A stretch of 64,000 nucleotides of DNA, from positions 186,001-250,000 of the forward strand of contig JASTWF010000323.1 of NCBI GenBank assembly GCA_030390025.1. The letters are read 5' to 3'. How positions within the stretch are numbered: the stretch's first letter is position 1; each line of letters begins with the position of its first letter. Shown here in pieces: positions 1 through 64,000 of the stretch. The notes beneath the pieces are model-generated. The model ran no database searches. It was given only the letters and a program-made list of their open reading frames with translations, and was not told where the DNA came from. Made by a program: the position numbers and the translations under genes. The DNA comes from Squalus acanthias. Taxonomy: Eukaryota.

Positions 1-296
1 ACCCAGAGATGGAGAGCCGCAGGAAATCAATCATTTTACTGCTTGTTATCTCCGGCAATTTCATGCTGTTATGGGCAGTGTTTATGGTGTATTCTATATG
101 GAGCCGGATGTGGTTTTTGGGGTATTATTCTGTAATTCTACATGAGTATGTTCTGGACCTGGGATTCATGTTGCAGCTGCTAAGTTGCTGCACAAACACT
201 GGGATTTACGCCGTGACTCAGGCTAAGTTCAGAGAGCAGTTGAAAAATCTGGGGAAATATCCCTTTACTCTGATTGTAAAATTCATTAAAGGATGA
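1..296 (+). CDS. 3' part (ICL3-TM6-TM7-helix 8) of a class A GPCR, GPR139/GPR142-like; the 5' part lies outside the window
   Basis: Reads (D)PEMESRRKSIILLLVISGNFMLLW...LGFMLQLLSCCTNTGIYAVTQAKFREQL, with two hydrophobic helices, an NPxxY-equivalent (NTGIY) and a helix-8 FR motif; stop at 294-296. It resembles the expanded elasmobranch GPR139-like receptors (recognised from memory, not searched). Confidence 0.85.
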   Translation, partial: PEMESRRKSIILLLVISGNFMLLWAVFMVYSIWSRMWFLGYYSVILHEYVLDLGFMLQLLSCCTNTGIYAVTQAKFREQLKNLGKYPFTLIVKFIKG

Positions 297-349
297 GAAT
301 AATAGGAGACTTTGCAGCCTGAGAGTTTAGAGCTCCCTGGGACTGATAT

Positions 350-3300
350 TATGGCGCACCGCACAAAGTGGCGGCTATGGAGGACCCGAAGAAAATGGCG
401 GCTCTGTGGGCCGGGCACAAAGATGGCGGCTCAGGTTCACGTAAAAAGATGGCACTTCTGGTGAGCAGTACAAAGGTGTCAGCTCTGGGGCCCAGTACAA
501 AGAAGGCGGCGCCCGCTCTCCGCACAAAGATGGCGGCGCTGGGGCCCCGCACAAAGAAGGCAGCTCAGTTGCCCCGCACAATTATGGAAGGTCTGGGAGA
601 TTCGCACAAAGATGGCGACTCCGGGGCTCCGCACAAATATGGCGGCACCCGCGAGCGGCAAAAAGATGACGGCTCTGGGCTCCAGCACAAAATGGCGCCA
701 ACCGGGCAAAGCATAAAAATGGCGGCACCCTCGCCCAGCACAAAGATGGCGGCTGTGTGGTCCCGCGCAATGATGGCGGCTCTGGGGACCTGCTTAAATA
801 TTGTGGCTCTGCGGCCCAGCACAATGACGGCGGCACTGGGGCCCAGCACAAAGCTGGCGTCTTCGGGGGCACGGGACAAAAATAGCATCTCTGGGCTCCT
901 GCCTAATACAAAGATGGAGGCACTGGGCCCCACACATAGATGGCGGCTCTGGGGGCGCGGAATTTAAATAGCGGCTATTCTGCCAAGGACAATGATGGCG
1001 GCTCAGGGGCACAGCACAAAGATGGCGGCTCTGGGGCACAGCACAATGATGGCGGCTCTGGTGCCGCGCACAAAGATGGCGGGACTTGGGCCCAGCACAA
1101 ATTTGGCGGCTGACCGGAAAAAGATGGCTGCTGCGGAGACCCGCTAAAAATGGCAGCTCTGGTGCCTTGCAGAAAGACGGTCGATCTGTGGGCCACGTGC
1201 AAAAATGTCGGATCCGGTGCCCCGCACAAAGATGGGGGTACTGGGGTGCAGTACAAAGATGGGGGTACTGGGGTCAAGCACGAAAATGGGGGCACCCGCG
1301 ACCCGCACAAAAATGGCGTCTCTGGCCACCCCGCCCAGCTCAAATTTGGCGGCTGTGGGGCCCTGCACAAACATGGCAGCACCTCCGACCCACACAAAGA
1401 TGGCGGGACTTTGTCCCAGCAAAAAGATGGCGGCTGACCGCACAAAGATGGCGGCAGCGGGGCCCCGAAACAAAATTGCAGCTCCGGTGCCCCACACAAA
1501 GATGGGGGCTCTGGGGCTGCGTACAATAATGGCGGCTGTGAGGACCCGCACAAAAATATCTGCTCTGGCGCCCAGCACAATAATGGCGGTTCTGGGGCCC
1601 AGCACAAAGCTGTCGGCTCTGGGGCCCCGCACGAAGAAGGCGTCTCTGCGGACTCCTCACAAAAATGGCGCCACCCGCGCCCCGAAAAGCTGGCGGCTCT
1701 GGGTCCCCGGACAGAGATGGCGGCTGTGGGGGCCCGCAGAAACATGGCGGCCCTGGGGCCCAGCACAATGATGGCGGCTTTCGCACCCCGCACATAGATG
1801 GCGGCGCCGAGGCCGCGGAAAAAATGGCGGCTCTGGGACCTAGCACAAAGATGGTGGCTCTGGGCATCGCACAAAGGTGGCGGCTCTGGGGGCCCCGCAA
1901 AAAGATGGCTGCTCTGGCGTCCTGCACAATGTTCCCGGCTCTTGGGGCCCTGCACAAAGTTGGCGGTTCTGCGGGCCGCGCACAATGAGGGCGGCTCTGG
2001 GGGCCCCGCACAATGAAGGCGGCTTTGGCACCCCGCACATCGATGACGGCGCCGAGGCCTCGGACAAAGATGGCGGCTCTGGGCTCTGCGCAAAGCTGGC
2101 GGCTCTGGGGGCCCGCACAATGTTAGCGGCTCTAGGGCCCCGCACAAAGATGGCGGTTTTGGGGCCCCGCACAAAAATGTGGCGCCGGGGCCTTGCTTAA
2201 ACTTGGCGGCACTGGGGCCACCACAATGATGGCAGCTCTGGGTCGCAGCACAAAGATGGCTGCATCAAGGGCACGGGACAAAAATGGCATCTCTGGGCCC
2301 CTGCCCAGCACAAAGATGGCGGCACTTTGGCCCCGCACATTGATGGCGGCTCGCGAGCCCCGCACAGAATGGCGGCACGGGGGGCCCGGTACAAAAATGT
2401 TGGCTCTGTTGCTCAGCACAATGATGGCTGCTGTGTCGCCCCACACAATGATGGCGTCTGTGAAGCCCCACACAAAGATAGCGGCTCTGGGGACCCGCAC
2501 AAAGATGGCGGCTCCGGGGCCCCACGCAATAATGGTTTTTCTGGTAGCCCACACAAAAATGGCGGGACTCGCGCCCCGCACAATGATGGCGGCTCTGGTG
2601 GCTCCGCATAAAAATGGCGGCTCTGGGGCACCGCACAAATTTGGCGGCTCCATGGCAAAGCACAAAGATGGCGTCTCTGGGGACCCACACAAAATGCCGG
2701 CAGCCGCACTCCGCACAAAGATGGAGGCACAGGCGCCCGGCGCTAATATGGTGGCACTGGGGCCTTGCACAAAGATCGCGGAACTCTCACTCCGGACAAA
2801 GATCGGTTCTGGGACCCCGCACAAAGATGGTTGCTCTGTGACCCCGCACAATGGTGGCGGCTCTGGGGTCCCGCAGAAAGGCTACGGCTCCCGCGTCCAT
2901 AACAAAAATGACGGCTCTGGGGCGCAGGCACAAAGATGGCGGTTCTGGTGCCCAGCACAAAGATATCGGCAGCCACGATCAACACAAAGATGGCGACACC
3001 TGCGCCCAGTACAAATATGGCGGCTCTGGAGCACAACCGAAATCTGGCGGCACGTAGCCACGCGCAAATTTGGCGGCACAATCGCATAGTGCCAAGATGG
3101 TGGCTCGGTTCCTATCACAATGATGGCGGCATCAGCGCCAAGCGTAAATATGCCGACTCTGTGGCTCCGCACAAACCTGGCGGCAGCCACGCTCCGCACA
3201 AAGATGGCGGCTCTGGGGCCCCGCACAAAGATGGCAGCTCTGGGGACCGGCAAATATATGGTGCCTCTGGAGTTCCCGAATAAAGATGGCAGACCTGCAA

Positions 3301-6300
3301 TCCCAGCACAATGATGGCGGCTTTGGGGCCTAGCACAATGATGGCGACTTCGCGGGCACGGGTCAAAAATGGCATCTCTGGGCCCCCGCCCAGCGCAAAC
3401 ATTGCGGCACATTGGCTCCACACAAAGATGTCGGCGCTGGCGTCCCGCACAATGATGGCGAATCTGGGGTCACCGCACAAAGATATCGGCTGTGGTGCAT
3501 CGCTCAAAGATGGCGGCACCCGCTTCCGCACAAAATGGCGGCTCTGGGGCTCCGCACAATGGTGGCGGTTGTGGGGTCCCGCAGAAAGGCTACGGCTCCC
3601 GCGCCCATAACAAAAATGACGCTCTGGGGCGTAGCCACAAAGATGGCGGCTCTGGTGCCCAGCACAAATATATCTGCAGCCGCGCCCCCCACAAACATGG
3701 CGACACCTGCGCCCAGTACAAAGATGGCGGCTCTGGAGCCCAACCGAAATCTGGCGGCACCCAGCCCCGCGCAAATTTGGCGCCACCATCGCCCAGCACA
3801 AAGATGGCGGGTCGGGTTCCAGCACAATGAAGGCGGCATGAGCGCCACGCGAAATATGGCGACTCTGAGGCCCCGCACAAATCTAGCGGCAGCCACGCTC
3901 CGCACAAAGTTGGCGGCTCCGGGGCCCCGCACAATGATGGCGGCTCTGCGTACCGTCAACTATATGGTGGGTCTGGGGGTCCCGCATACAGATGGCAGAC
4001 CTGCAATCCCAGCTCAATGATGGCGGCTTTGGGGCCTAGCACAATGATTGTGTCTTCGCGGGCACGGGACAAAAATGGCATCTCTGGGCCCCCGCCCAGC
4101 GCAAACATTGCGGCACTTTGACCCCACACAAAGATGTTGGCGCTGCCGTCCCGTACAATGATGGCGAATCTGGGGGTACGGCACAAAGATTGCGGTTCTG
4201 GGGCCCAGCACAAAGATGGCGGCTGTGGTGCATCGCACAAAGATGGCGGCACCCGCGACGCACACAAAATGGCGGCTCTGGGGCTTCGGAAAAAGAAGGC
4301 GGCTCTGGGGCCCCGCACAAAGATGGCGGTTTTGGCGCCCCACACAAAAATGGCGGCGCCGGGGCTCCGCACAATGATGGCGGTTGTGGGGCACCACAAT
4401 ATGGCGGCACTGTGGCCCAGCAAAATGACGGCGGCTTTGGCGCCCAGCACAAAGATGGTGCGCCGGGGCCCCGCACAAAAATGGCGGTACTGGGGCCACC
4501 ACAGTGATGGCAGCTCTGGGTCGCAGCACAAAGATGGCTGCTTCGGAGGCACCGGACAAAAATGGCATCTCTGGGCCCCTGCCCAGCACAAAGATGGCGG
4601 CTTCGGTGCCCCACACAAAATGGCGGCACTGTGGGATCGGCACAAAAATGGTGGCTCGTTTGCCCAGCACAATTTTGGCTTCTGTGTCGCCCCGAACAAT
4701 GATGGCGTCTGTGGAGCCCCACACAAAGATAGCGGCACCTTCACTCCGCACAAAGATCGTTTCGGGGACCCCGCACAAAGATGGATGGCTCTGTGACCCC
4801 ACACAAAGGTGGCGGCTCTGGGGCCCCTTAGAAAGATGACGGCTCCGGCGCCCATTACAAAAATGACGGCTCTGGGCCCTCGGCACAAAAATGACGGCTC
4901 CGGTGCCCAGCACAAAGATATCGGTAGCCGTGCCATCCGCAAAGATGGCGGCACCCTCGCCTAGCACAAAGTTGTCGGATCGGGTACCTGCACAATGATG
5001 GCGGCATCAGCGACACGCACAAAGATTGCGACTCTGAGGCGCCGCACAAATATGTCGGGAGCCGCACCCCGCACCAATATGGCGGCTCAGGGGCCCCGCA
5101 CAAAAATGGCGTATCTGGGGACCGTCAAATATATGCTCGCTCTGGGGGTCCCGCACAAAGATGGTGGAAATGCGTGCCTAGCACAAAGATGCCCGCTCTG
5201 GGGCCTAGAACAATGACGGCGGCTTCGCGGGCACGGGAGAAAAATGGCATCTCTGTGCCCCCGCCCAGCGCAAAGATTACGGCACTTTGGCCCTGGCCCC
5301 ACACAAAGATGTCGCCGCTGGCGTCCCGCACAATGATGGCGAATCAGGAGACACGGCACAAAGATTGCGATTCTGGGATCCCCGCACAAAATGGCGGCTC
5401 TGGTGATCAGCAGAAAGATGGCGGCTCTGGGCCCCGCACAAAGATGGCGGCTCTGTGAGCTCGGCAAAAAGATGGCGGCTCTGGGGCGCAGCATAATGAT
5501 GGCAGCTGTGTCGCCACGCACAAACATGGCGGCTCTGGGGCCCCGCACAAAGATGGCGGGTTTAGCGTCACGCACAAAGATGGCGGCGCCGGGGACCCGC
5601 ACAATGATGGAGGTTCTGGGGCACGACAAAAATTGGCGGCTCTTGGGCCCAGCAAAATGATAGCAGGTTTGGCGCACAGCACAAAGATGGCGTCGCCGGG
5701 GCCCCGCACAAACATGGCGGCACCGGGGCCACAACAATAATGGCAGCTCTGGGTCGCAGCACAAAGATGGCTGCTTCGGAGGCAGGGGACAAAAATTACA
5801 TCTCTTGGCCCATACCCAGCACAAAGATGGCGGCACTTTGGCTCCGCAAAAAGATGGTGGTTCCGGTGCACCGAACAAAATGCCGGCACTGGGGGCCCGG
5901 CTCAAAAATGGCGGCTCTGGGGCCCCGCACAAAGATGGCGGCTCTGGGGACCGCCAATTATATGGTCGCTCTGGGGGATCCGCCCAAAGATGGTGGACCA
6001 TCGAACCTAGCACAAAGATGGCGGCTTTGGGGCCTAGCACAATGATGGCGGTTTCGCGGGCATGGGACAAAAATGGCATCTATGTGACCCGCAAAGCGCA
6101 AACATTGCGGCACTTTGGCCCCACACAAAGATGTCGGCACTGGAGTCCTGCACAATGATGGCGAACCTGGGGACAAGGCACAAAGATTGCGGTTCTAGGG
6201 CTCCGCAGAAAATTATGGCTCTGGGGTCCGCAAAACGATGGTGGCTCTGAGCCCCGCACAAAGATGGCGGCTCTGTGAGCTCAGCAGAAAGATGGCGGCT

Positions 6301-9240
6301 CTGGCCCGGCACAAAGCTGGCGGTTTTGGTGCACCGCACAAAGATGGCGGCGCCCGGGACCGGCACAATGATGGAGATTCTGGGGCACCACAAAAATTGG
6401 CGGCTCTGGGGCACAGCAAAATGATGGCGGGTTTGGCGCACAGCACAAAGATGGAGGCGCCGGAGCCCCGCACAAACATGTCGGCACTGGGGCCAGCACA
6501 AAACTGGCTGCTTCGGAGGCACGGGACAAAAATTGCGTTCTTGGCCCCTACCCAGCACAAAGATGGCGGCACTTTGGCCCCGCACAAAGATGGCGGTTCC
6601 GGTGCCCGGCACAAAATGGCGGAACTGGGGACCCGGCACAAAAATGGTGGATCTGGGGCGCAGAACAATGATGGCTGCTGTACCGCCCCGCAGAATAATG
6701 GCGTCTGTGGCGCCCCACACAAAAATAGCGGCTCTGGGAACCCGCAGAGAGATGGCGGCTACGGGGCCCCAATAAAAAGACTTTTCTGGATACCAACACA
6801 AAAATGGCGGCATCCGCGCCCCGCCAAAGATGACGGCTCTGGGGGCTCCGCATAAAAATGACGGCTCCGTGGCTCCGCACAGAGATGGCGGCGCCGGGGA
6901 CCCGCACAATGATGGAGGTTCTGGGGCACCACAAAAATTGGCGGCTCTGGGGCCCAGCAAAATGATGGCGGGTTTGGCGCAAAGCACAAAGATGGCGGCG
7001 CCGGGGCCCCACACAAGCATGGCAGCTCCGGGGCCACCACAATAAAGGCAGCTCTGGGTCGCACCACAAAGATGGCTGCTTCGGAGGCACGGGACAAAAA
7101 TTGCATCTCTTGGCCCTTACCCAGCACACAGATGGCGGCACTTTGGCCCCGGACAAAGATGGCGGTTCCGGTGCACCGAACAAAATGGCGGCACTGGGGG
7201 CCTGGCACAAAAATGGCGGCTCTGGGGCCCGCACAAAGATGGCGGCTCTGGGGTCCGCCAAATATATGGTCGCTCTGGGGGTCCTGCCCAAAGATGGTGG
7301 ACCTTCGAGCCTAGCACAAAGATGGCAGCTTCGTGGGCACGGGACAAAAATGTCATCTATGCGCCCCCGCCAAGAGCAAAGATTGCGGCACAAAGATGTC
7401 GGCGCTGGCGTCCCGCACAATGATGGCGAATCTGGGGACAAGGCACAAAGATTGCGGTTCTAGGGCCCCGCACAAAATTATGGCTCTGGTGCCCGCAATA
7501 CGATGGCGGCTCTGAGACGCGCACAAAGATGGCGGCTCTGTGAGCTCGGCAGAAAGATGGCGGCTTTGGAGCGCAGCTTAATGATGGCGGCTGTGGCGAC
7601 ACGCACAAAGATGGCGGCTCTTGGGCACCGCACAAAGATGGCGGTTTTGGTGCCCCGCACAAAGATGGCGGCGCCCGGGACCGGCACAATGATGGAGGTT
7701 CTGGGGCACCACAAAAATTGGCGGCTCTGGGGCACAGCAAAATAATGGCGGGTTTGGCGCACAGCCCCAATAAAAAAGACTTTTCTGGGTACCAACACAA
7801 AAATGGCGGCACCCGCGCCCCGCCAAAGATGACGGATCTGGGGGCTCCGCATAAAACTGACGGCTCCGTGGCTCCGCACAAAGATGACGGCTCCGGTGCC
7901 CCACACAAAGATGGCGTCTCTGGGGACCAGCAAAAAATGGCGGCAGCCGCGCTCCGCACAAATTTGGAGGCACAGACGCCCCGCGCTAATATGGCGGCAC
8001 TGGGGCCATGCACAAAGATGGCGGCACTTTGGCCCCGCACAAAAATGGCAGCTCCGGTGCACCACACAAAATGGCGGCATTGGAAGCCCGGCACAAACAT
8101 AGTGGCTCTGTTGCCCAGCACGATGATGGCGAATCTGGGGGCATGGCAAAAAGATTGCGGTTCTGGGGCCCAGCATAAATATGGCGTCTGTGGCGCCTCT
8201 CTCAAAGATGCCGGCACCCGCTCTCCGCACAAAATGTCGGCTCTGGGGCGCCGCAAAAAGATCGCGGCTCTGGGGCCCCGGACAAAGATGACGGCGCATG
8301 GGCCGCGCACAAAAATGGCTGCTCTGGCGTCCCGCACAAAGTTGACGGTTCTGGGACCCCGCACAAAGATGGTGGCTCTGTGACGCCGCACAATGGTGGC
8401 GGCTCTGGTGTCCCGCAGAAAGACTACGGCTCCCGCGCCCATAACAAAAATGACGGCTCTGGGGACCAGGCACAAAGATGGCGGCTCTGGTGCCCAGCAC
8501 AAAGATATCGGGAGCCGCGCCCCGCACACAGATGGCGACACCTGCGCACAGTGCAAAGATGGCGGCTCTGGAGCCCAACCGAAATCTGGCGGCACCCAGC
8601 CCCGCGCAAATTTGGTACCATAATCGCCCAGCACAAAGATTACGACTCGGGTCCCAGCACAATGTAGGCGGCATCAGCGCCACGCGCAAATATGGCGACT
8701 CTGAGGCGCGCACAAATCTGGCGGCAGCCACGCTCCGCACAAAGATGGCAGCTCTGGTGACCGGCAAATATATGTTGGGACTTGGGGTCCCGCATAAAGA
8801 TGGCAGAACAGCAATCCCAGCACAATGATGGCGGCTTTGGGGCCGAGCTCAATGTTGGCGGCTTCGCGGGCACGGGACAAAAATGGCATCTCTGTGACCC
8901 CGCCCAGCGCAAAGATTCCGGCACTTTGGTGACACACAAAGATGTCGGCGTTGGAGTCCCGCACAATGATGGCGAATCTGGGGGCACGACACAAAATTGG
9001 CGGGTCTGGGGGCTCCGCACAAACATGGTGGCCATGGGGCCAAGCAAAATGTTGGCAGCTTTAGCGCCCCGCACATAGATGGTGGCGCAGAGGCCTCGGA
9101 CAAAATAGCGGCTCTGGGTTCCCGCACAAACATGGCGGCTCTGGGCCCCGCACAAACATGGCGGCTCTGTGTTCTCGGCACAAAGATGTCTGCTCTGGAG
9201 CCCGCACAATGATGCAGGTTATGGTGCACCACAAAAAAAT
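350..9240. repeat. GC/CpG-rich ~30-bp minisatellite array (consensus ~CACAAAGATGGCGGCTCTGGGGCCCCG) with higher-order block duplications; units carry a YY1-type motif
   Basis: The cacaaagatggcggc core recurs continuously about every 30 bp. Diagnostic variant blocks recur, e.g. gctacggctcccgcg..ataacaaaaatgac at ~2881, ~3589 and ~8423. Confidence 0.95.
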
Positions 9241-9264
9241 GTGGTACTCACTCTATTTCTTTTA

Positions 9265-12200
9265 AAAATTCCCCATTTACTGGCTCCTCCCCCATCCCCC
9301 ATTTACCCGTGCCCTTCCCAAACCTTCATTTACTGGTGCCTTACCCAATCCCCCATTAAATGGAGCCTTCCTGAATTCCCCATTTACTGGTGCCTTCCCA
9401 AACAGCCCATTTACTGGTGCCCTTCCCGAATCCACCATTTACTGGTGCCCTTCCCGAATCCCCCATTAACTGGTGCGCTCCCCAATCCCCCATTTGATGG
9501 TGCCTTCCACAATTCCCAATTTACAGGTGCCCTCCTCCCCACTACCCCATTTACAGGTGACTTCCGGATACCCCCATTCACTGGTGGGTCCCCAATCCCC
9601 AAATTGATTTTACCCTCCTCCCGCAATCCCCGAATTACTGGAGCCTTCCCCAATCCCCCATTTATTGGTGCTCTACTCCCACAATCTACCATTTACTGGA
9701 ACCTTCCCCAATCCCCCATTTACTGGTGCCCTCCTCCCCGAATCTACCATTTACTAGTGCCCTGCCCAATCCCCCATTTAATGGTGCACTCCACTATCCC
9801 CAATTTACAGGTGCCCTCCTCCCCAAATACCCATTTAAAGTTGACTTCCGCATGCCCCCATTTTCTCGTGCCTTCCCCAATCCCCATTTACTTTTGCCTT
9901 TAACTATCCCCATTTACTGGTGCCTTCCCCAATCCCCCATTTACTGGTGCCTTCCCCAAACCCCATTTATTGGTGCCCTACCCTAATCCCCCACTTACTG
10001 GTGCCCTTCCCCAATCCCCCATTTACTGGTGCCCTCCTCCCCCAATCTACCATTTACTGGTGCCCTGCCCAATCCCCCATTTAATGGTGCACTCCACTAT
10101 CCCCAATTTACAGGTGCCCTCCTCCCCAAATACCCATTTAAAGTTGACTTCCGCATGCCCCCATTTTCTCGTGCCTTCCCCAATCCCCATTTACTTTTGC
10201 CTTTCCCTATCCCCATTTACTGGTGTCTTCCCCAATCCCCCATTTACTGGTGCCTTCCCCAAACCCCATTTATTGGTGCCCTTCCCTATTCCCCCACTTA
10301 CTGGTGCCCTTCCCCAATTTCCCATTTACTGGTGTCTTCCCCAAAACCCATTTATTGGTGCCCTTCCACAATCCCCCATTTATTGGTGCCTTCCCAAACT
10401 TCCCATTTACAGGTGCCTTTTCCCAATCCTCCATATACTGGAGCCTTCCCCAATCCTCCATTTACTGGCTCCTCCTCCAATCCCCCATTTACTGGTGCCT
10501 TCCCAAATTCTCAATTGACTGGCTCCTCCCCCAATCTCCCATTTACTAGTGCCTTCACCAATCCATAATTTACCGGTGCCCTCCCAATCCCACATTTAAT
10601 GGTGCCTCACCCAATCCCACATTTACTGGTGGAAATCCACAATCCCCCATTTATTGGTGCCTTTCCAAATCCGTCATTTATTGGTGCCTTCCCCAACCCC
10701 CCATTTACTGGTGCATTCCCAAATCCCCCATTTACTGGTGCATTCCCAATCCCCCATTTACTGGTGCCTTCACCAATCACCCACTTACTGGTGCCCTTCC
10801 CCAATCCCGCATTTACTGGTGCCCTTCCCCAATCCCCCATTTACTGGTGCCCTTCCCCAATCTCCCATTTACTGGTGTCTTCCCCAATCCCCCATTTACT
10901 GGTGCCCTTCCCCAATCCCCCAGTTACTGGTGTCTTCCCCAATCCCTCATTCACTGGTGCCTTCCTCAATCCCCCATTTACTGGTACCTTCCCCAATCCC
11001 CCATTTACTGGTGCCTTCCTCAATCCCCCATTTACTGGTGCCTTCCCCAATTCCCCATTTACTGGTGCCTTCCCCAATCCCACATTTACTGGTGCCTTCC
11101 TCAATCCTCCATTTACTGGTGTCTTCCCCAATCCCCCATTTACTGGTGCCTTCCCCAATCCCCCATTTACTGGTGTCTTCCCCAATCCCCCATTGAAGGG
11201 TGCCTTCCCCAATCCCCCATTTACTGGTGTCTTCCCCTATCCACCATTTACTGGTGTCTTCCCCAATCCCCCATTTACTGCTGCCTTCCCCAATCCCCCA
11301 TTTACTGGTGCCTTCCCCAATCCCCCATTTACTGGTGTCTTCCCCAATCCCCCATTTACTGGTGTCTTCCCCAATCTCCCATTTACTGGTGTCTCCCCCA
11401 ATCCCCCATTTACTGGTGTCTCCCCAATCCCCCATTTACTGGTGTCTTCCCCAATCCCCCATTTACTGGTGCCTTCCCCAATCCCCCATTTACTGGTGTC
11501 TCCCCAATCCCCCATTTACTGGTGCCCTTCCCCAATCCCCCATTTACTGGTGTCTTCCCCAATCCCCCATTTACTGGTGTCTTCCCCAATCCCCCATTTA
11601 CTGGTGTCTTCCTCAATCCCCCATTTACTGGTGTCTTCCCCAATCCCCCATTTACTGGTGTCTCCCCAATCCCCATTTACTGGTGTCTTCCCCAATCCCC
11701 CATTTACTGGTGTCTTCCCCAATCCCCCATTTACTGGTGTCTTCCCCAATCTCCCATTTACTGGTGTCTTCCCCAATCCCCCATTTACTGGTGCCCTTCT
11801 CCAATCCCCATTTACTGGTGTCTTCCCCAATCCCCCATTTACTGGTGCCCTTCTCCAATCCCCTATTTACTGGTGCCCTTCCCCAATCCCCCATTTACTG
11901 GTGTCTCCCCAATCCCCATTTACTGGTGTCTTCCCCAATCCCCCATTTACTGGTGTCTTCCCCAATCCCCCATTTACTGGTGTCTTCCCCAATCCCCCAT
12001 TTACTGGTGTCTTCCCCAATCCCCCATTTACTGGTGTCTTCCCCAATCTCCCATTTACTGGTGCCCTTCCCCAATCCCCCATTTACTGGTGTCTTCCCCA
12101 ATCCCCCATTTACTGGTGTCTCCCCCAATCCCCCATTTACTGGTGTCATCCCCAATCCCCCATTTACTGGTGTCTTCCCCAATCCACCATTTACTGGTGT

Positions 12201-15200
12201 CTTTCCCCAATCCCCCATTTACTGGTGTCTTCCCCAATCCCCCATTTACTGGTGTCTTTCCCCAATCCCCCATTTACTGGTGTCTTTCCCAATCCCCCAT
12301 TTACTGGTGTCTTCCCCAATCCCCCATTTACTGGTGCCTTCCCCAATCTCCCATTTACTGGTGTCTTCCCCAATCCCCCATTTACTGGCGTCTTCCCCAA
12401 TCCCCCATTTACTGGTGTCTTTCCCCAATCCCCCATTTACTGGTGTCTTCCCCAATCTCCCATTTACTGGTGTCTTCCCCAATCCCCCATTTACTGGTGT
12501 CTTCCCCAATCCCCCATTTACTGGTGTCTTCCCCAATCCCCCATTTACTGGTGTCCTTCCCCAATCCCCCATTTACTGGTGTCTTCCCCAATCCCCCATT
12601 TACTGGTGTCTTCCCCAATCCCCCATTTACTGGTGTCCTTCCCCAATCCCCCATTTACTGGAGCCTTCTCCAATCCCCCATTTACTGGTGCCTTCCCCAA
12701 TCCCCCATTTACTGGTGTCTTCCCCAATCCCCCATTTACTGGTGTCTCCCCAATCCCCCATTTACTGGTGCCCTTCCCCAATCCCCCATTTACTGGTGTC
12801 CTTCCCCAATCCCCCATTTACTGGTGTCTTCCCCAATCCCCCATTTACTGGTGTCTTCCCCAATCCCCCATTTACTGGTGTCTTCCCCCAATCCCCCATT
12901 TACTGGTGCTTCCCCAATCCCCCATTTACTGGTGTCTTCCCCAATCCCCCATTTACTGGTGTCTCCCCAATCCCCCATTTACTGGTGTCTTCTCCAATCC
13001 CCCATTTACTGGTGTCTTCCCCAATCCCCCATTTACTGGTGTCTCCCCAATCCCCCATTTACTGGTGCCTTCTCCAATCCCCCATTTACTGGTGTCTCCC
13101 CAATCCCCCATTTACTGGTGTCTTCCCCAATCCCCCATTTACTGGTGTCTTCCCCAATCCCCCATTTACTGGTGTCTTCCCCAATCCCCCATTTACTGGT
13201 GCCTTCCCCAATCCCCCATTTACTGGTGTCTTCCCCCAATCCCCATTTACTGGTGCCCTTCCCCAATCCCCCATTTACTGGTGTCTTCCCCAATCCCCCA
13301 TTTACTGGTCCTTTCCCAAATCACCCATTTACTGGTGTCTTCCCCAATCCCCCATTTACTGGTGTCTTCTCCAATCCCCATTTACTGGCACCCTTCCCCA
13401 ATCCCCCATTTACTGGTGTCTCCCCCAATCCCCCATTTACTGGTGTCTTCCCCAATCCTCCATTTACTGGTGTCTCCCCCAATCCCCCATTTATTGGTGT
13501 CTTTCCCCAATCCACCATTTACTGGTGTCTTTCCCCAATCCCCCATTTACTGGTGTCTTCCCCAATCCCCCAGTTACTGGTGTCTTCCCCAATCTCCCAT
13601 TTACTGGTGTCCTTCCCCAATCCCCCATTTACTGGTGTCTTCCCCAATCCCCCATTTACTGGTGTCTCCCCAATCCCCCATTTACTGGTGTCTCCCCCAA
13701 TCCCCCATTTACTGGTTTCTTCCCCAATCCCCCATTTACTGGGGCCTTCCCCAATCCCCCATTTACTGGTGTCTTCCCCAATCCCCCATTTACTGGGGCC
13801 TTCCCCAATCCCCCATTTACTGGTGTCTTCCCCAATCCCCCATTTACTGGTGCCTTCCCCAATCCCCCATTTACTGCTGTCTTCCCCAATCCCCCATTTA
13901 CTGGTGCCCTTCCCCAATCCCCCATTTACTGGTGTCTCCCCCAATCCCCCATTTACTGGTGTCTTCCCCAATCCCCCATTTACTGGTTTCTTCCCCAATC
14001 CCCCATTTACTGGTGTCTTCCCCAATCCCCCATTTACTGGTGTCTTCCCCAATCCCCCATTTACTGGTGTCTTCACCAATCCCCCATTTACTGGTGTCTT
14101 CCCCAATCCCCCATTTACTGGTGTCTTCCCCAATCCCCCAATTACTGGTGCGTTCCCCAATCCCCCATTTACTGGTGCCTTCCCCAATCCCCCATTTACT
14201 GGTGCCTCCCCCAATTCCCCATTTACTGGTTTCTTCCCCAATCCCCCATTTACTGGTGCCATTCCCCAATCCCACATTTACTGGTGCCATTCCCCAATCC
14301 TCCATTTACTGGTGCCATTCCCCAATCCCCCATTTACTGGTGCCATTCCCCAATCCCACATTTACTGGTGCCATTCCCCAATCCCCCATTTACTGGTGCC
14401 TTCCCCAATCCCCCATTTACTGGTGCCATTCCCCAATCCCCCATTTACTGGTGCCATTCCCCAATCCTCCATTTACTGGTGTCTTCCCCAATCTCCCATT
14501 TACTGGTGCCTTCCCCAATCCCCCATTTACTGGTGTCTCCCCCAATCCCCCATTTACTGGTGCCCTCCGCAATCCCCCATTTACTGGTGCCCTTCCCCAA
14601 TCCCCCATTCACTGGTGTCTTCCCCAATCCCCCATTCACTGGTGTCTTCCCCAATCCCCCATTTACTGGTGTCTTCCCCAATCCTCCATTAACTGGTGTC
14701 TCCACCAATCCCCCATTTACTGGTGCCCTTCCCCAATCCCCCATTTACTGGTGCCCTTCCCCAATCCCCCATTCACTGGTGTCTTCCCCAATCCCCCATT
14801 TACTGGTGTCTTCCCCAATCTCCCATTTACTGGTGCCTTCCCCAATCCCCCATTTACTGGTGCCCTCCGCAATCCCCCATTTACTGGTGTCTGCCCCAAT
14901 CCCCCATTTACTGGTGCCCTCCGCAATCCCCCATTTACTGGTGTCTCCCCCAATCCCCCATTTACTGGTGCCTTCCCCAATCCCCCATTTACTGGTACCT
15001 TCCCCAATCCCCCATTTACTGGTGTCTTCCCCAATCCCCCATTTACTGGTTTCTTCCCCAATCCCCCATTTACTGGTGCCTTCCCCAATCCCCCATTTAC
15101 TGGTACCTTCCCCAATCTCCCATTGACTGGTGTCTCCCCCAATCCCCCATTTACTGGTGTCTTCCCCAATCCTCCATTTACTGGTGCCCTTCCCCAATCC

Positions 15201-17135
15201 CCCATTTACTGGTGTCTCCCCAATCCCCCATTTACTGGTGTCTTCCCCAATCCCCCATTTACTGGTGCCTTCCCCAATCCCCCATTTACTGGTACCTTCC
15301 CCAATCCCCCTTTGACTGGTGTCTCCCCCAATCCCCCATTTACTGGTGTCTTCCCCAATCCCCCATTTACTGGTGTCTTCCCCAATCCCCCATTTACTGG
15401 TGTCTCCCCCAATCCCCCATTTACTGGTGTCTTCCCCAATCCCCCATTTACTGGTGTCTTCCCCAATCCCCCATTTACTGGTGTCTTCCCCAATCCCCCA
15501 TTTACTGGTGCCCTTCGACAATCCCCATTTACTGGTGTCTCCCCAATCCCCCATTTACTGGTGTCTTCCCCAATCCTCCATTTACTGGTGCCCTTCCCCA
15601 ATCCCCCATTTACTGGTGTCTTCCCCAATCCCCCATTTACTGGTGTCTCCCCCAATCCCCCATTTACTGGTGTCTTCCCCAATCCCCCATTTACTGGTGC
15701 CCTTCGACAATCCCCCATTTACTGGTGCCTTCCCCAATCCCCCAGTTACTGGTGCCTTCCCCAATCCCCCATTTACTGGTGCCTTCCCCAATCCCCCATT
15801 TACTGGCGTCTTCCCCAATCCCCCATTTACTGGTGTCCTTCCCAATCACCCATTTACTGGCGCCCTACCCCAATCCCCCATTTACTGGTGTCTTCCCCAA
15901 TCCCCCATTTAAAGGTGCCCTTCCCCAATCCCCCATTTACTGCTGTCTTCTCCAATCCCCCATTTACTGGTGCCCTTCCCCAATCCCCCATTTACTGGTG
16001 CCTTCCCCAATCCCCCATTTACTGGTGCCCTTCCCCAATCTCCCATTTACTGGAGCCCTTCCCCAATCTCCCATTTACTGGAGCCCTTCCCCAATCCCCC
16101 ATTTACTGGTGTCTTCCCCAATCCCCCATTTACTGGTGCCCTTCCCCAATCCCCCATTTACTGGTGTCTTCCCCAATCTCCCATTTACTGGTGTCTTCAC
16201 CAATCCCCCATTTACTGGTGTCTTCCCCAATCCCCCATTTACTGGTGTCTTCCCCAATCCCCCATTTACTGGTGCCTTCCCTAATCCCCCATTTACTGGT
16301 GTCTTCTCCAATCCCCCATTTACTGGTGTCCTTCCCCAATCCCCCATTTACTGGTGCCCTTCCCCAATCCCCCATTTACTGGTGCCTTCCCCAATCCCCC
16401 ATTTACTGGTGTCTTCCCCAATCACCCATTTTCTGGTGCCATTCCCCAATCCTCCATTTACTGGTGCCCTTCCCCAATCCCCAATTTAATGGTGCCCTTC
16501 CCCAATCCTCCATTTACTGGTGCCTTCCCCAATCCCCCATTTACTGGTGCCTTCCCCAATCTCCCATTTACTTGTGCCTTCCCCAATCTCCAATTTACTG
16601 GTGCCTTCCCCAAACCCCATTTACTGGTGTCTTCCCCAATCCCCCATTTACATGGTACCGTCCCCAATACTCTCCTATACTGTTGCCATCCCCAATCCCT
16701 CATTTACTGTTGCCATTCCCCAATCCCCCATTTACTGGTGTCCTTCCCTAATCCCACATCTACTGGTGCCCTTCCCCAATCTCCCATTTACTGGTGTCGT
16801 TCCCTAATCCCCCACTTACTGGTGCCTTCCCCAAAACCACCGTTTACTGTTGCCTTCCACAATCTCCTATTTACTGTTGCTTTCCCCAATCTCCCATTTA
16901 CTGTTGCCTTCCCCAATCCCCATTAACTGGTGCCCTTCCCCAATCCCCCTTTTACTGGTGCCTGCCCAGTCCCCCATTGACTGGCGAATTCCCCAATCCC
17001 CCATTGACAGGTGCCTTCCACATTTTCCCATTTACTGTTGCCTTCTCCAATCCCCCATTTAATGGTGCCCTTCCCCAATTCCCCATTTACTGTTGCCTTC
17101 CCCCATCCCCCATTTACTGGTGCCTGCCCCAATCC
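9265..17135. repeat. 27-bp tandem satellite (CCCCAATCCCCCATTTACTGGTGTCTT), homogeneous in the core and degenerate at the flanks
   Basis: Roughly 290 units of 26-28 bp are directly visible; the + strand is strongly C-rich. Confidence 0.97.
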
Positions 17136-17297
17136 CTCTCACCCTTTATAATTCTCTCTCTGTATGTCTCTCTTTCTCACTTGATCTATTTCGCTCTCTC
17201 TCTCTCTTCATCTCTCTCCCACTGTCCCTCTATATTTACTCCTCTGTCTGTGTCTCTCTCTCTCACTCTGTCTCGTTCGCTCTCACTCTCACTCTCA
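17135..17297. repeat. (CT)n-like low-complexity tract
   Basis: Interrupted tctctc runs. Confidence 0.85.
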
Positions 17298-17299
17298 AT

Positions 17300-17450
17300 G
17301 CCCTATGCGGGGGTTATTGACTTGATGGCGGACAGGAACGTGGTGCCGGTGGGGGCCATGTTGGCGATCACCTCTGCGGGATGAGGTCACTTCCGGTGAG
17401 ACGCACTGAGCTCACATTCACCGCACAATCGGCGGACCTGAAATTCTGAC
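17300..17450 (-). promoter_or_regulatory. Short CpG-rich promoter-like element with an ETS site and a YY1/Kozak-like ATG on the minus strand
   Basis: CACTTCCGG at 17388-17396 (CCGGAAGTG on minus); GCCAACATGGC on minus with the ATG at 17359-17357; high local CpG density. Confidence 0.4.
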
Positions 17451-17594
17451 ACAGGCTTCCCCACATTTCTTTCCACTTCGCCATATCATTCCCTCGTCTC
17501 CCATTTCTTCCCCTCGTCTCCTATTTTTTTCACCTTACCATATTTCTTCCCCTCCCACGCCCCCAGTCATTTCTACTTTTCCACACTTGTGCTG

Positions 17595-18630
17595 TTGGTC
17601 GGGTTTAAACTAATTTGGCTGGGGGATGGGCACTCGGATGAAATATTAGAGGAAGAGAAACAAGGTGCACAGAGAACTGGGAGAGGCGAGTAGCACCAGA
17701 GTAAAGTCTATTTCAGAAATAGGAGGGATCAGACTGGAGGTAAATGCGAGGCAGTCTAAGACGTTTTTGAGTGTATGTACATAAATGCACGGTGTGGTAA
17801 GATGGTGAGCTGCAGGCACAAGTCGCCACATGCGACTATGATATAATGGCAAGAACAGAGACCTGGATCAAAGAAGGGGAGGATTGGGAACTTAATATTT
17901 CTGGCTACAAGGTATTCAGGAAAGATAGGGAAGCAAAGAAAGGAGGGTGTGTAGCAGTATTGATAAAAGTAACTATTACAGCACTGGAAAGGGATGAGGT
18001 TGTTGAGGGGCCAAAGACAGAATCTATTTGGTTAGAATTAAGGAATAATAGAGGAGATATTACGATTCTCGGTGTACACTATAGACCACCAAATAATGGG
18101 AAGGAGATAAAGGAGCAAATTTGTAGGCACATTACCTAAATATGCAAGAACTACAGTGTAGTGATAAAGGGGGACTTCAGTTATCTCAATATAGACTGGA
18201 ATTGTAACAGTGTAAAGGGCAAAGAGGGGGAGGAAGTCATCAAATGTGTACAAGTGAACTTTCCTGACCAGTCCAATGAGGAAGGAATCAGTGCTGGATC
18301 AAGTTCTGGGGCATGAAGTGGAGCAAGTGAAGCATGTATTTTTTTTGGGGGGGTGGTGGGGAATTAGAAGAAAAGTGGTCATAATATCATCAGGTTTAGA
18401 ATAGTTATGGAAATGGACGGGGATCAATCAAGCGTAAAAGTAATTAACTGGAGCTGGGCTAATATCAGGGAGAATAAAGGGAACTGGCCCAGGTGCTTTG
18501 GAATCGAAGGTTGGTCGGCAAAACAATAATTGAATAATGGTAGGCCTTCAAAGAGGAGATGGTTCCGGTACAGAAAGACGCATTCCCATGAGGGGGGAAG
18601 GAATGGCCTCCAAAGCTAGAGCTCCCTAGG
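17595..18630 (+). mobile_element. CR1 LINE fragment (ORF1/ORF2 junction and APE endonuclease), decayed
   Basis: Peptide TETWIKEGEDWELNISGYKVFRKDR..GVHYRPPN is a typical CR1 endonuclease; contains stops and frameshifts. Confidence 0.9.
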
Positions 18631-18687
18631 TGACAACAACAACAAAAACTTGCGTTTATATAGCGCCTTTAACTTTTTATGTACTTA

Positions 18688-18803
18688 TGTCAGCTGTAAC
18701 TCAGTGGGTAACACTCCCGCCTCTTCACTGGCTGCAAAGCGCTTTGGGACGTCGTGAGGTCGTGAAAAGCACAATATAAATGCAAGTCTTTCTTTCTTTC
18801 TTT
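18688..18803 (+). mobile_element. Internally deleted tRNA-derived SINE with an L2-type tail (SacSINE1/DeuSINE-like); preceded by a reverse L2-tail remnant at ~18633-18675
   Basis: Box A-like agctgtaactcagtgggtaacac is joined to the tail ggctgcaaagcgctttgggacgtc..atataaatgcaagtctttctttc. Confidence 0.65.
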
Positions 18804-18806
18804 AAA

Positions 18807-19610
18807 TGTGCCTCTACCACCCTCTCAGGCAGTGAGTTCCAGATCACGTCACCATCTGGCGAAAACATTTCTCCTCAAATTCCCTCTAATCCTTCTACCA
18901 ATTACTTTAACTCTATGCCCTTTGGTTATTCATATCTCTGCTAGGGGAAATAGGTCGTTCCTATCCTCTCTATCGAGGCCCCTAATAATGTTATACACCT
19001 CAATTAAATCTCCCCTCTCCCTTCTCTGCTCCATGGAAAGCAACCCCAGTCTATCCGATCTTTCCTCTTAGCTAAAATTCTTCCTTCCGAGCAGTATCCT
19101 CGTGAATGTCCTCTGTACCCTCTCCAGTGCAATCACATCTTTCTTGTAATATGGTGAACAGCACTGTACGCAGTGCTCAAGCTGTGGCCTAACAAGTGTT
19201 TTATAAAGTTCGAGCATAACCTCCCTGCTCTTATATTCTATGACTCGGCTAACAAAGGAAAGTATCCTGTATGCCTTCTTAACTAACATACCTACCTGCC
19301 CTGATACCTTCAGGGATATGTGGACACACACTCCAAGGTCCCTCTGTTCCTCTGCACTTCGCAGTATCCTACCATTTTGTGTGTATTCCATTACCTCGTT
19401 AGCATTACTTCACACTTCTCTGGATTTAATTCCATTTGCCGCCTTGCTGCCCACCTGACCAGTCCATTGATATTTTCCTGGAATCTACAGCTTTCTTCCT
19501 CACTATCAACCACACCGTCATTTTTTGCATGATCTGCAAACTTCTTAATCATGCCCCCTAAGTTGAAGTCTAAATCATTGATGTATACCACAAAAAGCAA
19601 GGGACCTCGT
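18807..19610 (-). mobile_element. CR1 LINE RT C-terminal fragment
   Basis: Peptides LFVVYINDLD..KFAD and RDLGV..LYKTLVRPQLEHCVQ. Confidence 0.9.
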
Positions 19611-21075
19611 AATGAGCCCTTTGGAAGTAGTGCCAGAGGACGGGCGGATTACAAATGTTACACCTCTGTATAAACAGGGGGCGGGGGATAAACCCGGCAA
19701 CTGCAGGCCAGTCAGCCTAATGCCGGTGGTGGGGAAACCTTTAGAGACATTAATCCAGAACAAAATTAAGTTGCACTTGGAAATTTTTGGGTTAATAAAT
19801 GAAAGTCAGAAAAGATTTATTAAAGGCACATCGTGTTTGAAAAACTTGATCGCGTTCTTTGATGAAGTGATGTAGAGTGTTGATGAGGGTAGTGCGGTTG
19901 ATGTTGTGTATATGGACTTTCAAAAGACATTTGGTAAAGTACAACATAATAGACGTGTTAGAAAAATTAAAGCCCATGGGATTAAATGGACAGCGGCAGC
20001 ATGGATACAACATTTTCTAAGGGACAGAAAACAGAGAGAAGTGGTGAACGACTGTTCTTGAACTGGAGAGAAGTGTGCAGTGTTGCTCCCCAGGTGCTGG
20101 TGATTTGAATCATTGCTTTTTTTGATATATATTAATGAGCTGGGCTTGGGTATACCGGGCATGAGTTTAAGTTTGCAGTTGATACAAAACTCGGAAAAGT
20201 AGGAAACAATGTGATGACAGCAAAATACTTCAGGAGGACATTGAGAAACTGGTGAAATGGGCAGACACAGGGCAGATGAAATTTAACACAAAGAACTGTG
20301 AAACTGTGAAAAGTGATACATTTTGGTCGGAACAATGAGGAGAGACAATAGGAACTAAATGGTACAATTTTAAAGGGGGTGCAGGAACAGAGAGACATGG
20401 GGTGTATGAACACAAATCTTTGAAGTGGAGGAAAAGTTGTGAAGGCTAATAAAACATCATATGGGAACTTGGCTTTAATAATAGAGGAATAGAGTACAAA
20501 CGCAAGGAAGTTACGCTAAATTTTATGAAATACTGGTTAGGCCTAAGCTGGCGTATTGCGTTTAATTCTGGGCACCACACTTTAGGAAGGATGTCAAGGC
20601 CTTGCGGAGGCTCTGTAAGAGATTTCTCAGAGTAGTTCCAGGGTGGAGGGAATTCAGTTATGTGTAGAAACTGGAGAAGCTGCGATTGTTCTCCTTAGGG
20701 CAGAGAAGGTTAAGAGGAGATTTAATAGCGGTATTCAAAATTCTGAAGGGTTTTTGATGGAGTAAACAAGGAGAAAATGTTTCCAGTGCCAGAATGGTCA
20801 GTAAGCAGAAGACACAGATTTAAGGTGATTGGCAAAAAACCAGAGGCGATTTGCGGAAAAAAATACACAGCGAGATGATGTGATCTGGAATGCACTGCCT
20901 GAAAGGGTGTTGGAAGCAGATTCAATAGTAACTTTCAAAAGGGAATTGAATAAATACTTTAAGGGACAACGTTTTCAGTTCTATGGTGTAAGAACATGGG
21001 ATTGGGATTAAGTGGGTAACTCTACCAAAGAGCCGGCACAGGCAAGATGGGCCGAATGGGATCCTTTTGTGCTTT
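19611..21075 (+). mobile_element. CR1 LINE RT region to 3' end, decayed
   Basis: Peptides VPEDGRITNVTPLYK..RPVSL and YMDFQK; 3' UTR gatgggccgaatgg. Confidence 0.9.
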
Positions 21076-21229
21076 GATACTATTTTTTCCACTTTCCCTA
21101 TTTACTTCCCCTTCTCCGAATTCGTTCCCCCTTTTCCCTACATTTTTCTCCCTTCATCTCCCCTCGGTCTCTTCCTCCCTCATTCACTGAGTTTCCTCAG
21201 TTTGTTTCCAGCTTTAATTAACATCAGTG

Positions 21230-21761
21230 AAAAACATTTGCATAACCATAATTCAGCGAGGTCGGCTTGGCTTTAAGCAGCGCTTATTCCCCTCTGGTTT
21301 CTCATTGGTTCCAGCGCCCCCCAGCGCCTCACTCGAGCGTCTGTCAAAGAGAAATGACGCAATGACGCTGGTCGGGCAATGACTTTCTAACGTTTGTCGG
21401 GGAATGACGCAATAAGGCCAGACAGGAATTGAACAGCAAGGTGGCGCTCCGATTGGTCAAAGCGCGGCAGCGCCCCTCAGCCATTGTTTGACTCCGCTGA
21501 CCATCACAGTGCCGGCGGGTGGCGGGATCTCAGTGGAGCAGAGACGCGCTGACATTGGTCATGAATAGCAGCACCCATTTCCTTGTTTCGCTCACCTGTC
21601 CATCACGGTTCGGGTGCGCGGATGCCCCATTGGAACGTTGGCTCAGGGAGGCGCTTCACTCTGGGATAGCGGGTCACCCGAGCCCGTGACCGTGGAGAGG
21701 GGGCGGGGCCAGTGGAGCCATTCGGGGCGGCCATGTTGCCGGAGAAGTCTACGCGGTGAGG
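21230..21761 (+). promoter_or_regulatory. CpG-island-like promoter with a candidate first coding mini-exon (ATG 21733, donor GTGAGG 21756)
   Basis: Octamer ATTTGCAT 21236; reverse CCAAT boxes at ~21304, 21452, 21554 and 21629; TGACGCAAT at 21355 and 21405; GC box at 21700; YY1-like GGCGGCCATGTT at ~21726. Confidence 0.6.
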
Positions 21762-23680
21762 TCACGACCGGGGATGGGGAGGGGGAGGGGAGAAGGAGGG
21801 ATGGAAGTGGGGGTGAGCGGGTCGCTGACGGGGTGTGGTGTGGGGCGGGAGGGTGTCGGTGAGATGAAGGGGTTTGGGCTGGAGAAGTAGAGCGGTGAGT
21901 GGGTGGGATGCGGGGCGGTGAGTTTGTGGGTTGTGGGGCGGTAATGGGTGAGTGCGGCGGTGACGTTGCGGAGTGGGGCGGTGTGGGGGAGGAGATTGGG
22001 GGAGAGGAGTGGGGCGCTGAGGGTGAGGGGAGGCTCGTGAGTGAGGCGGTTGGGAATGGCGTGGTGAGGGATTTGGGATTGTGGCGGTGAGGGGAGAGAT
22101 CGTGATGGTGAGATGGTGGGGAGTGGGGCGGTGAGGGGGTGGAGGTGGTGGGGAGAGAAATGGCGAGGGATAGGGGAGTGGGGCGGTGTGGTGGAGGGGA
22201 GAGGGGCGGCGTGGGGTAGGGGAGAGAGGCGGTCTGGGGAGGGGAGTTGGGCGTTGAGGGGGAGGGGAGAGGGGCAGTGAGAGGAAGGGGTGCTGTTGGG
22301 AGGGGGATGGTGAAGGGAGGGGAGTGGAGTAGAGGGGAGGAGGGGAGTGGGGTGGTGATTGTGAGTCGAGTGGGGCGCTAAGTTGGAGGGGAGTTGGGCA
22401 GTGAGTGGGAGGGGAGTGGGGCGCTGAGGGGGAGGGGAGTGGTGTACTGAAGGGGAGGGGAGTGGCCCAGTGATGGGGAGTAGTGGGGCCGGTCAAGGGG
22501 ATGGAATTTGGCGATGAGCGGGATGGGAGTTGGGTGGAGAGGTTGTTGTTACTGGGGTAGAGAGGGGGAGGGGAGTGGGGTGTTGAGGAGGAGAATGGGT
22601 TGGTGAGGAGTGGGAGGGGATTGTGGCGGTGACGTGAGGAGTGGCACAGTGAGAGGAAGTGGAGTGGGGCGGTGAGGGTAAGAGGAATGTGACGGTTGCT
22701 GGGAAGGGCAGTGGGGTGGTAATGTTTTGGGGGAGCGGAGTGGGGCAGTGCTGGGAAGGGGAGTGGGGTGGTGAGGGTGTGTGGGAGCGGAGTGGGCAGT
22801 GCTGGGAAGGGGAGTGGGGTGGTGGACAGGAGGTGAGTGCTGCGGTTTCCAGAGAGGGAAGTGGGGGAGGATGGTGACCTTGAGGGGAGTGGAGTGCGGA
22901 GGGGAGGGGGCGTGAGGAGTGTGGCGCTGAGGGTGAGGGAAGTGTGGCATTGAGGGTTAGGGGAGTTGAGCTTTCAGGGGGAGGGAAGTGAGGCTGTGAG
23001 TGGGGGTGGGGAGTGGGGCCATGAGGCGGAGGGGAAGGGAAGTCAGGCGGTGAGGGAAAGGGGAGTGGGGCGATGAGGAGGAGAGGAGGGGTGCGGTGAG
23101 GGGGAGGTCAGTGGGGCCGTGAGATGGAGGGGAGTGTGACGGTGAGGGGAGTGGTGCGGTGAGGGGGTGGGGAGTGGGGTGGTGAGTTGGTGTGGCGTGG
23201 AGTGGTGAGGGGGACGGAAAGGCGGTGAGTGGGACCGGATTGGTGCACTCGAGGAGCGGAGAGGGGCGGTGAATGGGAGGGGATTGGGGCGATGAGAGGG
23301 AGGGGAGTGGAGCGGTGAGGTGGAGGGGAGTGCGGTGTTGAGGGGGAGGGGAGTTAGGCTGTGAGGGGCAGGGACAGGGTTTGTGAGGGGGAGTGGAGTG
23401 GGACGGTGAATGTTAGGGGAGTGGGGTGGATGTGGGGGAGCTTAGAGGGGCGGTGATTGGGAGGGGATTTGTGTGGTGAGAGGGAGGGGTATGGGGTGGT
23501 GAGGGGTAATGGAGAGGGGCGGTGATTGGAAGGGGATTGGGGAGATGACAGGGTGGGGCGTGGGGTGGTGAGGGTGAGGTGTGTGGGGCAGTGAGGGGGA
23601 GGGGAGTGGATTGGAGTTGTGAGGGGGTGGGAAGTTGGGCGGTGAGTTGGGTTGTGAGGGGGAGGGGAGTGGGGATAGTC
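21762..23680 (+). repeat. G-rich low-complexity degenerate repeat (ggggagtggggcggtgagg-like)
   Basis: Extreme G skew with many G3-G5 tracts. Confidence 0.85.
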
Positions 23681-24170
23681 AGATCGGGTACCAAGGTACT
23701 GGAGTGATGTGTAGGCGCAGAGTGGGTACTGAGGGAGTGGATTCGTGTGTAGGCCCACACCGGTTAATGTGGGACTGGAGTCAGGGTAACCACAGACTTG
23801 GTAGTGAGGGATTGCAGTGAGGTGTAATCCCGACCGGGTAGTGAGAATCTGGAGTCTCGTGTAGATCCAGACCGGGCAGTGAGGGACTGGATTCCGGTGT
23901 AGGCGCAGACTGGGTTGTGCGGGACTGGAGTCTAGTGTCGACCCAGATCAGGTTGTGAGGGACTGGAGTCAGGTGTAAGTCCAGACCATGTAGAGAACGC
24001 CTGGAGTCAGTTGTAGGCCCTTGACCGGGTAGAGAGAGCCTGGAGTGAGGTATCGGGCCAGATCAGGCACTGAGGGATTGGAGTCCGGTGTAGGTCCAGA
24101 TCGGGTTGTGAGGGACTTGAGTCAAGTGTAGGCCCAGATTGGATACTGAATGACTGGAGTGAGGTGTTGG
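23680..24170. repeat. 38-bp minisatellite (GAGGGACTGGAGTCAGGTGTAGGCCCAGACCGGGTAGT-like), ~12 copies
   Basis: The gggactgg motif recurs with a 38-bp period (23881, 23919, 23957...). Confidence 0.85.
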
Positions 24171-24617
24171 CTTGTGTTAGCGAATGGGTAATTGCGTGTG
24201 TGCTTACTTATAATTCACTCCTTTAATCAATAGGATTAACAACGTTTAATGTCAGATGTCACACATTTATTAAACATAAAATAATTATACACAACAGCCA
24301 CAGCTTCCGACAAAACCTTGCGTGTTTTAGACTGAGAATGAAACGTGTTACAATCCCGAGCTCGCTATACAGATTGATCAGATCTTAACCGAATCCAAGG
24401 TAACAGTTCCAGCACCCACGTTTTATCCCTTCTCCTTCCTCCTTTTACATGACAATTGGCCTGTTTCAAAGTTACATCAAGAGGTGTCCTGGATAATGTT
24501 TCAGTGAACACTGATTTAAATTCTGTCCTTGTACCTACAGATCCCTCACTCCCTTTACTTGACTCACCCTCCCTAATTGCCCGGTTCCAGGCTCTGGTGT
24601 TTCTCAGGCAGGTTCTT

Positions 24618-25016
24618 ATCTGATCTACATTGGCTCCCGGTCCAGCAACGGCAGGATTAAAAAAAAAATCTCATCCTTGCTTGAAAATCTCTCCATGCCG
24701 TCGACCCCTCCCTATCTCTGTAACTTCTTCCAGCCCCTCCGAATCGCTGCATTCTTCCATTTCTGTCACCTTGCGCACCCCCCGATTTTAACCACTCCAC
24801 CATTGGCGGCCGTGCCCTCAGCTGCCTCGGCCCTAAGCTCCGCAATTCCCTCCCTAAACTTCTTCACCTCTCCTCCTGTAAGATGTTCGGTAAAACCTGT
24901 CCTAATATCTCCTTATGTGGCTCGGTATCAAATTGTGTTTGATTTCGGCTCCTATGGAGCACCTTGCGAAGTTTTGCTACGTTAAAGACGCTGTATAAAT
25001 GCAAGTTGTTGTTGTA
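24618..25016 (+). mobile_element. L2 LINE 3' fragment
   Basis: ctacattggctcccggtcc (LHWLP motif region); ends in aaatgcaagttgttgttgt. Confidence 0.8.
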
Positions 25017-25044
25017 AGCCTTCAAGACCTCCGTTCTGATGAGT

Positions 25045-25235
25045 GGGATCTTGCTCTCGCCTCTTATCTGGTCACTTACACATCGCTGTTTGTGGGAGCT
25101 TGCTGTGCGCAAATTGGTTGGTGTGTTTCCTACATTACAGCTGTGACTACACTTCAAAAAGTAATTCATTGGCTGTAAAGCGCTTTGGACATCCTGAGGC
25201 ACGATATAGATACAAGTCTTTCTTTCTATCTTTCT
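25045..25235 (+). mobile_element. 3' part of an L2-tailed SINE (DeuSINE/SacSINE1-like)
   Basis: gctgtttgtgggagcttgctgtgcgcaaattgg..ggctgtaaagcgctttgg..caagtctttctttc; shares its tail with the element at 18688. Confidence 0.7.
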
Positions 25236-25439
25236 GTGTCTCCGATTAACTTCTCTCATCAAACAGGTGATTACAACCTTAGAATTGCCGTTTGTTCCTC
25301 ACAGTGTGACGATATTCCCACTGAAGAATCTTACTTCCCTTCTCAACAAATAAAGGCTCAAGCTGACATTACTACAATACAAAGAAACCCCATCACCAGT
25401 ATTAAATTAAAATCCCTCAGGGCAATCTGATTAACCCGT

Positions 25440-25875
25440 TCCTTACAAAACACTTTCAAAACCCAGTTTACAGAATTTTTTAAACCTTTTAAAAAATATT
25501 AAATCCCTAAAAATCATTTTGAACGCATTTAAATTCTACGTTAAACAGCTTTGAAACAACTGTAAACACATTATTAAACTCCATTTTAAACATCTTCTAA
25601 ACTCCTTATTAAACTCCTTTTTAAAAACATTTCAAATCGCTTCTTAAATTCCTTTTAAATCCTACATTAAACTCATTTCAATCACCTTTAACCCCATTAT
25701 TAAACAACTTTTCAAGTCCTTAATAAACTCCTTTTAAAAACCGTTTAAACTCCTTTTTAAACTCATTTTCAACAGCTTCTAAACCGCTTATTAAACACCA
25801 TTTAAACACCTTTTAAACACCTTATTAAACTTATTTTAGACACCCTTTCCACCATTTTAAATCCCTTTTAAACAC
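25440..25875. repeat. AT-rich degenerate short-period repeat (ttaaactcctttt-like)
   Basis: Repeated ttaaac(t/a)cc motif. Confidence 0.7.
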
Positions 25876-25967
25876 CACACCCCACTGCTCCTGGACACTG
25901 TCCATTGGGAACAATTCAATGAGATAAACACCACACCACACACCCCACTCTATCCCCTCCCCCTCAC

Positions 25968-26091
25968 CCGCTGACAATCCCGGATCTCCCGGTTTATTTC
26001 CCTTTCTTGTTTTCAGCTCATCCGCTTCTTCACCGTGAATTTGCAGCGCGAGTTTCTTGCACGGGAGGTAGTCTTTCAGCATGTCTTGTAC
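25968..26091 (-). CDS. Exon of the D8C-stalk gene (phase 0 to 1): VQDMLKDYLPCKKLALQIHGEEADELKTRKGNKPGDPGLSA
   Basis: Acceptor ttctcgtccgttcccag, donor gtgagg; 124 nt, open, phase-compatible with the exon at 27170-27285. Confidence 0.75.
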
Positions 26092-26209
26092 CTGGGAACG
26101 GACGAGAATCGCAGGGTGAGGTACGATGGAGAGGGATCGCAGTTAAACCGCACCTTAATAGGGGCTCTCAGGAAACATCACCGAGTCCCTAACACGTGGG
26201 GAATATCCT

Positions 26210-26645
26210 ACCCTTAAGACCAGGGTAACCCCTCCCACTTCACACCAGGCGACTCCCCTCCCTTGAACATCAGGTGAAGCCCCTCCCTTTTACACCAGGG
26301 GAATCACCTCCCCTTAACTCCAGGGACATCCCCTCCACTTAACACCAGGGGAATCCCCTCCCCTTAACACCAGGGAACTACCCTCCCCTTAACACCAGGG
26401 GAATCCCCTCCCCTTAACACCACGGAACTCCCCTCCCCTTAACAACAGGAAATTCCCTCCCCTTAACACCAGGGAACTACCCTCCCCTTAACACCAGGGG
26501 AATCCCCTCCCCTTAACACCGCGGAAACTCCGCTCCCCTTAACAACAGGAAATCCCCTTATCTTAACACCAGGGGACTACTCTCCACTTAACACTAGGGG
26601 ACTCCCTCCCCCTTTAAGAACATAGGAAATCCGCTTCCCTTAACA
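26210..26645. repeat. 25-bp minisatellite (AACACCAGGGGAATCCCCTCCCCTT)
   Basis: Direct 25-bp periodicity; intronic. Confidence 0.9.
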
Positions 26646-26649
26646 CCAG

Positions 26650-27130
26650 TCCAACTGGAAATGATCAATCAATGCCAACTGGGGATGATTAATCAATTCC
26701 AACTGGTGTTGGTCAATCAATGTCAACTGGTGTTTGTCTATCACTGGCAACTGGGAATGATCAAGCAATTCCAACTGGTGTTCGTCAATCAATGTCAACT
26801 GGTGTTTGTCTATCACTGGCAACTGGGAATGATCAAGCAATTCCAACTGGTGTTGGTCTATCAATGACAACTGGTGCTGGTCAACAATGCCAACTAGGGA
26901 TTGTCAATCAAGGCCAACTGGATTTGTTTAATCAATAAGAACTGGTGTTGTTCAATCAGTGCCAACTGGGGATTGTCAATCAAGGGCAACTGGTGTTGAT
27001 CAATCAATGCCAACAGGTGTTGTTCAATCAATGCCAACTGGTGTTGATCAATCAATGCCAACTGGTGTTGATCAATCAATGCCAACTGGTGTTCTTCAAT
27101 CAATGCCAACTGGTGTTGGTCAATCAGTGC
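26650..27130. repeat. 24-bp minisatellite (CAACTGGTGTTGATCAATCAATGC)
   Basis: About 20 copies; intronic. Confidence 0.9.
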
Positions 27131-27169
27131 CGGCACACCCCGAAAATGAATGAAGAATAAATCCCTCAC

Positions 27170-27285
27170 CTGCCGGAGATAGGCTTCCTTTTCCGCGGGG
27201 GTGTCCAGTTTGTTTTTGCCGATGTACATCACTTGGACCTCGGCACTGACCTTCTCACACTCCTCATCCGACAATTTCAGCACCC
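27170..27285 (-). CDS. Exon (phase 1 to 0): (G)VLKLSDEECEKVSAEVQVMYIGKNKLDTPAEKEAYLRQ
   Basis: Acceptor cttgtcctctcaatgttccag, donor CAG|gtgagg; 116 nt, open. Confidence 0.8.
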
Positions 27286-27689
27286 CTGGAACATTGAGAG
27301 GACAAGTCTTCAGCCGCAACGCCCAAACCACTCCCCCCCCTTCCGTGTAACGTTAGAGCCACAAATACCAACCGGGTACAGGCATGGGGCAGAGAGGGGA
27401 GCAATCCAGGAGCGCCGGTCCAACCGAGGACATTCTGTTCTGGGAGCAGAACTAGGTAATGTGGGTCTGTGCGGACAATTCCAGGTTCAGTCGCTGCTTT
27501 CACAAAACCCCCTGACCCGACCACCACAATTACCCGCAGCAGCTCGAGAAGGCAACTCCACATTCACAGGGCACTGGGGAGGGGCAATGAATGGGGCCCC
27601 CACCCCTGCTCCTGACTCCTGAGAGCCAATAGATACACAGTATAGGGGAGGGGGAGGGGTTTCAAAGAAAGAATGAACAGGGTGCGGCC

Positions 27690-28065
27690 CTTATAAAGCT
27701 CTGATGGAGGGCTTTAAAATTCTGAAGCGGGTTCGATACGGTAGATGTAGAGAAGATGTTTCCATTTGTGCGACCGTCCAAAATTAGGGGCCATAAATAT
27801 AAGATAGTCACTAATAAATCCAAAAGGGAATTCAGGAGAAACTTCTTTTTCCAGAGAATGGTGAGAATGTGGAACTTGCTACGAAAGGGAGTGTTTGAGT
27901 TGAATTGCATAGATGCATTTAAGGGAAGCTAGATAAATACATGAGGGAGATAGGAATAGAAGGATATGTTGATGGGTTTAGATGATTAGAGGTGGGAGGA
28001 TTCTCGTGTGGAGTATAAACACTGGCATGGACCAGTTGGGACGAATGGTCTGTTCTATTCTATGT
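27690..28065 (+). mobile_element. CR1 LINE 3' end fragment
   Basis: gggccataaatataagatagtcactaataaatcc..gacgaatggtctgtt 3' UTR. Confidence 0.8.
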
Positions 28066-28243
28066 ATTTAATATTGGGAGAGACTTTTCCTGATAACTGG
28101 GACTGAGCAGTCAGATTATAAAGCAGGATATTTGGGAGGTTCAATAGCTGAATGTCCGAGGATGGTGATAGGGAATGAATTCTTCCGGAATTGGACCCTG
28201 GAATAGTCTGACTGGTTGTTTCCTACCAGAAGCCGACTGATAC

Positions 28244-28333
28244 CTGGCCTTGATTGTCCCTCCTCTGACAGTTTGCACTCAGCTTCTGATGTAGACGCTC
28301 CCTTTGATCCAGGACTTGTCGTCTTCCCCGAAT
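28244..28333 (-). CDS. Exon (90 nt, phase 1 to 1): (D)SGKTTSPGSKGASTSEAECKLSEEGQSRP
   Basis: Acceptor gatctttcattacag, donor CAG|gtatca, resembling the splice sites of the 96-nt exons. Confidence 0.75.
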
Positions 28334-28479
28334 CTGTAATGAAAGATCAGCCACATGGGAACTGGAGGAAAGAGAAAAAGACCTGGATCTTCCTGCTGGA
28401 TACGGGTCTCTCATAGCACCGGGCCGCGCATTGAACTGATGGGCACAGGGACAAGAGACAATTCAGGACTGAAGGAGCA

Positions 28480-29185
28480 ATAGACAGAGAGAGAAAGATA
28501 AATATATCGAGAGAGAGAGACAGACCGAGTGAGAATGAGTTATAGAGACAGAGAGAGAGAGAGAGAGCTGGAAAGAGAGAGAGAAAGAGTGAAGATGGTG
28601 ACAGAGAGCCAGAGAGAGAGAAAAAAAGAGGGAAATGAACGGAATGAGAGAGTAAGAGACACAGAGAGAGAGAGATAGAGAGTGAAAAAGTGAAATATAT
28701 GGAGAGATAGAGACTGGGGATAGAGAGAGAAAGAAAGACAGGGAGAGATATACAGAGAAAGAGTGAGAAAGAGGGAGACAGAATGCCACTGACACACAGA
28801 GAGAGACAGAGAATGTTGGAGTGAAAGAAAGACTGATAACGTAAGATAAAGTTGGGGAGAAAGGGAGACAGATTGAGAGATAGAGAGAAAAAGAGAGATA
28901 TGCAGAGAAAGAGGGAGACAGAGACAGACAGAAAAAGAAACAGAGAGGCAGACGAAGGGAGAGAGACAAAGAAATTGACAGAAAGAGAGAGAGAGAATGG
29001 GCTAGAGAGACAGAGACAAAGAAATAGAGACAGAGAGAGAGAGACAGAGAGTGTGAGAGAGAGAGAGAGATAGACTGAGGGTGACAGACAGAGAATGAGC
29101 AAGAGAGACAGAGAGAGAAAGAGAGGGAGTGAGAAAGAGACAGACAGAGGGAGAGACAGGAAGAGAGAGACAGCGAGAGAGAGTG
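28480..29185. repeat. Degenerate (GA)n/(GACA)n microsatellite
   Basis: Long purine-rich tract. Confidence 0.9.
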
Positions 29186-29589
29186 GTAGGGGAAAGTTAA
29201 CAACCTATTACCCATCCTGGCATGTGGAACATAGTGACAAGCACTCAATCATGGGATCCTTTCATTCTCTAATCTGTTTCCTGTTAACATAACGTGCCTT
29301 AACTATCACAACAAGGCTCTCGTGTGGCACTTTATCAAATGCCTTGTGAAAATCCATATGCACAAAATATAACATCTCAGTTCCAGAACCGTTATATCAA
29401 GAAAGTTTCCGGTAGAATTATTCCCTCAGATTGTGTCTGGGGACATTCATTTTGAAACTGTCCCTTCATAAAGTGCCGCTATCGCGGAGTTTTTGATGTG
29501 GGAATAATGGATCTTAGTTCAAGGTTTAGTCCAAGGCGAATATGTCTGCTCTGATTCCACGTGAGGTAAATCGCATTTCAATCAAAGTA

Positions 29590-30465
29590 CTGGGGCTCAT
29601 TTCTAGAGTAATTGAATTGGAAAGCAGGGAAGTTATGTAAAATTTATATAGAAACTTGGGTAAGCCCCACTTGGAGTACTCTGCACAGTTCTGGTCTCCA
29701 TATACCTTGGTTAAACCACACCTGGAGCATTGTCCTCTATTCTGGTCTCCATATACGTTGGTTATACCATACTTGGAGTAGAATGCACAGTTCTACTCTC
29801 CTTAAAGCTTGGTTAGAACAAACTTGGAGCAGTATGCATTGTTCCGGTCTCCATATACTTTGCTTACATCACACTTGGAGTAGGAGGCACAGTTCTACTC
29901 TCCATACACCTTCATTAGATCACACTTGGCGCACTGCGCATAGTTAAGGTCTCCATAATATAAAAAGGATATAGAGGCACTGGAGAAGATGCAAAAACAA
30001 GGCTTACAAGGATGATCCCAGAACTGGGAGGGTACAACTTTCAGGAATGAATGAAACGGCTGGGGCTTACATTCTCCAGACAAGAGAAGGCTGAGGGGTG
30101 ACACGATGGAGGTCTTTAAAATTATGAAGGGTTTGAGAGTTTAGACCTATTGAGGATGTTTCCACTTGTGGATGTATCCAAAATTAGGGGCCATAAATAT
30201 AAGATAGGCACTAATAGATCCTATAGGGATTTCAGGAGCAACTCCTTTATCCGGAGACTGGTGAGCATGTGGAACTAGCTACAAGGAGTAGTTGAGGCAA
30301 ATATCATGGATGCATTTAAGGTGAAGCTAGATAAACTCGTGAGGGTGAACGGTCTCGGAGGTTGTGCTGATAGGGTGAGATGAAGTAGGGTTGGAGGAGT
30401 CTTGTGTGAAGCATAAACACTAGCATGGATCAGGTGGGCCGAATGGCCTGTTTCTGTGCTGTGAA
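29590..30465 (+). mobile_element. CR1 3' fragment containing an internal 51-bp tandem amplification (29654-29960)
   Basis: The LVRPHLEYCAQFWSP-coding segment occurs 6 times, followed by the CR1 3' end gggccgaatggcctgtttct. Confidence 0.85.
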
Positions 30466-30778
30466 TTCAACGCCTCCAATTCAGTCACCTAGTTTCAGAA
30501 ACAAACCCTCCTGGTATCACAAGCTCCATCCGTACTGCCCCTTCCCCAATGGACACAGACTCCTCCACTGATTCTCTCAGTCCCATCCGGTTCTGTCTCA
30601 TTTCCTGACTGCCCAACCTGATTTGAAATGATAAATCCGAGGAAGCTTGGATAGAGTGCGGGGCAATCTATCCTCCGAGAAAGGTCTCATTCGAGACTGG
30701 GTAATGCGCAGGGACTGAGCATTTCAGGAGTCACATTGGGTGAAGTGTCAGTTTGAAGGAACCCCACCAGACTGATAC

Positions 30779-30868
30779 CTGAGGCTGTAGACCCCGCTGG
30801 GACAGAGGACGATTTCTCAGTAGATTTTTCAGATGTTTGTTCCTCGGGTTCCTGAGTCGGGATTGCCT
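30779..30868 (-). CDS. Stalk repeat exon 5, ancestral acceptor lost, probable cryptic AG 6 nt downstream: (E)AIPTQEPEEQTSEKSTEKSSSVPAGSTAS
   Basis: Homologous to the 96-nt exons; donor gtatca intact; the ancestral acceptor position reads attatga instead of attacag. Confidence 0.55.
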
Positions 30869-31708
30869 CTGGATTCATAATATAGAATGAGAAACATGAG
30901 AGAGAGAAGGAGTGGGGAACACCCGAACACATCATCAGGCTGATACAATTGTCCGGAGAATGCCAGACTCCAGACTTTAAATAAGCCATTGCCCTCCAAC
31001 TCCAGTCATCTGATCCACTACAGCCAACTCTTTATGTCACTATAACGTACTCCCCCTCGGTTACTACATCACACAATATTCAGTCACTACAGCCCACATA
31101 CTTGAGTCACTACATCCCACTCTACTCAGTCGCTGCATCCCACTCACCTCAGCTATTACATTCCACTTCCCTCATTCACAACATCCCACTCCCAAGATTC
31201 ATCACATCCCACTCTCCCAATCACTGCATCGCAGCTCCTCAGTCAGTACATCGCACACACCTTAATCAGTAAATCCAATACCCTCAGTCACTAATTTCTC
31301 TCCCTTCAGTCACTACATCCGAATCGCCTCAGTCACCTCATCTCACTCCCTTTAGTCACTAATTCCACGCCCTCAGTTACTGCATTGCACTCCACTAATC
31401 ATTATATCGCACTCGCCTGAGTCACTATATACCACTCTACTCAGTCATCACATCGCACTCTGCTCAGTCACTACACCACTCCCCTCAGACATTGCTACAC
31501 ACTGCCCTCAGACACTGCCTCCCACTCCCCGCAGTCACTGCATCCCAATCCCCTCAGTCTCCTCATCCCACTTCCCACAGTCCGCTCATCCCACAACCCT
31601 CCCTCATTTCATCCCACGCACCGCACTGAGAGACTGGATGAATCTGAGGATTCCAGCAGTTACATTGGGTGAACAGTCTGTGTAGAATGGAATCCACAAG
31701 GCAGATAC

Positions 31709-31804
31709 CTGAGGCTGCAGAGCCTGCTGAGACAGAAGATGTACGGTCAGCGGATTCGCGAGTCGATTGTTCCTCAGGATCCTGAGTTGGAGATGTCTCT
31801 GGAT
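31709..31804 (-). CDS. Stalk repeat exon 4 (96 nt, phase 1 to 1): (D)PETSPTQDPEEQSTRESADRTSSVSAGSAAS
   Basis: Acceptor tctctcttcctttattacag, donor gtatct; open. Confidence 0.85.
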
Positions 31805-32710
31805 CTGTAATAAAGGAAGAGAGACATGGTAGAGTGCAGAGTGGAGCAACAGAACAGGTCATCAGGCTGATACTAGAGCCCAGAAAATGTCAGACATCAG
31901 TCTTTATAAAACAGATAAACATCAAATCCAACTCCCCTCAGTTACTGCATCCCATAACTCTCAGTCAATTCATTGCACATCTTTCAGTTACTGCATCCCA
32001 CTCCCCTCAGTCACTGCAACCCACTCCCCTCAGTAATTGCCTCCCTTTCACCTCAGTCACTGCATCCCACTCCCCTCCATCACTGCATCCCAATACACCC
32101 GGTGACTGAATTCCACTCCCTGCAATCCCCTCAGCCCTCTCCACTCTGGCACTAAATACAACTAGCCTCATTCTCTTCTACCCACTACCTTCAGCCACCT
32201 CGTCCCTCTACATTCAGGCTCCCCATCCCACTCCCTTCAGCGTTCACATCCCACTCGCCTCAGACTCCTCATCTCACTCCCTTCACATCCCTCATCCCAC
32301 TACTCTCAGACTCCTCATTCCACGACTCTCAGTCGCCTCATTCCACTCCCCTCAGAATACACACTCCAACCCGTCCCACTCACCCCTCAGTCTGCTCATC
32401 TCATTCTCCTCAGGCTCCGCATCCCACTTCCCTTAGACACATCATCGCATTACACTAAGAATTCTCATCACAAACCCCTCAGTCTCCTGGTCCCGCACAC
32501 CTCAGTTGCAGCATCCCACTCCCCTCAATCACTACATCCAACTCCGCTTGGGCTCCTCATCCTAATTCCCACAGTCCGCTCATCTCACACCCCTCCTTCA
32601 TTACATCCCACTCCCCTCAATAAGATACTGGATGAATCTGAGGGACTGAGGATGTCAACAGTTAGATTGAGTGAAAAGTCTGTGTAGAATGGACGCCACA
32701 AGGGAGATAC

Positions 32711-32806
32711 CTGAGGTTGCAGACCCTGCTGGGAGAGAAGATGAATGTTCAGCGGATTCTCGAGTGGATTGTTCCTCGGGTTCCTGAGTTGGGGATGTCT
32801 CTGTAT
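32711..32806 (-). CDS. Stalk repeat exon 3 (96 nt): (D)TETSPTQEPEEQSTRESAEHSSSLPAGSATS
   Basis: Acceptor tctttctttattacag, donor gtatct; open. Confidence 0.85.
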
Positions 32807-33275
32807 CTGTAATAAAGAAAGAGACACATGGGAGGGTGCAGTTTCGACAACACCCGAATAGGTCATCAGTCTGGTACTTGGAGAATGCCCGACACCAGTC
32901 TTTATAAAAGAATCATCCAATCCCATTCCCCTTAGTCATTACATCACACTCCCCTCATTCACGACATACCACTCCACTCATTCACTATATGACACTCCCC
33001 TCATTCACTACATCACACTCCACTCATTCACTTCCTTCAACTCCCCTTATTCAGTACACCACACTCTCCTCAATCACTGCATCCCACTCGCTCAGTCAGT
33101 GCATTCAACTATTCTCAGTCGCTGCATCCGAATCCCCTCAGTCTCCTCATCTCACACATGTCAGACAGTAAATCCCACATCACACAGTAAGAGATTGGAT
33201 CAATCTGTGCAACTGAGGATTGCTGCATACTCATTGGGTGAGCAGTCTGTAGAATGGACGCCACAAGGTAGATAC

Positions 33276-33371
33276 CTGAGGCTGTAGTCACCACTGGAAT
33301 AGTGGATGTATGGTCAGCGGATTTGTAAGTCGATTGTTCCGCGGGTTCCTGAGTTGGGGATGTGTCTGGAT
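33276..33371 (-). CDS. Stalk repeat exon 2 (96 nt): (D)PDTSPTQEPAEQSTYKSADHTSTIPVVTTAS
   Basis: Acceptor tctcttcctttctatcag, donor gtatct; open. Confidence 0.85.
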
Positions 33372-33532
33372 CTGATAGAAAGGAAGAGAGACATAGGAGG
33401 GTTCAGAGTGGAGAACAGGCCATCAGGCTGGTACTAGAGTCCGGAGAATTCCCGACATCAGTCTTTATATAGCCCAGAATCATCTAATCCCACTCCCCTA
33501 AATCACTAAATTCCACGTCCCTCAGTCACTGC

Positions 33533-33932
33533 TTTTTTTTATACGTTCCTGGTATGTGGGCGTCGCTGGCAAGGCCAGCATTTATTGCCGAACCCTAACT
33601 GCCCTTCAGAAGATGGTGGTGAGCTGCCTTCTTCAATACAACTGTATGATTTGCTAGGCCATTTCAGAGCGCAGTTAGGAGTCAAATAAATGGGTCTGGA
33701 GCCACATATAGTCCAGACCGGGTAAGGACGGCAGATTTCCTTCCCTAAAGGACATTAGTGAACCGGATTTTTTTTTAATGACAATCTGATAATTTAATGG
33801 ACTAGCTTATAATTCCAGATATTTATTAAATTCCAAAACTGTTGTGGTTGGATTTGATCTCATATTTTCCAGATCATTAGTCCAGGCCTCGGGATTATTA
33901 CTGCAGTAACATAACCACTGTGTTACCGTTAC
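33533..33932 (-). mobile_element. tRNA-derived SINE whose 3' tail matches the LINE at 43478-46072
   Basis: Minus-strand head acacagtggttatgttactg..gagatcaaatccaaccac; tail aataaatgctggccttgccagcgacgcccaca followed by poly(A). Confidence 0.75.
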
Positions 33933-34141
33933 CCCGCATCCAAATCCCCTCAATCCCCTCATCCAACACACGTCAGTCACTGCATCCCGATGCCCTCATT
34001 AAGAGACTGGATGATTCTCTGAAAATGCGATTTCAGAACTTACATTCGGACATTTTATTACTTTAAAATCTCTATATAAATACAAGTTATTGTTGTTGTT
34101 GCTGAACAGTCTGTGTAGAATGGATCCCACAAGGCAGTTAC

Positions 34142-34237
34142 CTGAGCTTGCAGACCATGCTGGTCTAGAGGAGAAACGGTTAGCAGGTTCACGAGTCGAC
34201 TGTTCCTCGGGTTCCTGATTTGGGAATGTCTTGGGAT
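34142..34237 (-). CDS. Stalk repeat exon 1 (96 nt): (D)PKTFPNQEPEEQSTREPANRFSSRPAWSASS
   Basis: Acceptor cctctgttcctatattacag, donor gtaact; open. Confidence 0.85.
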
Positions 34238-34859
34238 CTGTAATATAGGAACAGAGGCATGGGAGAGTGCAGAGTGGGGAACACCAGAACAGGTCATCAG
34301 GCTGGTATTAGAGTCTGGTGAATGTCAGACACCAGTCTTTATAAAACGCAGAATCATCAAATCCCATTCCCCATGACCCAGAAAGCCTGTAGATGGATCG
34401 TGCGGTGTTCAGCACTACACTGGGGGTCTATCGCGATCAGTGGGCACCGCAGGGAACAGAGTGTCAGATAGACTCGGAGAAAAGCGTTTGATTCAGCTCC
34501 CTATAGCTTTGAGGAAAAGTACAATTTGTGTTTCAGTTCCTTTATTCGTTGTGCCCCTTTCAACAATGCGGGGTGCTACATAATTTTGTTTTTCTGTTGA
34601 TGACACGGGACATCCCAGAGTCACCCTTCTGGATCATTTCAAAACGGACGTGTTTGCTCGCAACACCCAAAGCACTAATTGGTCCCCTTGGATGACGAGC
34701 CTGATTGCTGATTGGTCCAATTGGAGGACAAGACTGCCTACTGCAGACAGAACAGAGCGCACCTGCAACAGACAGGACTCACCCTCGTGGGTTAAGACCT
34801 TCTCCCACCCGCAAACATGTTCCTGCTCCCACAGCCCAAATTACTGATCAACTAACGCC

Positions 34860-37800
34860 ACCCAAGTTCCTGACCTCCCTCCAACCAAGTTCCTGACATT
34901 CTCCGCCGGTGCAATTTCTTGACCTCCGCCCATCAAAGTTACTGACCTCCACCCCCAGCGCGAGTTCCTGACCTTATCCCCCGGTACGATTCCTGAACTT
35001 CTCTGCAGCCCCGCCCCACCCCCCCCCCCCCGAGTTACTGCCCCCCGCGAGTTGCTGACCTTCTGTCCCACACCCAGTTCCTGACCTTCTCGAACCCCCG
35101 AGTTCCGAAATTCTCTCTCCCCCAAACCAAGTTCCTGAGCTTCTCTCCCCCTCCCAATTTCCTGCACATCACTCCCCCAATTCCTGACCTTCTCACCCTC
35201 CTCCTACCCGCGTCCCTGACCATCACTCCCACGCGAGGTCCTGACGTATTCTCCCCCACCGAGTTCCTGACCTTCTCTCCCACCTGAGTTCCTGAACTTC
35301 TCATCCCCCCCGAGTTCCTGAGCCTATATCCGTCCCACCCCAGTTCCTGACCTTCTCTATCACCCCCCCCCCCCGAGTTCCTGACCTTGTTCCTCCACCT
35401 GATTTACGGACCTTCTCTCCCCCCACCCCGAGTTCCTGACCTTATCGCCCTCCCACCCGAGTTCCTGACCTTCTCTCCCCTCCCCCCGAGTTCATGACCT
35501 TCTCCCCTTCCCCTGATTTTCGGACCTACTCTCCCCCCACCCCGAGTTCCTGATCTTTTCTCTCCCCACCCCGAGCTACTGACCTTATCGCCCTCCACAC
35601 GAGTTCCTCAGCTTCTCTTTCCGCCCGAGTTCCTGATCTTCTCCCCCAATTGATATTCCGACCATATCTCCCACCACCCCGAGTTCCTGACCTTCTCTCC
35701 AACCAGCTCGAGTTCCTGACCTTCTCACATCCTCACCCGAATTCCTGACCTTTCCCCCCCCAACCCGAGTTCCTGACCATCTCACCTCCTCACCCGAATT
35801 CCTGACCTTCTCCATTCCCCGAGTTCCTTACCTTCTCACTCCACCCCAACAACCCCAGGTCCTGACCTCCTCTCCCGCCGCCCCTGAGATCTTTATCTTC
35901 TCGCCCCGCGGCTTCCTGACCTTCACTCACCATCCCTGATTTCCTGACTTTCTCTCTCCTCCCTCCCACCTCTTGAGATCCTGACGTTCAATCAGATTCT
36001 CCACCACCGCGGAATTCCTGACTTTCTATTAAAAACCACAAACCACGCAACACCTCGAGTTCCTGAAATTGTCTCTTCAATCCTCACCCCCATTCGGGTT
36101 CCTGAACTGTATTCACTCCCCAAAGTTCCTGACATTCTCTCCCCGTTCCCCGGAGATCCTTACGTTCTACCCTACCCGAGTTCATGACCGTCTCATCCAC
36201 TCGCCCGAGTTCCTGATCTTCACTCCCCAACATCACCCCCACAAGTTCCTGATTTTCTCTGCACCTCCACGATTTCCTGACCTTCTCTCAGCCCACCCTA
36301 ATTCCTGACTTTCTCTCTCTCACCACACCCAAGAATTCCTGACCTTCTCTCCCTCCTCCGAGTTCCTGACGTTATTCCCCCTCACGAGTTGCTGACCTTC
36401 TCAACCCCACCCCCGAGTTCCTGACATTCTCAACCCCCAAGTTATTGACCTTCTCGCCCAACCTTCCGAGTCCCTGTCGTTATTGCCCCCTCCCGAGTCG
36501 CTGACCTTCTCAACCCCCAAATTCCTGACCTTCTCTCCAAAACCCGATTTAATTACCTTCTCTCCCCTCCCCCTGAATTACTGATCATCTCTCCCATGCC
36601 CCCTCCACCGAGTTCCTGTCCTTCTCACGCCCGTGGTATCTGACTTTCTCCCACCCAGCGAGTTCCTGACATTCTCTCTCTCCCCCCAGATTCCTGATCT
36701 TCTCTTCCCCTCCGAGTTCCTAACCTTCTCCTTCTCCCCCCAAGTTCCTGACATTCCCGCTCACCTCCGAGTTCCTGTCCTTCTCTCTCCCCCACCCCGA
36801 GTTTCTTTCCTTCTCTCTCCACCCACCCCCACCCCCCGAATTCCTGTCCTTCTCTAACACCCACCCCCCGTGTTCCTGTCCTCGCGCTCCCCCCGAGTTC
36901 CTGTCGTTCTCTCCCCCCCCCGAGATCCTGTACTTCTCTCTGCCCCCCCAGACTTCCTGTCCTTCTCTCTCTCCCTCCCCCCGAGATCCTGTCATTCTCT
37001 CTTCACCCCCGAGTTCCTGTCCTTCATTCGCCCCCCCCCCCCATCAGTTCCTGTCCTTCTCTCTCCCCCACCCGAGTTCCTGTCCTTCTCTCTCCCCCGC
37101 ACCAGCGAGTTCCGGTCCTTCTATCTCCCCACCCCCGTGTTACTGTCCTTCTCTCTCCCACCCCCCGAGTTCCTGTCCTTCACTCTCCCCCCCACCCTCC
37201 GAGTTCATGTCCTTCTCTCTCCCCACCACCCCCCCCCCCGGGTTCCTGTCATTCTCTCTTCCCCCCCGAGTTCCTGTCCTTCTCTCGACCCCCCCACTTC
37301 CTGTCCTTCTCTCCCCCATCCCCGAGTTCCTGTCCTTCTCGCTCCCCCCGAGTTCCTGTCCATCTCTGCCCCCCCCGAGATCCTGTCCTTCTCTCTACCA
37401 CCCCCCGAGTTCCTATACTTCTCTCTCCCACCCCCCGAGTTCCTGTCCTTCTCTCTCCCCCCTCCGAGTTGCTGACCTTCTCTCCCACTCCGAGTTCCTG
37501 TCCTTCTCTCTCCCTCCTCCGAGTTCCTGACCTTCTCTCCCCTCTTCGAGTTCCTGTTCTTCTCTCTCCACCCACCGAGTTCCTGTCCTACTCTCTCCCC
37601 CCACCGAGTTCCTGTCTTTCTCTCTCCCCACCCCGAGTTCCTGTCATTCTCTCTCCCACCCACCCGAGTTCCTGTCCTTTCTCTCCCCCCTCCGAGATCC
37701 TGCCCTTCTCTCTACCCCTCCGAGTTCCTGTCCTTCTCTCCCCCCCCCGAGTTCCTGTCCTTCCTTCTCCCCCTTCTCCGAGTTCCTGTCGTTCTCTCTC

Positions 37801-38330
37801 CCGCACCCTGCACGATTTCCTGTCCTTCTCTCTCTCCCCCTCACCGAGTTACTGTCCTTCTCTCCCCCCCACGAGTTCCTTTCCTTCTCTCTCGCCCCTC
37901 CGAGTTCCTGTCCTTCTCTCTCCCACCCTCTGAGTTCCTGTCCTTCTCTCTCGCCCCCTCCGAGTTCCTGTCCTTTTCTCTGCCCCCCCCCGAGTTCCTG
38001 TCCTTCTCTCTCCCCCCGAGTCCCTGACCTTCTCTCCCGCCCCCGAGTTCCTGTCCTTCTCGCCCCCCCCTGAGTTCCTGTCCTTCTCTCTCCCCCCTCC
38101 GAGTTCCTGTCCTTCTCTCTCTCCCGCCCCCGAGCACCTGACCTTCTCTCTCTCCCGCCCCCGAGTACCTGTCCTTTTCTCTCCCCTCCGAGTTCCTGAC
38201 CTTTTCTCTCCACGTCCCGCGTTCCTGACCTTCTCTCCAACCCCCGAGTTCATGACCTTCACTCCCTCCCCGCGAGTTCCTGACCTTATCTCCGCCCCCA
38301 CCCCTGAGTTCCTGATCTTTGCCCCCCCTA
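34860..38330. repeat. ~27-30-bp pyrimidine-rich satellite (CCCGAGTTCCTG[A/T]CCTTCTCTCCCC), intronic
   Basis: More than 100 copies of the gagttcctg core. Confidence 0.95.
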
Positions 38331-38341
38331 CCCCAATGTAC

Positions 38342-38505
38342 CTGTACAATAAGCCATGTTACACCTGTATGCCGGCTTCAACTCATAAACAAAGTAAGTG
38401 GTGCAGTTTTTGATCTTTATCTTCACGGTCGCTTCACAGTGATTTCCAGCCCCGGTAAAACAAACTTTCCTCTCCACTTCTCCATCTCCCACGGTGGGAT
38501 GAGAC
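38342..38505 (-). CDS. D8C module 2, exon C: HPTVGDGEVERKVCFTGAGNHCEATVKIKIKNCTTYFVYELKPAYRCNMAYCT (apparent 1-nt deletion at the exon start)
   Basis: Aligns to the UMOD/GP2 D8C C-half (HP..G.V.R..C..C..VK.C..YYVY.L..C..AYCT); 164 nt versus 165 nt in the paralogous exon. Confidence 0.85.
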
Positions 38506-38598
38506 CTGAAACGAGGTTTGTAAATATTGAAGAATGTAAGCGAGGTGAACAGTGCTGGACAGTGAATGTAAATCTGAGATTATAAAGTCTGAAATTAC

Positions 38599-38675
38599 CG
38601 TTTAACCAGCCCGAGAGGTGTGTGGAGCAGTGAAGGTGTGTAACCTGAGTCTCGGGAATCTCCCATCCACCAGAA
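38599..38675 (-). CDS. D8C module 2, exon B (77 nt, phase 2 to 1): SGGWEIPETQVTHLHCSTHLSGWLN
   Basis: Acceptor ttgttcttccag, donor gtaatt; matches UMOD GG.RM.ET....RC.T..P.WLNG. Confidence 0.88.
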
Positions 38676-38969
38676 CTGGAAGAACAATTAAAGAGTCAGC
38701 CCTGAACTGATGACTCATAATAACTGACAGAAAGAAAAGGAACTGATTGGTCAGTAAAGATCACACCGTATTTCTGGTCTTCAAGTTAGGGGCTGGGGTG
38801 AAATAGTTGCTTCGGGTTAAAGCTGGATCTTGGAGTTTAGTATTAATACTATATTAATTTAGTAACAGTTAATACTGTATTAAATTATTAACTGTTAATT
38901 AGATATGATATTACTAATTTTAATTAGGTACCCCTTAGTCTAAAGTTTATGTAAAGTTAGTTAATAGTC

Positions 38970-41900
38970 CAATAAATGGAGGCATGGCAGGGCTGCTCAG
39001 TCCCATGGAATGCACTTCCTGCGCCATGTGCGGATTTCCAGGACGCTTCCCGTGTCCTGGACAACCACGTGTGCAACAGATGTTGTCAGCTGGAGGAGCT
39101 CGAGCTCCGGGTTTCGGAGCTTGAGCAGCCGCTGGCGTCAGTGCGGTGCATCCGCCAGGCTGAGAGCTACGTGGATAGCACGTTTCTGGAATTGGTCACC
39201 ACGCTGCTAAGGAGTGAACAGGCAGAGTAGGAATGCGTGACCCACAGACGGAAGAGGAGTTCCAGGCAGTTAGTGCAGGAGTCCCCTGAGTGCTTACCTG
39301 TTCTGAGTACAGGAGAGGACAATGGTTCCTCTGGGGAGTACAGCCAGGTCAATTCCATGTCACCACAGGTATCTCAGCTGTACAGGGGTGGGATCAGGAA
39401 GATAGGGAAAGCAATAGTGGCAGGGGCTTCGAGTTAGGGGATCAGACAGGCGTTTCTGCGACCGCAGAATTTACTCCAGGATGTTATGTCGTCTCCCTGG
39501 TTCCAGGGTTAAGGATGTCACTGAGTGGCTGCAGAACATTCTGAGGGGGGGAAGCTGAACAGCCCGAGGTCGTGGTCCATATCGCTACTGACAACATATG
39601 TAGAAGGAGGGATGAGGTCCTGCAGCACATTTTAGGGATCGAGGAAATAAATTAAAAAGCAGGACCGCAAAGGTTGTAATCTCTGGAATACTACCGGTGG
39701 CACACGCGAGTGAGTATAGCAATTGAGGGATAGAGGAGATGAATGCGTGGCTGGAGGAATGGTGCAGTAGGGAGGGCTTCAGATTCCTGGGGCATTGCGG
39801 CCTGTTCTGGGGAAGGTGAGACCCTGTACAGGCCGGCAGGTTACACCTCAACAGAGGCGGTACAAATATGCTCGCGGGGATGTTTGCTCGTGCTGTTGGA
39901 GAGGGTTTAAACTAGGTTGGCAGTGTGATGGGCCCCGGATGTAGCATTAGTAAGGAGAAACAAAGGGCACAAATGATTGCGAGAGATGGATAGAGCTAAA
40001 GTAAGAAACAGTAAGATATTAGGTGGTGTCAGACTAAAAGAGAACACAGGATGGTCTACGACAGGTTTACAGTGTATGTATGTGAACGCACGAAGCATAG
40101 TAAACAATGTTGGTGAGCTGCAGGCGCAAATAGCCACATGGGAGCATGATGTTTTGGCAACAAAGGATACCTAGCTCAAACAAGTGCAGGATTGGGTATT
40201 AAATAGTTCTAGTTGTAAGTAGTTCAGGAAAGATATGGAAGGAAAGATATGAGGTAGTGAAGGAGAATTTTACAGTGCTGGAGAGAAAGGATGTCCTGGA
40301 GGTTTCAAGGACAGAATCTATATAGATTGAGATAAGAAATAATAGTGTATTCTATCGGCCACCAAATATTGGCAAAAATATGGTGGAGCCAATTTTGCAG
40401 AGAAATTACAGTGAGATGCAAGAACTATGGAGTAGTGATAATGGGGGACTTCAACAATCCTAATATAGACTGGGATAGTAATATTGTAAAGGGCAGAGAG
40501 GGGGAAGAATTTCTGAAGTGTGTTCAGGGGAACTTTCATGATCAGTATCTTCTTGCCAAAAGAGGAAGGAGGCAATGCTGGTTCTGGTTCTGGGGAATGA
40601 GGTCGGTCAAGTGGAGTAAGTGCCACTGGGTAAATATTTAGGGAACAGTGATCATAGTATCATAATGCGGAGATGCGGGTGTTGGACTGGAGTGGACAAA
40701 AGTGAGAAGTCGCACAACAAGGTCCCTCTGATCCTCTGTCCTTCCTAGGGTCCTACCATTCATTGTGTTTTCCCTTGCCTTGTTAGTCCACCCTAAATGC
40801 ATCACCTCACATTTTTCAGGTTATATTCCATGTGTCACCGTTCTGCACATCTGACCAACCCGTCTATATTGTCCTGTAGCCTGAAGCATCCCTCCCCGCT
40901 ATTTACCACTGCACCAATTTTCGTGTCATCTGCGAACGTACTGATCATACCTCCTACATTCATATCTAAATCATTAATGTACACTACAAACAGCAATGGG
41001 CCCATCACCGATCCCTGCGGTACGCCACTGGAAACAGGCTTCCAGTCACAAAAACAACCTTCGAACATCACCCTCTGCCTCCTGCCACTAAGCCAAATTT
41101 GGATCCAATGTGCCAAATTGCCCTGAATGCCATTAGAGTCCAAAAAGGAGAACTTCGCATGGAGGTAGAGGGCATGGTTCAGGTGAGAAATGAGCACTTT
41201 GCAGCTGTCTTCACCAAGGAATAACATGCTGCCATAGACATAGTGAAGGATGAGTTAAAGGAAATACAGGATGGGATAAAAATTGATAAAGAGACGGTAC
41301 TAGAAAGGCTGGCGGTACTTAATGTAGGTAAGTCACCAGGACCAGATGGGATGCATCCTAGGACGCTGAGGGGAGTGAAGGAAGAAATCACAGAGGTTCA
41401 GGCCGTAATCTTCCAATACTCGTTCGAAACGGGGTTGGTGCCAGAGGACTGGAGAATTGAAAAAGTTACTACCTTGTACAAAAAAGTGAGTAAAGATAAA
41501 TTCAGCAACTGCAAGCCAATCTGCTTAAACTCGGTATTGGGGAAGCATTTAGAAATAATAATCAGGATCAAAATTAACAGTCACTTGGACAAGTGTGGAT
41601 TAATTTAGGAAGGCCAGCACGGATCTTTTCAAGGCAAATCGTGTTCAACTATCATTGATCATTTTTTGATGAGGTAACAGAGAGGGTTGATGAGGGCAAT
41701 GCGGTTGACGTGGTGTACCTGGATTTTCAAAAGGCATTCGACATAGTGCCACGTCATAGTGTTGCCAGCAAAGCTGAAGCCCATAGGATAAAAGGGACAA
41801 TAGCAGCATGGACACAACATTGGCTAAGTGACAGGAATCAGAGAGTAGTGGTGAACGGTTGTTTGTCGGACTGAAGGAAGGCATACAGTGGTGTTTCCCA

Positions 41901-42866
41901 GGGTCGGTTCTAGGACCACTATTTTTCTAGATATATATTAACGAATTGGATGTGCGTGTACAGGGCCCAATTTCAAAATTTGCACATGATACAATACTTG
42001 GAATTATAGTGAACAGTGAAGAGGATAGTGATGGACTTCAAGAGGACAGAGACAGGCTGGTGGAATGGGCGGACATTTGCAGATTAAATTTATTGCAGAA
42101 AACTGCGAAGTGATACATTTTGGTCGAAAAGAAGAGCAGAGGAATTATAACCTAAAGGGTACAAACCTAAAGGGAGAACAACGGATACATGTGCTTAAAT
42201 CGTTTAACTTGGCAGGACAGATTGAAAAAGCTTACGGAATATTTTGCTTTTTAAATAGAGGTATAGAGTATAAAGCATGGAAATTATTTCGAACTTGTAT
42301 AATACACTCGTTCGGCCTCAAATGGAGTATTGTGTCCAATTCAGGGCACTGTACTCGATGAAATTTGTGAATACCTTAGCGAGGTGCAGAAAAGATTTAA
42401 GAGAATGTTTCCAGGGATGAGGGACTTCAGTTACGTGGATTGACTGGAGAAACAGGCGTTGTTCTCCTTAGAGCAGAAAAGATTGAGAGGAGATTTGAAA
42501 AAGGCGTTGAAAATGAGGAGAGGTCTGCACAGAGTAGACAGAGAGAAACGGTACCCATTGGCAGCAGGGTTGAGAACAAGAGGACACAAATTTAAGGTGA
42601 TTGGCAAAAGAACCAAAGGCGACAAAGGAAAAAAATACTCAGCGAGTTGTTAGGATCTGGAATGCATTGCCTGAAACTTTGGTGAAGGCAGACTCAATCA
42701 CATCTTTCAGAAGGGAGTTGGATGAGCACCTGAAAGAAAATAAATGCAGGGCTACGGGGAAAGGGCAGGAGATTGGGATTAACTGAAGTGCTCTTGCAGA
42801 GAACCGGTATTGTCTCGACGGGCCGAAAATCCTTCTTCCGTGCTGTAACAATTCTATGATTCTATG
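38970..42866 (+). mobile_element. Near full-length decayed CR1 LINE (ORF1 zinc finger + esterase, ORF2), interrupted at ~40666-41133 by an inverted CR1 fragment
   Basis: CxxC motifs, SGNH esterase-like ORF1, APE and RT motifs; 3' end ttctatgattctatga. Confidence 0.9.
40720..41133 (-). mobile_element. Inverted CR1 RT fragment nested in the CR1
   Basis: Peptide SGVPQGSVMGPLLFVVYINDLD..FADDTK. Confidence 0.9.
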
Positions 42867-42899
42867 AAAGACTGGGACCCGCAGAGAGTATTGTAAACT

Positions 42900-43120
42900 G
42901 GGGTCCATCCTTTACTCTCTGTTCTCGATCTATATTCCTCTCTATTCCGAATAACTCCCTTTACTTCTGTTCTCGATCTATATTTCCCTCTATTCCGGGT
43001 ATCTCCCTTTACTCTCTGTCCCCGTGCTATAACCCCCTCTATCCTAGGTATCCCCTTTACTCTCTGTCCCCGTTCTATATCCCTCTCTAACCTGGGATTC
43101 TCCCTTTACACACTGTTTCT
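42900..43120. repeat. ~49-bp minisatellite (ccctttactctctgtccccgttctatattcctctctatcccgggtatct)
   Basis: 4-5 copies; a longer paralogous array lies at 53340-53880. Confidence 0.8.
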
Positions 43121-43291
43121 CTATAGAGACCGGTTGTTCAAATTTCGCTATATCCACTCCCTGTCCAATTGCTCTGAATGATTATCTCTGTCTCCCTGCA
43201 GTAAGCATTCCTACTCGCAACCTTTATTCGCTTTTGTACATTTACTCCTCGCTTATCGACTAGTTTATCATTAAATTTCCACTCACATTAC

Positions 43292-43430
43292 CTTTTAAAT
43301 CTGTACCATCCGTAGGCAACATCCCAATCACATTTCTTTTGTTTATAGCACTGAGTCCCACTACAGTCCGTGCTCCTCCAGGGCTGGTTCAGGACTGTGT
43401 GATGTTCACACGGCTCAGTGAGTGCGGAGT
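43292..43430 (-). CDS. D8C module 2, exon A (139 nt, phase 1 to 2): (D)SALTEPCEHHTVLNQPWRSTDCSGTQCYKQKKCDWDVAYGWYRFK
   Basis: Acceptor ctttctgtcactcagtcccag, donor AAG|gtaatg; matches UMOD DPC..H..L...WRST.....CD....GWYRF. Confidence 0.9.
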
Positions 43431-43477
43431 CTGGGACTGAGTGACAGAAAGATTTTTAATGTTAATATAAAATAATA

Positions 43478-46072
43478 AGAAAGAAACCGGACGGACCACC
43501 CGGCATCGACATCGGCACCGGCTACGGACATGGCACGCCCAGCCCAATCTACCCTGCAAAGTCCTCCTCACCAACATCTGGGGATTGTGCCAAAATTGGG
43601 AGAGCTGTCCCACAGACTAGTCAAACAACAGCCTGACATAGTCATACTCACAGAATCATACATTTCAGTAAATGTCCCAAACTCCTCCATCACCATCCTC
43701 AGTTATGTCATGTCCCAGCAGCAGGGCAGACCCACCAGGAGTGGCCGCACCGTGGTATACAGTCGGAAAGGAGTGGGCTTGGGGGTCCTCAACATTGACT
43801 CCGGACCCCATGAAGTCTCATGGCTTCAGGTCAAGCATGGGGAAGGAAACCTTCTGCTGATTACTACCTACCTCCCTGATGAATCTGTATTCCACCTTGT
43901 TGCACACCACTTGAAGAAGCACTAAAAATAGCAAGGACACATAATGTACTCTGGGTGGGAGACTTCAATGTCCAACACCAAGAATGGCTCAGTAGCACCA
44001 CTATTGACCGAGCTGGCCACGTCCTGAAGGACATAACTGCCAGTCTGGGCCTACGACAGGTGGTGAGAGAACCAACACAAGGGAAAAACCTACTTGATCC
44101 CGTCCTCACCAATCTACCTGTCACAGATGCAACTGTACATGACAGTATTGGTAGCAGTGACAACTGCACAGTCATTGTGGAGACGAAGTCCCGTCTTCAC
44201 ACTGAGGACACCCTCCCTCCTGTTGTGTGGCACTGCCACTGTGCTAAATGGGATAGATTCAGAACAGATCTAGCAGCTCGAAAATGGGCATCCATGAGGC
44301 GCTGTGGGACATCAGCAGAACTGAATTCAAACCCAATCTGTAACCTCATGGACCGGCATATCCCTCACTCTACCATTACCATCAAGCCAGGGGACCAACC
44401 CTGGTTCAATAAGGAGTGTAGAAGAGCATGCCAGGAGCAGGACGAGGCACATCTAAAAATGAGGTGCCAAACTGGGGAAGCTGCAACACAGGACTCTATG
44501 CATGCTAAAAGGATCAAGCAACATGCTACAGACAGGGGTAAGAGATCCCACAATTAACGGATCAGATCAATGCTCTGCAGTCCTGCCACATCCTGTCGTG
44601 AATGGTGGTGGACCATTAAACAACTAACGGGAGGAGGAGGCTTCTTGAATATCCTCATCCTTAATGATGGTGGAGCCCAGCACGTGAGTGCAAAAGAAAA
44701 GACTGAAGCGTTTTCAACCATGTTCAGCCAGAAGTGCCGAGTTGCTGATCCATATCGGCCTCCTCCTGAGGTCCCCAAAATCACAGAACCCAGCTTTCAG
44801 CCAATTCGATTCACTTCACGTGATATCATGAAACGGCTCAGCGCCTTGGATACATCAAAAGCTATGGGCCCTGACAACATTGCGGCTATCATGCTGAAGA
44901 CATGTGCTCCAGAACAAGCCGCGCCTCTAGACAAGCTGCTCCAGTACAGCTACAACACTGGCATCTATCCGATAATGTGAAAAACTGCCCAGGAATGCCC
45001 TGTCCTCAAAAAGCAGGGCAAATCTAAACCGGCCAATTACTGCCCCATCAGTCTTCTCTCAATCATCAGCAAAGTGATGGAAGGTGTCACCGTCAGTGCT
45101 ATTAGCGGCACTTACTCAACAGGAACCTGCTCACTGATGCCCAGTTTGGGTTTCGCCAAGACCACTCTGCTCCACACATCATTACAGTCTTTTTCCGAAC
45201 ATGGACAAAGGAGCTGATTTCCAGACGTGAAGTGAGAGTGACAGCCCTAGACTTCAAGGCAGCATTTGACCGAGTGTGGCATGAAGGAGCCATAGTAAAA
45301 CTGAGGTCAATGGGAATCGGGGGAAAAACTCTCCACTGGCTGGAGTCTTACCCAGCACAAAGGAAAATGGTTGTGGTGATAGAAGGTCAATTATCACAGC
45401 ACTAGACAAAGCCGTTCGCCAGAAACGTCACTGGGCCAGACACATAAATACTGTGGAAACAAGAGCAGGTCAGAGGCTAGGTATTCTGTGGCGAGTGTCT
45501 AACCTCCTGACTCCCCAAAGCCTTTCTACCATCTACAAGGCAAAAGTAAGGAGTGTGATGGAATACTCTCCACTTGCCTGGATGAGTGCAACACAAACAA
45601 CACTCAAGAAGCTTGAAATCATGCAGGACAAAGCAGCCCGCTTGATTGCCACCCCATCCACCACCTCAAAGATTCACTCCCTCCACCACCGGCGCACCGT
45701 GGATGCAGTGTGTACTATCTACAAGATGCACTGAAGCAACTCGCCAAGGCTTCTTCTGCAGCACCTCACACACCCGCGACCTCTTCCACCTAGAAGGACA
45801 AGGGCAGCAGGCGCATGGGAACACCACCACCTCCAAGTTCCTCTCCAAGTCACACACCATCCTAACTTAGAAGTATATCGCCAATCCTTCATCGTCGCTG
45901 GGTCAAAATCCTAGAACTCCATACCTAACTGCACTGTGGGAGTATATTCACCACACGGACTGCAGCGTTTCAAGAAGGCGGATCACCACCACCTTCTCGG
46001 GGGCAATCAGGGATCGGCAATAAATGCTGGCCTTGCCAGCGACGCCCACATCACACAAACGAATAAAAAAAT
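43478..46072 (+). mobile_element. Non-LTR retrotransposon (APE + RT, CR1/jockey group, distinct from the HER1-like CR1s), decayed, with an internal deletion in RT
   Basis: Peptides PDIVILTES, GDFN..H.EW, GPDNI and ALDFKAAFDRVWH; 3' AATAAA and poly(A); absent from the paralogous duplication copy. Confidence 0.88.
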
Positions 46073-46605
46073 AAAGATCAGTTAATATTACACAGCGGCT
46101 TGTAACACCCGAAGCAGCAATAACCTCAGTCTCACTCTCCGCCCTGGTAGAAAATCACCCAAATTAAAGCTGGAAACTTGTCAACTTCTGTAAGCCAGGT
46201 TTCAATCTGTCTCCCAGCCCAGCCTTTAGCTCACTGCTCACAGACAGTCCTCCCTATTCTAGATTGACCCTTAGCTCTCAGGTAACAGAAAGCAGCAGTA
46301 ACTTCAGCTTCACTTCGTCCAATAGAAAAGCTGCAAATTTAAAGCTGGAATTTAGCGAGTCTCTAAATAGGCTTTAATCTACGTCACTGAAATTTGGTTT
46401 CCGTTTTACTTCTATTAACACAGAGATTCGGGAAGTTCAACTTACTCTCACCCATTCTCTCCCTCCTCACAGACTGATCTCTCTGTTCTACATTAACTGT
46501 TATGTCCAGCTACAGAACGCCGTGTGCCCGAGTAAGTTTCAAGCTGCAGTTCCCGCGGGAACCTCCAACATTTGGGACCCTCCTCCTGCATCTGCAGACT
46601 GAGCT

Positions 46606-46895
46606 GGTGAACAGAGTGCAGATGGTGAGGGACACTCAATGGTCAGTGAGAGATATCCTGAGGTTTCTCTGTCCCCAGGAGAACACTGAGTGCAGATGGT
46701 GAGGGGCACTCGATGGTCAGTGAGTGATATCATGGGGTATCTCAGTCCCCAGGTAAACAGAGTAGAGATGGTGAGGGACACTCGAAGGTCAGTGAGAGAT
46801 ATCCTGAGGTTTCTCAGTCCCCAGGTAAACAGAGTAGAGATGGTGAGGGACACTCGAAGGTCAGTGAAAGATGTCATGGGATATCTCAGTCCTGG
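46606..46895. repeat. 72-74-bp minisatellite, 4 copies (3 copies at 54776-54997)
   Basis: Unit gatggtgagggacactcgatggtcagtgagagatatc..gtcccca. Confidence 0.9.
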
Positions 46896-47089
46896 GGTGA
46901 AATTAGATTAAAATAACTGTATTTTGCTGATTCTCCATTTAGAAAATTATAAAATTATATATGTATAGATATTGAATATATTAATGCTGAATATATAATA
47001 AATTGGAAGATGAATATCAAAGATATTTTAATAATATATTATAAAAATTGCAAGATATATATTCTGATTGAAATACTGAATATATGAAT

Positions 47090-47845
47090 GTCATGGCATC
47101 ATGGAATAGTACAGCACTGAAGGAGGTCATTCGGCACATCGCGTCTGCGCTGGCTCTTTCGAATATAAATAGAGTTAGCCCCACTCCCCGATCTTTCCCC
47201 ATAACCAGCATTTTTTCTCTTTCAATATTTTACACAATTCCATTTTGAAGACTGCTACTGAATCTGTTTCCATCACCGTATCAGGCAGTGCTTTCCCAAA
47301 CATGTTCTACCAGCACGTAAACAGAAAGCGCGCAGTAAGAAGCGGGGTGGGGCCTATTAGAGACAAAGAAGGTGATATATGCTTAGAGGCGCAGGCAAGG
47401 CGCGAATACACAATGAGTACTTTGTAACGGTGTTTACTAAGGAAGTGGATGCTGACAAAATATCGGTAGAAGTGGAAACGGTACAAGGAATTGAAGGGCT
47501 GAAAATTGACAGTCAGGATGTACTAGAAAGGCTGGGTATGCTTAGAGTGGACAAGTCGCCTGGTCTAGATGGCTGGCAACCCAGGTTGCTAAAGGAATTG
47601 GGGGAGGAGATAGCTGAAGTAAATGTTCCTCATGTTCTCCTTCCAAGCACATTAAATCTGTGTCCTCTGATTACCGACCCTTCAGCCACTGGAAACAGTT
47701 TCTCCTTATTCACTCTATTAAAACCAGTCATGATATTGAACACATCAATAAAATATCCCGTAATACTCTCTGCTCTAATTGACAAATCCCAGCTTATCCA
47801 GTCTCTCCACACAACTGAAGTCCCTCATACATGGCACCATTCTGC
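47090..47845 (-). mobile_element. CR1 3' end on the minus strand, interrupted by a + strand CR1 fragment (~47300-47620)
   Basis: Reverse CR1 tail; internal LRVDKSPGLDG peptide on the + strand. Confidence 0.75.
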
Positions 47846-48244
47846 TTCTTCCCGATTCCATTACCTAAAAATGTCCTCTCAGCATCACCTCAAAACTGAC
47901 ACATTACTGACACGGAAGAGATTGAACCTGTAAATATTCTGAAACTAACACTCAGTCTCATTAAAGTTCCAGCCATGGTGATGCTTGAATTGCAGTTTAA
48001 ATGCAGAGAACATCGCAGTTCCTTTACTCTCCCAGTGTCAGCGGGTGAGCAGCAGTGAGGTTCTGGGTCATTGACATCCGGTCAGGGGACTCGCAGTGTC
48101 CCGTATCCTGGTTACAAAAACAATCTCCCAGTAAGATCCCATCTGGAATTCTGTGTTCAATTCTGAGCAGAGCAACTCAGGAAGGACATATTGGCCATCA
48201 CTCCAACGCCACCCCTACCCCCAAAATTCCTTATCTTCTCTCCA

Positions 48245-48670
48245 CTGCCGAGTTCCTGACCTTTGCCCCCCGACTTCCTGACCTATGCCCTCGAGTTCCT
48301 GGCCTTTGCCCCCCGAGTTCCTGGCCTTTGCCCCCTCAGAGTTCCTGACTTTTGTCCCCTCAGAGTTCCTGACTTTTGTCCCCCCATTTCCTTACCTTTA
48401 CCTCCCGATTCCCTGACCTTTGTCACCCGATTTCCTTAACTTTGCCTCCTCGCGAGTTCCTGACCTCCCCCCGCCCCCGTTCCTGACCTTTGCCTTCATC
48501 GAGTTCCTGAACATTGCTCCACCCCGATTTCCGGACCTTTGCCACCCACGGATTTCATGACCTATGTCCCACCGTGTTCCTGACCTTTTTGCCCACCCCC
48601 CGATTTCCTGACCTTTGCCACCACCCCCGCGAGTTCCTGAGCTTTCCCCGCTCCCCCCCCCCCGCCACCC
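48245..48670. repeat. Short paralog of the gagttcctgacc satellite
   Basis: Same core and same position relative to D8C exon C as the 34860-38330 array. Confidence 0.9.
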
Positions 48671-48678
48671 CCATGTAC

Positions 48679-48843
48679 CTGTGCAATAAGCCATGTTATA
48701 CCCGGGTGCCGGCTTCAACTCATAAACGAAGTAACTGCTGCAGTTTTTGATCTTTATCTCCCGGTTCCTGTGACAGGGATTTACAAACCCGGTAAAACAA
48801 ACTGTCCTCTCCACTTCTCCCTGTCCAACGGTGGGATGTGCAC
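48679..48843 (-). CDS. D8C module 1, exon C (165 nt, phase 1 to 1): AHPTVGQGEVERTVCFTGFVNPCHRNREIKIKNCSSYFVYELKPAPGYNMAYCT
   Basis: Acceptor cctcgtttcag, donor CAG|gtacat; open; D8C C-half. Confidence 0.9.
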
Positions 48844-48936
48844 CTGAAACGAGGTTTGTAAATACTGAAGAATGTAACCGAGGTGAACAGTGCTGGACAG
48901 TGAATGTAAATCTGAGATTATAAAGTCTGTAATTAC

Positions 48937-49013
48937 CCTTTAACCAGCCTGGGCGGCCTGTGGAGCAGCGACGGACTGAAACCGGAGTCTCTGGAATCTC
49001 CCATCCACCAGAA
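48937..49013 (-). CDS. D8C module 1, exon B (77 nt): SGGWEIPETPVSVRRCSTGRPGWLK
   Basis: Acceptor ttgttgttccag, donor gtaatt; open. Confidence 0.9.
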
Positions 49014-49174
49014 CTGGAACAACAATCACAGAGTCAGCCCCTGAACTGATGGCTCTTATTAACTGACAGAAAGACTGGGAACTGACTGGTTGGTAAAGGT
49101 CACACCGTGTTTCTGCTCTTCAAGTTAGGGGCCGGGGTTAAATAGTTGGTTAGTGTTAAAGCTGGAGCTTGGAG

Positions 49175-49335
49175 ATTAGTAACTGTTAATACTACATTAA
49201 ATTAGTTACTGTTAATACCACGTTAAATTAGTAACTGTAAATACTATATTAAATTAGTAACTGTTAATACTACGTTAAATTAGTAACTGTTAATACTCTA
49301 TTAAATTAGTAAGTGTTAATAACATATATTAATAA
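49175..49335. repeat. 26-bp AT-rich minisatellite (gttaatactatattaaattagtaact); shorter paralog at ~38840-38925
   Basis: About 6 copies. Confidence 0.8.
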
Positions 49336-49389
49336 CTTCAATTGGGTACCCACGTAGAGTTAGTAAAGTTAGGTAATAGTCAAATAAGT

Positions 49390-52300
49390 AGAGGCATGAC
49401 AGTTCACTCCCAAGGATTGCACATCCTGTGTCTTGTGGGAAATCCAGGACGCATCAAGTGTCCTGGACAACCACGTGTGCAGGATGTGTCGTCAGCTGGA
49501 GGAGCTCGCCTCCGGGTTTCGGAGCTTGAGCAGCCGCTGGCGTCACTGCGGTGCATCCGCGAGGCTGAGAGTTACGAGCATAGCACGTTTCAGGAGGTGG
49601 TCACCCGTAGCTTAGCAGTGCACAGGCAGAGCGGGAATGGGTGACCGCCAGACAGAAGAGGAGGACCAGGCAGGTAGTGCAGGAGTCCCCTGAGCGAATC
49701 TCGCTCTCCAACCAGTATTCTGTTCTGAGTACTGGTGAGGGCTTTGGTGCCTCTTGGGAGTACAGCCAGAGCCAAGTCCATGTCACCACGGGTGTCTCAT
49801 CTCAGGGGGTGCAGGATGATAGGAAAAGCAATAGTGGTTGGGGATTCGAGTTAGGGGAGCAGAGAGGTGTTTCTGCAGAAGGGGATGTGACTCCAGGATG
49901 ATATGTTGTCTCCCTGGTGCCATGGTTGAGGATGTCACAGAGCGGCTGCAGAACATTCTGATGGGGGAGGGTGAACAGTCAGAGGTCATGCTCCATATCG
50001 TTAGCAACGGAATAGGTAGAAAGAGGGATGAGGTCCTGCAGGCAGATTTTAGGGAGCTAGGAAAGAGATTAAAAAGCAGGACCTCAAAGGTAGTAATCAC
50101 TGGATTACTCCCGGTTCCATGCGCGAGTGAGTATAGAAAGAAGAGGATAGAGCAGATGAATGCGTGGCTGGAGAGATGGTGCAGGAGGGAGGGCTTCAGA
50201 CTCCTGGGGCATTGGGGCCTTTACTGGGGCAGGTGGGACTTGTACAGGCCAAACGGGTTGCACCTCAACAGAGCCATTATCAATATCCTCGCGGGGAGGT
50301 TTGCTAGAGGTATTGGGGAGGATTAAACTAAGTTGACAGGGGGATGGGCACCAGGATGTAGTAGAAAGGAGAAATAACGGGCACAAAGGATTGTGGGAGA
50401 CGGATAGCAATAAGTAAGAAATAGTAAGGTATTAGATGGCGTCAGACTAAGAGAGAATACAGGATGAGCTTAGACAGGTTTTCAGTGTATGCATGTGAAC
50501 GCACGAAGCATAGTAAACAAGGTTGGTGAGATGCAGGCGCAAATAGCCACATGGGAATATGATGACATGGCAATAACGGAGACCTGGCTCAAAAAAGAGC
50601 AGGATTGGGTATTACATATTCCTGGATATAAGGTGTTCAGGAAAGATAGGGAAGGAAAGATAGGAGGTGGTGTGGCAGTATTGGTTAAGGAGAATGTTAC
50701 AGTGCTGGAGAGAGAGGATGTCCTGGAGGGATCAAGGACAGAATCAAATGTCTAGAGTTAAGATAAAATAGAGGTGCCATTACACTACTGGGGTATTTTA
50801 TAGACCACCAAATAGTGGGAAAAATATGGAGGAGCAAACTTGCACAGAAATTACAGAGAGATGCAAGACATATAAAGTAGTGAGAATGGGTACTTCAACT
50901 ATCATAATATAGACTGGGATAGTAATAGTGTAAAGGGCAGAGAGGGGGCAGAATTTCTGGAGTGTGTTCAGGAAATCTTTCTTGATCAGTATGTTTCCAG
51001 CCCAACGAGGAAGGAGGCATTGCTGGATCTGGTTCTGGGGAATTAGCTAGGTCAAGTGGAGCAAGTGTCAGTGCGTGAATATTTAGAGAACAGTGACATA
51101 GTATCATAAGGTTTAGAGTAGCTATGGAAAAGGACAAGGATCAATCTAGAGTAAAAATACTTAAGTGGAGGAAGGCCAATTTCAGTGGGATGAGAACGAT
51201 TTTGGCCTGGATAAATTGGAATCAAAGATTGGCAGGCTAAATTATAATGGAACAATGGGTTGCATTTAATGAGGAAATATTTCAGGTAGAGTCGAGGTAC
51301 ATTCACAATAGGGGGAAAGGTAGGGTAACCAAAGCCAGACCTCCCTGGATGACGAAAGAGATAGAGAGTAAGATGAAGCAGTGGAAGAGCGCGTATGAGA
51401 GATGTCAGGTCGAGAATACATCTGAGAATCAGGCTAAATATAGAAAGTTCAGAAGAGAAGTGAAGAAGAAATAGTAGGGGAAAAGAGAGGTATGAGAATA
51501 GAATGGCAGCTAACATAAAAGTTAATCCAAAAGTATTCTATAGGTAAATAAATAGTAAACAGGTATTAAGAGGATGGGTGGGGCCGATTAGCGACCAAAT
51601 ATGGCCCTAGCATGGAGGCATAGGATATGGATGAGGTGCTAAATGAGTTTTTGCATCTGTCTTCACCAAGGAAGAGGATGCTGCCATAGACATAGCGAAG
51701 GAGGAGGTAGAGGAGATACTGGATGGGATAAAAATTGATAAAGAGGAGGTACTAGAAAGTAGGTAAGTGACCAGGACCAGATGGGATGCATCCTCGGATG
51801 CTGCGAAAAGTGAAGTAAGAAATCGCGGAGATACTGACAATAATCTTCCAATCCTCCTTAGAAATGGGGGTGCTGCCAGAAGACTGGAGAATTGCAAATG
51901 TTACACCTTGTTCAAAAATGGGTGTTAAGATAATCGCAGCAACTACAGGGTTGTCAGTTTAACCTCGGTAGTGGGGAAGCCTTTAGAAACAATAATTAGG
52001 AAAACGTAACAGTCACTTGGACAAGTGTGGATTAATTAAGCAAAGCTAACACGCATTTGTTAATGGCAAATCGTGCTGAACCAACTTGATCCAGTTTTCT
52101 GATTAGGTAACAGAGCGGGTTGATGAGGGCAATGCGTTCGACGTGTTGTACATGGATTTCCAAAAGGCGTTCGACAAAGAGCCATATATTAGACTTCACA
52201 GCAAAGTTGAAGCCCATGGATTAAAAGGGATAGTGGCAGCATGGATACGAAATTGGTTAAGTGACAGGAAACAGAGAGTAGTGGTGAGCAGTTGTTTTTC

Positions 52301-53303
52301 GGACTGGAGGAAGTTATACAGTGGTTTTCCCCAGGGGTCAGTTGTAGGAACACTGATTTTCTTGATAAATATTAAAGTCTTGGATGTGGGTGTACAGGGC
52401 ACAATTCAAAATTTGCTCATGGCACGAACTTGTAAGTATTGTGGACAGTGAGAAGGATAGTCATATAATTCAAGAGGGCATAGTCAGGCTGGTGGAATGG
52501 GCGGACAGGTGGCAGATGAAATTTAATGCAGAAAAGTGCGAATTAATACATTCTGGTAGAAATAATGGGGAGATGAAATATAAACTAAAGTGTACAATCC
52601 TAAAGTGGGTGCATGAACAGAGAGGCCATGGGGTATATGTGCACAAATCGTTGAAGTTGGCAGTACAGATTGAAATAGCATCATGAATAGAGGTATAGAG
52701 TAAAAAGCCTGGATATTATGATGAAACTGTCTAAAACATTGTTTCGGCCTCAACTGGAGTATTGTGTCCAATCCTGGGCACCGCGATTTAGGAAGAAAAT
52801 AAAGGCCTTAGATAGGCTGCGGAAAAGATTTACAAGAATGTTCCCAGGTAGAAGGAACTTCCGTTACGTCGATAGACTGGAGAAGCTGGGGTTGTTCTCC
52901 TTAGAGCAGAGAAGATTGAGAGGAGTTTTGATAGAGTTGTTCAAAATCATGAGGGGTCTGGACAGAGTAGATAGAGTGAAACGGTTCCCATTGGCAGAAG
53001 GGTCGAGAAACAGAGGACACAGATTTAAGGTGATTGGCAGAAGAACCAAAGGCGACATAGGCAAAACTTTTTTACTCAGCGAGTTCTTAAAATCTGTAAT
53101 GCAAAGCCTGAAAGGTTGGGGGAGTCATACTTAATAACAGCTTTCAGGAGGGAGTGGGATAAGTACCCGAAGGAAAAATATTTGCAGGACTACGGGGAAA
53201 GGGCGGGTGAGTGAACTAACTGAAGTGATCTTGCAAAGAGCTGGCACGCGTTCGACGGGCCAAATGGCCTTCTTCCGTGCTGTAACCATTCTATGATTCT
53301 ATG
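49390..53303 (+). mobile_element. Near full-length decayed CR1 LINE (paralog of 38970-42866)
   Basis: ORF1 esterase CLPGA..GLLPVP..NAWLERWCRREGF..GLHLN; APE ITETWL; RT YMDFQKAFDK; tail ttctatgattctatga. Confidence 0.92.
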
Positions 53304-53339
53304 AAAGATTGGGAACCACATAGAGTACCGGAAACCGGG

Positions 53340-53880
53340 GCCCATCCTTTACTCTCTGTCCCCGTTCTATATTCCCCTCTATCCCGGGTATCTCCCTTTA
53401 CTCTCTGTCCACGTTCTATATTCCTCTCTATCCCGGGTATCTCCCTTTACTCTCTGTCCCCGTTCTATATTCCCCTCTATCCCGGATATGTCACATTATT
53501 CTCTGTCCCCGTTCTATATTCCTCTCTATCTCCGGTATATACCTTTACACTCTGCAATGTTCTATATTTCCTTTCTGTCTTTATGACAGAGATAGATAGA
53601 TTTCTAGACACAAAAGGCATCAGTGGGTATGGGGAGACAGCAGGGATATGTTATTGAGATATAGGATCAGCTATGATCATATTGAATGGCGGAGCAGGCA
53701 AGAAGGGCCGAATAGCCTACCCCTGCAACTATTTTTCTATGTTTCTATATCGCGGGTATCTTCCTTAACTCTCTGTCCCCGTTCTATATTTCCCTCTATC
53801 CCGGGTATCTCCCTTTACTCTCTTTTCCCGTTCATTATTTCCCTCTATCCCGGGTATCTCCCTTTATGCTCCCTGTTTCT
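53340..53880. repeat. ~49-bp minisatellite with a short CR1 3' tail inserted (~53578-53746)
   Basis: The array is interrupted by gacagagatagatagatttctagacac..tttctatgtttctat. Confidence 0.8.
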
Positions 53881-54053
53881 CTGTGCAGAGTCCGGTTGTC
53901 CCCCTTTCCCTGTATGAACTCCCTGCCCCATTGCTCTGACTGATGATCCCGGTCTCTCTGCAGTTCCCATTCCTACTCTCACAATTTGTTCTGTTTTGTA
54001 TATTTACTACTCGCTTATCGACTAGTTTATCTGTAATTTCCCCCTCACGTTAC

Positions 54054-54198
54054 CTTTTAAATCTGTACCATCCTTGAACAAGATCGTTATCACACTTCGA
54101 GTCCCACCCATCGATGCACTGAGTCTCAATGCAGTCCGTGCTCCTCCAGGTGTCCTCCAGGACTGTGTGATGTTCACACGGGTCCGTGAGTGCGGAGT
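54054..54198 (-). CDS. D8C module 1, exon A (145 nt, phase 1 to 2): (D)SALTDPCEHHTVLEDTWRSTDCIETQCIDGWDSKCDNDLVQGWYRFK
   Basis: Acceptor ttttgtcactcagtcgcag, donor AAG|gtaacg; open; DPC..WRST..CD.DL..GWYRF signature. Confidence 0.9.
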
Positions 54199-55054
54199 CT
54201 GCGACTGAGTGACAAAATCATGTTTCATGTTAAAATAAAGTACAATTAATGTTACACAGCGACTTGTACCCCCCGAAGCACCAATAACCTCAGTCTCACT
54301 CTCCGGCCTGGTAGAAAATCCCCAAAATGAAAGCTGGAAACAATCCTCCTTCTCTAAACCAGATTTCCATCTGGCTCCCAGCCCAGCCTCCCCTCTAACT
54401 CAGTGCTCACAGAGTGACATCAATATTCTAGATGAACCCTTAGTCCCAGTTAACAGAAAACAACAAAAACCTCAGCTTCACTTGGTCCAATAGAAATGCT
54501 GCAAATTTAAAGCTGGAATTTAGCTATTGTGTAAACCAGGATTTGTTCTGTACCCCAAAATGTTGGGCTCCGTTTTACTTCTATTAACACAGAGAATCAG
54601 GATGTCCGGCTCGGTCTCACCCTCTCCCTCCCTCCTCACAGACTGATCTCTCTGTTCTACATTAACTGATATGGCCCAGCTACAGAACGCCATGTGCCCG
54701 GGTAAGTTACAGGCAGCAGTTCCCGCGGGCAACGCCAACATTTGGGACCCACCTCCTGCACCTGGAGACTGAGCTGGTGAACACTGAGTGCAGATGGTAA
54801 GGGGCACTCGATGGTCAGTGAGAGATATCATGGGATATCTCAGTCCCCAGGTGAACACTGAGTGCAGATGGTGAAGTACACTCCATGGTCAGTGAGAGAT
54901 ATCATGGGGTATCTCAGGCCCCAGGTGAACACTGAATGCAGATGGTGAGGGACACTCGATGGTCAGTGAGAGATATCATGGGGTATCTCTGTCCTGGGAT
55001 GAAATTCGATTAAAATAACTTTCTGTTGTTGTTTCTTAATTGATAAATCAATAA

Positions 55055-55056
<2 letters not shown>

Positions 55057-55092
<36 letters not shown>
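55057..55092. repeat. (TA)n microsatellite
   Basis: Perfect TA run. Confidence 0.95.
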
Positions 55093-55098
<6 letters not shown>

Positions 55099-55221
55099 GA
55101 ACATTGAATATATTAATACTGATAATATAAATAAATTAGAAGCGGAATATCAACGGTATTTTGATAACATTATACAACTTGTACGATAAATATTCTGATA
55201 GATTTACTGAGTATATGAATA

Positions 55222-55780
55222 TCATAGAATCATGGAATAGTACAGCACTGAAGGAGGCCAATCGGCCAATCGAGTCTGCGCCGGCTCTTTCGAAGTTCAA
55301 TCCAGTTAGTCCCACTTCCCCCGCTCTTTCCCCATATCCCAGCAATTTTTCTCCTTCAAATATTTATACAATTCTCTTTTGAGGGCTACTACTGAATATG
55401 TTTCCAACACCCTATCAAGCAGTGCTTTCCAAATTCTTAACACTTGTTTGTGTAAAAACGCTTTATCTCATGTCGCCTATGTTTATTTTATCAATCACCG
55501 TAAATCTGTGCCCACTTGTTGTCGACCCTTCAGACAGTGGAAACAGTTTGTCTTTATTTTCTTTATCAAAATCCTTCATGATTTTGAACATCTCTGTCAA
55601 ATCTCCTCTTAGCCTTCTCTGCTCTAAGGAGAACAACCCCAGCTTCTCCAGTCTATCCACGTAACTGTAATACCAGTCTAGTAAATCTCTACTTTACCCT
55701 CTCCAAAGCCTTCACATCCTTCCTAAAATGTGGTGTCTAGAATTGGATATAATTCTCCGACTGGGACCGAACTCGTGAAT
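55222..55780 (-). mobile_element. CR1 3' fragment (paralog of 47090-47845)
   Basis: Peptide LEKLGLFSLEQRRLRGDL. Confidence 0.85.
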
Positions 55781-55984
55781 ATGAAATATAAATTTTATGA
55801 TAAAGACAAGAACTGAATGTGAAGATTACAACTAAATGACAATGGGAAATATAAACACACATACAAATGTAAATGATAATTTAAATGTACAAATACATAA
55901 ATATCAGTATTAAATAAAAAAACAAAATACAGCTCACTACGTATTAGAAAGAAGTGCGCAAATATAACTATATAAATATAAATA

Positions 55985-57000
55985 TAACTTGGGCCCCAGC
56001 TATTCACAATATACATTAATGATCTAGATAAGGGAACTAAATGTAATATCTCCAAGTTTGCAGATGGCACAAAGCTGGGTGGGAGCGTGTGCTGCGACGA
56101 GGATACCGAGAAACTCCAGGATGATTTGGACAGGTTGGGTGAGTGGGCAGAAGTGTGGCAGATGAAATTTTACGTGGATAAATGCGAGGTTATCCACTTT
56201 GGTGTCAAAAACAGAAAGGCAGACTATTATCTGAATGGTAGTAGATTTGGAGAAGGGGAAGTGCAACGAGACCTGGGTGTCCTTGTGCACCAGTCGCTGA
56301 AGGTAAGCATGCAGGTGGTGCAGGCGGTGGAAGAAGTCAAATGGTATATTGGCCTACATAGCGAAAGGGTTTGAGTATAGGAACAGGGGTGTCCTTCTGA
56401 AGTTGTACAGGGCCTTGGTGAGACCACACCTTGAGTACTGTATGCAGTTTTGGTCGCCTTATCTGAAGAAGGATGTTCTTGCCATGGAAGGAGTTCAGCG
56501 AAGATACACAAGGCTGATACCTGGGATGGTAGGAAGGACATATGAGGAGAGATTGGGTCGATTGGGCTTATACTCGCTGGAGTATAGAAGAATGAGAGGG
56601 GATCTCATCGAAACAAATACAATTCTGACAGTTCTGGATAAACTAGATGCAGGAAGAATGTTCCCGATGTTCGGAAAGTCCAGAACCAGGGGTCATCATC
56701 TAACGATAAGGGGTAAGCCATTTCGGACAGAAATGAGGAAGAATTTCTTCACCCAGAAAGTGGTGAATCTGTGGAAAATTCTCTACAACAGAATGTAGTT
56801 GAAGCCAATTCATTAAATATATGCAAGAATGAGTTAGATATATTTCTTAAAGCTAAAGGTATCAAGGGATATGGGGAGAAGTCAGGTACAGGGTACTGAG
56901 TTTGGACGATAAGCCATGATCTCATCCAAAGGCGGAGCAGGCTCGATGGGCCGAATGGCCTACTCCTGCTCCTACCTTCTATTTTTCTATGTTTCTATGT
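55985..57000 (+). mobile_element. CR1 RT C-terminus and 3' UTR
   Basis: Peptides LQDDLDRL and LVRPHLEYCMQFWSP; tail tttctatgtttctatgt. Confidence 0.9.
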
Positions 57001-57162
57001 AATATTTACAATATTTGTGCAAATAAAGTGCAATGATATCATGATATCTCAATACATAGAAATAAATCTCAATTTTTCTTGTAGTGAAAACAGAGCCAAG
57101 GAAGGAGGAGAATAAATAATATCGATCAATAATGCAAATATTTTACAAATCGTTAATAATAA

Positions 57163-60100
57163 GAACAACAACTTGTAATTATATAGCGCCTTCAATGTAG
57201 TGAAACGTCCCAAGGCACTGCACAGGAGTATTTTTAAGACAATTTTTTTTTACATCGAAACACATAATGATAAACTAGAGCATGTGAACAAAAGCTTGAT
57301 CAAACAGGTATTTTTTTAAGGAGCGTCTTAAAGGAGGCAAGAGAGGTAGCGAGGCGGAGAGATTTAGGCAGGAAATTCCAGAGCTTGGGGCCTAGGCAAT
57401 ATAATGCACGGCCACCAAAGGTAGAGCGATTATAATCAGGGAGGCTCAAGCAGCCAGAATTAGAGGAGCACAGATATCTCCGGGGGTTGCGGGGCTGAAG
57501 GAGTTTACAGAGAAAGGAAGGGGCGAGGCAATTGAAGGATTTGAAAACAAGGATGCAAATTTTGAAATCGAGGCGCTGCTTAACTAGGAGCCAATGTAGG
57601 TCAGCGAACACAGGGGAGATGGGCGAACAGGACTTGATGCCAGTTAGGACACGGGCAGCCGAGTTTTGCATGACCACAAGTTTACGTAGGGTGGAATGTG
57701 GGATGCCAGCCAGGAGTGCCTAGGAATAGTCAAGTCTAGAGGTAACAAAGGCATGGATGAGGGTTTCAGCAGCGGATGAGCTGAGGCAAGGGCAGAGACG
57801 GGCGATGTTACGGAGGTGGAAGTAGGCTGTCATTGTTATGCTTCAGATATGTGGTCGGAAGCTCATTTCAGGGTCAATCTGACACCAAGGTTGCGAACAG
57901 TGTGGTTCAGCCTCAGACAGCTGTTCGCGAGAGGGATGGAGTCACTGGCTAGGTAACGGAGCTTGTGGCGGTGACCAAAAGCAGTGGCTTCGGTCTTCCC
58001 AATATTTATTTGAGAAACATTTTGGCTCATCCAGAATTGTATGTCGGACAAGCAGTCTGACAAATTAGAGATCGTGCAGGGGGTCCAGAGAAGAAGTAGT
58101 GAGCTCCAGCTGGTTGTCGTCAGTGTACAAGTGGAAACTGACGTTATGCTTTCGGATGATATCGCCCAGGGGCAACATGTTGATGAGAAATAGGAGGAAC
58201 CAAGGATAGATCCTTGGGGTTGCACCAGAGGAAACAATGCGGGAGCGGGAAGAGAAGCCATTGCATGTGATTCTCTGGTTAATCTTAGATAGTCAAGAAT
58301 TGAACCAGGTGAGTGCAGTCCCACACAGCTGGACGATGGTGGAGAGGTGTTGGAGAAGGATGGAGTGGTCAACCGTGCCAAAGGCTGCAGACAAGTCAAG
58401 AAGGACGAGGAGGGATAGTTTAGAATCGTAGAAAAATGGGAGCAGGAGTAGGCCATTCGGCCTTTCGAGCATGCTCTACCATTCAGTATGATTATGGCTG
58501 ATCCTCTATCTCAATATCATATTACCGATCTCAACCCAGACCCCTTGATGCCTTTTGTGTCTAGAAATCCAACTATCTCCTTCTTAAATATATTCAGTGA
58601 ATTTGCATCCACAGCCTTCTGTGGTGGAGAATTCCACAGGTTCAACCTCATCTGACTAAAAAGAATTCTGCTCATCTCCGTCCTAACTGTCCTTCTCCGT
58701 ATCATGAGACTGTGTCCCCCCGTTGTAGAGCCAGCAGCCAGGGGAAACATCCTCCCTGCATCCAGTCTTTTTAGCCCTGTAAAAGATGTTTACGTTTCAA
58801 TGAGATCCCCTCTCATTCTTCTAAACTCTGGTGAATACAGGCCGAGTCGACCCAGTCTCTCCTCGTGCGTCAGTCCTGCCATCCCTGGATTCAGTCTGGT
58901 GAACCTTCGCTGCAATCCCTCTATGGCAAGAGTATCCTTTCTTAGGGAAGGTTGACCAAAACAGCGCACAGTACTCCAGGTGTGGTTTCACCAATGCCCT
59001 GTTTAACTGCAGTAAGACATCCTTGCTCCTGTACTCAAATCCTCTTGCAATGAAGGCCAACATATAATTTGCCTTCCTAACTGCTTGCTGCACCTGCATG
59101 TATGCTTTCAGTGACTGGTGTACAAGGACAGCCAGGTCCCTCTGTAGCTCAACATTTCCCAATCTATCAACATTTAAATGATACTCTGCCTTTCTGTTTT
59201 TCCTGTCGATGTGGATAACTTCATATTTATGCACGTTATATTGCATCTGCCACGTATTAGCCCATTGACTCAACTTGTCTACTTCGCCCTGAAGCCTCTT
59301 TGCATCCTCCTCACAACTCACAATCCCGCAAAGCTTTGTGTCGTCAGTTAACTTGGAAATGTTACACTTGGTTCCTCATCCAAATCTTTGATATATGTTG
59401 TCAATAGCTGGGGCCCAAGCACTGATCCGTGCGTTACCACACTAGTCACCGCCTGCCAGCCCGAAAAAGATCCATTTATTCCTGCTCTCTGTTTCCTGTC
59501 TGCTCATCAATTTTCAATCCATGCTAGTATATTATTCCCAATCCCATGTGCTTTAGTTTTGCACTCTCACCTTTTATGTGGAACTTTATCAAAGGCCTTC
59601 TGAAAATCCAAATACATCACATCCAGTGATTCTCCCTTATCTATTCTACCAGTTACATCCTCAAAACTCCCCAGTAGGTTTTTCAAACAGCATTTCCATT
59701 TCAAAAATCCATGTTGACGTTTTCTAATCCCATTGATATTTTCTAAGTGTCCTGTTATCACATTCTTTATAATAGACTCTAGCATTTTCCCTAGTACTGA
59801 TGTTAGTCTAACTGATCTGTAGTTCCCTGTTTTCCCTCTCCCACCTTTTTAAATAGTGGGGTTATATTTGCAACCCTCCAATCTGCAGAAACTGTTCCAT
59901 AATCTCTAGAATTTTGGAACATGACAACCAATGCATCCGCGATTTCCATGGCTACCTCTTTTAATCCTCTGGGATGCAGATCATCAGGCCCTGGGGATTT
60001 ATCGGCTTTCAGTCCCATTAATTTCTCCAGCACTATTTTTTTGCTATTAATAATTTCCTTTAATTCCTCCATCTCACTAGACCCTCGGTTCCCTAGCATT

Positions 60101-62058
60101 TCTGGATAGTTATTTGTGACCTCCTTCATGAAGAAAGAAAAAAAGTGTTTGTTTAATTGCTCAGCTATTTCCTTGTTCCCCATTATAAATTATCCAGTTT
60201 CTGACTGTAAGGGACCTACATTTGTCTTCACTAATCTTTTTATTTTTACATACTTGTAGAAGCTTTTACAAACCACTTTTATGTTACTTGCAAGTTCACT
60301 CTCAGACTCATTTTTCCCCTCTTAATCAATCTCTTGGTCCTCTCCACCATCATGCCTTTTAATGAAGCTCCCCAATCTATCATAGCCAACTTATTTCTCA
60401 TACCTTCAGAGTTTCCTTTGATTAGATTTAGGACCCTCGTTTCGGATTGGACTTCTTCACTTTTCATCTTAATGAAAAATTCTATCATGTTATGGTCATT
60501 CTTCTCTGAAGGATCCCGCACAACAAGATTATTAATTAAACATTTCTCATTGCCCAATAGCAAATCTAGGAGGCCTGTTCCTTAGTTGGCTCATCAATGC
60601 ACGGGTCTAAAGAAAATGTGTACACACTCCAGGACTTCATCCTTCACAGTATTATTGCTAATTTGGTTTGGCCAGTCTATATATATAGATTAAAGTCACC
60701 CATGATTACTGTAGTACCCTTGTTGCATGCATATCTAACTTCCTATTTGATGACTTCCCCTATGTTACTCCGACTGTTTGGAGGCCGAAAGACAACTCCC
60801 ACCAAAATTTTTTGCCACTTGGTGCTTCCTAGCTCCACCCCGACTGATTCTATATCTTGCTTTTCTGTGCCAATATCCTTTCTCACTATTGCTCTGATTT
60901 CATCCTTTATTAACAACGTCACCCCACCGCCTTTTTTCTTTTTGCCTGTCCTTCCTAAATATCTAATATCCTTGGATATTCAGCTCCCAGTCTTGGTCAC
61001 CGTGGATCCATGTCTCAGTTATCGCAATTATATTACTTTTGTCACAGTCACAAAGGATGTCATTTATGACTTTGATGAGAGCCGTTTCGGTATTGTGTCA
61101 AGGGCGGAACTTGACTGGAGGGATTGAAACATGGAATTGCGAGAAAGATGGGCAAGGATTTGGGAGGCGACAACACGCTCAAGGGCTTTGGAGAGGAAAG
61201 GGAATTTGGAGTTGAGGCGGTAGTTTGCAAGGACAGAGGGATCAAGGTTTGTTTTTTGAGGGGAGGGGTGATGACTGCAGATTTGAGGGAGAAGGGTGCA
61301 GTACCTGAGGAGAGAGAACCGTTAACAATATCAGCTAACATGGGAGCCAGAAAAGTTAGTTGGGTGGTCAGCAGTTTGGTGGGAATAAGGTCGAGGGACC
61401 AGGAGGTGTGTCTCTTGGACAAGATGAGCGCAGAGAGGTCATGAGGGGAGATCGGAGAGGAACTGGCGAAATATTTGTGTTCAGTCCTAGGGCAGGGGGA
61501 ACCATCGAAGAAGTTTGGCGTGGTGGGCTAGGGGAAGGAAGGGAAGTGGCAGAGGCAGTCGAAAGGATAGTCTCAATCTTAGAGACAAAGAAATCCATGA
61601 GATCCTCACACTTATTATCGAGATGAGGGTGGAGGGGAAAGTGGAGAATGGTTTAGGAAGACGGTTAGCAGAAGAGAATAGGAGCCTGGGTTTATCTTTG
61701 CATTCCAGAATGATTCTGGAAAAATGAGCAATTTTGGCAGACGAGAGCAGGATCTGATAATGCATTAGGTGGTCCAGCCAGATCTGGCGGAGAATGGCTG
61801 AATTAAATGTCCGCCATATCCGTTCAAGTCTGCTTCCCTTGGACTTAAGGGAGCGAGGTTGAGAGCCGTAACAGTGCGAACAGCCACGGTGAGAGAGGGT
61901 AATTGTTTTAGTAGGGACTTGGGCATCAAAGGTGGTGGTGAGGGTGTGATTGAGCAGCTCAGTCGCTGTAGAAATGTCGTGGTGAATGGAGGGCTAGAGA
62001 TTGGACATACGGAATTTCATAGTGCAGTTGTAAGAGAGTTGGGAGTTGGGAAAGCCTG
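57163..62058 (-). mobile_element. L2 LINE (decayed ORF2 to 3' end), split by a CR1 insertion
   Basis: Peptides QNSAARVL..LHWL.VKQR.DFK and SLDLIPTKLL..LKSAVITP; reverse tail acaacaacttgtaattatatagcgcc; the sequence is continuous across 58421/61034. Confidence 0.88.
58422..61030 (-). mobile_element. CR1 LINE (ORF2 to 3' end) nested inside the L2
   Basis: Peptides KSPGPDDLHPR, YLDFQKAFDKVPH and LVKPHLEYC. Confidence 0.9.
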
Positions 62059-62059
62059 A

Positions 62060-64000
62060 ATAAATAATATCAATCAAAATTACAAACACTAAAGGTCTAT
62101 TACAAATCCATAATAACATCGATCAATAATGTAAATATTCAAGATATTTTACAAATCCTTAATAAATAACATCAATAGTAATGCAAATATTAAAGATTTA
62201 TTGCAGATCCTTAATAAATAACATTAATCAATAATGCAAATATTGAAGAACTATTACAAAAGTTAATAAATAATATTGATAAATCATGTAAATGTTTAAG
62301 ATCTATTACAAATCCGTAATAAGTAATATCAATCAATAACGCAAATATTAAAGATTTATTGCAAATCGTTAATACATAACATCACTCAATAATGCAAATA
62401 TTAAGGATCTATTACAAATCCTTAATAAATAATAAGGTTCAATAATGCAAATTTTAAAGATCTATTACAAATCCTTAATAAATAACATCAACAAATAATT
62501 AAAATATCAAAGATCTATTACAAATGCTTAATCAATATCTTGGATCATTAATGCAAATATGAAATGATCTATTACAAATCCTTACAAAAAAAATCGATCG
62601 ATAATGCAAATATTAAAGATCTATTGCAAATCCTTAACAAATAATATCCCTCAAAATACAAATATTAAAGATCTATTACAAATCCTTAATAAATAATATC
62701 AATTAATAATGCAAATAATAATCATCTTTTACCAATTCTGAATATATAACTTGGATCATTAATGCAAATATTAAAGATCTATTACAAATCCTTACAAAAT
62801 AATATCGATCAATAATGCAAATATTAAAGATCTATTACAAATCCTTAATAAATAATATCAATCAAACATGCAAATATTAAAGATCTATTATAAATCCTGA
62901 ATAAGTAACATCAATCAATAATTCAAATAAAGAACTATTGCAAATCCTTAAAAATAACATAAATCAATAATGCAAATATTAAATATCTATTACAAATCCA
63001 TGATAAATAATATCACTAACATAAAAATTAAAGATCTATTTCAAATCCATAATACATATCAATCAAGAAGGAAATATTTAAGAACAATTACAAATGTTTA
63101 ATGAATAATATAAATCAATCATGCAAATATTAAAGATCTATTACAAAACGTTAATCAATAATATAAATCAATAATCAAATATTAAAGAGCAATTACAAAT
63201 CCTACATAAATAATATCAATCATTATTGCAAATATTAATTATCTATTACAAATCCATACTAAATAATATCAATAATGCAAATAGTAAACATCTAATACAT
63301 ATCGTTAATAAATAATATCAATTAATAATGCAAATATTAAAGATCTATTTCAAAAGCTTAATAAATAACGTCAGTCAATCAAGGAAATATTAAAGATCTA
63401 TTATATATCCATAATTATTAATATCAATCAATAATGCTAATATTAATGTTCTATAACAATCCATAATAAATAACATCACTCAATAATGCAAATATTAAAG
63501 ATCTATTACAAATTCATAATCAATAAAATCAATCAATCATGAAACTATTGAAGATCTTTCACAAACCCTTAATAATATTATTAATCAGTAATGCAAATAT
63601 TAAAGATATATTACAAATCAATAATATAATAATATTGATCAATATTGCAAATATTAAAGATCCATTAACAATCCTTAATAAATAGCATCAATCAATAATG
63701 CAAATATTAAAGTTCTATTAAAATCCTGTAATTATTATCATCAATCAATAATGTAAATATTAAAGATCTATTGCAAATGCATAATATATAATATCAATCA
63801 ATAATGAAAATATTAAAAAACTATTACAAATCCTAAACAAATAATATCTATCAATAATTCAAATAGCAAAGACTTATTACAATTCCTGAATAGTTTTCAT
63901 CAACCAATAATGCAAATATTAAGGATCTATTACAAATCCTTAATATATAACATCAATTAATAATTCAAATATTAAAGATCTATTACAAATCTTTAATAAA
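62060..64000. repeat. 53-bp AT-rich satellite (AATAATGCAAATATTAAAGATCTATTACAAATCCTTAATAAATAATATCAATC), running off the window end
   Basis: About 36 units; many carry ATGCAAAT and AGATCT. Confidence 0.95.

Follow-up and report, generated by a model that had tools for sequence, protein, structure and literature searches.

One copy, disabled as assembled, of an amplified elasmobranch gene family with tandem uromodulin/GP2-type D10C heads

Introduction

Vertebrates counter bacterial adhesion with decoy proteins, of which uromodulin (UMOD) and GP2 are the classic examples, and to our knowledge the D10C (D8C) head has so far been studied on ZP filaments only. A stretch of 64,000 nucleotides from Squalus acanthias (contig JASTWF010000323.1, positions 186,001 to 250,000; hereafter the window) raises the question of what such a head does when no ZP module stands behind it. 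The initial annotation, made from the sequence alone, had proposed a hidden minus-strand gene in which tandem D8C heads sit on a Ser/Thr-rich stalk, with an unrecognised C-terminus and no ZP exons. Here, we ask what kind of gene this is, in what state the present copy is found, and which role its family might play.

Results

Gene layout and exon borders

The gene lies on the minus strand and comprises 15 exons over about 39.5 kb, in the order signal peptide, two three-exon D10C (D8C) modules, five stalk exons, linker, and a two-exon C-terminal domain (Table 1). When read through with an X at each of two breaks, it encodes 530 residues: a signal peptide (1-15), two D10C heads (19-142 and 150-271), the stalk plus linker (272-460), and, as the last 70 or so residues (461-530), a C-terminal domain specific to the family. 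All 14 exons that had been proposed as joinable exist, with AG/GT borders and compatible phases. The ends given for exon C, the stalk block, and the exon at 28333 proved exact, because run X3 contains contigs in which exon C is spliced to stalk exon 1 (38342|34237), stalk exon 4 to stalk exon 5 (31709|30868), and stalk exon 5 to the linker exon (30779|28333). The acceptors of exons A' and A had to be moved: they most likely lie 6 nt upstream, at 54204 and 43436, since the junction residues are then the same as those of homologues. The loss of an acceptor at stalk exon 5 was correctly noted (TG in place of AG); the RNA uses an AG 9 nt downstream, so that the exon runs from 30868 to 30779.

Table 1 Features of the gene, in order of transcription; positions are those of the window unless stated otherwise
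Feature	Position	Strand	Remarks
Exon 1, signal peptide	L003 1503-1470, i.e. 1470-1503 nt past window end	(-)	Outside window
Exon 2 (A'), D10C head 1, part 1 of 3	54054..54204	(-)	Acceptor 54204; another AG at 54198, 6 nt downstream
Exon 3 (B'), D10C head 1, part 2 of 3	48937..49013	(-)	Contains hypervariable patches 1 and 2
Exon 4 (C'), D10C head 1, part 3 of 3	48679..48843	(-)	PF23283 23.7 bits; ninth cysteine replaced by Tyr
Exon 5 (A), D10C head 2, part 1 of 3	43292..43436	(-)	Acceptor 43436; head-to-head linker as in Heterodontus models
Exon 6 (B), D10C head 2, part 2 of 3	38599..38675	(-)	
Exon 7 (C), D10C head 2, part 3 of 3	38342..38505	(-)	164 nt versus 165; PF23283 30.9 bits; donor 38342 spliced to 34237 in RNA
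Stalk exon 1	34142..34237	(-)	96 nt, phase 1-1; X3 record 18 covers 34142-34237, 0 mismatches
Stalk exon 2	33276..33371	(-)	96 nt
Stalk exon 3	32711..32806	(-)	96 nt
Stalk exon 4	31709..31804	(-)	96 nt; X3 record 17 covers 31709-31804, 3 mismatches
Stalk exon 5	30779..30868	(-)	90 nt, in frame; X3 record 17 covers 30779-30868, 0 mismatches, joins 28333
Linker exon (degenerate stalk exon, one Cys)	28244..28333	(-)	
First exon of C-terminal domain	27170..27285	(-)	Aligns to C-end of P0056
Terminal coding exon, second half of C-terminal domain	25994..26091	(-)	Frame as assembled continues to 25831

Both ends of the gene, which the initial annotation had not identified, could be placed. Two scans of the window sequence did not find the signal exon inside the window; a scan of 74 kb located it 1.5 kb past the window end, with a best match score of 41 and a runner-up of 27. 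It consists of an ATG, 11 codons, and one base, followed by a GTAAGT donor, with a TATA-like box upstream, and the residues formed at its junction with exon 2 are identical to those of homologue P0008. At the other end, the supposed internal exon at 26091-25968 is really the terminal coding exon. Position 25968 was rejected as a splice donor by comparison of the last exon among paralogues, whose stop lies inside that exon.

The spliced X3 contigs thereby connect a head to the stalk, and at 28333|30779, the only joint for which the intron ends are recorded, the intron is GT..AG on the gene's strand. X3 is one of three coded runs of one study (share ≤0.10) whose RNA nature is guessed ('RNA?'); in these runs, neither exons A and B, nor the site of the frameshift, nor either C-terminal exon received usable cover. 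As contig depth is 3-5.6 and one piece has three mismatches in 96 nt, the contigs may derive from a paralogue that is 97-99% identical.

The heads have the D10C fold of UMOD and GP2

Of the six head-exon translations scanned singly against Pfam, exon C scored above the cut-off of PF23283 (D8C_UMOD; 27 bits), exon C' fell below it, and the four A and B translations gave no match. Joined A'+B'+C' is 72% identical over 130 residues to the Mustelus RefSeq protein P0008, which itself scores 47.9 bits for PF23283. At the sequence level, the family D10C matches GP2 (7p6r, E 2e-23) and UMOD (E 1e-22). The fold comparison was made on family members, not on the window protein: a model of P0160 aligns with 7p6r_B at E 3.8e-12, TM 0.80, and an rmsd of 2.4 Å over 126 columns, all 12 Foldseek matches at E≤0.001 obtained with a family-member model are GP2 or UMOD, and the D10C part of a second family-member model has a pLDDT of 84-96. 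The heads are thus D10C/D8C domains of the UMOD/GP2 type, as first read from the cysteine pattern.

The cysteine framework has been altered. In GP2, the pairing is C1-C8, C2-C9, C3-C6, C4-C10, and C5-C7, according to the disulfide list of PMC8930769. The aligned family protein P0008 matches 8 of the 10 GP2 cysteines; C3 and C6 are both missing, and two extra cysteines occur in an insert encoded by exon A. Counted in the exon translations, window head 1 has nine cysteines (C9 being Tyr) and head 2 has ten.

An acidic repeat stalk and a conserved C-terminal domain

The five repeated in-phase exons below the heads match repeats of P0003, P0004, and P0009, and the 189-residue stalk contains 35% S+T, 19% D+E, and 11% P; the exon-repeat Ser/Thr stalk of the initial annotation is therefore confirmed, together with its splicing to the head. 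The C-terminus, which had been called unrecognised, is in fact a conserved family domain that ends the protein. Its two exons, once joined, align with the C-end of white-shark P0056 (XP_041038350.1) at 66% identity over 56 residues, across the exon junction, and the domain is 63% identical to P0020 and 56% to Hemitrygon proteins. An HMM of the domain finds 45 of 175 stored homologues, and in 43 of these the match ends no more than 24 residues from the C-end. A word-index search with the first C-terminal exon, extended by two codons on each side, missed proteins that an exhaustive search found. AlphaFold models of two family members give the domain a pLDDT of 53-70, with one long helix but no fold that could be assigned, and a search for its structural look-alikes returned none usable (best feature score 0.79, TM ≤0.54).

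The 530-residue read-through contains no beta-hairpin, EGF, ZP module, membrane span, or hydrophobic tail. By reading the sequence, the C-end in the family frame is hydrophilic, as it is in homologues, so that neither a GPI anchor nor a membrane span is predicted. From the signal peptide and this hydrophilic C-end, the protein is predicted to be secreted, in line with the first part of the earlier wording "secreted or surface".

The gene ends without a ZP, EGF, or 7TM module

It could be argued that these exons belong to a larger UMOD/GP2/omcin-like or adhesion-GPCR-like gene with its ZP, EGF, or 7TM exons beyond the window, since, of the 29 representatives scanned, six combine D10C with ZP-C or ZP-N and one combines it with 7tm_2. 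However, paralogues have a stop codon in the last exon, and homologous RefSeq proteins terminate at the same point. When five ZP parts, a mixed stretch of a ZP protein, and a 7TM part were compared by tblastn with the window plus 10 kb, the best E was 0.48 once a D10C tail is set aside, and none of the 150 ZP-C matches listed falls on this contig. Neither PF00100 and PF23344 nor EGF families were found in any of the seven family proteins scanned, and 8/8 RefSeq homologues scanned carry PF23283 alone. In this copy, the family stop TAA overlaps an AATAAA at 25998-25993, but paralogue C2450 has TGA and no AATAAA. We consider a larger gene of this kind extremely improbable; that no ZP exons are present holds both for the window plus 10 kb and for the family proteins, and no run-on into a ZP or 7TM module was found in that interval. 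Paralogue C2450 also has an in-frame TAG in its linker exon.

A large family confined to sharks and rays

The genome contains at least 149 copies of exon C (the 100% self match of exon C' and 148 others), nine of them with stops, and at least 143 copies of exon A, five with stops; the first exon of the C-terminal domain is present in 55 copies. RefSeq models of the family exist in 14 elasmobranch species, and all 20 clusters looked up are from sharks or rays, in agreement with the proposal that it is lineage-specific. The gene was not hidden as a kind, given that it had already been modelled in RefSeq as "uromodulin-like", "GP2-like", or "uncharacterized". In the literature, we found no paper on D10C-only proteins of sharks or rays and none that pairs a uromodulin, GP2-like, or OIT3 name with an elasmobranch term. 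The stretch is almost certainly one copy of a gene family that encodes secreted glycoproteins, is specific to elasmobranchs, and has been highly amplified.

Selection differs between heads and C-terminus

Among 62 sampled copies of exons B+C, 55 are open; the 54 distinct sequences among these have a dN/dS of 1.25-1.32. Pairwise dN is 0.160 versus a dS of 0.127, with an adjoining intron K of 0.066-0.082; that silent divergence exceeds intron divergence has no explanation here and is a caveat on the selection estimates, on which sequence swapping between paralogues, seen as mosaic identity, also bears. Counted on a tree, there are 533 N and 113 S changes (dN/dS 1.32, binomial p 0.003), and the difference at codon positions 1, 2, and 3 is 0.160, 0.144, and 0.107. 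Changes are concentrated in codon patches 10-15, 18-21, 42-52, and 70-75, which vary at 3-6 times the silent rate beside invariant scaffolds; site tests, uncorrected, gave p<0.05 at 8 of 79 codons. A further caveat is that exon A has an overall dN/dS of 0.76. The C-terminal exon has a dN of 0.050 and a dS of 0.107, a ratio of 0.47, with a flank K of 0.20. The excess of non-silent change in the loops, together with the conserved C-terminal exon, points to direct and evolving ligand contact. Patches 1 and 3 should be neighbours in space, since both align with GP2 segments linked by the C3-C6 disulfide in the list of PMC8930769.

The same data bear on whether the whole array is dead DNA, that is, exon-like pieces spread by segmental duplication with no copy making protein. 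The window copy is frameshifted, 7 of the 62 B+C exon pairs are defective, and copies lie on small unplaced contigs, all of which would suit such an origin. Neutral decay, however, would bring dN/dS near 1 rather than leave invariant scaffolds beside fast patches, and conservation of the C-terminal exon far exceeds that of its flanks. Moreover, all 42 copies of exon A and all 41 of the C-terminal exon that were sampled are open, as are most B+C pairs, the architecture is common to sharks and rays, and spliced RNA is present. A dead array is accordingly very unlikely.

Two deletions disable this copy as assembled

Two 1-nt deletions disable the copy in its assembled form. The 1-nt gap suspected at exon C is real by comparison with paralogues: one T of GTTCTC is gone after the second base, which shifts the frame and leads to a premature stop at residue 244. 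The other deletion lies between 26020 and 26019 and leaves the family stop TAA (25996-25994) out of frame; this copy as assembled has no open reading frame from the start to the family stop. It is probably a transcribed pseudogene and should be flagged as a probable pseudogene in annotation; that the deletions are assembly errors is the less likely alternative, though far from remote.

Glycan sites and the FimH-decoy analogy

The parallel with the FimH decoys had been drawn from the shared domain. The D10C fold does agree, but the glycan sites of UMOD N275 and GP2 N65 do not. N275 of UMOD corresponds to a Glu in the aligned family protein, and the motif at this place does not vary among 54 copies of the genome. 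Both window heads lack the GP2 N65-type sequon, which is kept in 11 of 42 copies sampled in the genome; among stored homologues, 78 of 189 motifs have N-H/Y-T exactly at the N65 position. Both window heads have an N-C-S/T sequon in exon C, which looks common among the copies inspected. As the D10C comes directly after the signal peptide, with the signal exon joined straight to the residues preceding the first D10C cysteine, the beta-hairpin is absent.

These observations weigh on the mechanism of the initial annotation if it is taken literally, namely that the heads work as in UMOD and GP2, with a protected high-mannose N-glycan baiting bacterial lectins while the protein loops stay idle. The retained fold, the N65-position sequons of the homologues, and the exon-C sequons of both window heads would fit it. 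The loss of the N65-type sequon from the window heads and from most sampled copies, the Glu at N275, and the absence of the hairpin that shapes the glycan groove in UMOD and GP2 speak against it, and a pure glycan scaffold fails to account for dN>dS in the loops. We regard glycan baiting as quite improbable, and the FimH-decoy analogy for this family is weak.

Discussion

The D10C head is found here without a ZP module: in tandem, on a stalk, joined to a new C-terminal domain, and in at least 140-150 head modules in this one genome. Its likeliest role would be that of a secreted recognition or decoy repertoire. We propose that the family proteins are released into a secretion, where the D10C heads would bind partners directly via four to five hypervariable loop patches under diversifying selection. 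The acidic, putatively glycosylated stalk would hold the heads out and keep the protein soluble, and the conserved C-terminal domain might serve a common step, for which assembly, docking, or sorting are guesses. As the ZP module is missing, multivalency, if any, would not arise by ZP polymerisation. Together, these features would provide a germline-encoded repertoire of soluble molecules for recognition or decoy, with microbes as the most likely target by analogy with UMOD, GP2, and the teleost omcins. Identity, architecture, and family mechanism taken jointly form an explanation that we consider quite likely; the mechanism as a whole, from release and loop binding to the stalk and the C-terminal step, is tentative, with slightly less than an even chance of being right.

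Reproductive proteins typically form ampliconic arrays with diversifying selection. The same family could therefore act in egg-envelope, oviducal, or seminal secretions, its fast heads reflecting sexual conflict or gamete recognition. The genome does hold large ZP4-like egg-coat arrays, with at least 150 PF00100 matches; one unit matches a RefSeq "ZP4-like" protein from another shark at 97% identity. The D10C and ZP4-like families, however, share no contig among the matches listed, and no sequence link between them was found. The closest characterised relatives, UMOD, GP2, and omcin5, are antibacterial according to PMC11415648 and PMC8930769. A reproductive role thus appears unlikely to us, and a secreted recognition or decoy repertoire is preferred. 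The ZP-only arrays were also considered as the missing partner of the D10C-only family and rejected, being ZP4-like egg-coat genes on other contigs for which no link to it was found.

In its boldest form, which we rate as rather doubtful, the proposal would be that sharks and rays possess a germline repertoire of about 100 secreted D10C-head proteins with positively selected loops and a constant stalk and C-terminal domain. It is similarly speculative that this repertoire is a soluble recognition or decoy system, free of ZP filaments and built on the uromodulin fold, with a logic like that of other diversified innate families. If true, it would open the question of the ligand and of the secretion concerned, and may add a large overlooked effector family to elasmobranch biology.

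The closest counterparts are the RefSeq "uromodulin-like", "GP2-like", "OIT3-like", and "uncharacterized" models, such as P0056 of Carcharodon carcharias and P0008 of Mustelus asterias, which belong to the same family. They share with the window gene the signal peptide, the D10C heads (one to three in the models), the acidic Ser/Thr repeats, and the C-terminal domain, whereas the window copy has its two frameshifts and a Cys-to-Tyr change in head 1. These models were generated automatically, have not been the subject of a study, and carry names taken over from mammals; "uromodulin-like" and "GP2-like" are misleading. With the decoy module of human GP2 and UMOD (7p6r, 6zs5/7pfp), the shark family shares the D10C fold, 42-44% identity, and 8/10 aligned cysteines. 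In contrast to GP2 and UMOD, it has no beta-hairpin, EGF domains, ZP module, or membrane anchor, it lacks the N275 sequon and has the N65 type only sporadically, and its heads are in tandem with hypervariable loops; unlike GP2, it lacks the C3-C6 pair and has two new cysteines in the exon-A insert. Secreted mucins likewise use in-phase repeated exons to encode a Ser/Thr-rich spacer (here 35% S+T over 189 residues), but the shark stalk is rich in acidic residues (19% D+E) and poor in proline (11%), and VWD, C8, and cystine-knot domains are absent. Finally, the teleost omcins (zebrafish omc1-15) are also lineage-specific and tandemly amplified, with several D10C per protein. As described in PMC11415648, they have EGF IV, a ZP module, and a predicted GPI anchor, number from 1 to >15 per species, and are called teleost-specific; omc5 (omcin5) is induced by Escherichia coli and protects zebrafish, its loss shortening survival. 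Unlike the omcins, the shark family is devoid of EGF IV, ZP, and GPI; it shares with them only the D10C repeats, and it combines these with a C-terminal domain of its own in about 100 genes.

Structure and splicing of the window gene

The minus-strand gene of the window is one spliced and apparently disabled member of a family found across elasmobranchs, whose secreted proteins combine D10C heads with an acidic stalk and a C-terminal domain and lack a ZP domain. The exons proposed by the initial annotation between 25.9 and 54.2 kb are present, with AG before and GT after each and compatible phases, and the D8C/D10C motifs it claimed are seen in the translations of A′/A, B′/B and C′/C. In an exon-by-exon Pfam scan, two of the six head pieces matched PF23283 (D8C_UMOD): exon C scored 30.9 bits against a cut-off of 27, exon C′ alone scored 23.7 bits, under that cut-off, and exons A′, A, B′ and B scanned singly gave no Pfam match (0/4). 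Scans of the window found no signal exon inside it. A matrix scan of the window and the next 10 kb gave a single clear match (score 41, second best 27), which has a TATA-like box some 70 nt upstream of it. Splicing this exon to the A′ acceptor AG at 54204 reproduces the junction residues of P0008, a Mustelus asterias RefSeq homologue, and use of the exon A acceptor AG at 43436 yields a head-to-head linker resembling that of Heterodontus models. Exon A copies have a pair of in-frame acceptor AGs at a spacing of 6 nt, of which the first is conserved in 40 of 42 sampled copies and the second in all 42; the pair is usable by the signal exon or by a preceding head.

At the other end of the gene, the C-terminal exons (27285-27170 and 26091 onward) were joined by script and aligned unbroken across the junction with the C-ends of RefSeq proteins, with 66% identity over 56 residues to the Carcharodon model, 63% to Chiloscyllium and 56% to Hemitrygon. 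Because the last exon of the paralogues ends in a stop codon and an AATAAA at 25998-25993 overlaps the family stop position in the window copy, the splice donor placed at 25968 by the initial annotation was ruled out.

No RNA holder was listed; three coded runs of one study, whose RNA status was guessed, were placed on 25800-45799. Contigs of one run, X3, are spliced exactly at the predicted exon joints. Record 18, at depth 3, spans 34142-34237 and 38342-38419 and thus splices exon C to stalk exon 1 (38342|34237), a junction for which a check in reads had been suggested. Record 17, at depth 5.6, spans 31709-31804 and 30779-30868 and then jumps to 28333, and the stretch skipped at 30779|28333 is bounded by GT..AG when read on the gene's strand. 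This precise intron removal argues for an RNA origin of the contigs. Coverage of 30779-30868 also means that stalk exon 5, whose acceptor is indeed lost (TG) as the initial annotation had it, is still spliced in through an AG 9 nt downstream, with the frame kept. One contig piece differs from the window at 3 of 96 nt; the contigs may therefore come from the window locus or from a paralogue 97-99% alike. They gave no usable coverage of exons A and B, the frameshift site or either C-terminal exon.

Of the four long satellites in the window, two have different 27-bp units (~326 and ~289 copies), one is built of a G-rich 23-mer and one of an AT-rich 53-bp unit; this fourth array is located in intron 1 of the D10C gene and extends ~490 nt outside the window.

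Coordinates of the window gene, its predicted product and related loci
Feature	Position	Strand	Remarks
Signal exon	1470-1503 nt past window end	minus	ATG, eleven codons, one base, GTAAGT
Paired exon-A acceptors	54198-54210 and 43430-43442; also loci L110-L149	minus	copy comparison
Stalk exons		minus	five, 96 nt each, phase 1-1; fifth with TG in place of AG
Signal peptide	residues 1-15		read-through product
D10C heads	residues 19-142 and 150-271		read-through product
Stalk	residues 272-460		35% S+T, 19% D+E, 11% P
C-terminal domain	residues 461-530		read-through product
Collinear units	window 24000-56000; C702:590000-629999; C2450:6425701-6465700		three in all, ~35-40 kb
Long satellites	352-9214, 9267-17136, 22165-23646, 62051-64000		four
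ZP-C arrays	contigs C1109, C1945, C2997, C3223, C3278, C3813, C9		loci L150-L153

Defects of the window copy

Two collinear paralogous units, on contigs C702 and C2450 of the same genome, are 87-99% identical to the window along the entire gene, in a mosaic pattern which indicates that the units exchange sequence. The two heads inside one unit are only 75-80% alike, so the head duplication predates the unit duplication. Compared with these paralogues, the window shows two single-base losses. The first is the 1-nt gap already flagged at exon C, which proved genuine, the base being lost at the exon start; this start reads GTTCTC in 36 of 62 copies and GTCTC in the window and one unrelated copy. 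The same loss (window 38503-38505) in that dissimilar copy, L026 (C2450:1806990-1807421), may reflect a recurrent slip or transfer by gene conversion. The second loss falls between 26020 and 26019. As assembled, the reading frame meets a stop at residue 244; when X is set at the two breaks, the translated product has 530 residues, a pI of 5.1 and a hydrophilic end. The ninth cysteine of head 1 is replaced by Tyr and is also absent in several other copies. With two independent frameshifts in a coding sequence of 1.6 kb, it is rather probable that the window copy is a real pseudogene. In the C2450 copy an in-frame TAG interrupts the linker exon (28244-28333); that copy is therefore broken or skips the exon.

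An elasmobranch family without a ZP domain

Used as the query of a word-index search, exon C′ gave eight candidates, all of them shark proteins (Mustelus, Cetorhinus, Heterodontus) with PF23283 as sole Pfam domain. Their sequences have a signal peptide and between one and three D10C domains, together with acidic Ser/Thr repeats and a short domain at the C-terminus. When searched against the window with tblastn, these homologues recovered the D10C exons and the five stalk exons. In the Squalus acanthias genome, exon C′ has at least 149 matches (9 with stops), exon A′ at least 143 (5 with stops), the first C-terminal exon at least 55, the last exon at least 50 and another C-terminal subtype at least 79 (E≤10), in nearly all cases on small unplaced contigs. 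An exhaustive profile-free protein search with P0008 gave 2903 matches at E≤0.001 and 124 at E≤1e-30. All 20 clusters whose names were looked up belong to sharks or rays, which bears out the proposed lineage specificity; with the exon C′ homologues, they span 14 species, the proteins standing under borrowed names. Our literature search found no paper on the elasmobranch D10C-stalk family. Stretches of the RefSeq models P0005 and P0009, two further homologues, match transposon-like ORFs in window introns (52819-53007, 55518-55640 and 43981-44097), and some public family models probably include TE-derived exons.

The C-terminus, described initially as unrecognised, has no counterpart in Pfam or Atlas but is a domain that ends homologous RefSeq proteins (56-66% identity). 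Its HMM matched 45 of 175 homologues, and 43 of these matches end within 24 residues of the C-end.

The absence of a ZP domain noted initially was upheld. PF23283 was the sole domain above cut-off in 7/7 family proteins scanned; 29 more distant D10C proteins included six with ZP-C or ZP-N and one with 7TM, others carrying EGF, SRCR, CUB or VWD. The ZP-bearing parts of five distant proteins, a 400-residue stretch of a sixth (partial ZP-C match) and the 7TM part, used as tblastn queries over the window and 10 kb beyond, gave a best E of 0.48, one D10C tail aside. For ZP-C (PF00100), a search of the genome gave at least 150 matches, in regular arrays; among those listed, none is on the window's contig. 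One ZP-C unit shares 97% identity with a RefSeq protein of another shark named 'zona pellucida sperm-binding protein 4-like', so egg-coat ZP4-like genes are amplified in Squalus acanthias too.

Fold and variation of the D10C heads

The assignment of the heads to the UMOD/GP2 type was borne out by structure as well as by PF23283. P0008 matched the GP2 decoy module 7p6r (E 2e-23) and UMOD 6zs5 (E 1e-22) over the full D10C length, and its AlphaFold model has a D10C core pLDDT of 84-96. The model of another homologue, P0160 (pLDDT 65-88 over most of the D10C), superposed on 7p6r with a TM of 0.80, and its 12 matches at E≤0.001 were all GP2 or UMOD.

Simple counting methods, subject to gene conversion between copies and to some pseudogenes among those sampled, gave dN 0.160, dS 0.127 and dN/dS 1.25 for exons B+C (54 distinct copies; 55/62 intact), dN 0.144, dS 0.190 and dN/dS 0.76 for exon A (33 distinct 141-nt copies), and dN 0.050, dS 0.107 and dN/dS 0.47, with a flank K of 0.20, for the first C-terminal exon (38 distinct; 41/41 open), which keeps its splice sites in 38 of 41 copies. 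Divergence of B+C at codon positions 1, 2 and 3 was 0.160, 0.144 and 0.107, and a tree-based count gave 533 nonsynonymous and 113 synonymous changes (dN/dS 1.32, binomial p 0.003). As a caveat to these estimates, dS in the same 54 copies (loci L010-L069) exceeds the non-coding K of the adjoining sequence, 0.082 in the core of the 93-nt B-C intron and 0.066 in the upstream flank. Replacements were in excess at 8 of 79 B+C codons (p<0.05, uncorrected) and in deficit at 6. Changes fall in patches (codons 10-15, 18-21, 42-52 and 70-75) with invariant scaffolds between; exon A has one variable loop and is otherwise conserved. Patches 1 and 3 align with two GP2 segments tied by the C3-C6 bond and should therefore be neighbours in space.

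Comparison with known D10C proteins

We propose that the heads would bind partners through their hypervariable loops, that the acidic stalk would space and solubilise them, and that the conserved C-terminal domain would serve one step common to the family. By analogy with UMOD, GP2 and teleost omcins, defence against microbes is the likeliest field of action; the main rival is a reproductive role of the family proteins.

Within a defensive role, a literal glycan bait as in UMOD and GP2, in line with the FimH-decoy analogy drawn initially, has the D10C fold in its favour but is weakened by missing sequons and a missing hairpin. A counterpart of the GP2 N65 sequon (DPCQNYT; PMC8930769) occurs in 78 of 189 motifs among family members, in 11 of 42 sampled Squalus acanthias copies and in neither head of the window gene. 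At the UMOD N275 position the aligned family protein has Glu, in a motif invariant among the copies in this genome. The beta-hairpin half of the decoy module is missing from the family. Of the ten GP2 cysteines, whose pairing includes C3-C6 (PMC8930769), eight align in P0008, which lacks both C3-C6 cysteines and, unlike GP2, has two new ones in the insert encoded by exon A. Teleost omcins are likewise amplified D10C genes, one of which, omc5, protects zebrafish against E. coli (PMC11415648); omcins, however, retain ZP and GPI, whereas the elasmobranch D10C-stalk family is without ZP.

Follow-up and report, generated by a model that had tools for sequence, protein, structure and literature searches.

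Tandem copies of a symmetric exon encode a likely glycosylated linker in a D8C-domain gene of Squalus acanthias

Results

Organization of the locus

The window analyzed here is a 64,000-nucleotide stretch of Squalus acanthias DNA (assembly GCA_030390025.1, contig JASTWF010000323.1, positions 186,001 to 250,000 of the forward strand), and all coordinates below refer to it. On its minus strand lie five tandem copies of one short exon, which we call cassettes k1 to k5 (Table 1). Upstream of the cassettes are two duplicated three-exon units, a1-b1-c1 (54198-48679) and a2-b2-c2 (43430-38342), and downstream are an older relative of the cassette exon (s6), an exon encoding the first half of a small C-terminal domain (t1) and the terminal coding exon (t2). 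A plus-strand reading of the cassettes was rejected because their homology and splice sites all lie on the minus strand.

A DNA profile built from the cassette exon and its flanks recovers exactly k1 to k5 from the 64-kb window with E values of 1e-73 to 1e-80, and with nhmmer the same profile picks up the sixth, older relative at 28373-28235 (s6, E 0.002). Mean pairwise identity among the five copies is 76% for the exons, 78% for the 110 nt upstream and 68% for the 70 nt downstream. A tree of the copies is star-like and weakly supported (0.70, 0.003), such that the order of duplication is not recoverable from it. Successive cassettes start 866, 565, 1002 and 930 nt apart, in line with the unit size of approximately 0.6-1 kb given by an earlier sequence-only reading of this DNA. 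The differences in spacing stem largely from diverged 23-bp minisatellite blocks in the intervening introns plus one interspersed repeat. A search of Rfam over 26000-39000 returned no match.

The sequence-only reading had also described five tandem symmetric cassettes, each retaining its frame without stops. The five 96-nt copies with homologous flanks agree with this description and the phase-1 frame is open in all five, but AG/GT splice ends are present in only four (k1 to k4). In k5, the acceptor position reads TGA where the other cassettes read CAG, so the ancestral AG before 30874 has been lost (it now reads GA), and an in-frame AG occurs 6 nt downstream. Three features had escaped that reading, namely the shifted k5 acceptor, the sixth relative s6 and a one-base shortfall in exon c2.

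Table 1. Coordinates of exons and repeats of the D8C-domain gene in the window
Feature	Position	Strand	Remarks
D8C/beta-hairpin exon a1	54054..54198	-	homology
D8C exon b1	48937..49013	-	homology
D8C exon c1	48679..48843	-	165 nt; PF23283 E 6e-5, 23.7 bits, below curated cut-off as fragment
D8C/beta-hairpin exon a2	43292..43430	-	homology
D8C exon b2	38599..38675	-	homology
D8C exon c2	38342..38505	-	164 nt; Pfam PF23283 E 3e-7, 30.9 bits, cut-off 27
Cassette exon k1	34142..34237	-	96 nt, phase 1-1
Cassette exon k2	33276..33371	-	96 nt, phase 1-1
Cassette exon k3	32711..32806	-	96 nt, phase 1-1
Cassette exon k4	31709..31804	-	96 nt, phase 1-1
Cassette exon k5, homologous extent	30779..30874	-	96 nt
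Cassette exon k5 as spliced	30779..30868	-	90 nt, acceptor moved 6 nt
Diverged 23-bp minisatellite blocks, introns between cassettes	31063..33110	.	sequence repeats
Exon s6	28244..28333	-	90 nt, phase 1-1, older cassette relative
Exon t1, first half of small C-terminal domain	27170..27285	-	homology; X14 record 17
Exon t2, terminal coding exon up to stop codon	25834..26091	-	85 aa

Reading frame and composition of the cassettes

Given their symmetric phase, gain, loss or skipping of a cassette leaves the reading frame intact. A neutral simulation that allows substitutions alone leaves all five copies without a stop with a probability of 0.086. The exons contain no indels, whereas a by-eye count over approximately 140 flank columns gives six events, five of which would shift a frame. 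A rough Poisson estimate for the absence of exon indels is ~0.03, which combined with the absence of stops gives ~0.003. Thus, the cassette frame has been maintained beyond chance, but modestly rather than dramatically so.

Pooled substitutions across the cassettes are near neutral (pN 0.24 versus pS 0.28), and they are unevenly distributed. Codons 1-14 exhibit a pN of 0.14 against a pS of 0.28, while codons 15-31 exhibit a pN of 0.32 against a pS of 0.28, a contrast with a permutation p of 0.0035 for a split chosen post hoc after inspection. The first 14 codons are under constraint while the remainder drifts. Column conservation over 46 homologous units is partly circular, as the profile that retrieved these units was itself built from the copies in the window.

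The cassette peptides contain 35% Ser plus Thr, 12% Pro and ~20% Asp plus Glu, with no Cys and no N-glycosylation sequon. O-glycosylation of the linker that they form is likely, as predicted from this composition.

Transcript evidence and splicing

Evidence for splicing comes from contigs of X14, which like X13 is a run guessed, rather than stated, to be RNA; the read layer spans 27140-34850. In X14 record 20, k4 (31709-31804, three differences in 96) runs straight into 30868-30779 (no differences in 90), which removes an 840-nt GT..AG intron and uses exactly the acceptor that lies 6 nt inside the homologous extent of k5. The spliced length of k5 is thus 90 nt because the ancestral AG reads GA and the in-frame AG 6 nt further on is used instead, a shift that keeps the frame. 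The k4 part of this record, with its three differences, may derive from an allele or a paralogue. The other 38 letters of record 20 are unlisted as a piece, and its depth of 5.62 reappears at 28305. Based on this depth, which gives s6 the bin depth that 38 letters would produce, we infer that k5 is spliced to s6.

In two additional X14 records the match ends no more than 5 nt from an exon boundary. Record 23 contains k1 with no differences plus a 5-nt overhang that fits the end of c2 and not that of c1 or b2, and record 17 covers part of t1. Direct support from spliced contigs therefore extends to three of the five cassettes (k1, k4 and k5). For k2 there is no X13 or X14 cover in the bin 33074-33331 and for k3 cover is low with no piece listed, both in a filtered table with a contig depth of only 3-6 that makes these values uninformative. 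DNA contigs from two samples cross k1, k2 (X3 record 29) and k5 together with their flanks. The cassettes are real exons that are expressed and spliced, as the sequence-only reading had supposed, with X14 taken as the RNA it is guessed to be.

The only cassette-to-cassette junction seen at the locus among the matches listed, k4-k5, is an inclusion junction, and no skipping junction occurs among those listed, which comprise 15 of the 337 joints and 31 of over 73,000 records. Splice sites of the cassettes are at least as strong as those elsewhere in the gene.

Upstream D8C units and downstream exons

By their Pfam matches, the a-b-c units encode uromodulin/GP2-type D8C modules (PF23283). Exon c2 is one base short of its duplicate c1 (164 versus 165 nt), and a2-b2-c2-k1 as assembled is consequently frameshifted, with a stop at residue 100 that lies ahead of the cassettes. 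The shortfall could reflect an error of assembly, could mark a broken allele or could be bypassed by skipping of c2; among the relatives, 2 of 19 isoform groups have annotated forms that skip exon c, which leaves the frame intact. Relatives start with a hydrophobic leader when judged by eye. No consistent signal-peptide exon was found within the 64-kb window, and such an exon may sit beyond base 64000. Both D8C copies in the window lack a sequon at the positions that correspond to GP2 N65 and UMOD N275; of the 159 matching sites in relatives, 76 retain the N65-type sequon.

Downstream of the cassettes, t1 exhibits 68% identity to the white shark relative P0074 over 41 aa (E 6e-14) and the first 26 aa of t2 align with the same protein (E 5e-4). 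Exon t2 encodes 85 aa, whereas relatives stop after approximately 25-30. Neither t1, t2 nor s6 matches a Pfam family, and the C-terminal stretches of 18 relatives give no consistent family (best E 0.0017, in one member). Against the Atlas, the C-terminal domain returns one weak unnamed cluster (0.79). This small domain may resemble those of SEA type.

The sequence-only reading had taken the cassettes for a potentially tunable stalk that could be alternatively spliced, by analogy to the variable exons of CD44 and CD45. Exons s6, t1 and t2 contain no transmembrane segment (maximum Kyte-Doolittle value of any 19-mer 0.83), and only 2 of 112 tails of relatives have a 19-mer above 1.8, one of them inside a model stretch that matches repeat sequence of the window. 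A membrane stalk therefore finds no support here, and the cassettes instead appear to form the linker of a protein that is likely secreted.

An elasmobranch family with variable unit number

Protein searches returned 8 matches in one case and 152, of which 120 were listed, in another; the top-scoring proteins all belong to sharks and rays. PF23283 is the only domain of the shark and ray relatives listed, and P0007, one of the relatives, aligns with the GP2 decoy module 7p6r at an E value of 2e-23. A profile made from the five cassette peptides finds 1-5 units each in 41 of 122 elasmobranch proteins, a count that includes isoforms and covers seven shark genera; it has no hit among 20 other or unnamed proteins or among locally shuffled controls. 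By sequence similarity, the gene belongs to a large family of elasmobranch D8C proteins in which each protein has between 0 and 5 detectable units, and repeated linker exons are a trait of the family rather than of this gene alone.

Members of the family exist as automatic RefSeq and UniRef models named 'uromodulin-like', 'GP2-like', 'OIT3-like' or 'mucin-5AC-like', for example XP_041038052-59 and XP_041038349-50 (white shark), XP_067834703-4 (Heptranchias) and XP_060678496-7 (Hemiscyllium). These models share with the Squalus gene one or more D8C domains followed by exon-sized S/T/P/E-rich units, including a common 32-aa unit, and then a small C-terminal domain; they have no ZP domain and almost never a transmembrane segment. 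The Squalus copy differs from them in its five recent units plus one old unit, its shifted k5 acceptor, its frameshifted c2 and its long last exon. We found no description of an elasmobranch D8C-linker family in the openly licensed literature.

Exon skipping in relatives

Isoforms of relatives that share a locus name or have neighbouring accessions were combined, giving 19 groups, all from clusters selected for containing several members. Eight of these groups, from seven species, include some form that lacks a whole 27-35-aa S/T/P-rich unit and the other 11 exhibit no linker skipping, all of them being automatic gene models in which near-identical units can yield false skips. For example, the white shark locus LOC121274779 has models with four, three or two units. 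These automatic models of relatives indicate that single cassettes are likely skipped in some transcripts.

Discussion

We conclude, with a probability of roughly 0.6, that the five copies of this 96-nt phase 1-1 exon encode an extended and likely O-glycosylated linker that joins the D8C domains to the C-terminal domain of a likely secreted protein, with single copies likely skipped from some transcripts. A symmetric linker exon would have been multiplied by unequal crossing-over, aided by the homologous flanks and by the intronic minisatellite. Linker length would then vary primarily between genes and species and secondarily, and probably, between transcripts. By analogy to GP2, uromodulin and the zebrafish omcins, the protein is likely a mucosal microbe-binding decoy in which the linker would space out the D8C heads. 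The missing sequons at the GP2 N65 and UMOD N275 positions in both window copies argue against a mechanism of the FimH-binding type.

If all cassettes were always included, then the linker would be a constitutive spacer whose length varies only through DNA copy number between genes, alleles or species, and the skips in databases would be noise or mis-mapping. The listed matches at the locus, with inclusion as their only junction, agree with such a spacer, as do the cassette splice sites that are as strong as those of other exons, the span of zero to five units between genes and the 11 of 19 isoform groups without linker skipping. However, whole units are lost in 8 of the 19 groups from 7 species, and the white shark skips involve visibly diverged units for which mis-mapping is less likely. 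We consider a purely constitutive spacer unlikely, though it is the strongest of the rival explanations. It is also conceivable, but improbable, that this locus is a decaying paralogue within a birth-and-death family, still transcribed and spliced but with translation halted by the c2 deletion before the cassettes are reached, the open frames being a leftover. The shortened c2 (164 versus 165 nt in c1), with its stop at residue 100, agrees with such decay, as does record 23, whose overhang matches splicing of a c2-type exon to k1. The mutated acceptor of k5, the 85-aa t2 where relatives have ~25-30 aa and an overall pN/pS near 1 point the same way. Against decay, every other exon is open, the loss of a single base could be an error of assembly and skipping of exon c is frame-neutral and annotated in 2 of 19 groups; moreover, the k5 acceptor has shifted in frame and the first 14 cassette codons are constrained.

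If the likeness to CD44 and CD45 were taken literally, the cassettes would be a regulated stalk close to the membrane on a cell-surface receptor. In favour of this, the exons are symmetric and S/T/P-rich and follow a ligand-binding-type domain, and relative P0091 has a hydrophobic C-terminal segment. Yet s6-t1-t2 lacks any hydrophobic 19-mer, the tails of relatives exceed 1.8 in 2 of 112 cases with one in a repeat-matching stretch, and relatives that share the C-terminal domain end just after it. We rank this explanation as the least likely of all and regard it as very improbable. CD44 and CD45 are transmembrane receptors. According to PMC4730250, splicing of their variable exons is regulated by signals. 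The present gene has in common with them that its extracellular S/T-rich exons are symmetric and can be omitted. It differs in having no transmembrane segment and in that its cassettes are recent tandem duplicates.

In its working, the gene most resembles DMBT1/SALSA, and CD44 and CD45 less so. As described in bioRxiv 10.1101/709915, DMBT1/SALSA is secreted, acts in defence and combines cysteine-rich heads with spacers that are short, disordered and glycosylated; its length varies by both copy number and alternative splicing. Its domains (SRCR, CUB, ZP) are unrelated, and DMBT1/SALSA repeats a whole domain-plus-spacer unit whereas the Squalus gene repeats the spacer exon alone. As DMBT1, CD44 and CD45 illustrate, a glycosylated spacer built from tandem symmetric exons with length variation by copy number and splicing is a device that is already known.

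In terms of domains, the nearest systems are the decoy module of GP2 and uromodulin, whose sequons carry a FimH-binding glycan (PMC8930769; structure PDB 7P6R), and the zebrafish omcins, whose clustered genes contain D10C modules in varying number and which protect against bacteria (PMC11415648). All share with the present gene a beta-hairpin plus D8C/D10C module, a match made through relative P0007, while the sequon equivalents of GP2 N65 and UMOD N275 are missing here and a mucin-like exon array is present instead of EGF, ZP or GPI parts. The searches detected no ZP, EGF or GPI part, which sets the gene apart from uromodulin, GP2 and the omcins in the strict sense, and the exon array appears to replace the ZP filament of those proteins.

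The gene family has already been predicted automatically across many sharks and rays; it is large, seemingly undescribed in the searchable literature and a candidate mucosal defence family of elasmobranchs. A bolder version of our preferred reading, which we consider doubtful, is that these are ZP-less secreted microbe decoys of the uromodulin type in which the conserved 32-residue module acts as a functional unit, its first half is a binding or modification site and the number of modules is set by copy number together with regulated skipping. Were it true, module number would tune reach and valency by tissue or infection, providing a soluble counterpart of CD44/CD45 splicing. On a smaller scale, k5 is a clear case of frame-preserving splice-site turnover that illustrates how such arrays stay open while drifting.

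Structure of the D8C and C-terminal regions

Both D8C units, each made up of three minus-strand exons, stem from the segmental duplication of a stretch of about 10 kb; the matching blocks are 79-84% identical, and the two copies carry different repeat insertions. Exon c2, in one of these units, is 1 base shorter than its duplicate c1, and as assembled this results in a frameshift that leads to an early stop. An exon-like segment with a CAG acceptor is also duplicated, with a copy located 5' of each D8C unit. The terminal part of this segment is similar to the end of the cassette peptide, a stop is present in one of the two copies, and the profile built from the five cassette exons k1-k5 gave no match to either copy.

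The terminal coding exon t2 encodes 85 aa before its stop, and automatic models of related shark and ray proteins terminate approximately 25-30 aa into the same exon. The long t2 is possibly the result of stop loss or of an unused donor. C-termini also differ between isoforms X1 and X2 of Mustelus LOC144488233 (proteins P0140 and P0024), with X1 containing a run of short repeated units followed by a t1/t2-type domain as its C-terminus, and X2 ending in a different C-terminus.

Plus-strand signals and repeats

A segment antisense to t2 has a good acceptor, a donor and an open frame on the plus strand as well, and a GC-rich, promoter-like region contains a plus-strand exon that has an ATG and a GT donor. 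A convergent gene may overlap t2 on the plus strand.

Two 27-bp satellites lie next to each other. The first has about 326 copies, and its consensus contains AAGATGGCGG, which we take to be a YY1-type motif; the second is more uniform, with 87% matches. A highly repeated interspersed element is inserted between k1 and k2; in each of the four runs its depth is very high and loose ends are present.

Coordinates of features in the window
Feature	Position	Strand
First 27-bp satellite	352-9214	
Second 27-bp satellite	9267-17136	
GC-rich region	21.3-21.8 kb	
ATG exon	21733-21755	+
Exon t2	25834-26091	-
Segment antisense to t2	26017-26115	+
Interspersed element	33554-33768	
Duplication copies	38322-47299; 48659-55433	
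Exon c2	38342-38505	-
Exon-like segments	54761-54710; ~46590-46540	-

Follow-up and report, generated by a model that had tools for sequence, protein, structure and literature searches.

The 64-kb stretch of shark DNA analysed here (the window) carries on its minus strand two so-called copies, which are two cassettes of one gene and not separate genes. Each cassette begins and ends in phase 1, is composed of three exons (A, ~151 nt; B, 77 nt; C, 165 nt) and corresponds to one D8C/D10C domain of the uromodulin/GP2 type. A tblastn search with shark proteins placed one D8C unit at 54.2-48.7 kb of the window, a second at 43.4-38.3 kb and, after both of them, linker exons at 34.3-31.6 kb. The shark homologs that served as queries consist of a signal peptide, one to three D8C domains, 'EEQSTRES' repeats and a C-terminal domain, and the junction phases in the window yield 'YCT V (A/P)DSALT', the same as in these homologs. 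No signal-peptide exon was found in the 64-kb window.

In the upstream cassette ('copy 2'), exon A (54054..54204, minus strand, 151 nt) was delimited by splice junctions, tblastn and the family alignment. It is entered in phase 1 and left in phase 2, encodes (V)ADSALTDPC...GWYRFK and has a hypervariable patch between cysteines. The last ~60 nt of the A-B intron (49014..49073, minus strand) are conserved across the family as well as the short intron is (pi 0.026). Exon B (48937..49013, minus strand, 77 nt) encodes SGGWEIPET..CST...GWLKG and contains the hypervariable patches HV1 and HV2. It is followed by the B-C intron (48844..48936, minus strand, 93 nt), nearly invariant throughout the family, and by exon C (48679..48843, minus strand, 165 nt, phase 1 in and out), which is the source of the D8C_UMOD Pfam match and contains HV3 and HV4. 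A shorter minisatellite array lies behind this cassette, at 48220-48660.

The downstream cassette ('copy 1') has on the same strand an in-frame exon A of 145 nt (43292..43436), 6 nt shorter than its upstream counterpart, an exon B of 77 nt (38599..38675), a 93-nt B-C intron (38506..38598) and an exon C of 164 nt (38342..38505). Directly downstream of this exon C there is a minisatellite of 27-29 nt units (34860..38320). The minisatellites are the boundary of the conserved core. Further on, four repeated exon-like ORFs (31617..34307, minus strand), recognised by tblastn and as direct repeats, encode a Ser/Thr/Glu-rich 'DPETSPTQEPEEQSTRES...' linker that matches the mucin-like repeats coming after the D8C domains in the shark homologs. 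The long A-B intron encloses a LINE reverse-transcriptase fragment (40838..41254, minus strand; Pfam RVT_1, E = 6.3e-8), which in a self-alignment is common to both cassettes and was included in the neutral background for the divergence of the pair.

Both cassettes of the window look damaged. The downstream exon C is one nucleotide short, with a T absent right after the acceptor (CAG|G-TCTC), and when read in the frame of exon B it runs into a stop; the frame is therefore broken and this is a pseudo-cassette unless it is skipped. The same deletion occurs in another unit, L010, that is, in two of the 41 units sampled. The upstream cassette has a Tyr where the conserved Cys (C9) is expected. Given the frameshift in one cassette and the loss of a disulfide cysteine in the other, this gene may be decaying. 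The frameshift, the Tyr for Cys replacement, the divergence of the A-B intron and the membership in one gene and in a large family had been overlooked in the earlier note.

The assignment to the D8C family comes from several searches. The read-through ORF 48674-49033 (minus strand) matched Pfam D8C_UMOD (PF23283) with 34 bits (cut-off 27, E = 3.4e-8) and the ORF of the downstream unit scored 30.2 bits against the same cut-off; exon A alone gave no match. The fold was assessed on a shark homolog, P0007, and not on the spliced product of the window. This protein is homologous to GP2 (7P6R, phmmer E = 2e-23), and its AlphaFold model, with pLDDT of 90-98 over the D8C part, superimposes on 7P6S over 130 columns (39% identity) with an rmsd of 1.2 A (E = 6.7e-16). 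The top Foldseek matches, with E values from 6.7e-16 to 4.5e-13 and an rmsd of 1.2-1.9 A, were 7P6S/R/T and UMOD chains; the one after them reached only E = 0.77. In its modelled structure, then, P0007 has the D10C fold seen in GP2 and UMOD.

The canonical D10C domain has ten cysteines, bonded C1-C8, C2-C9, C3-C6, C4-C10 and C5-C7, according to PMC8930769. P0007 retains eight of the ten canonical positions: C3 and C6, which form one of the GP2 disulfides, are occupied by other residues, and two additional cysteines lie in the loop between C1 and C2. This altered set makes it a variant of the domain and is no ground for its exclusion. The decoy module of human GP2 and uromodulin (PDB 7P6R/S/T, 7PFP; PMC8930769) has the same beta-hairpin plus D10C/D8C domain, and the shark intron falls inside 'WLNG|xHP', which is uninterrupted in GP2. 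The shark homologs differ in lacking the EGF IV domain, the ZP module and the GPI signal, and are built instead of one to three D8C units on a Ser/Thr-rich linker with a C-terminal piece; for EGF IV and the ZP module, Pfam gave D8C_UMOD only in P0001, P0002, P0003, P0006 and P0007, and downstream of the window cassettes tblastn gave Ser/Thr-rich linker exons and not ZP exons. At the FimH-binding glycan site (UMOD N275, GP2 R165) the aligned shark residue is a Glu. Copy number differs as well, with one gene in mammals versus about 130 cassettes in the shark.

The observation which drew attention to this locus was that the exons of the two cassettes differ more than the intron between them. The counts given then were accurate: the B-C introns, both 93 nt and GTAATT...TTTCAG, differ at exactly 3 of 93 positions (some three had been claimed) and the exons B at exactly 13 of 77 (some 13), with one synonymous codon change (CCC/CCA) and 9 of 25 residues replaced, and all peptides quoted for the two cassettes are present. 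Between the exons C there are 26 differences in 164 aligned positions, and the exons A differ by 24 non-synonymous and 6 synonymous changes besides their 6-nt in-frame length difference. The two units mismatch at 1002 of 5309 aligned non-coding positions (18.9%, falling to 18.3% when CpG sites are left out), a rate at which three or fewer differences in 93 would be expected with P = 6.6e-6 (1.1e-5 without CpG). Only four of the 5,519 fully aligned 93-nt sliding windows have three or fewer differences; they start at 48934-48937 and are the intron itself. The low divergence of the intron thus exceeds chance.

The exons diverge by 16-22%, about equal to the non-coding DNA, and the long (~5-kb) A-B intron diverges at the exon rate (18.9% in the pair, 13.7% in the family), so that an intron less diverged than the exons is found for the 93-nt intron and not for the A-B intron. 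The exon-intron contrast of the pair arises because the short intron is abnormally conserved, and this intron is unsuitable as a neutral yardstick. The dN/dS of the pair, a check proposed in the earlier note, is 1.29 (57 non-synonymous against 12 synonymous differences; p = 0.27 in a one-sided Fisher test), with pS of 0.152 and pN of 0.191 against 0.189 for non-coding DNA. Taken alone, the pair shows nothing above neutrality and its exons are overall at the neutral level. The earlier note had argued from exon against intron for variable binding loops on a D8C scaffold, to be given up if the intron had been homogenised by gene conversion and the exons matched neutral divergence. The pair comes close to that situation, and the argument falls with it; the variable loops themselves are borne out by the family tests given below.

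The two cassettes are members of a family that counts about 130 in the 3.7-Gb shark genome. A genome search gave 151 first-look candidates for B-intron-C and 143 for exon A, and a 48-nt piece of the exon C framework has 130 genomic matches at three or fewer mismatches. The family sample comprised 41 cassettes, and the 39 paralogs in it, picked by similarity to the upstream cassette, had the best scores among at least 151 candidates; 33 units are intact in B and C and eight are broken. Across this sample pi is 0.023 in the short intron, 0.026 in the proximal flank, 0.045 at third and 0.035 at first and second framework positions. Values are higher for exons B and C as a whole (0.11-0.12), the distal flank (0.109) and the long intron (0.13-0.14). 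In the genome, a 48-nt core of the intron has 115 copies at three or fewer mismatches (52 of them exact), compared with 12 for a 48-mer located 115-160 nt upstream of exon B. Some pairs of cassettes have no differences in 159-160 nt of flank, yet 8-10 in an exon piece of 76-95 nt.

Short-tract gene conversion is most likely what keeps this core uniform. Incompatibility between sites was independent of distance in a PHI-type test (0.508 observed against 0.505 permuted; 1216 of 2000 permutations at or below the observed value), so conversion is not directly seen. Both alleles of the exon differences recur in other units, as would be expected anyway at highly polymorphic sites.

The strongest alternative is that the 93-nt intron is conserved for a sequence-specific function of its own, such as dense splicing enhancers that pair exon B with its proper exon C among the near-identical cassettes of one gene, or a regulatory element. 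It is the most conserved single 93-nt window of the duplication, its length and GTAATT start are invariant (41/41) and TTTCAG ends 39 of 41, and the PHI-type test gave no sign of tract-wise exchange. The downstream cassette, the most diverged unit, departs from the consensus at 1 of 93 intron positions, compared with 12 of 177 framework exon positions and 7 of 60 in the proximal flank, which hints at something intron-specific. Against such a function, uniformity is nearly as high at third positions of framework codons and in the 60 nt upstream as in the intron, in keeping with a regional process, and broken units retain the intron as well as intact ones (0.88 differences from consensus in the eight broken units versus 1.24 in the 33 intact). 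The RNA fold of the intron is not stable (z = +1.0) and an Rfam search gave nothing above noise. We regard an intron function as rather unlikely, while giving it some weight.

Selection was tested on exons B and C of 31 unique intact cassettes. The NG86 omega is 1.68 (in a codon bootstrap 1.3% of 2000 replicates were <= 0) and under M0 it is 2.24, with a lnL of -2118.556 identical to that of IQ-TREE. The site-model comparison that had been suggested as a check favoured M2a (lnL -1944.20; w2 = 8.7, p2 = 0.26) over M1a (lnL -2046.08) with an LRT of 203.8 and 20 codons at a posterior above 0.95; these models were run with in-house code, with branch-length proportions fixed from M0 and without a recombination model. 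Three partitions with their own trees gave LRTs of 99.1, 53.0 and 41.3. Among the 41 cassettes, 21 of the 80 codons of exons B and C are hypervariable, with an omega of 3.4-4.1 (cross-validated 3.45, range 2.63-4.79 over 40 splits). Diversity at the three codon positions is 0.40/0.39/0.15 in these 21 selected codons and 0.035/0.038/0.045 in the other 59; relative to neutral DNA, it is raised 2.5-3 times in the selected codons. Exon A has an overall omega of 0.91 in the family (18 sequences) and in the pair alike, and its length variants preserve the reading frame in 25 of 28 units. The dN/dS is hence significantly above 1 for exons B and C of the family, and not for the window pair or for exon A overall.

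When the selected codons were mapped on the P0007 model, in the manner of a check proposed earlier for the UMOD/GP2 structure, they fell in the coil 62-79, the tip of the hairpin (104-108) and the loop 129-135. We read this as diversifying selection acting on loops of a GP2/UMOD-type D10C fold. A few surface patches evolve extremely fast, a pattern typical of proteins that recognise ever-changing targets, and since the selected codons lie mostly in loops and at the beta-hairpin tip, the patches probably form a variable recognition surface.

The isozymes of pit-viper venom PLA2 and the cone-snail toxins also have paralogs whose non-coding parts are more conserved than the coding ones, with dN/dS > 1 and with change concentrated on exposed residues of a disulfide-rich scaffold. 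The shark family resembles them in part: its dN/dS is above 1 in exons B and C and change is concentrated in patches that are probably exposed, but of its non-coding DNA only the short intron and the exon-proximal sequence are conserved. As its long intron evolves at the exon rate, a homogenised small core contributes no less to the contrast than faster-evolving exons do.

It might be argued that the window cassettes are neutrally drifting pseudogenes in which a recent short conversion tract overwrote the intron, so that selection is unnecessary. The frameshift, the missing C9, the eight broken units, the signal-peptide exon not found in the window and the pair's background-level exons and non-significant dN/dS all agree with this. 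As an account of the family it is refuted by the intact units, the LRTs (204 overall, 41-99 by partition) and the intron conserved in 115 genomic copies, beyond this pair; furthermore, conservation of the framework codons far exceeds that of neutral DNA, and the 21 codons owe their excess diversity to replacement positions. We therefore hold neutral decay to be improbable. Least probable of all is that the patches are mutational hot spots, subject to local mutation or micro-conversion (templated patch exchange, slippage), whose diversity reflects the input of variation. In favour of this, synonymous diversity is also raised at hypervariable codons (pS 0.12 versus 0.061 in the framework), incompatibility affects 40% of informative site pairs, each patch has 26-31 distinct haplotypes in the 41 units with moderate correlation between patches (Mantel r 0.24-0.52) and exon A patches contain indels. 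But mutation alone predicts an omega near 1, diversity at third positions is 2.6-fold below that at first and second ones, and the indels come in multiples of three in 25 of 28 units. Patch exchange may well supply variation; selection is still required for what is retained.

Overall, we consider it likely that diversifying selection on the patches acts together with a homogenised core in a cassette family of the uromodulin/GP2 type. About a quarter of the codons, grouped into one or two patches in exon A and another four in exons B and C, would diversify strongly. Outside the patches, the ~0.4-kb B-intron-C core would be held near-identical, down to its silent third positions, its 93-nt intron and the last ~60 nt of the A-B intron. 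The homogenising process would be short-tract gene conversion (concerted evolution), presumably ending at the flanking minisatellites and transposon debris, and selection would maintain patch diversity against it. In the peptide-binding regions of MHC genes, gene conversion and diversifying selection act jointly. The shark family resembles them in the mosaic sharing of short variable motifs and in a replacement excess at putative ligand-contacting codons amid homogenised surroundings; it differs in its unrelated fold and its negative PHI test.

More speculatively, and with considerable doubt, sharks could hold an undescribed germline repertoire of about 130 hypervariable D10C decoy or receptor cassettes, secreted on mucin-like stalks, with patches reshuffled by patch-wise gene conversion using intron and framework as homology anchors. 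If true, the uromodulin/GP2 fold would underlie an innate system of diversity that parallels other diversified immune-type families.

Homology to the GP2/UMOD decoy modules and to the teleost omcins suggests by analogy that the product is most likely a secreted, mucin-stalked mucosal defence or decoy protein. As described in the part of PMC11415648 used here, the omcins (zebrafish omc1-15) are likewise a lineage-specific tandem expansion of UMOD/GP2-related proteins, with five D10C domains, EGF IV, a ZP module and a GPI anchor. A species has between 1 and more than 15 such genes, and the family is termed teleost-specific by the authors; fish that have lost omc5, a gene induced by E. coli, survive less well when exposed to bacteria. 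The shark family differs in being without the ZP part and roughly ten times larger; hypervariable patches and selection tests, which do not appear in that part of PMC11415648, are both at hand for the shark family.

The window is eukaryotic DNA with many satellites and much transposon debris, and its self-comparison revealed a tandem duplication (period about 10.3 kb), visible as paired blocks at 37896-40665 and 48288-51109 (77% identity), 41157-43115 and 51610-53554 (79%) and 46068-46820 and 54232-54994 (84%). The coding strand of the D8C gene is the minus strand, and three exons were found in each of two units. The upstream cassette is made of exon A (54054-54204, 151 nt), exon B (48937-49013, 77 nt) and exon C (48679-48843, 165 nt), and the downstream cassette of exon A (43292-43436, 145 nt), exon B (38599-38675, 77 nt) and exon C (38342-38505, 164 nt), all on the minus strand. 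A 93-nt intron (GTAATT...TTTCAG) separates exons B and C at 48844-48936 (minus strand), with its counterpart between exons B and C of the downstream cassette, and the length of an intact cassette is 393 nt. Exon C was assigned to D8C_UMOD by Pfam in both units (34 bits upstream, 30 bits downstream, cut-off 27).

A search with exon C matched eight shark proteins from Mustelus, Cetorhinus and Heterodontus, which carry the public names 'uncharacterized protein' or 'GP2-like'. The shark homologs consist of a signal peptide, one to three tandem D8C domains, Ser/Thr-rich repeats of the 'EEQSTRES' type and a short C-terminal piece. When they were compared with the minus strand of the window by tblastn, D8C units were located at 54.2-48.7 kb and 43.4-38.3 kb, followed by four linker exons (34.3-31.6 kb). 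Moreover, exon C ends and exon A starts in phase 1, and the junction 'YCT-V-(A/P)DSALT' is the inter-domain junction of the homologs. By this junction and the homolog-like architecture, what the earlier note had treated as two copies are two cassettes of one gene. The peptide 'MKGQFQNECPQTQSE' at 29425-29469 (minus strand) weakly resembles the conserved C-terminal piece 'MKHMFQDQCPHTKLE' of the homologs (53% over 15 residues, E = 0.04-0.07) and may be the last coding exon of this gene. Neither tblastn nor a regular expression turned up a signal-peptide exon, whether in the window or across 59 loci.

The divergence counts given for the two units in the earlier note proved exact: the 93-nt intron differs at 3 of 93 positions and exon B at 13 of 77, where a single codon changed synonymously (CCC/CCA) and 9 of 25 residues are replaced, and every peptide quoted there is present in the units. 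Exon C differs at 26 of 164 positions. In the aligned non-coding DNA of the pair 1002 of 5309 positions differ (18.9%), against which the probability of three or fewer differences in 93 is 6.6e-6; only 4 of the 5,519 fully aligned 93-nt windows have so few, and all four coincide with the intron. The contrast between intron and exons in the pair is therefore beyond chance, and CpG depletion does not account for the conservation of the intron since the background remains at 18.3% when CpG sites are removed. What did not hold is the argument for accelerated exons drawn from this pair: the exons are 16-22% different, no more than the long intron between exons A and B or the other non-coding DNA, so that the outlier is the short intron and not the exons. 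The pairwise dN/dS (Nei-Gojobori) was 0.92 for exon A, 1.91 for exon B, 1.52 for exon C and 1.29 for all three, with 12 synonymous and 57 non-synonymous differences (pS 0.152, pN 0.191), which is not significant (one-sided Fisher p = 0.27). Neutral drift in combination with conservation or conversion of the intron is consistent with what the pair shows by itself. The methodological lesson is that a short intron in a multigene family cannot serve as a neutral yardstick.

In the downstream cassette one T is missing just after the exon C acceptor, because of which the frame read from exon B meets a stop, and in the upstream cassette a Tyr replaces a Cys that is conserved in the family. The window's own D8C gene may be decaying. 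As every cassette is phase 1-1, skipping of the frameshifted one would preserve the reading frame. The identical single-T deletion (window position 38505) was also seen in a paralogous locus on another contig (L010), that is, in 2 of the 41 units aligned, and marks either an old broken lineage or a defect copied by conversion. Among nine sequencing runs listed (shares 0.05-0.10), whose kind is presumed, none was identified as RNA. Contigs from four of these runs, placed on the window at 88% likeness, were short, DNA-like and mostly over transposon parts; one DNA-like contig of 270 nt spans 48815-49084 unspliced, and no joint in these contigs removes the 93-nt intron.

The aligned set consisted of the two window units and 39 paralogous units, for 20 of which about 8 kb was used and for the other 19 a stretch of 960 nt. 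As the 39 are the best-scoring of at least 151 candidates, the sample is biased towards likeness to the upstream cassette. Exons B and C were intact in 33 of the 41 units. Variation is sharply clustered: mean pairwise diversity was 0.12 (exon B) and 0.107 (exon C) against 0.023 (short intron); upstream of exon B it was 0.026 in the last 60 nt of the A-B intron and 0.109 in the next 100 nt. Measured against the upstream cassette, the long intron was on average 13.7% different (20 loci) and the short intron 3.2%. Nearly all the diversity of exons B and C sits in 21 of 80 codons, where it reached 0.40, 0.39 and 0.15 at codon positions 1, 2 and 3, compared with 0.035, 0.038 and 0.045 in the other 59. 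Exon A has a similar variable patch between cysteines, and its length was in frame (145, 151 or 157 nt) in 25 of 28 units.

Selection on exons B and C was analysed with 31 unique intact sequences. The Nei-Gojobori (NG86) estimates were pN 0.122 and pS 0.076 (omega 1.68), and pN-pS was zero or below in 1.3% of 2000 codon bootstrap replicates. The log-likelihood of the GY+F3X4 tree obtained with IQ-TREE (-2118.556) was reproduced by our own pruning code, with omega = 2.24. In site models of our own implementation, with branch-length proportions fixed, M2a (-1944.20) was favoured over M1a (-2046.08) with an LRT of 203.8 (w2 = 8.7, p2 = 0.26), and 20 codons had a posterior above 0.95 under M2a. 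Since recombination can inflate such tests, the analysis was rerun in three partitions, each with its own tree, giving omega values of 2.45, 2.74 and 2.74 and LRTs of 99.1, 53.0 and 41.3. In a cross-validation in which variable codons were picked in one half of the sequences and measured in the other, omega was 3.45 (range 2.63-4.79, 40 splits). An omega of about 9 at a quarter of the sites places this codon-level diversifying selection among the strongest measurable. Positive selection, suggested earlier from the pair, is thus supported for exons B and C of the family, and is supported neither in the pair itself nor in exon A as a whole (omega 0.91, 18 sequences).

By sequence, the single-domain shark homolog P0007 matches uromodulin and, at E = 2e-23, the GP2 decoy module (7P6R). 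Its AlphaFold model, built from a 25-sequence alignment, has a pLDDT of 90-98 over the domain and superposes on 7P6S with an rmsd of 1.2 A over 130 columns, the first unrelated match having E = 0.77. Codon k of exons B and C corresponds to residue 60+k of P0007, and with this numbering the selected residues of the model lie in the coil between strands (70, 73, 74), at the edges of strand 80-85 (79-81, 85, 87), around the tip of a long beta-hairpin (104-106, 108, 110, 113) and in the loop preceding the last strand (131-133, 135, 136), with one further position in a strand (97). The variable sites proposed earlier to form loops on a D8C scaffold are therefore mostly found in coil, hairpin tip, loop and strand edges.

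The C3-C6 cysteine pair of GP2 is missing from the shark domain, which carries an additional Cys pair in the C1-C2 loop; this loop is the variable patch of exon A. A sequon N-G-S at 'GWL(N/K)G(S/A/P)HP' straddles the B-C junction (48940-48946 and 48838-48843; codons 25-27); 13 of the 33 intact units have it, and its two variable codons are among the positively selected sites. As this sequon varies and aligns with GP2 N122 ('WLNGT'), which is glycosylated in the crystal structure, an N-glycan appears to be toggled on and off among cassettes. The glycan bound by FimH sits, according to PMC8930769, at UMOD N275 and GP2 R165, which rules out the 'WLNG(S/T)' sequon as that site; the shark domain has a Glu at the position aligned with N275 of uromodulin, and we make no claim of a decoy glycan for it.

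The uniformity around the patches extends beyond the intron. Diversity was 0.045 at third and 0.035 at first and second positions of the framework (the codons outside the hypervariable ones), and these positions, the intron and the proximal flank all lie three to five times below the surrounding non-coding DNA. Third positions linked within the patches reach the level of non-homogenised DNA (0.15). We suggest that short-tract gene conversion would cause concerted evolution of a core of about 0.4 kb, whose edges would be 26-nt and 27-29-nt minisatellites and transposon fragments, and that selection would maintain divergent patches inside it. A 48-nt core of the intron occurs 115 times in the genome with up to 3 mismatches, 52 of them exact, compared with 12 occurrences of a 48-mer from the segment lying 115-160 nt upstream of exon B. 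Differences from the intron consensus averaged 0.88 in units with a frameshift or stop and 1.24 in intact units, and some pairs of units have identical 160-nt flanks yet 8-10 differences within one exon piece.

Conversion of the short intron, as raised by the earlier note, is favoured by the regional uniformity, which includes silent sites and the 60-nt flank, and not by a PHI-type recombination test, which detected no distance effect among the aligned units. A shared-allele test was uninformative because the sites are highly polymorphic. The PHI-type result, together with the frameshifted cassette, in which the intron is off consensus at 1 of 93 positions versus 12 of 177 framework exon positions and 7 of 60 in the adjacent flank, makes a function of the intron itself a live rival; as a structured RNA, however, it has no stable fold (MFE -4.9 kcal/mol, z = +1.0), and in Rfam it gave only a 14-bit chance match against a gathering score of 65. 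Splicing signals fail to explain an entire 93-nt intron whose length is constant in 41 of 41 units, and purifying selection on the protein fails on the uniform silent sites. The intron equals 31 codons and is stop-free in the frame of exon B in 41 of 41 units, so that exon B, intron and exon C form one ORF in the upstream cassette; its retention as coding sequence is ruled out by the homolog proteins and GP2, which are contiguous across 'WLNG|SHP', and by this comparison the 93-nt stretch is a spliced-out intron.

In the 3.7 Gb genome at least 151 candidates match the B-intron-C piece, all 40 of those scored being 90-100% identical, and 143 match exon A. With up to 3 mismatches allowed, a 48-nt piece of the exon C framework was found 130 times, which points to a family of roughly 130 cassettes in this genome. 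On many mid-sized contigs the matches form arrays, spaced 12-16 kb apart. At E <= 0.001 the public protein library contains 2,903 representatives that are relatives of the shark D8C protein. Some of them (P0009, P0010) reach 2,000-2,900 residues with 11-17 D8C stretches, so multi-D8C proteins of great length occur elsewhere too.

In mammals, uromodulin and GP2 are encoded in single copy and act as decoys in which bacterial adhesins are trapped. The pairing of a conserved intron with a hypervariable exon is familiar as a mark of accelerated-evolution families. In teleosts, PMC11415648 describes the omcins, multi-D10C genes of antibacterial function that have expanded in tandem (15 genes in zebrafish) and possess EGF IV, ZP and GPI parts. 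Compared with the omcins as described there, a modest expansion of this module, the shark family is about ten times larger, has patch-wise hypervariability and lacks the EGF IV, ZP and GPI parts, D8C alone being detected by Pfam in 5 of 5 homologs. The domain itself and its multi-D10C tandem expansion in teleosts are already known. What appears new here is a ZP-less shark family of about 130 cassettes with patch-wise hypervariability, and searches of the literature outside subscription journals gave no account of this family or its hypervariability. If expressed at mucosal surfaces, it would give the oldest jawed vertebrates a new and diversified recognition family, and would be a clean natural case of homogenisation and diversifying selection coexisting within 400 bp.

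Several repeats accompany the cassettes. A C-rich minisatellite of 27-29 nt ('CCGAGTTCCTGACCTTCTC...') begins a few bases past the exon C donor in both cassettes and in the paralogs; it lies at 34860-38320 and 48220-48660, and its length is very variable (3.4 kb downstream versus 0.4 kb upstream). The frame of the upstream exon C is open into it, forming a 211-aa ORF (48401-49033). About 160 nt upstream of exon B there is an AT-rich 26-nt minisatellite (49175-49321 and 38843-38905) that reaches kilobases in many paralogous loci. Since the 48-mer beside it is also found on large chromosomes, that part of the A-B intron is probably transposon-derived. The transposon-rich part of this intron recurs a third time, incompletely and devoid of any D8C exon, at 17586-21073, with 68-71% identity to 39.9-42.8 kb and 50.3-53.3 kb. 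Two unrelated, adjoining 27-nt satellites, at 352-9214 (about 8.9 kb, 63% internal matches) and 9267-17136 (about 7.9 kb, 87%), take up the initial 17 kb of the window, and an AT-rich satellite of 53 nt with at least 37 copies occupies 62051-64000 and continues past the window end.
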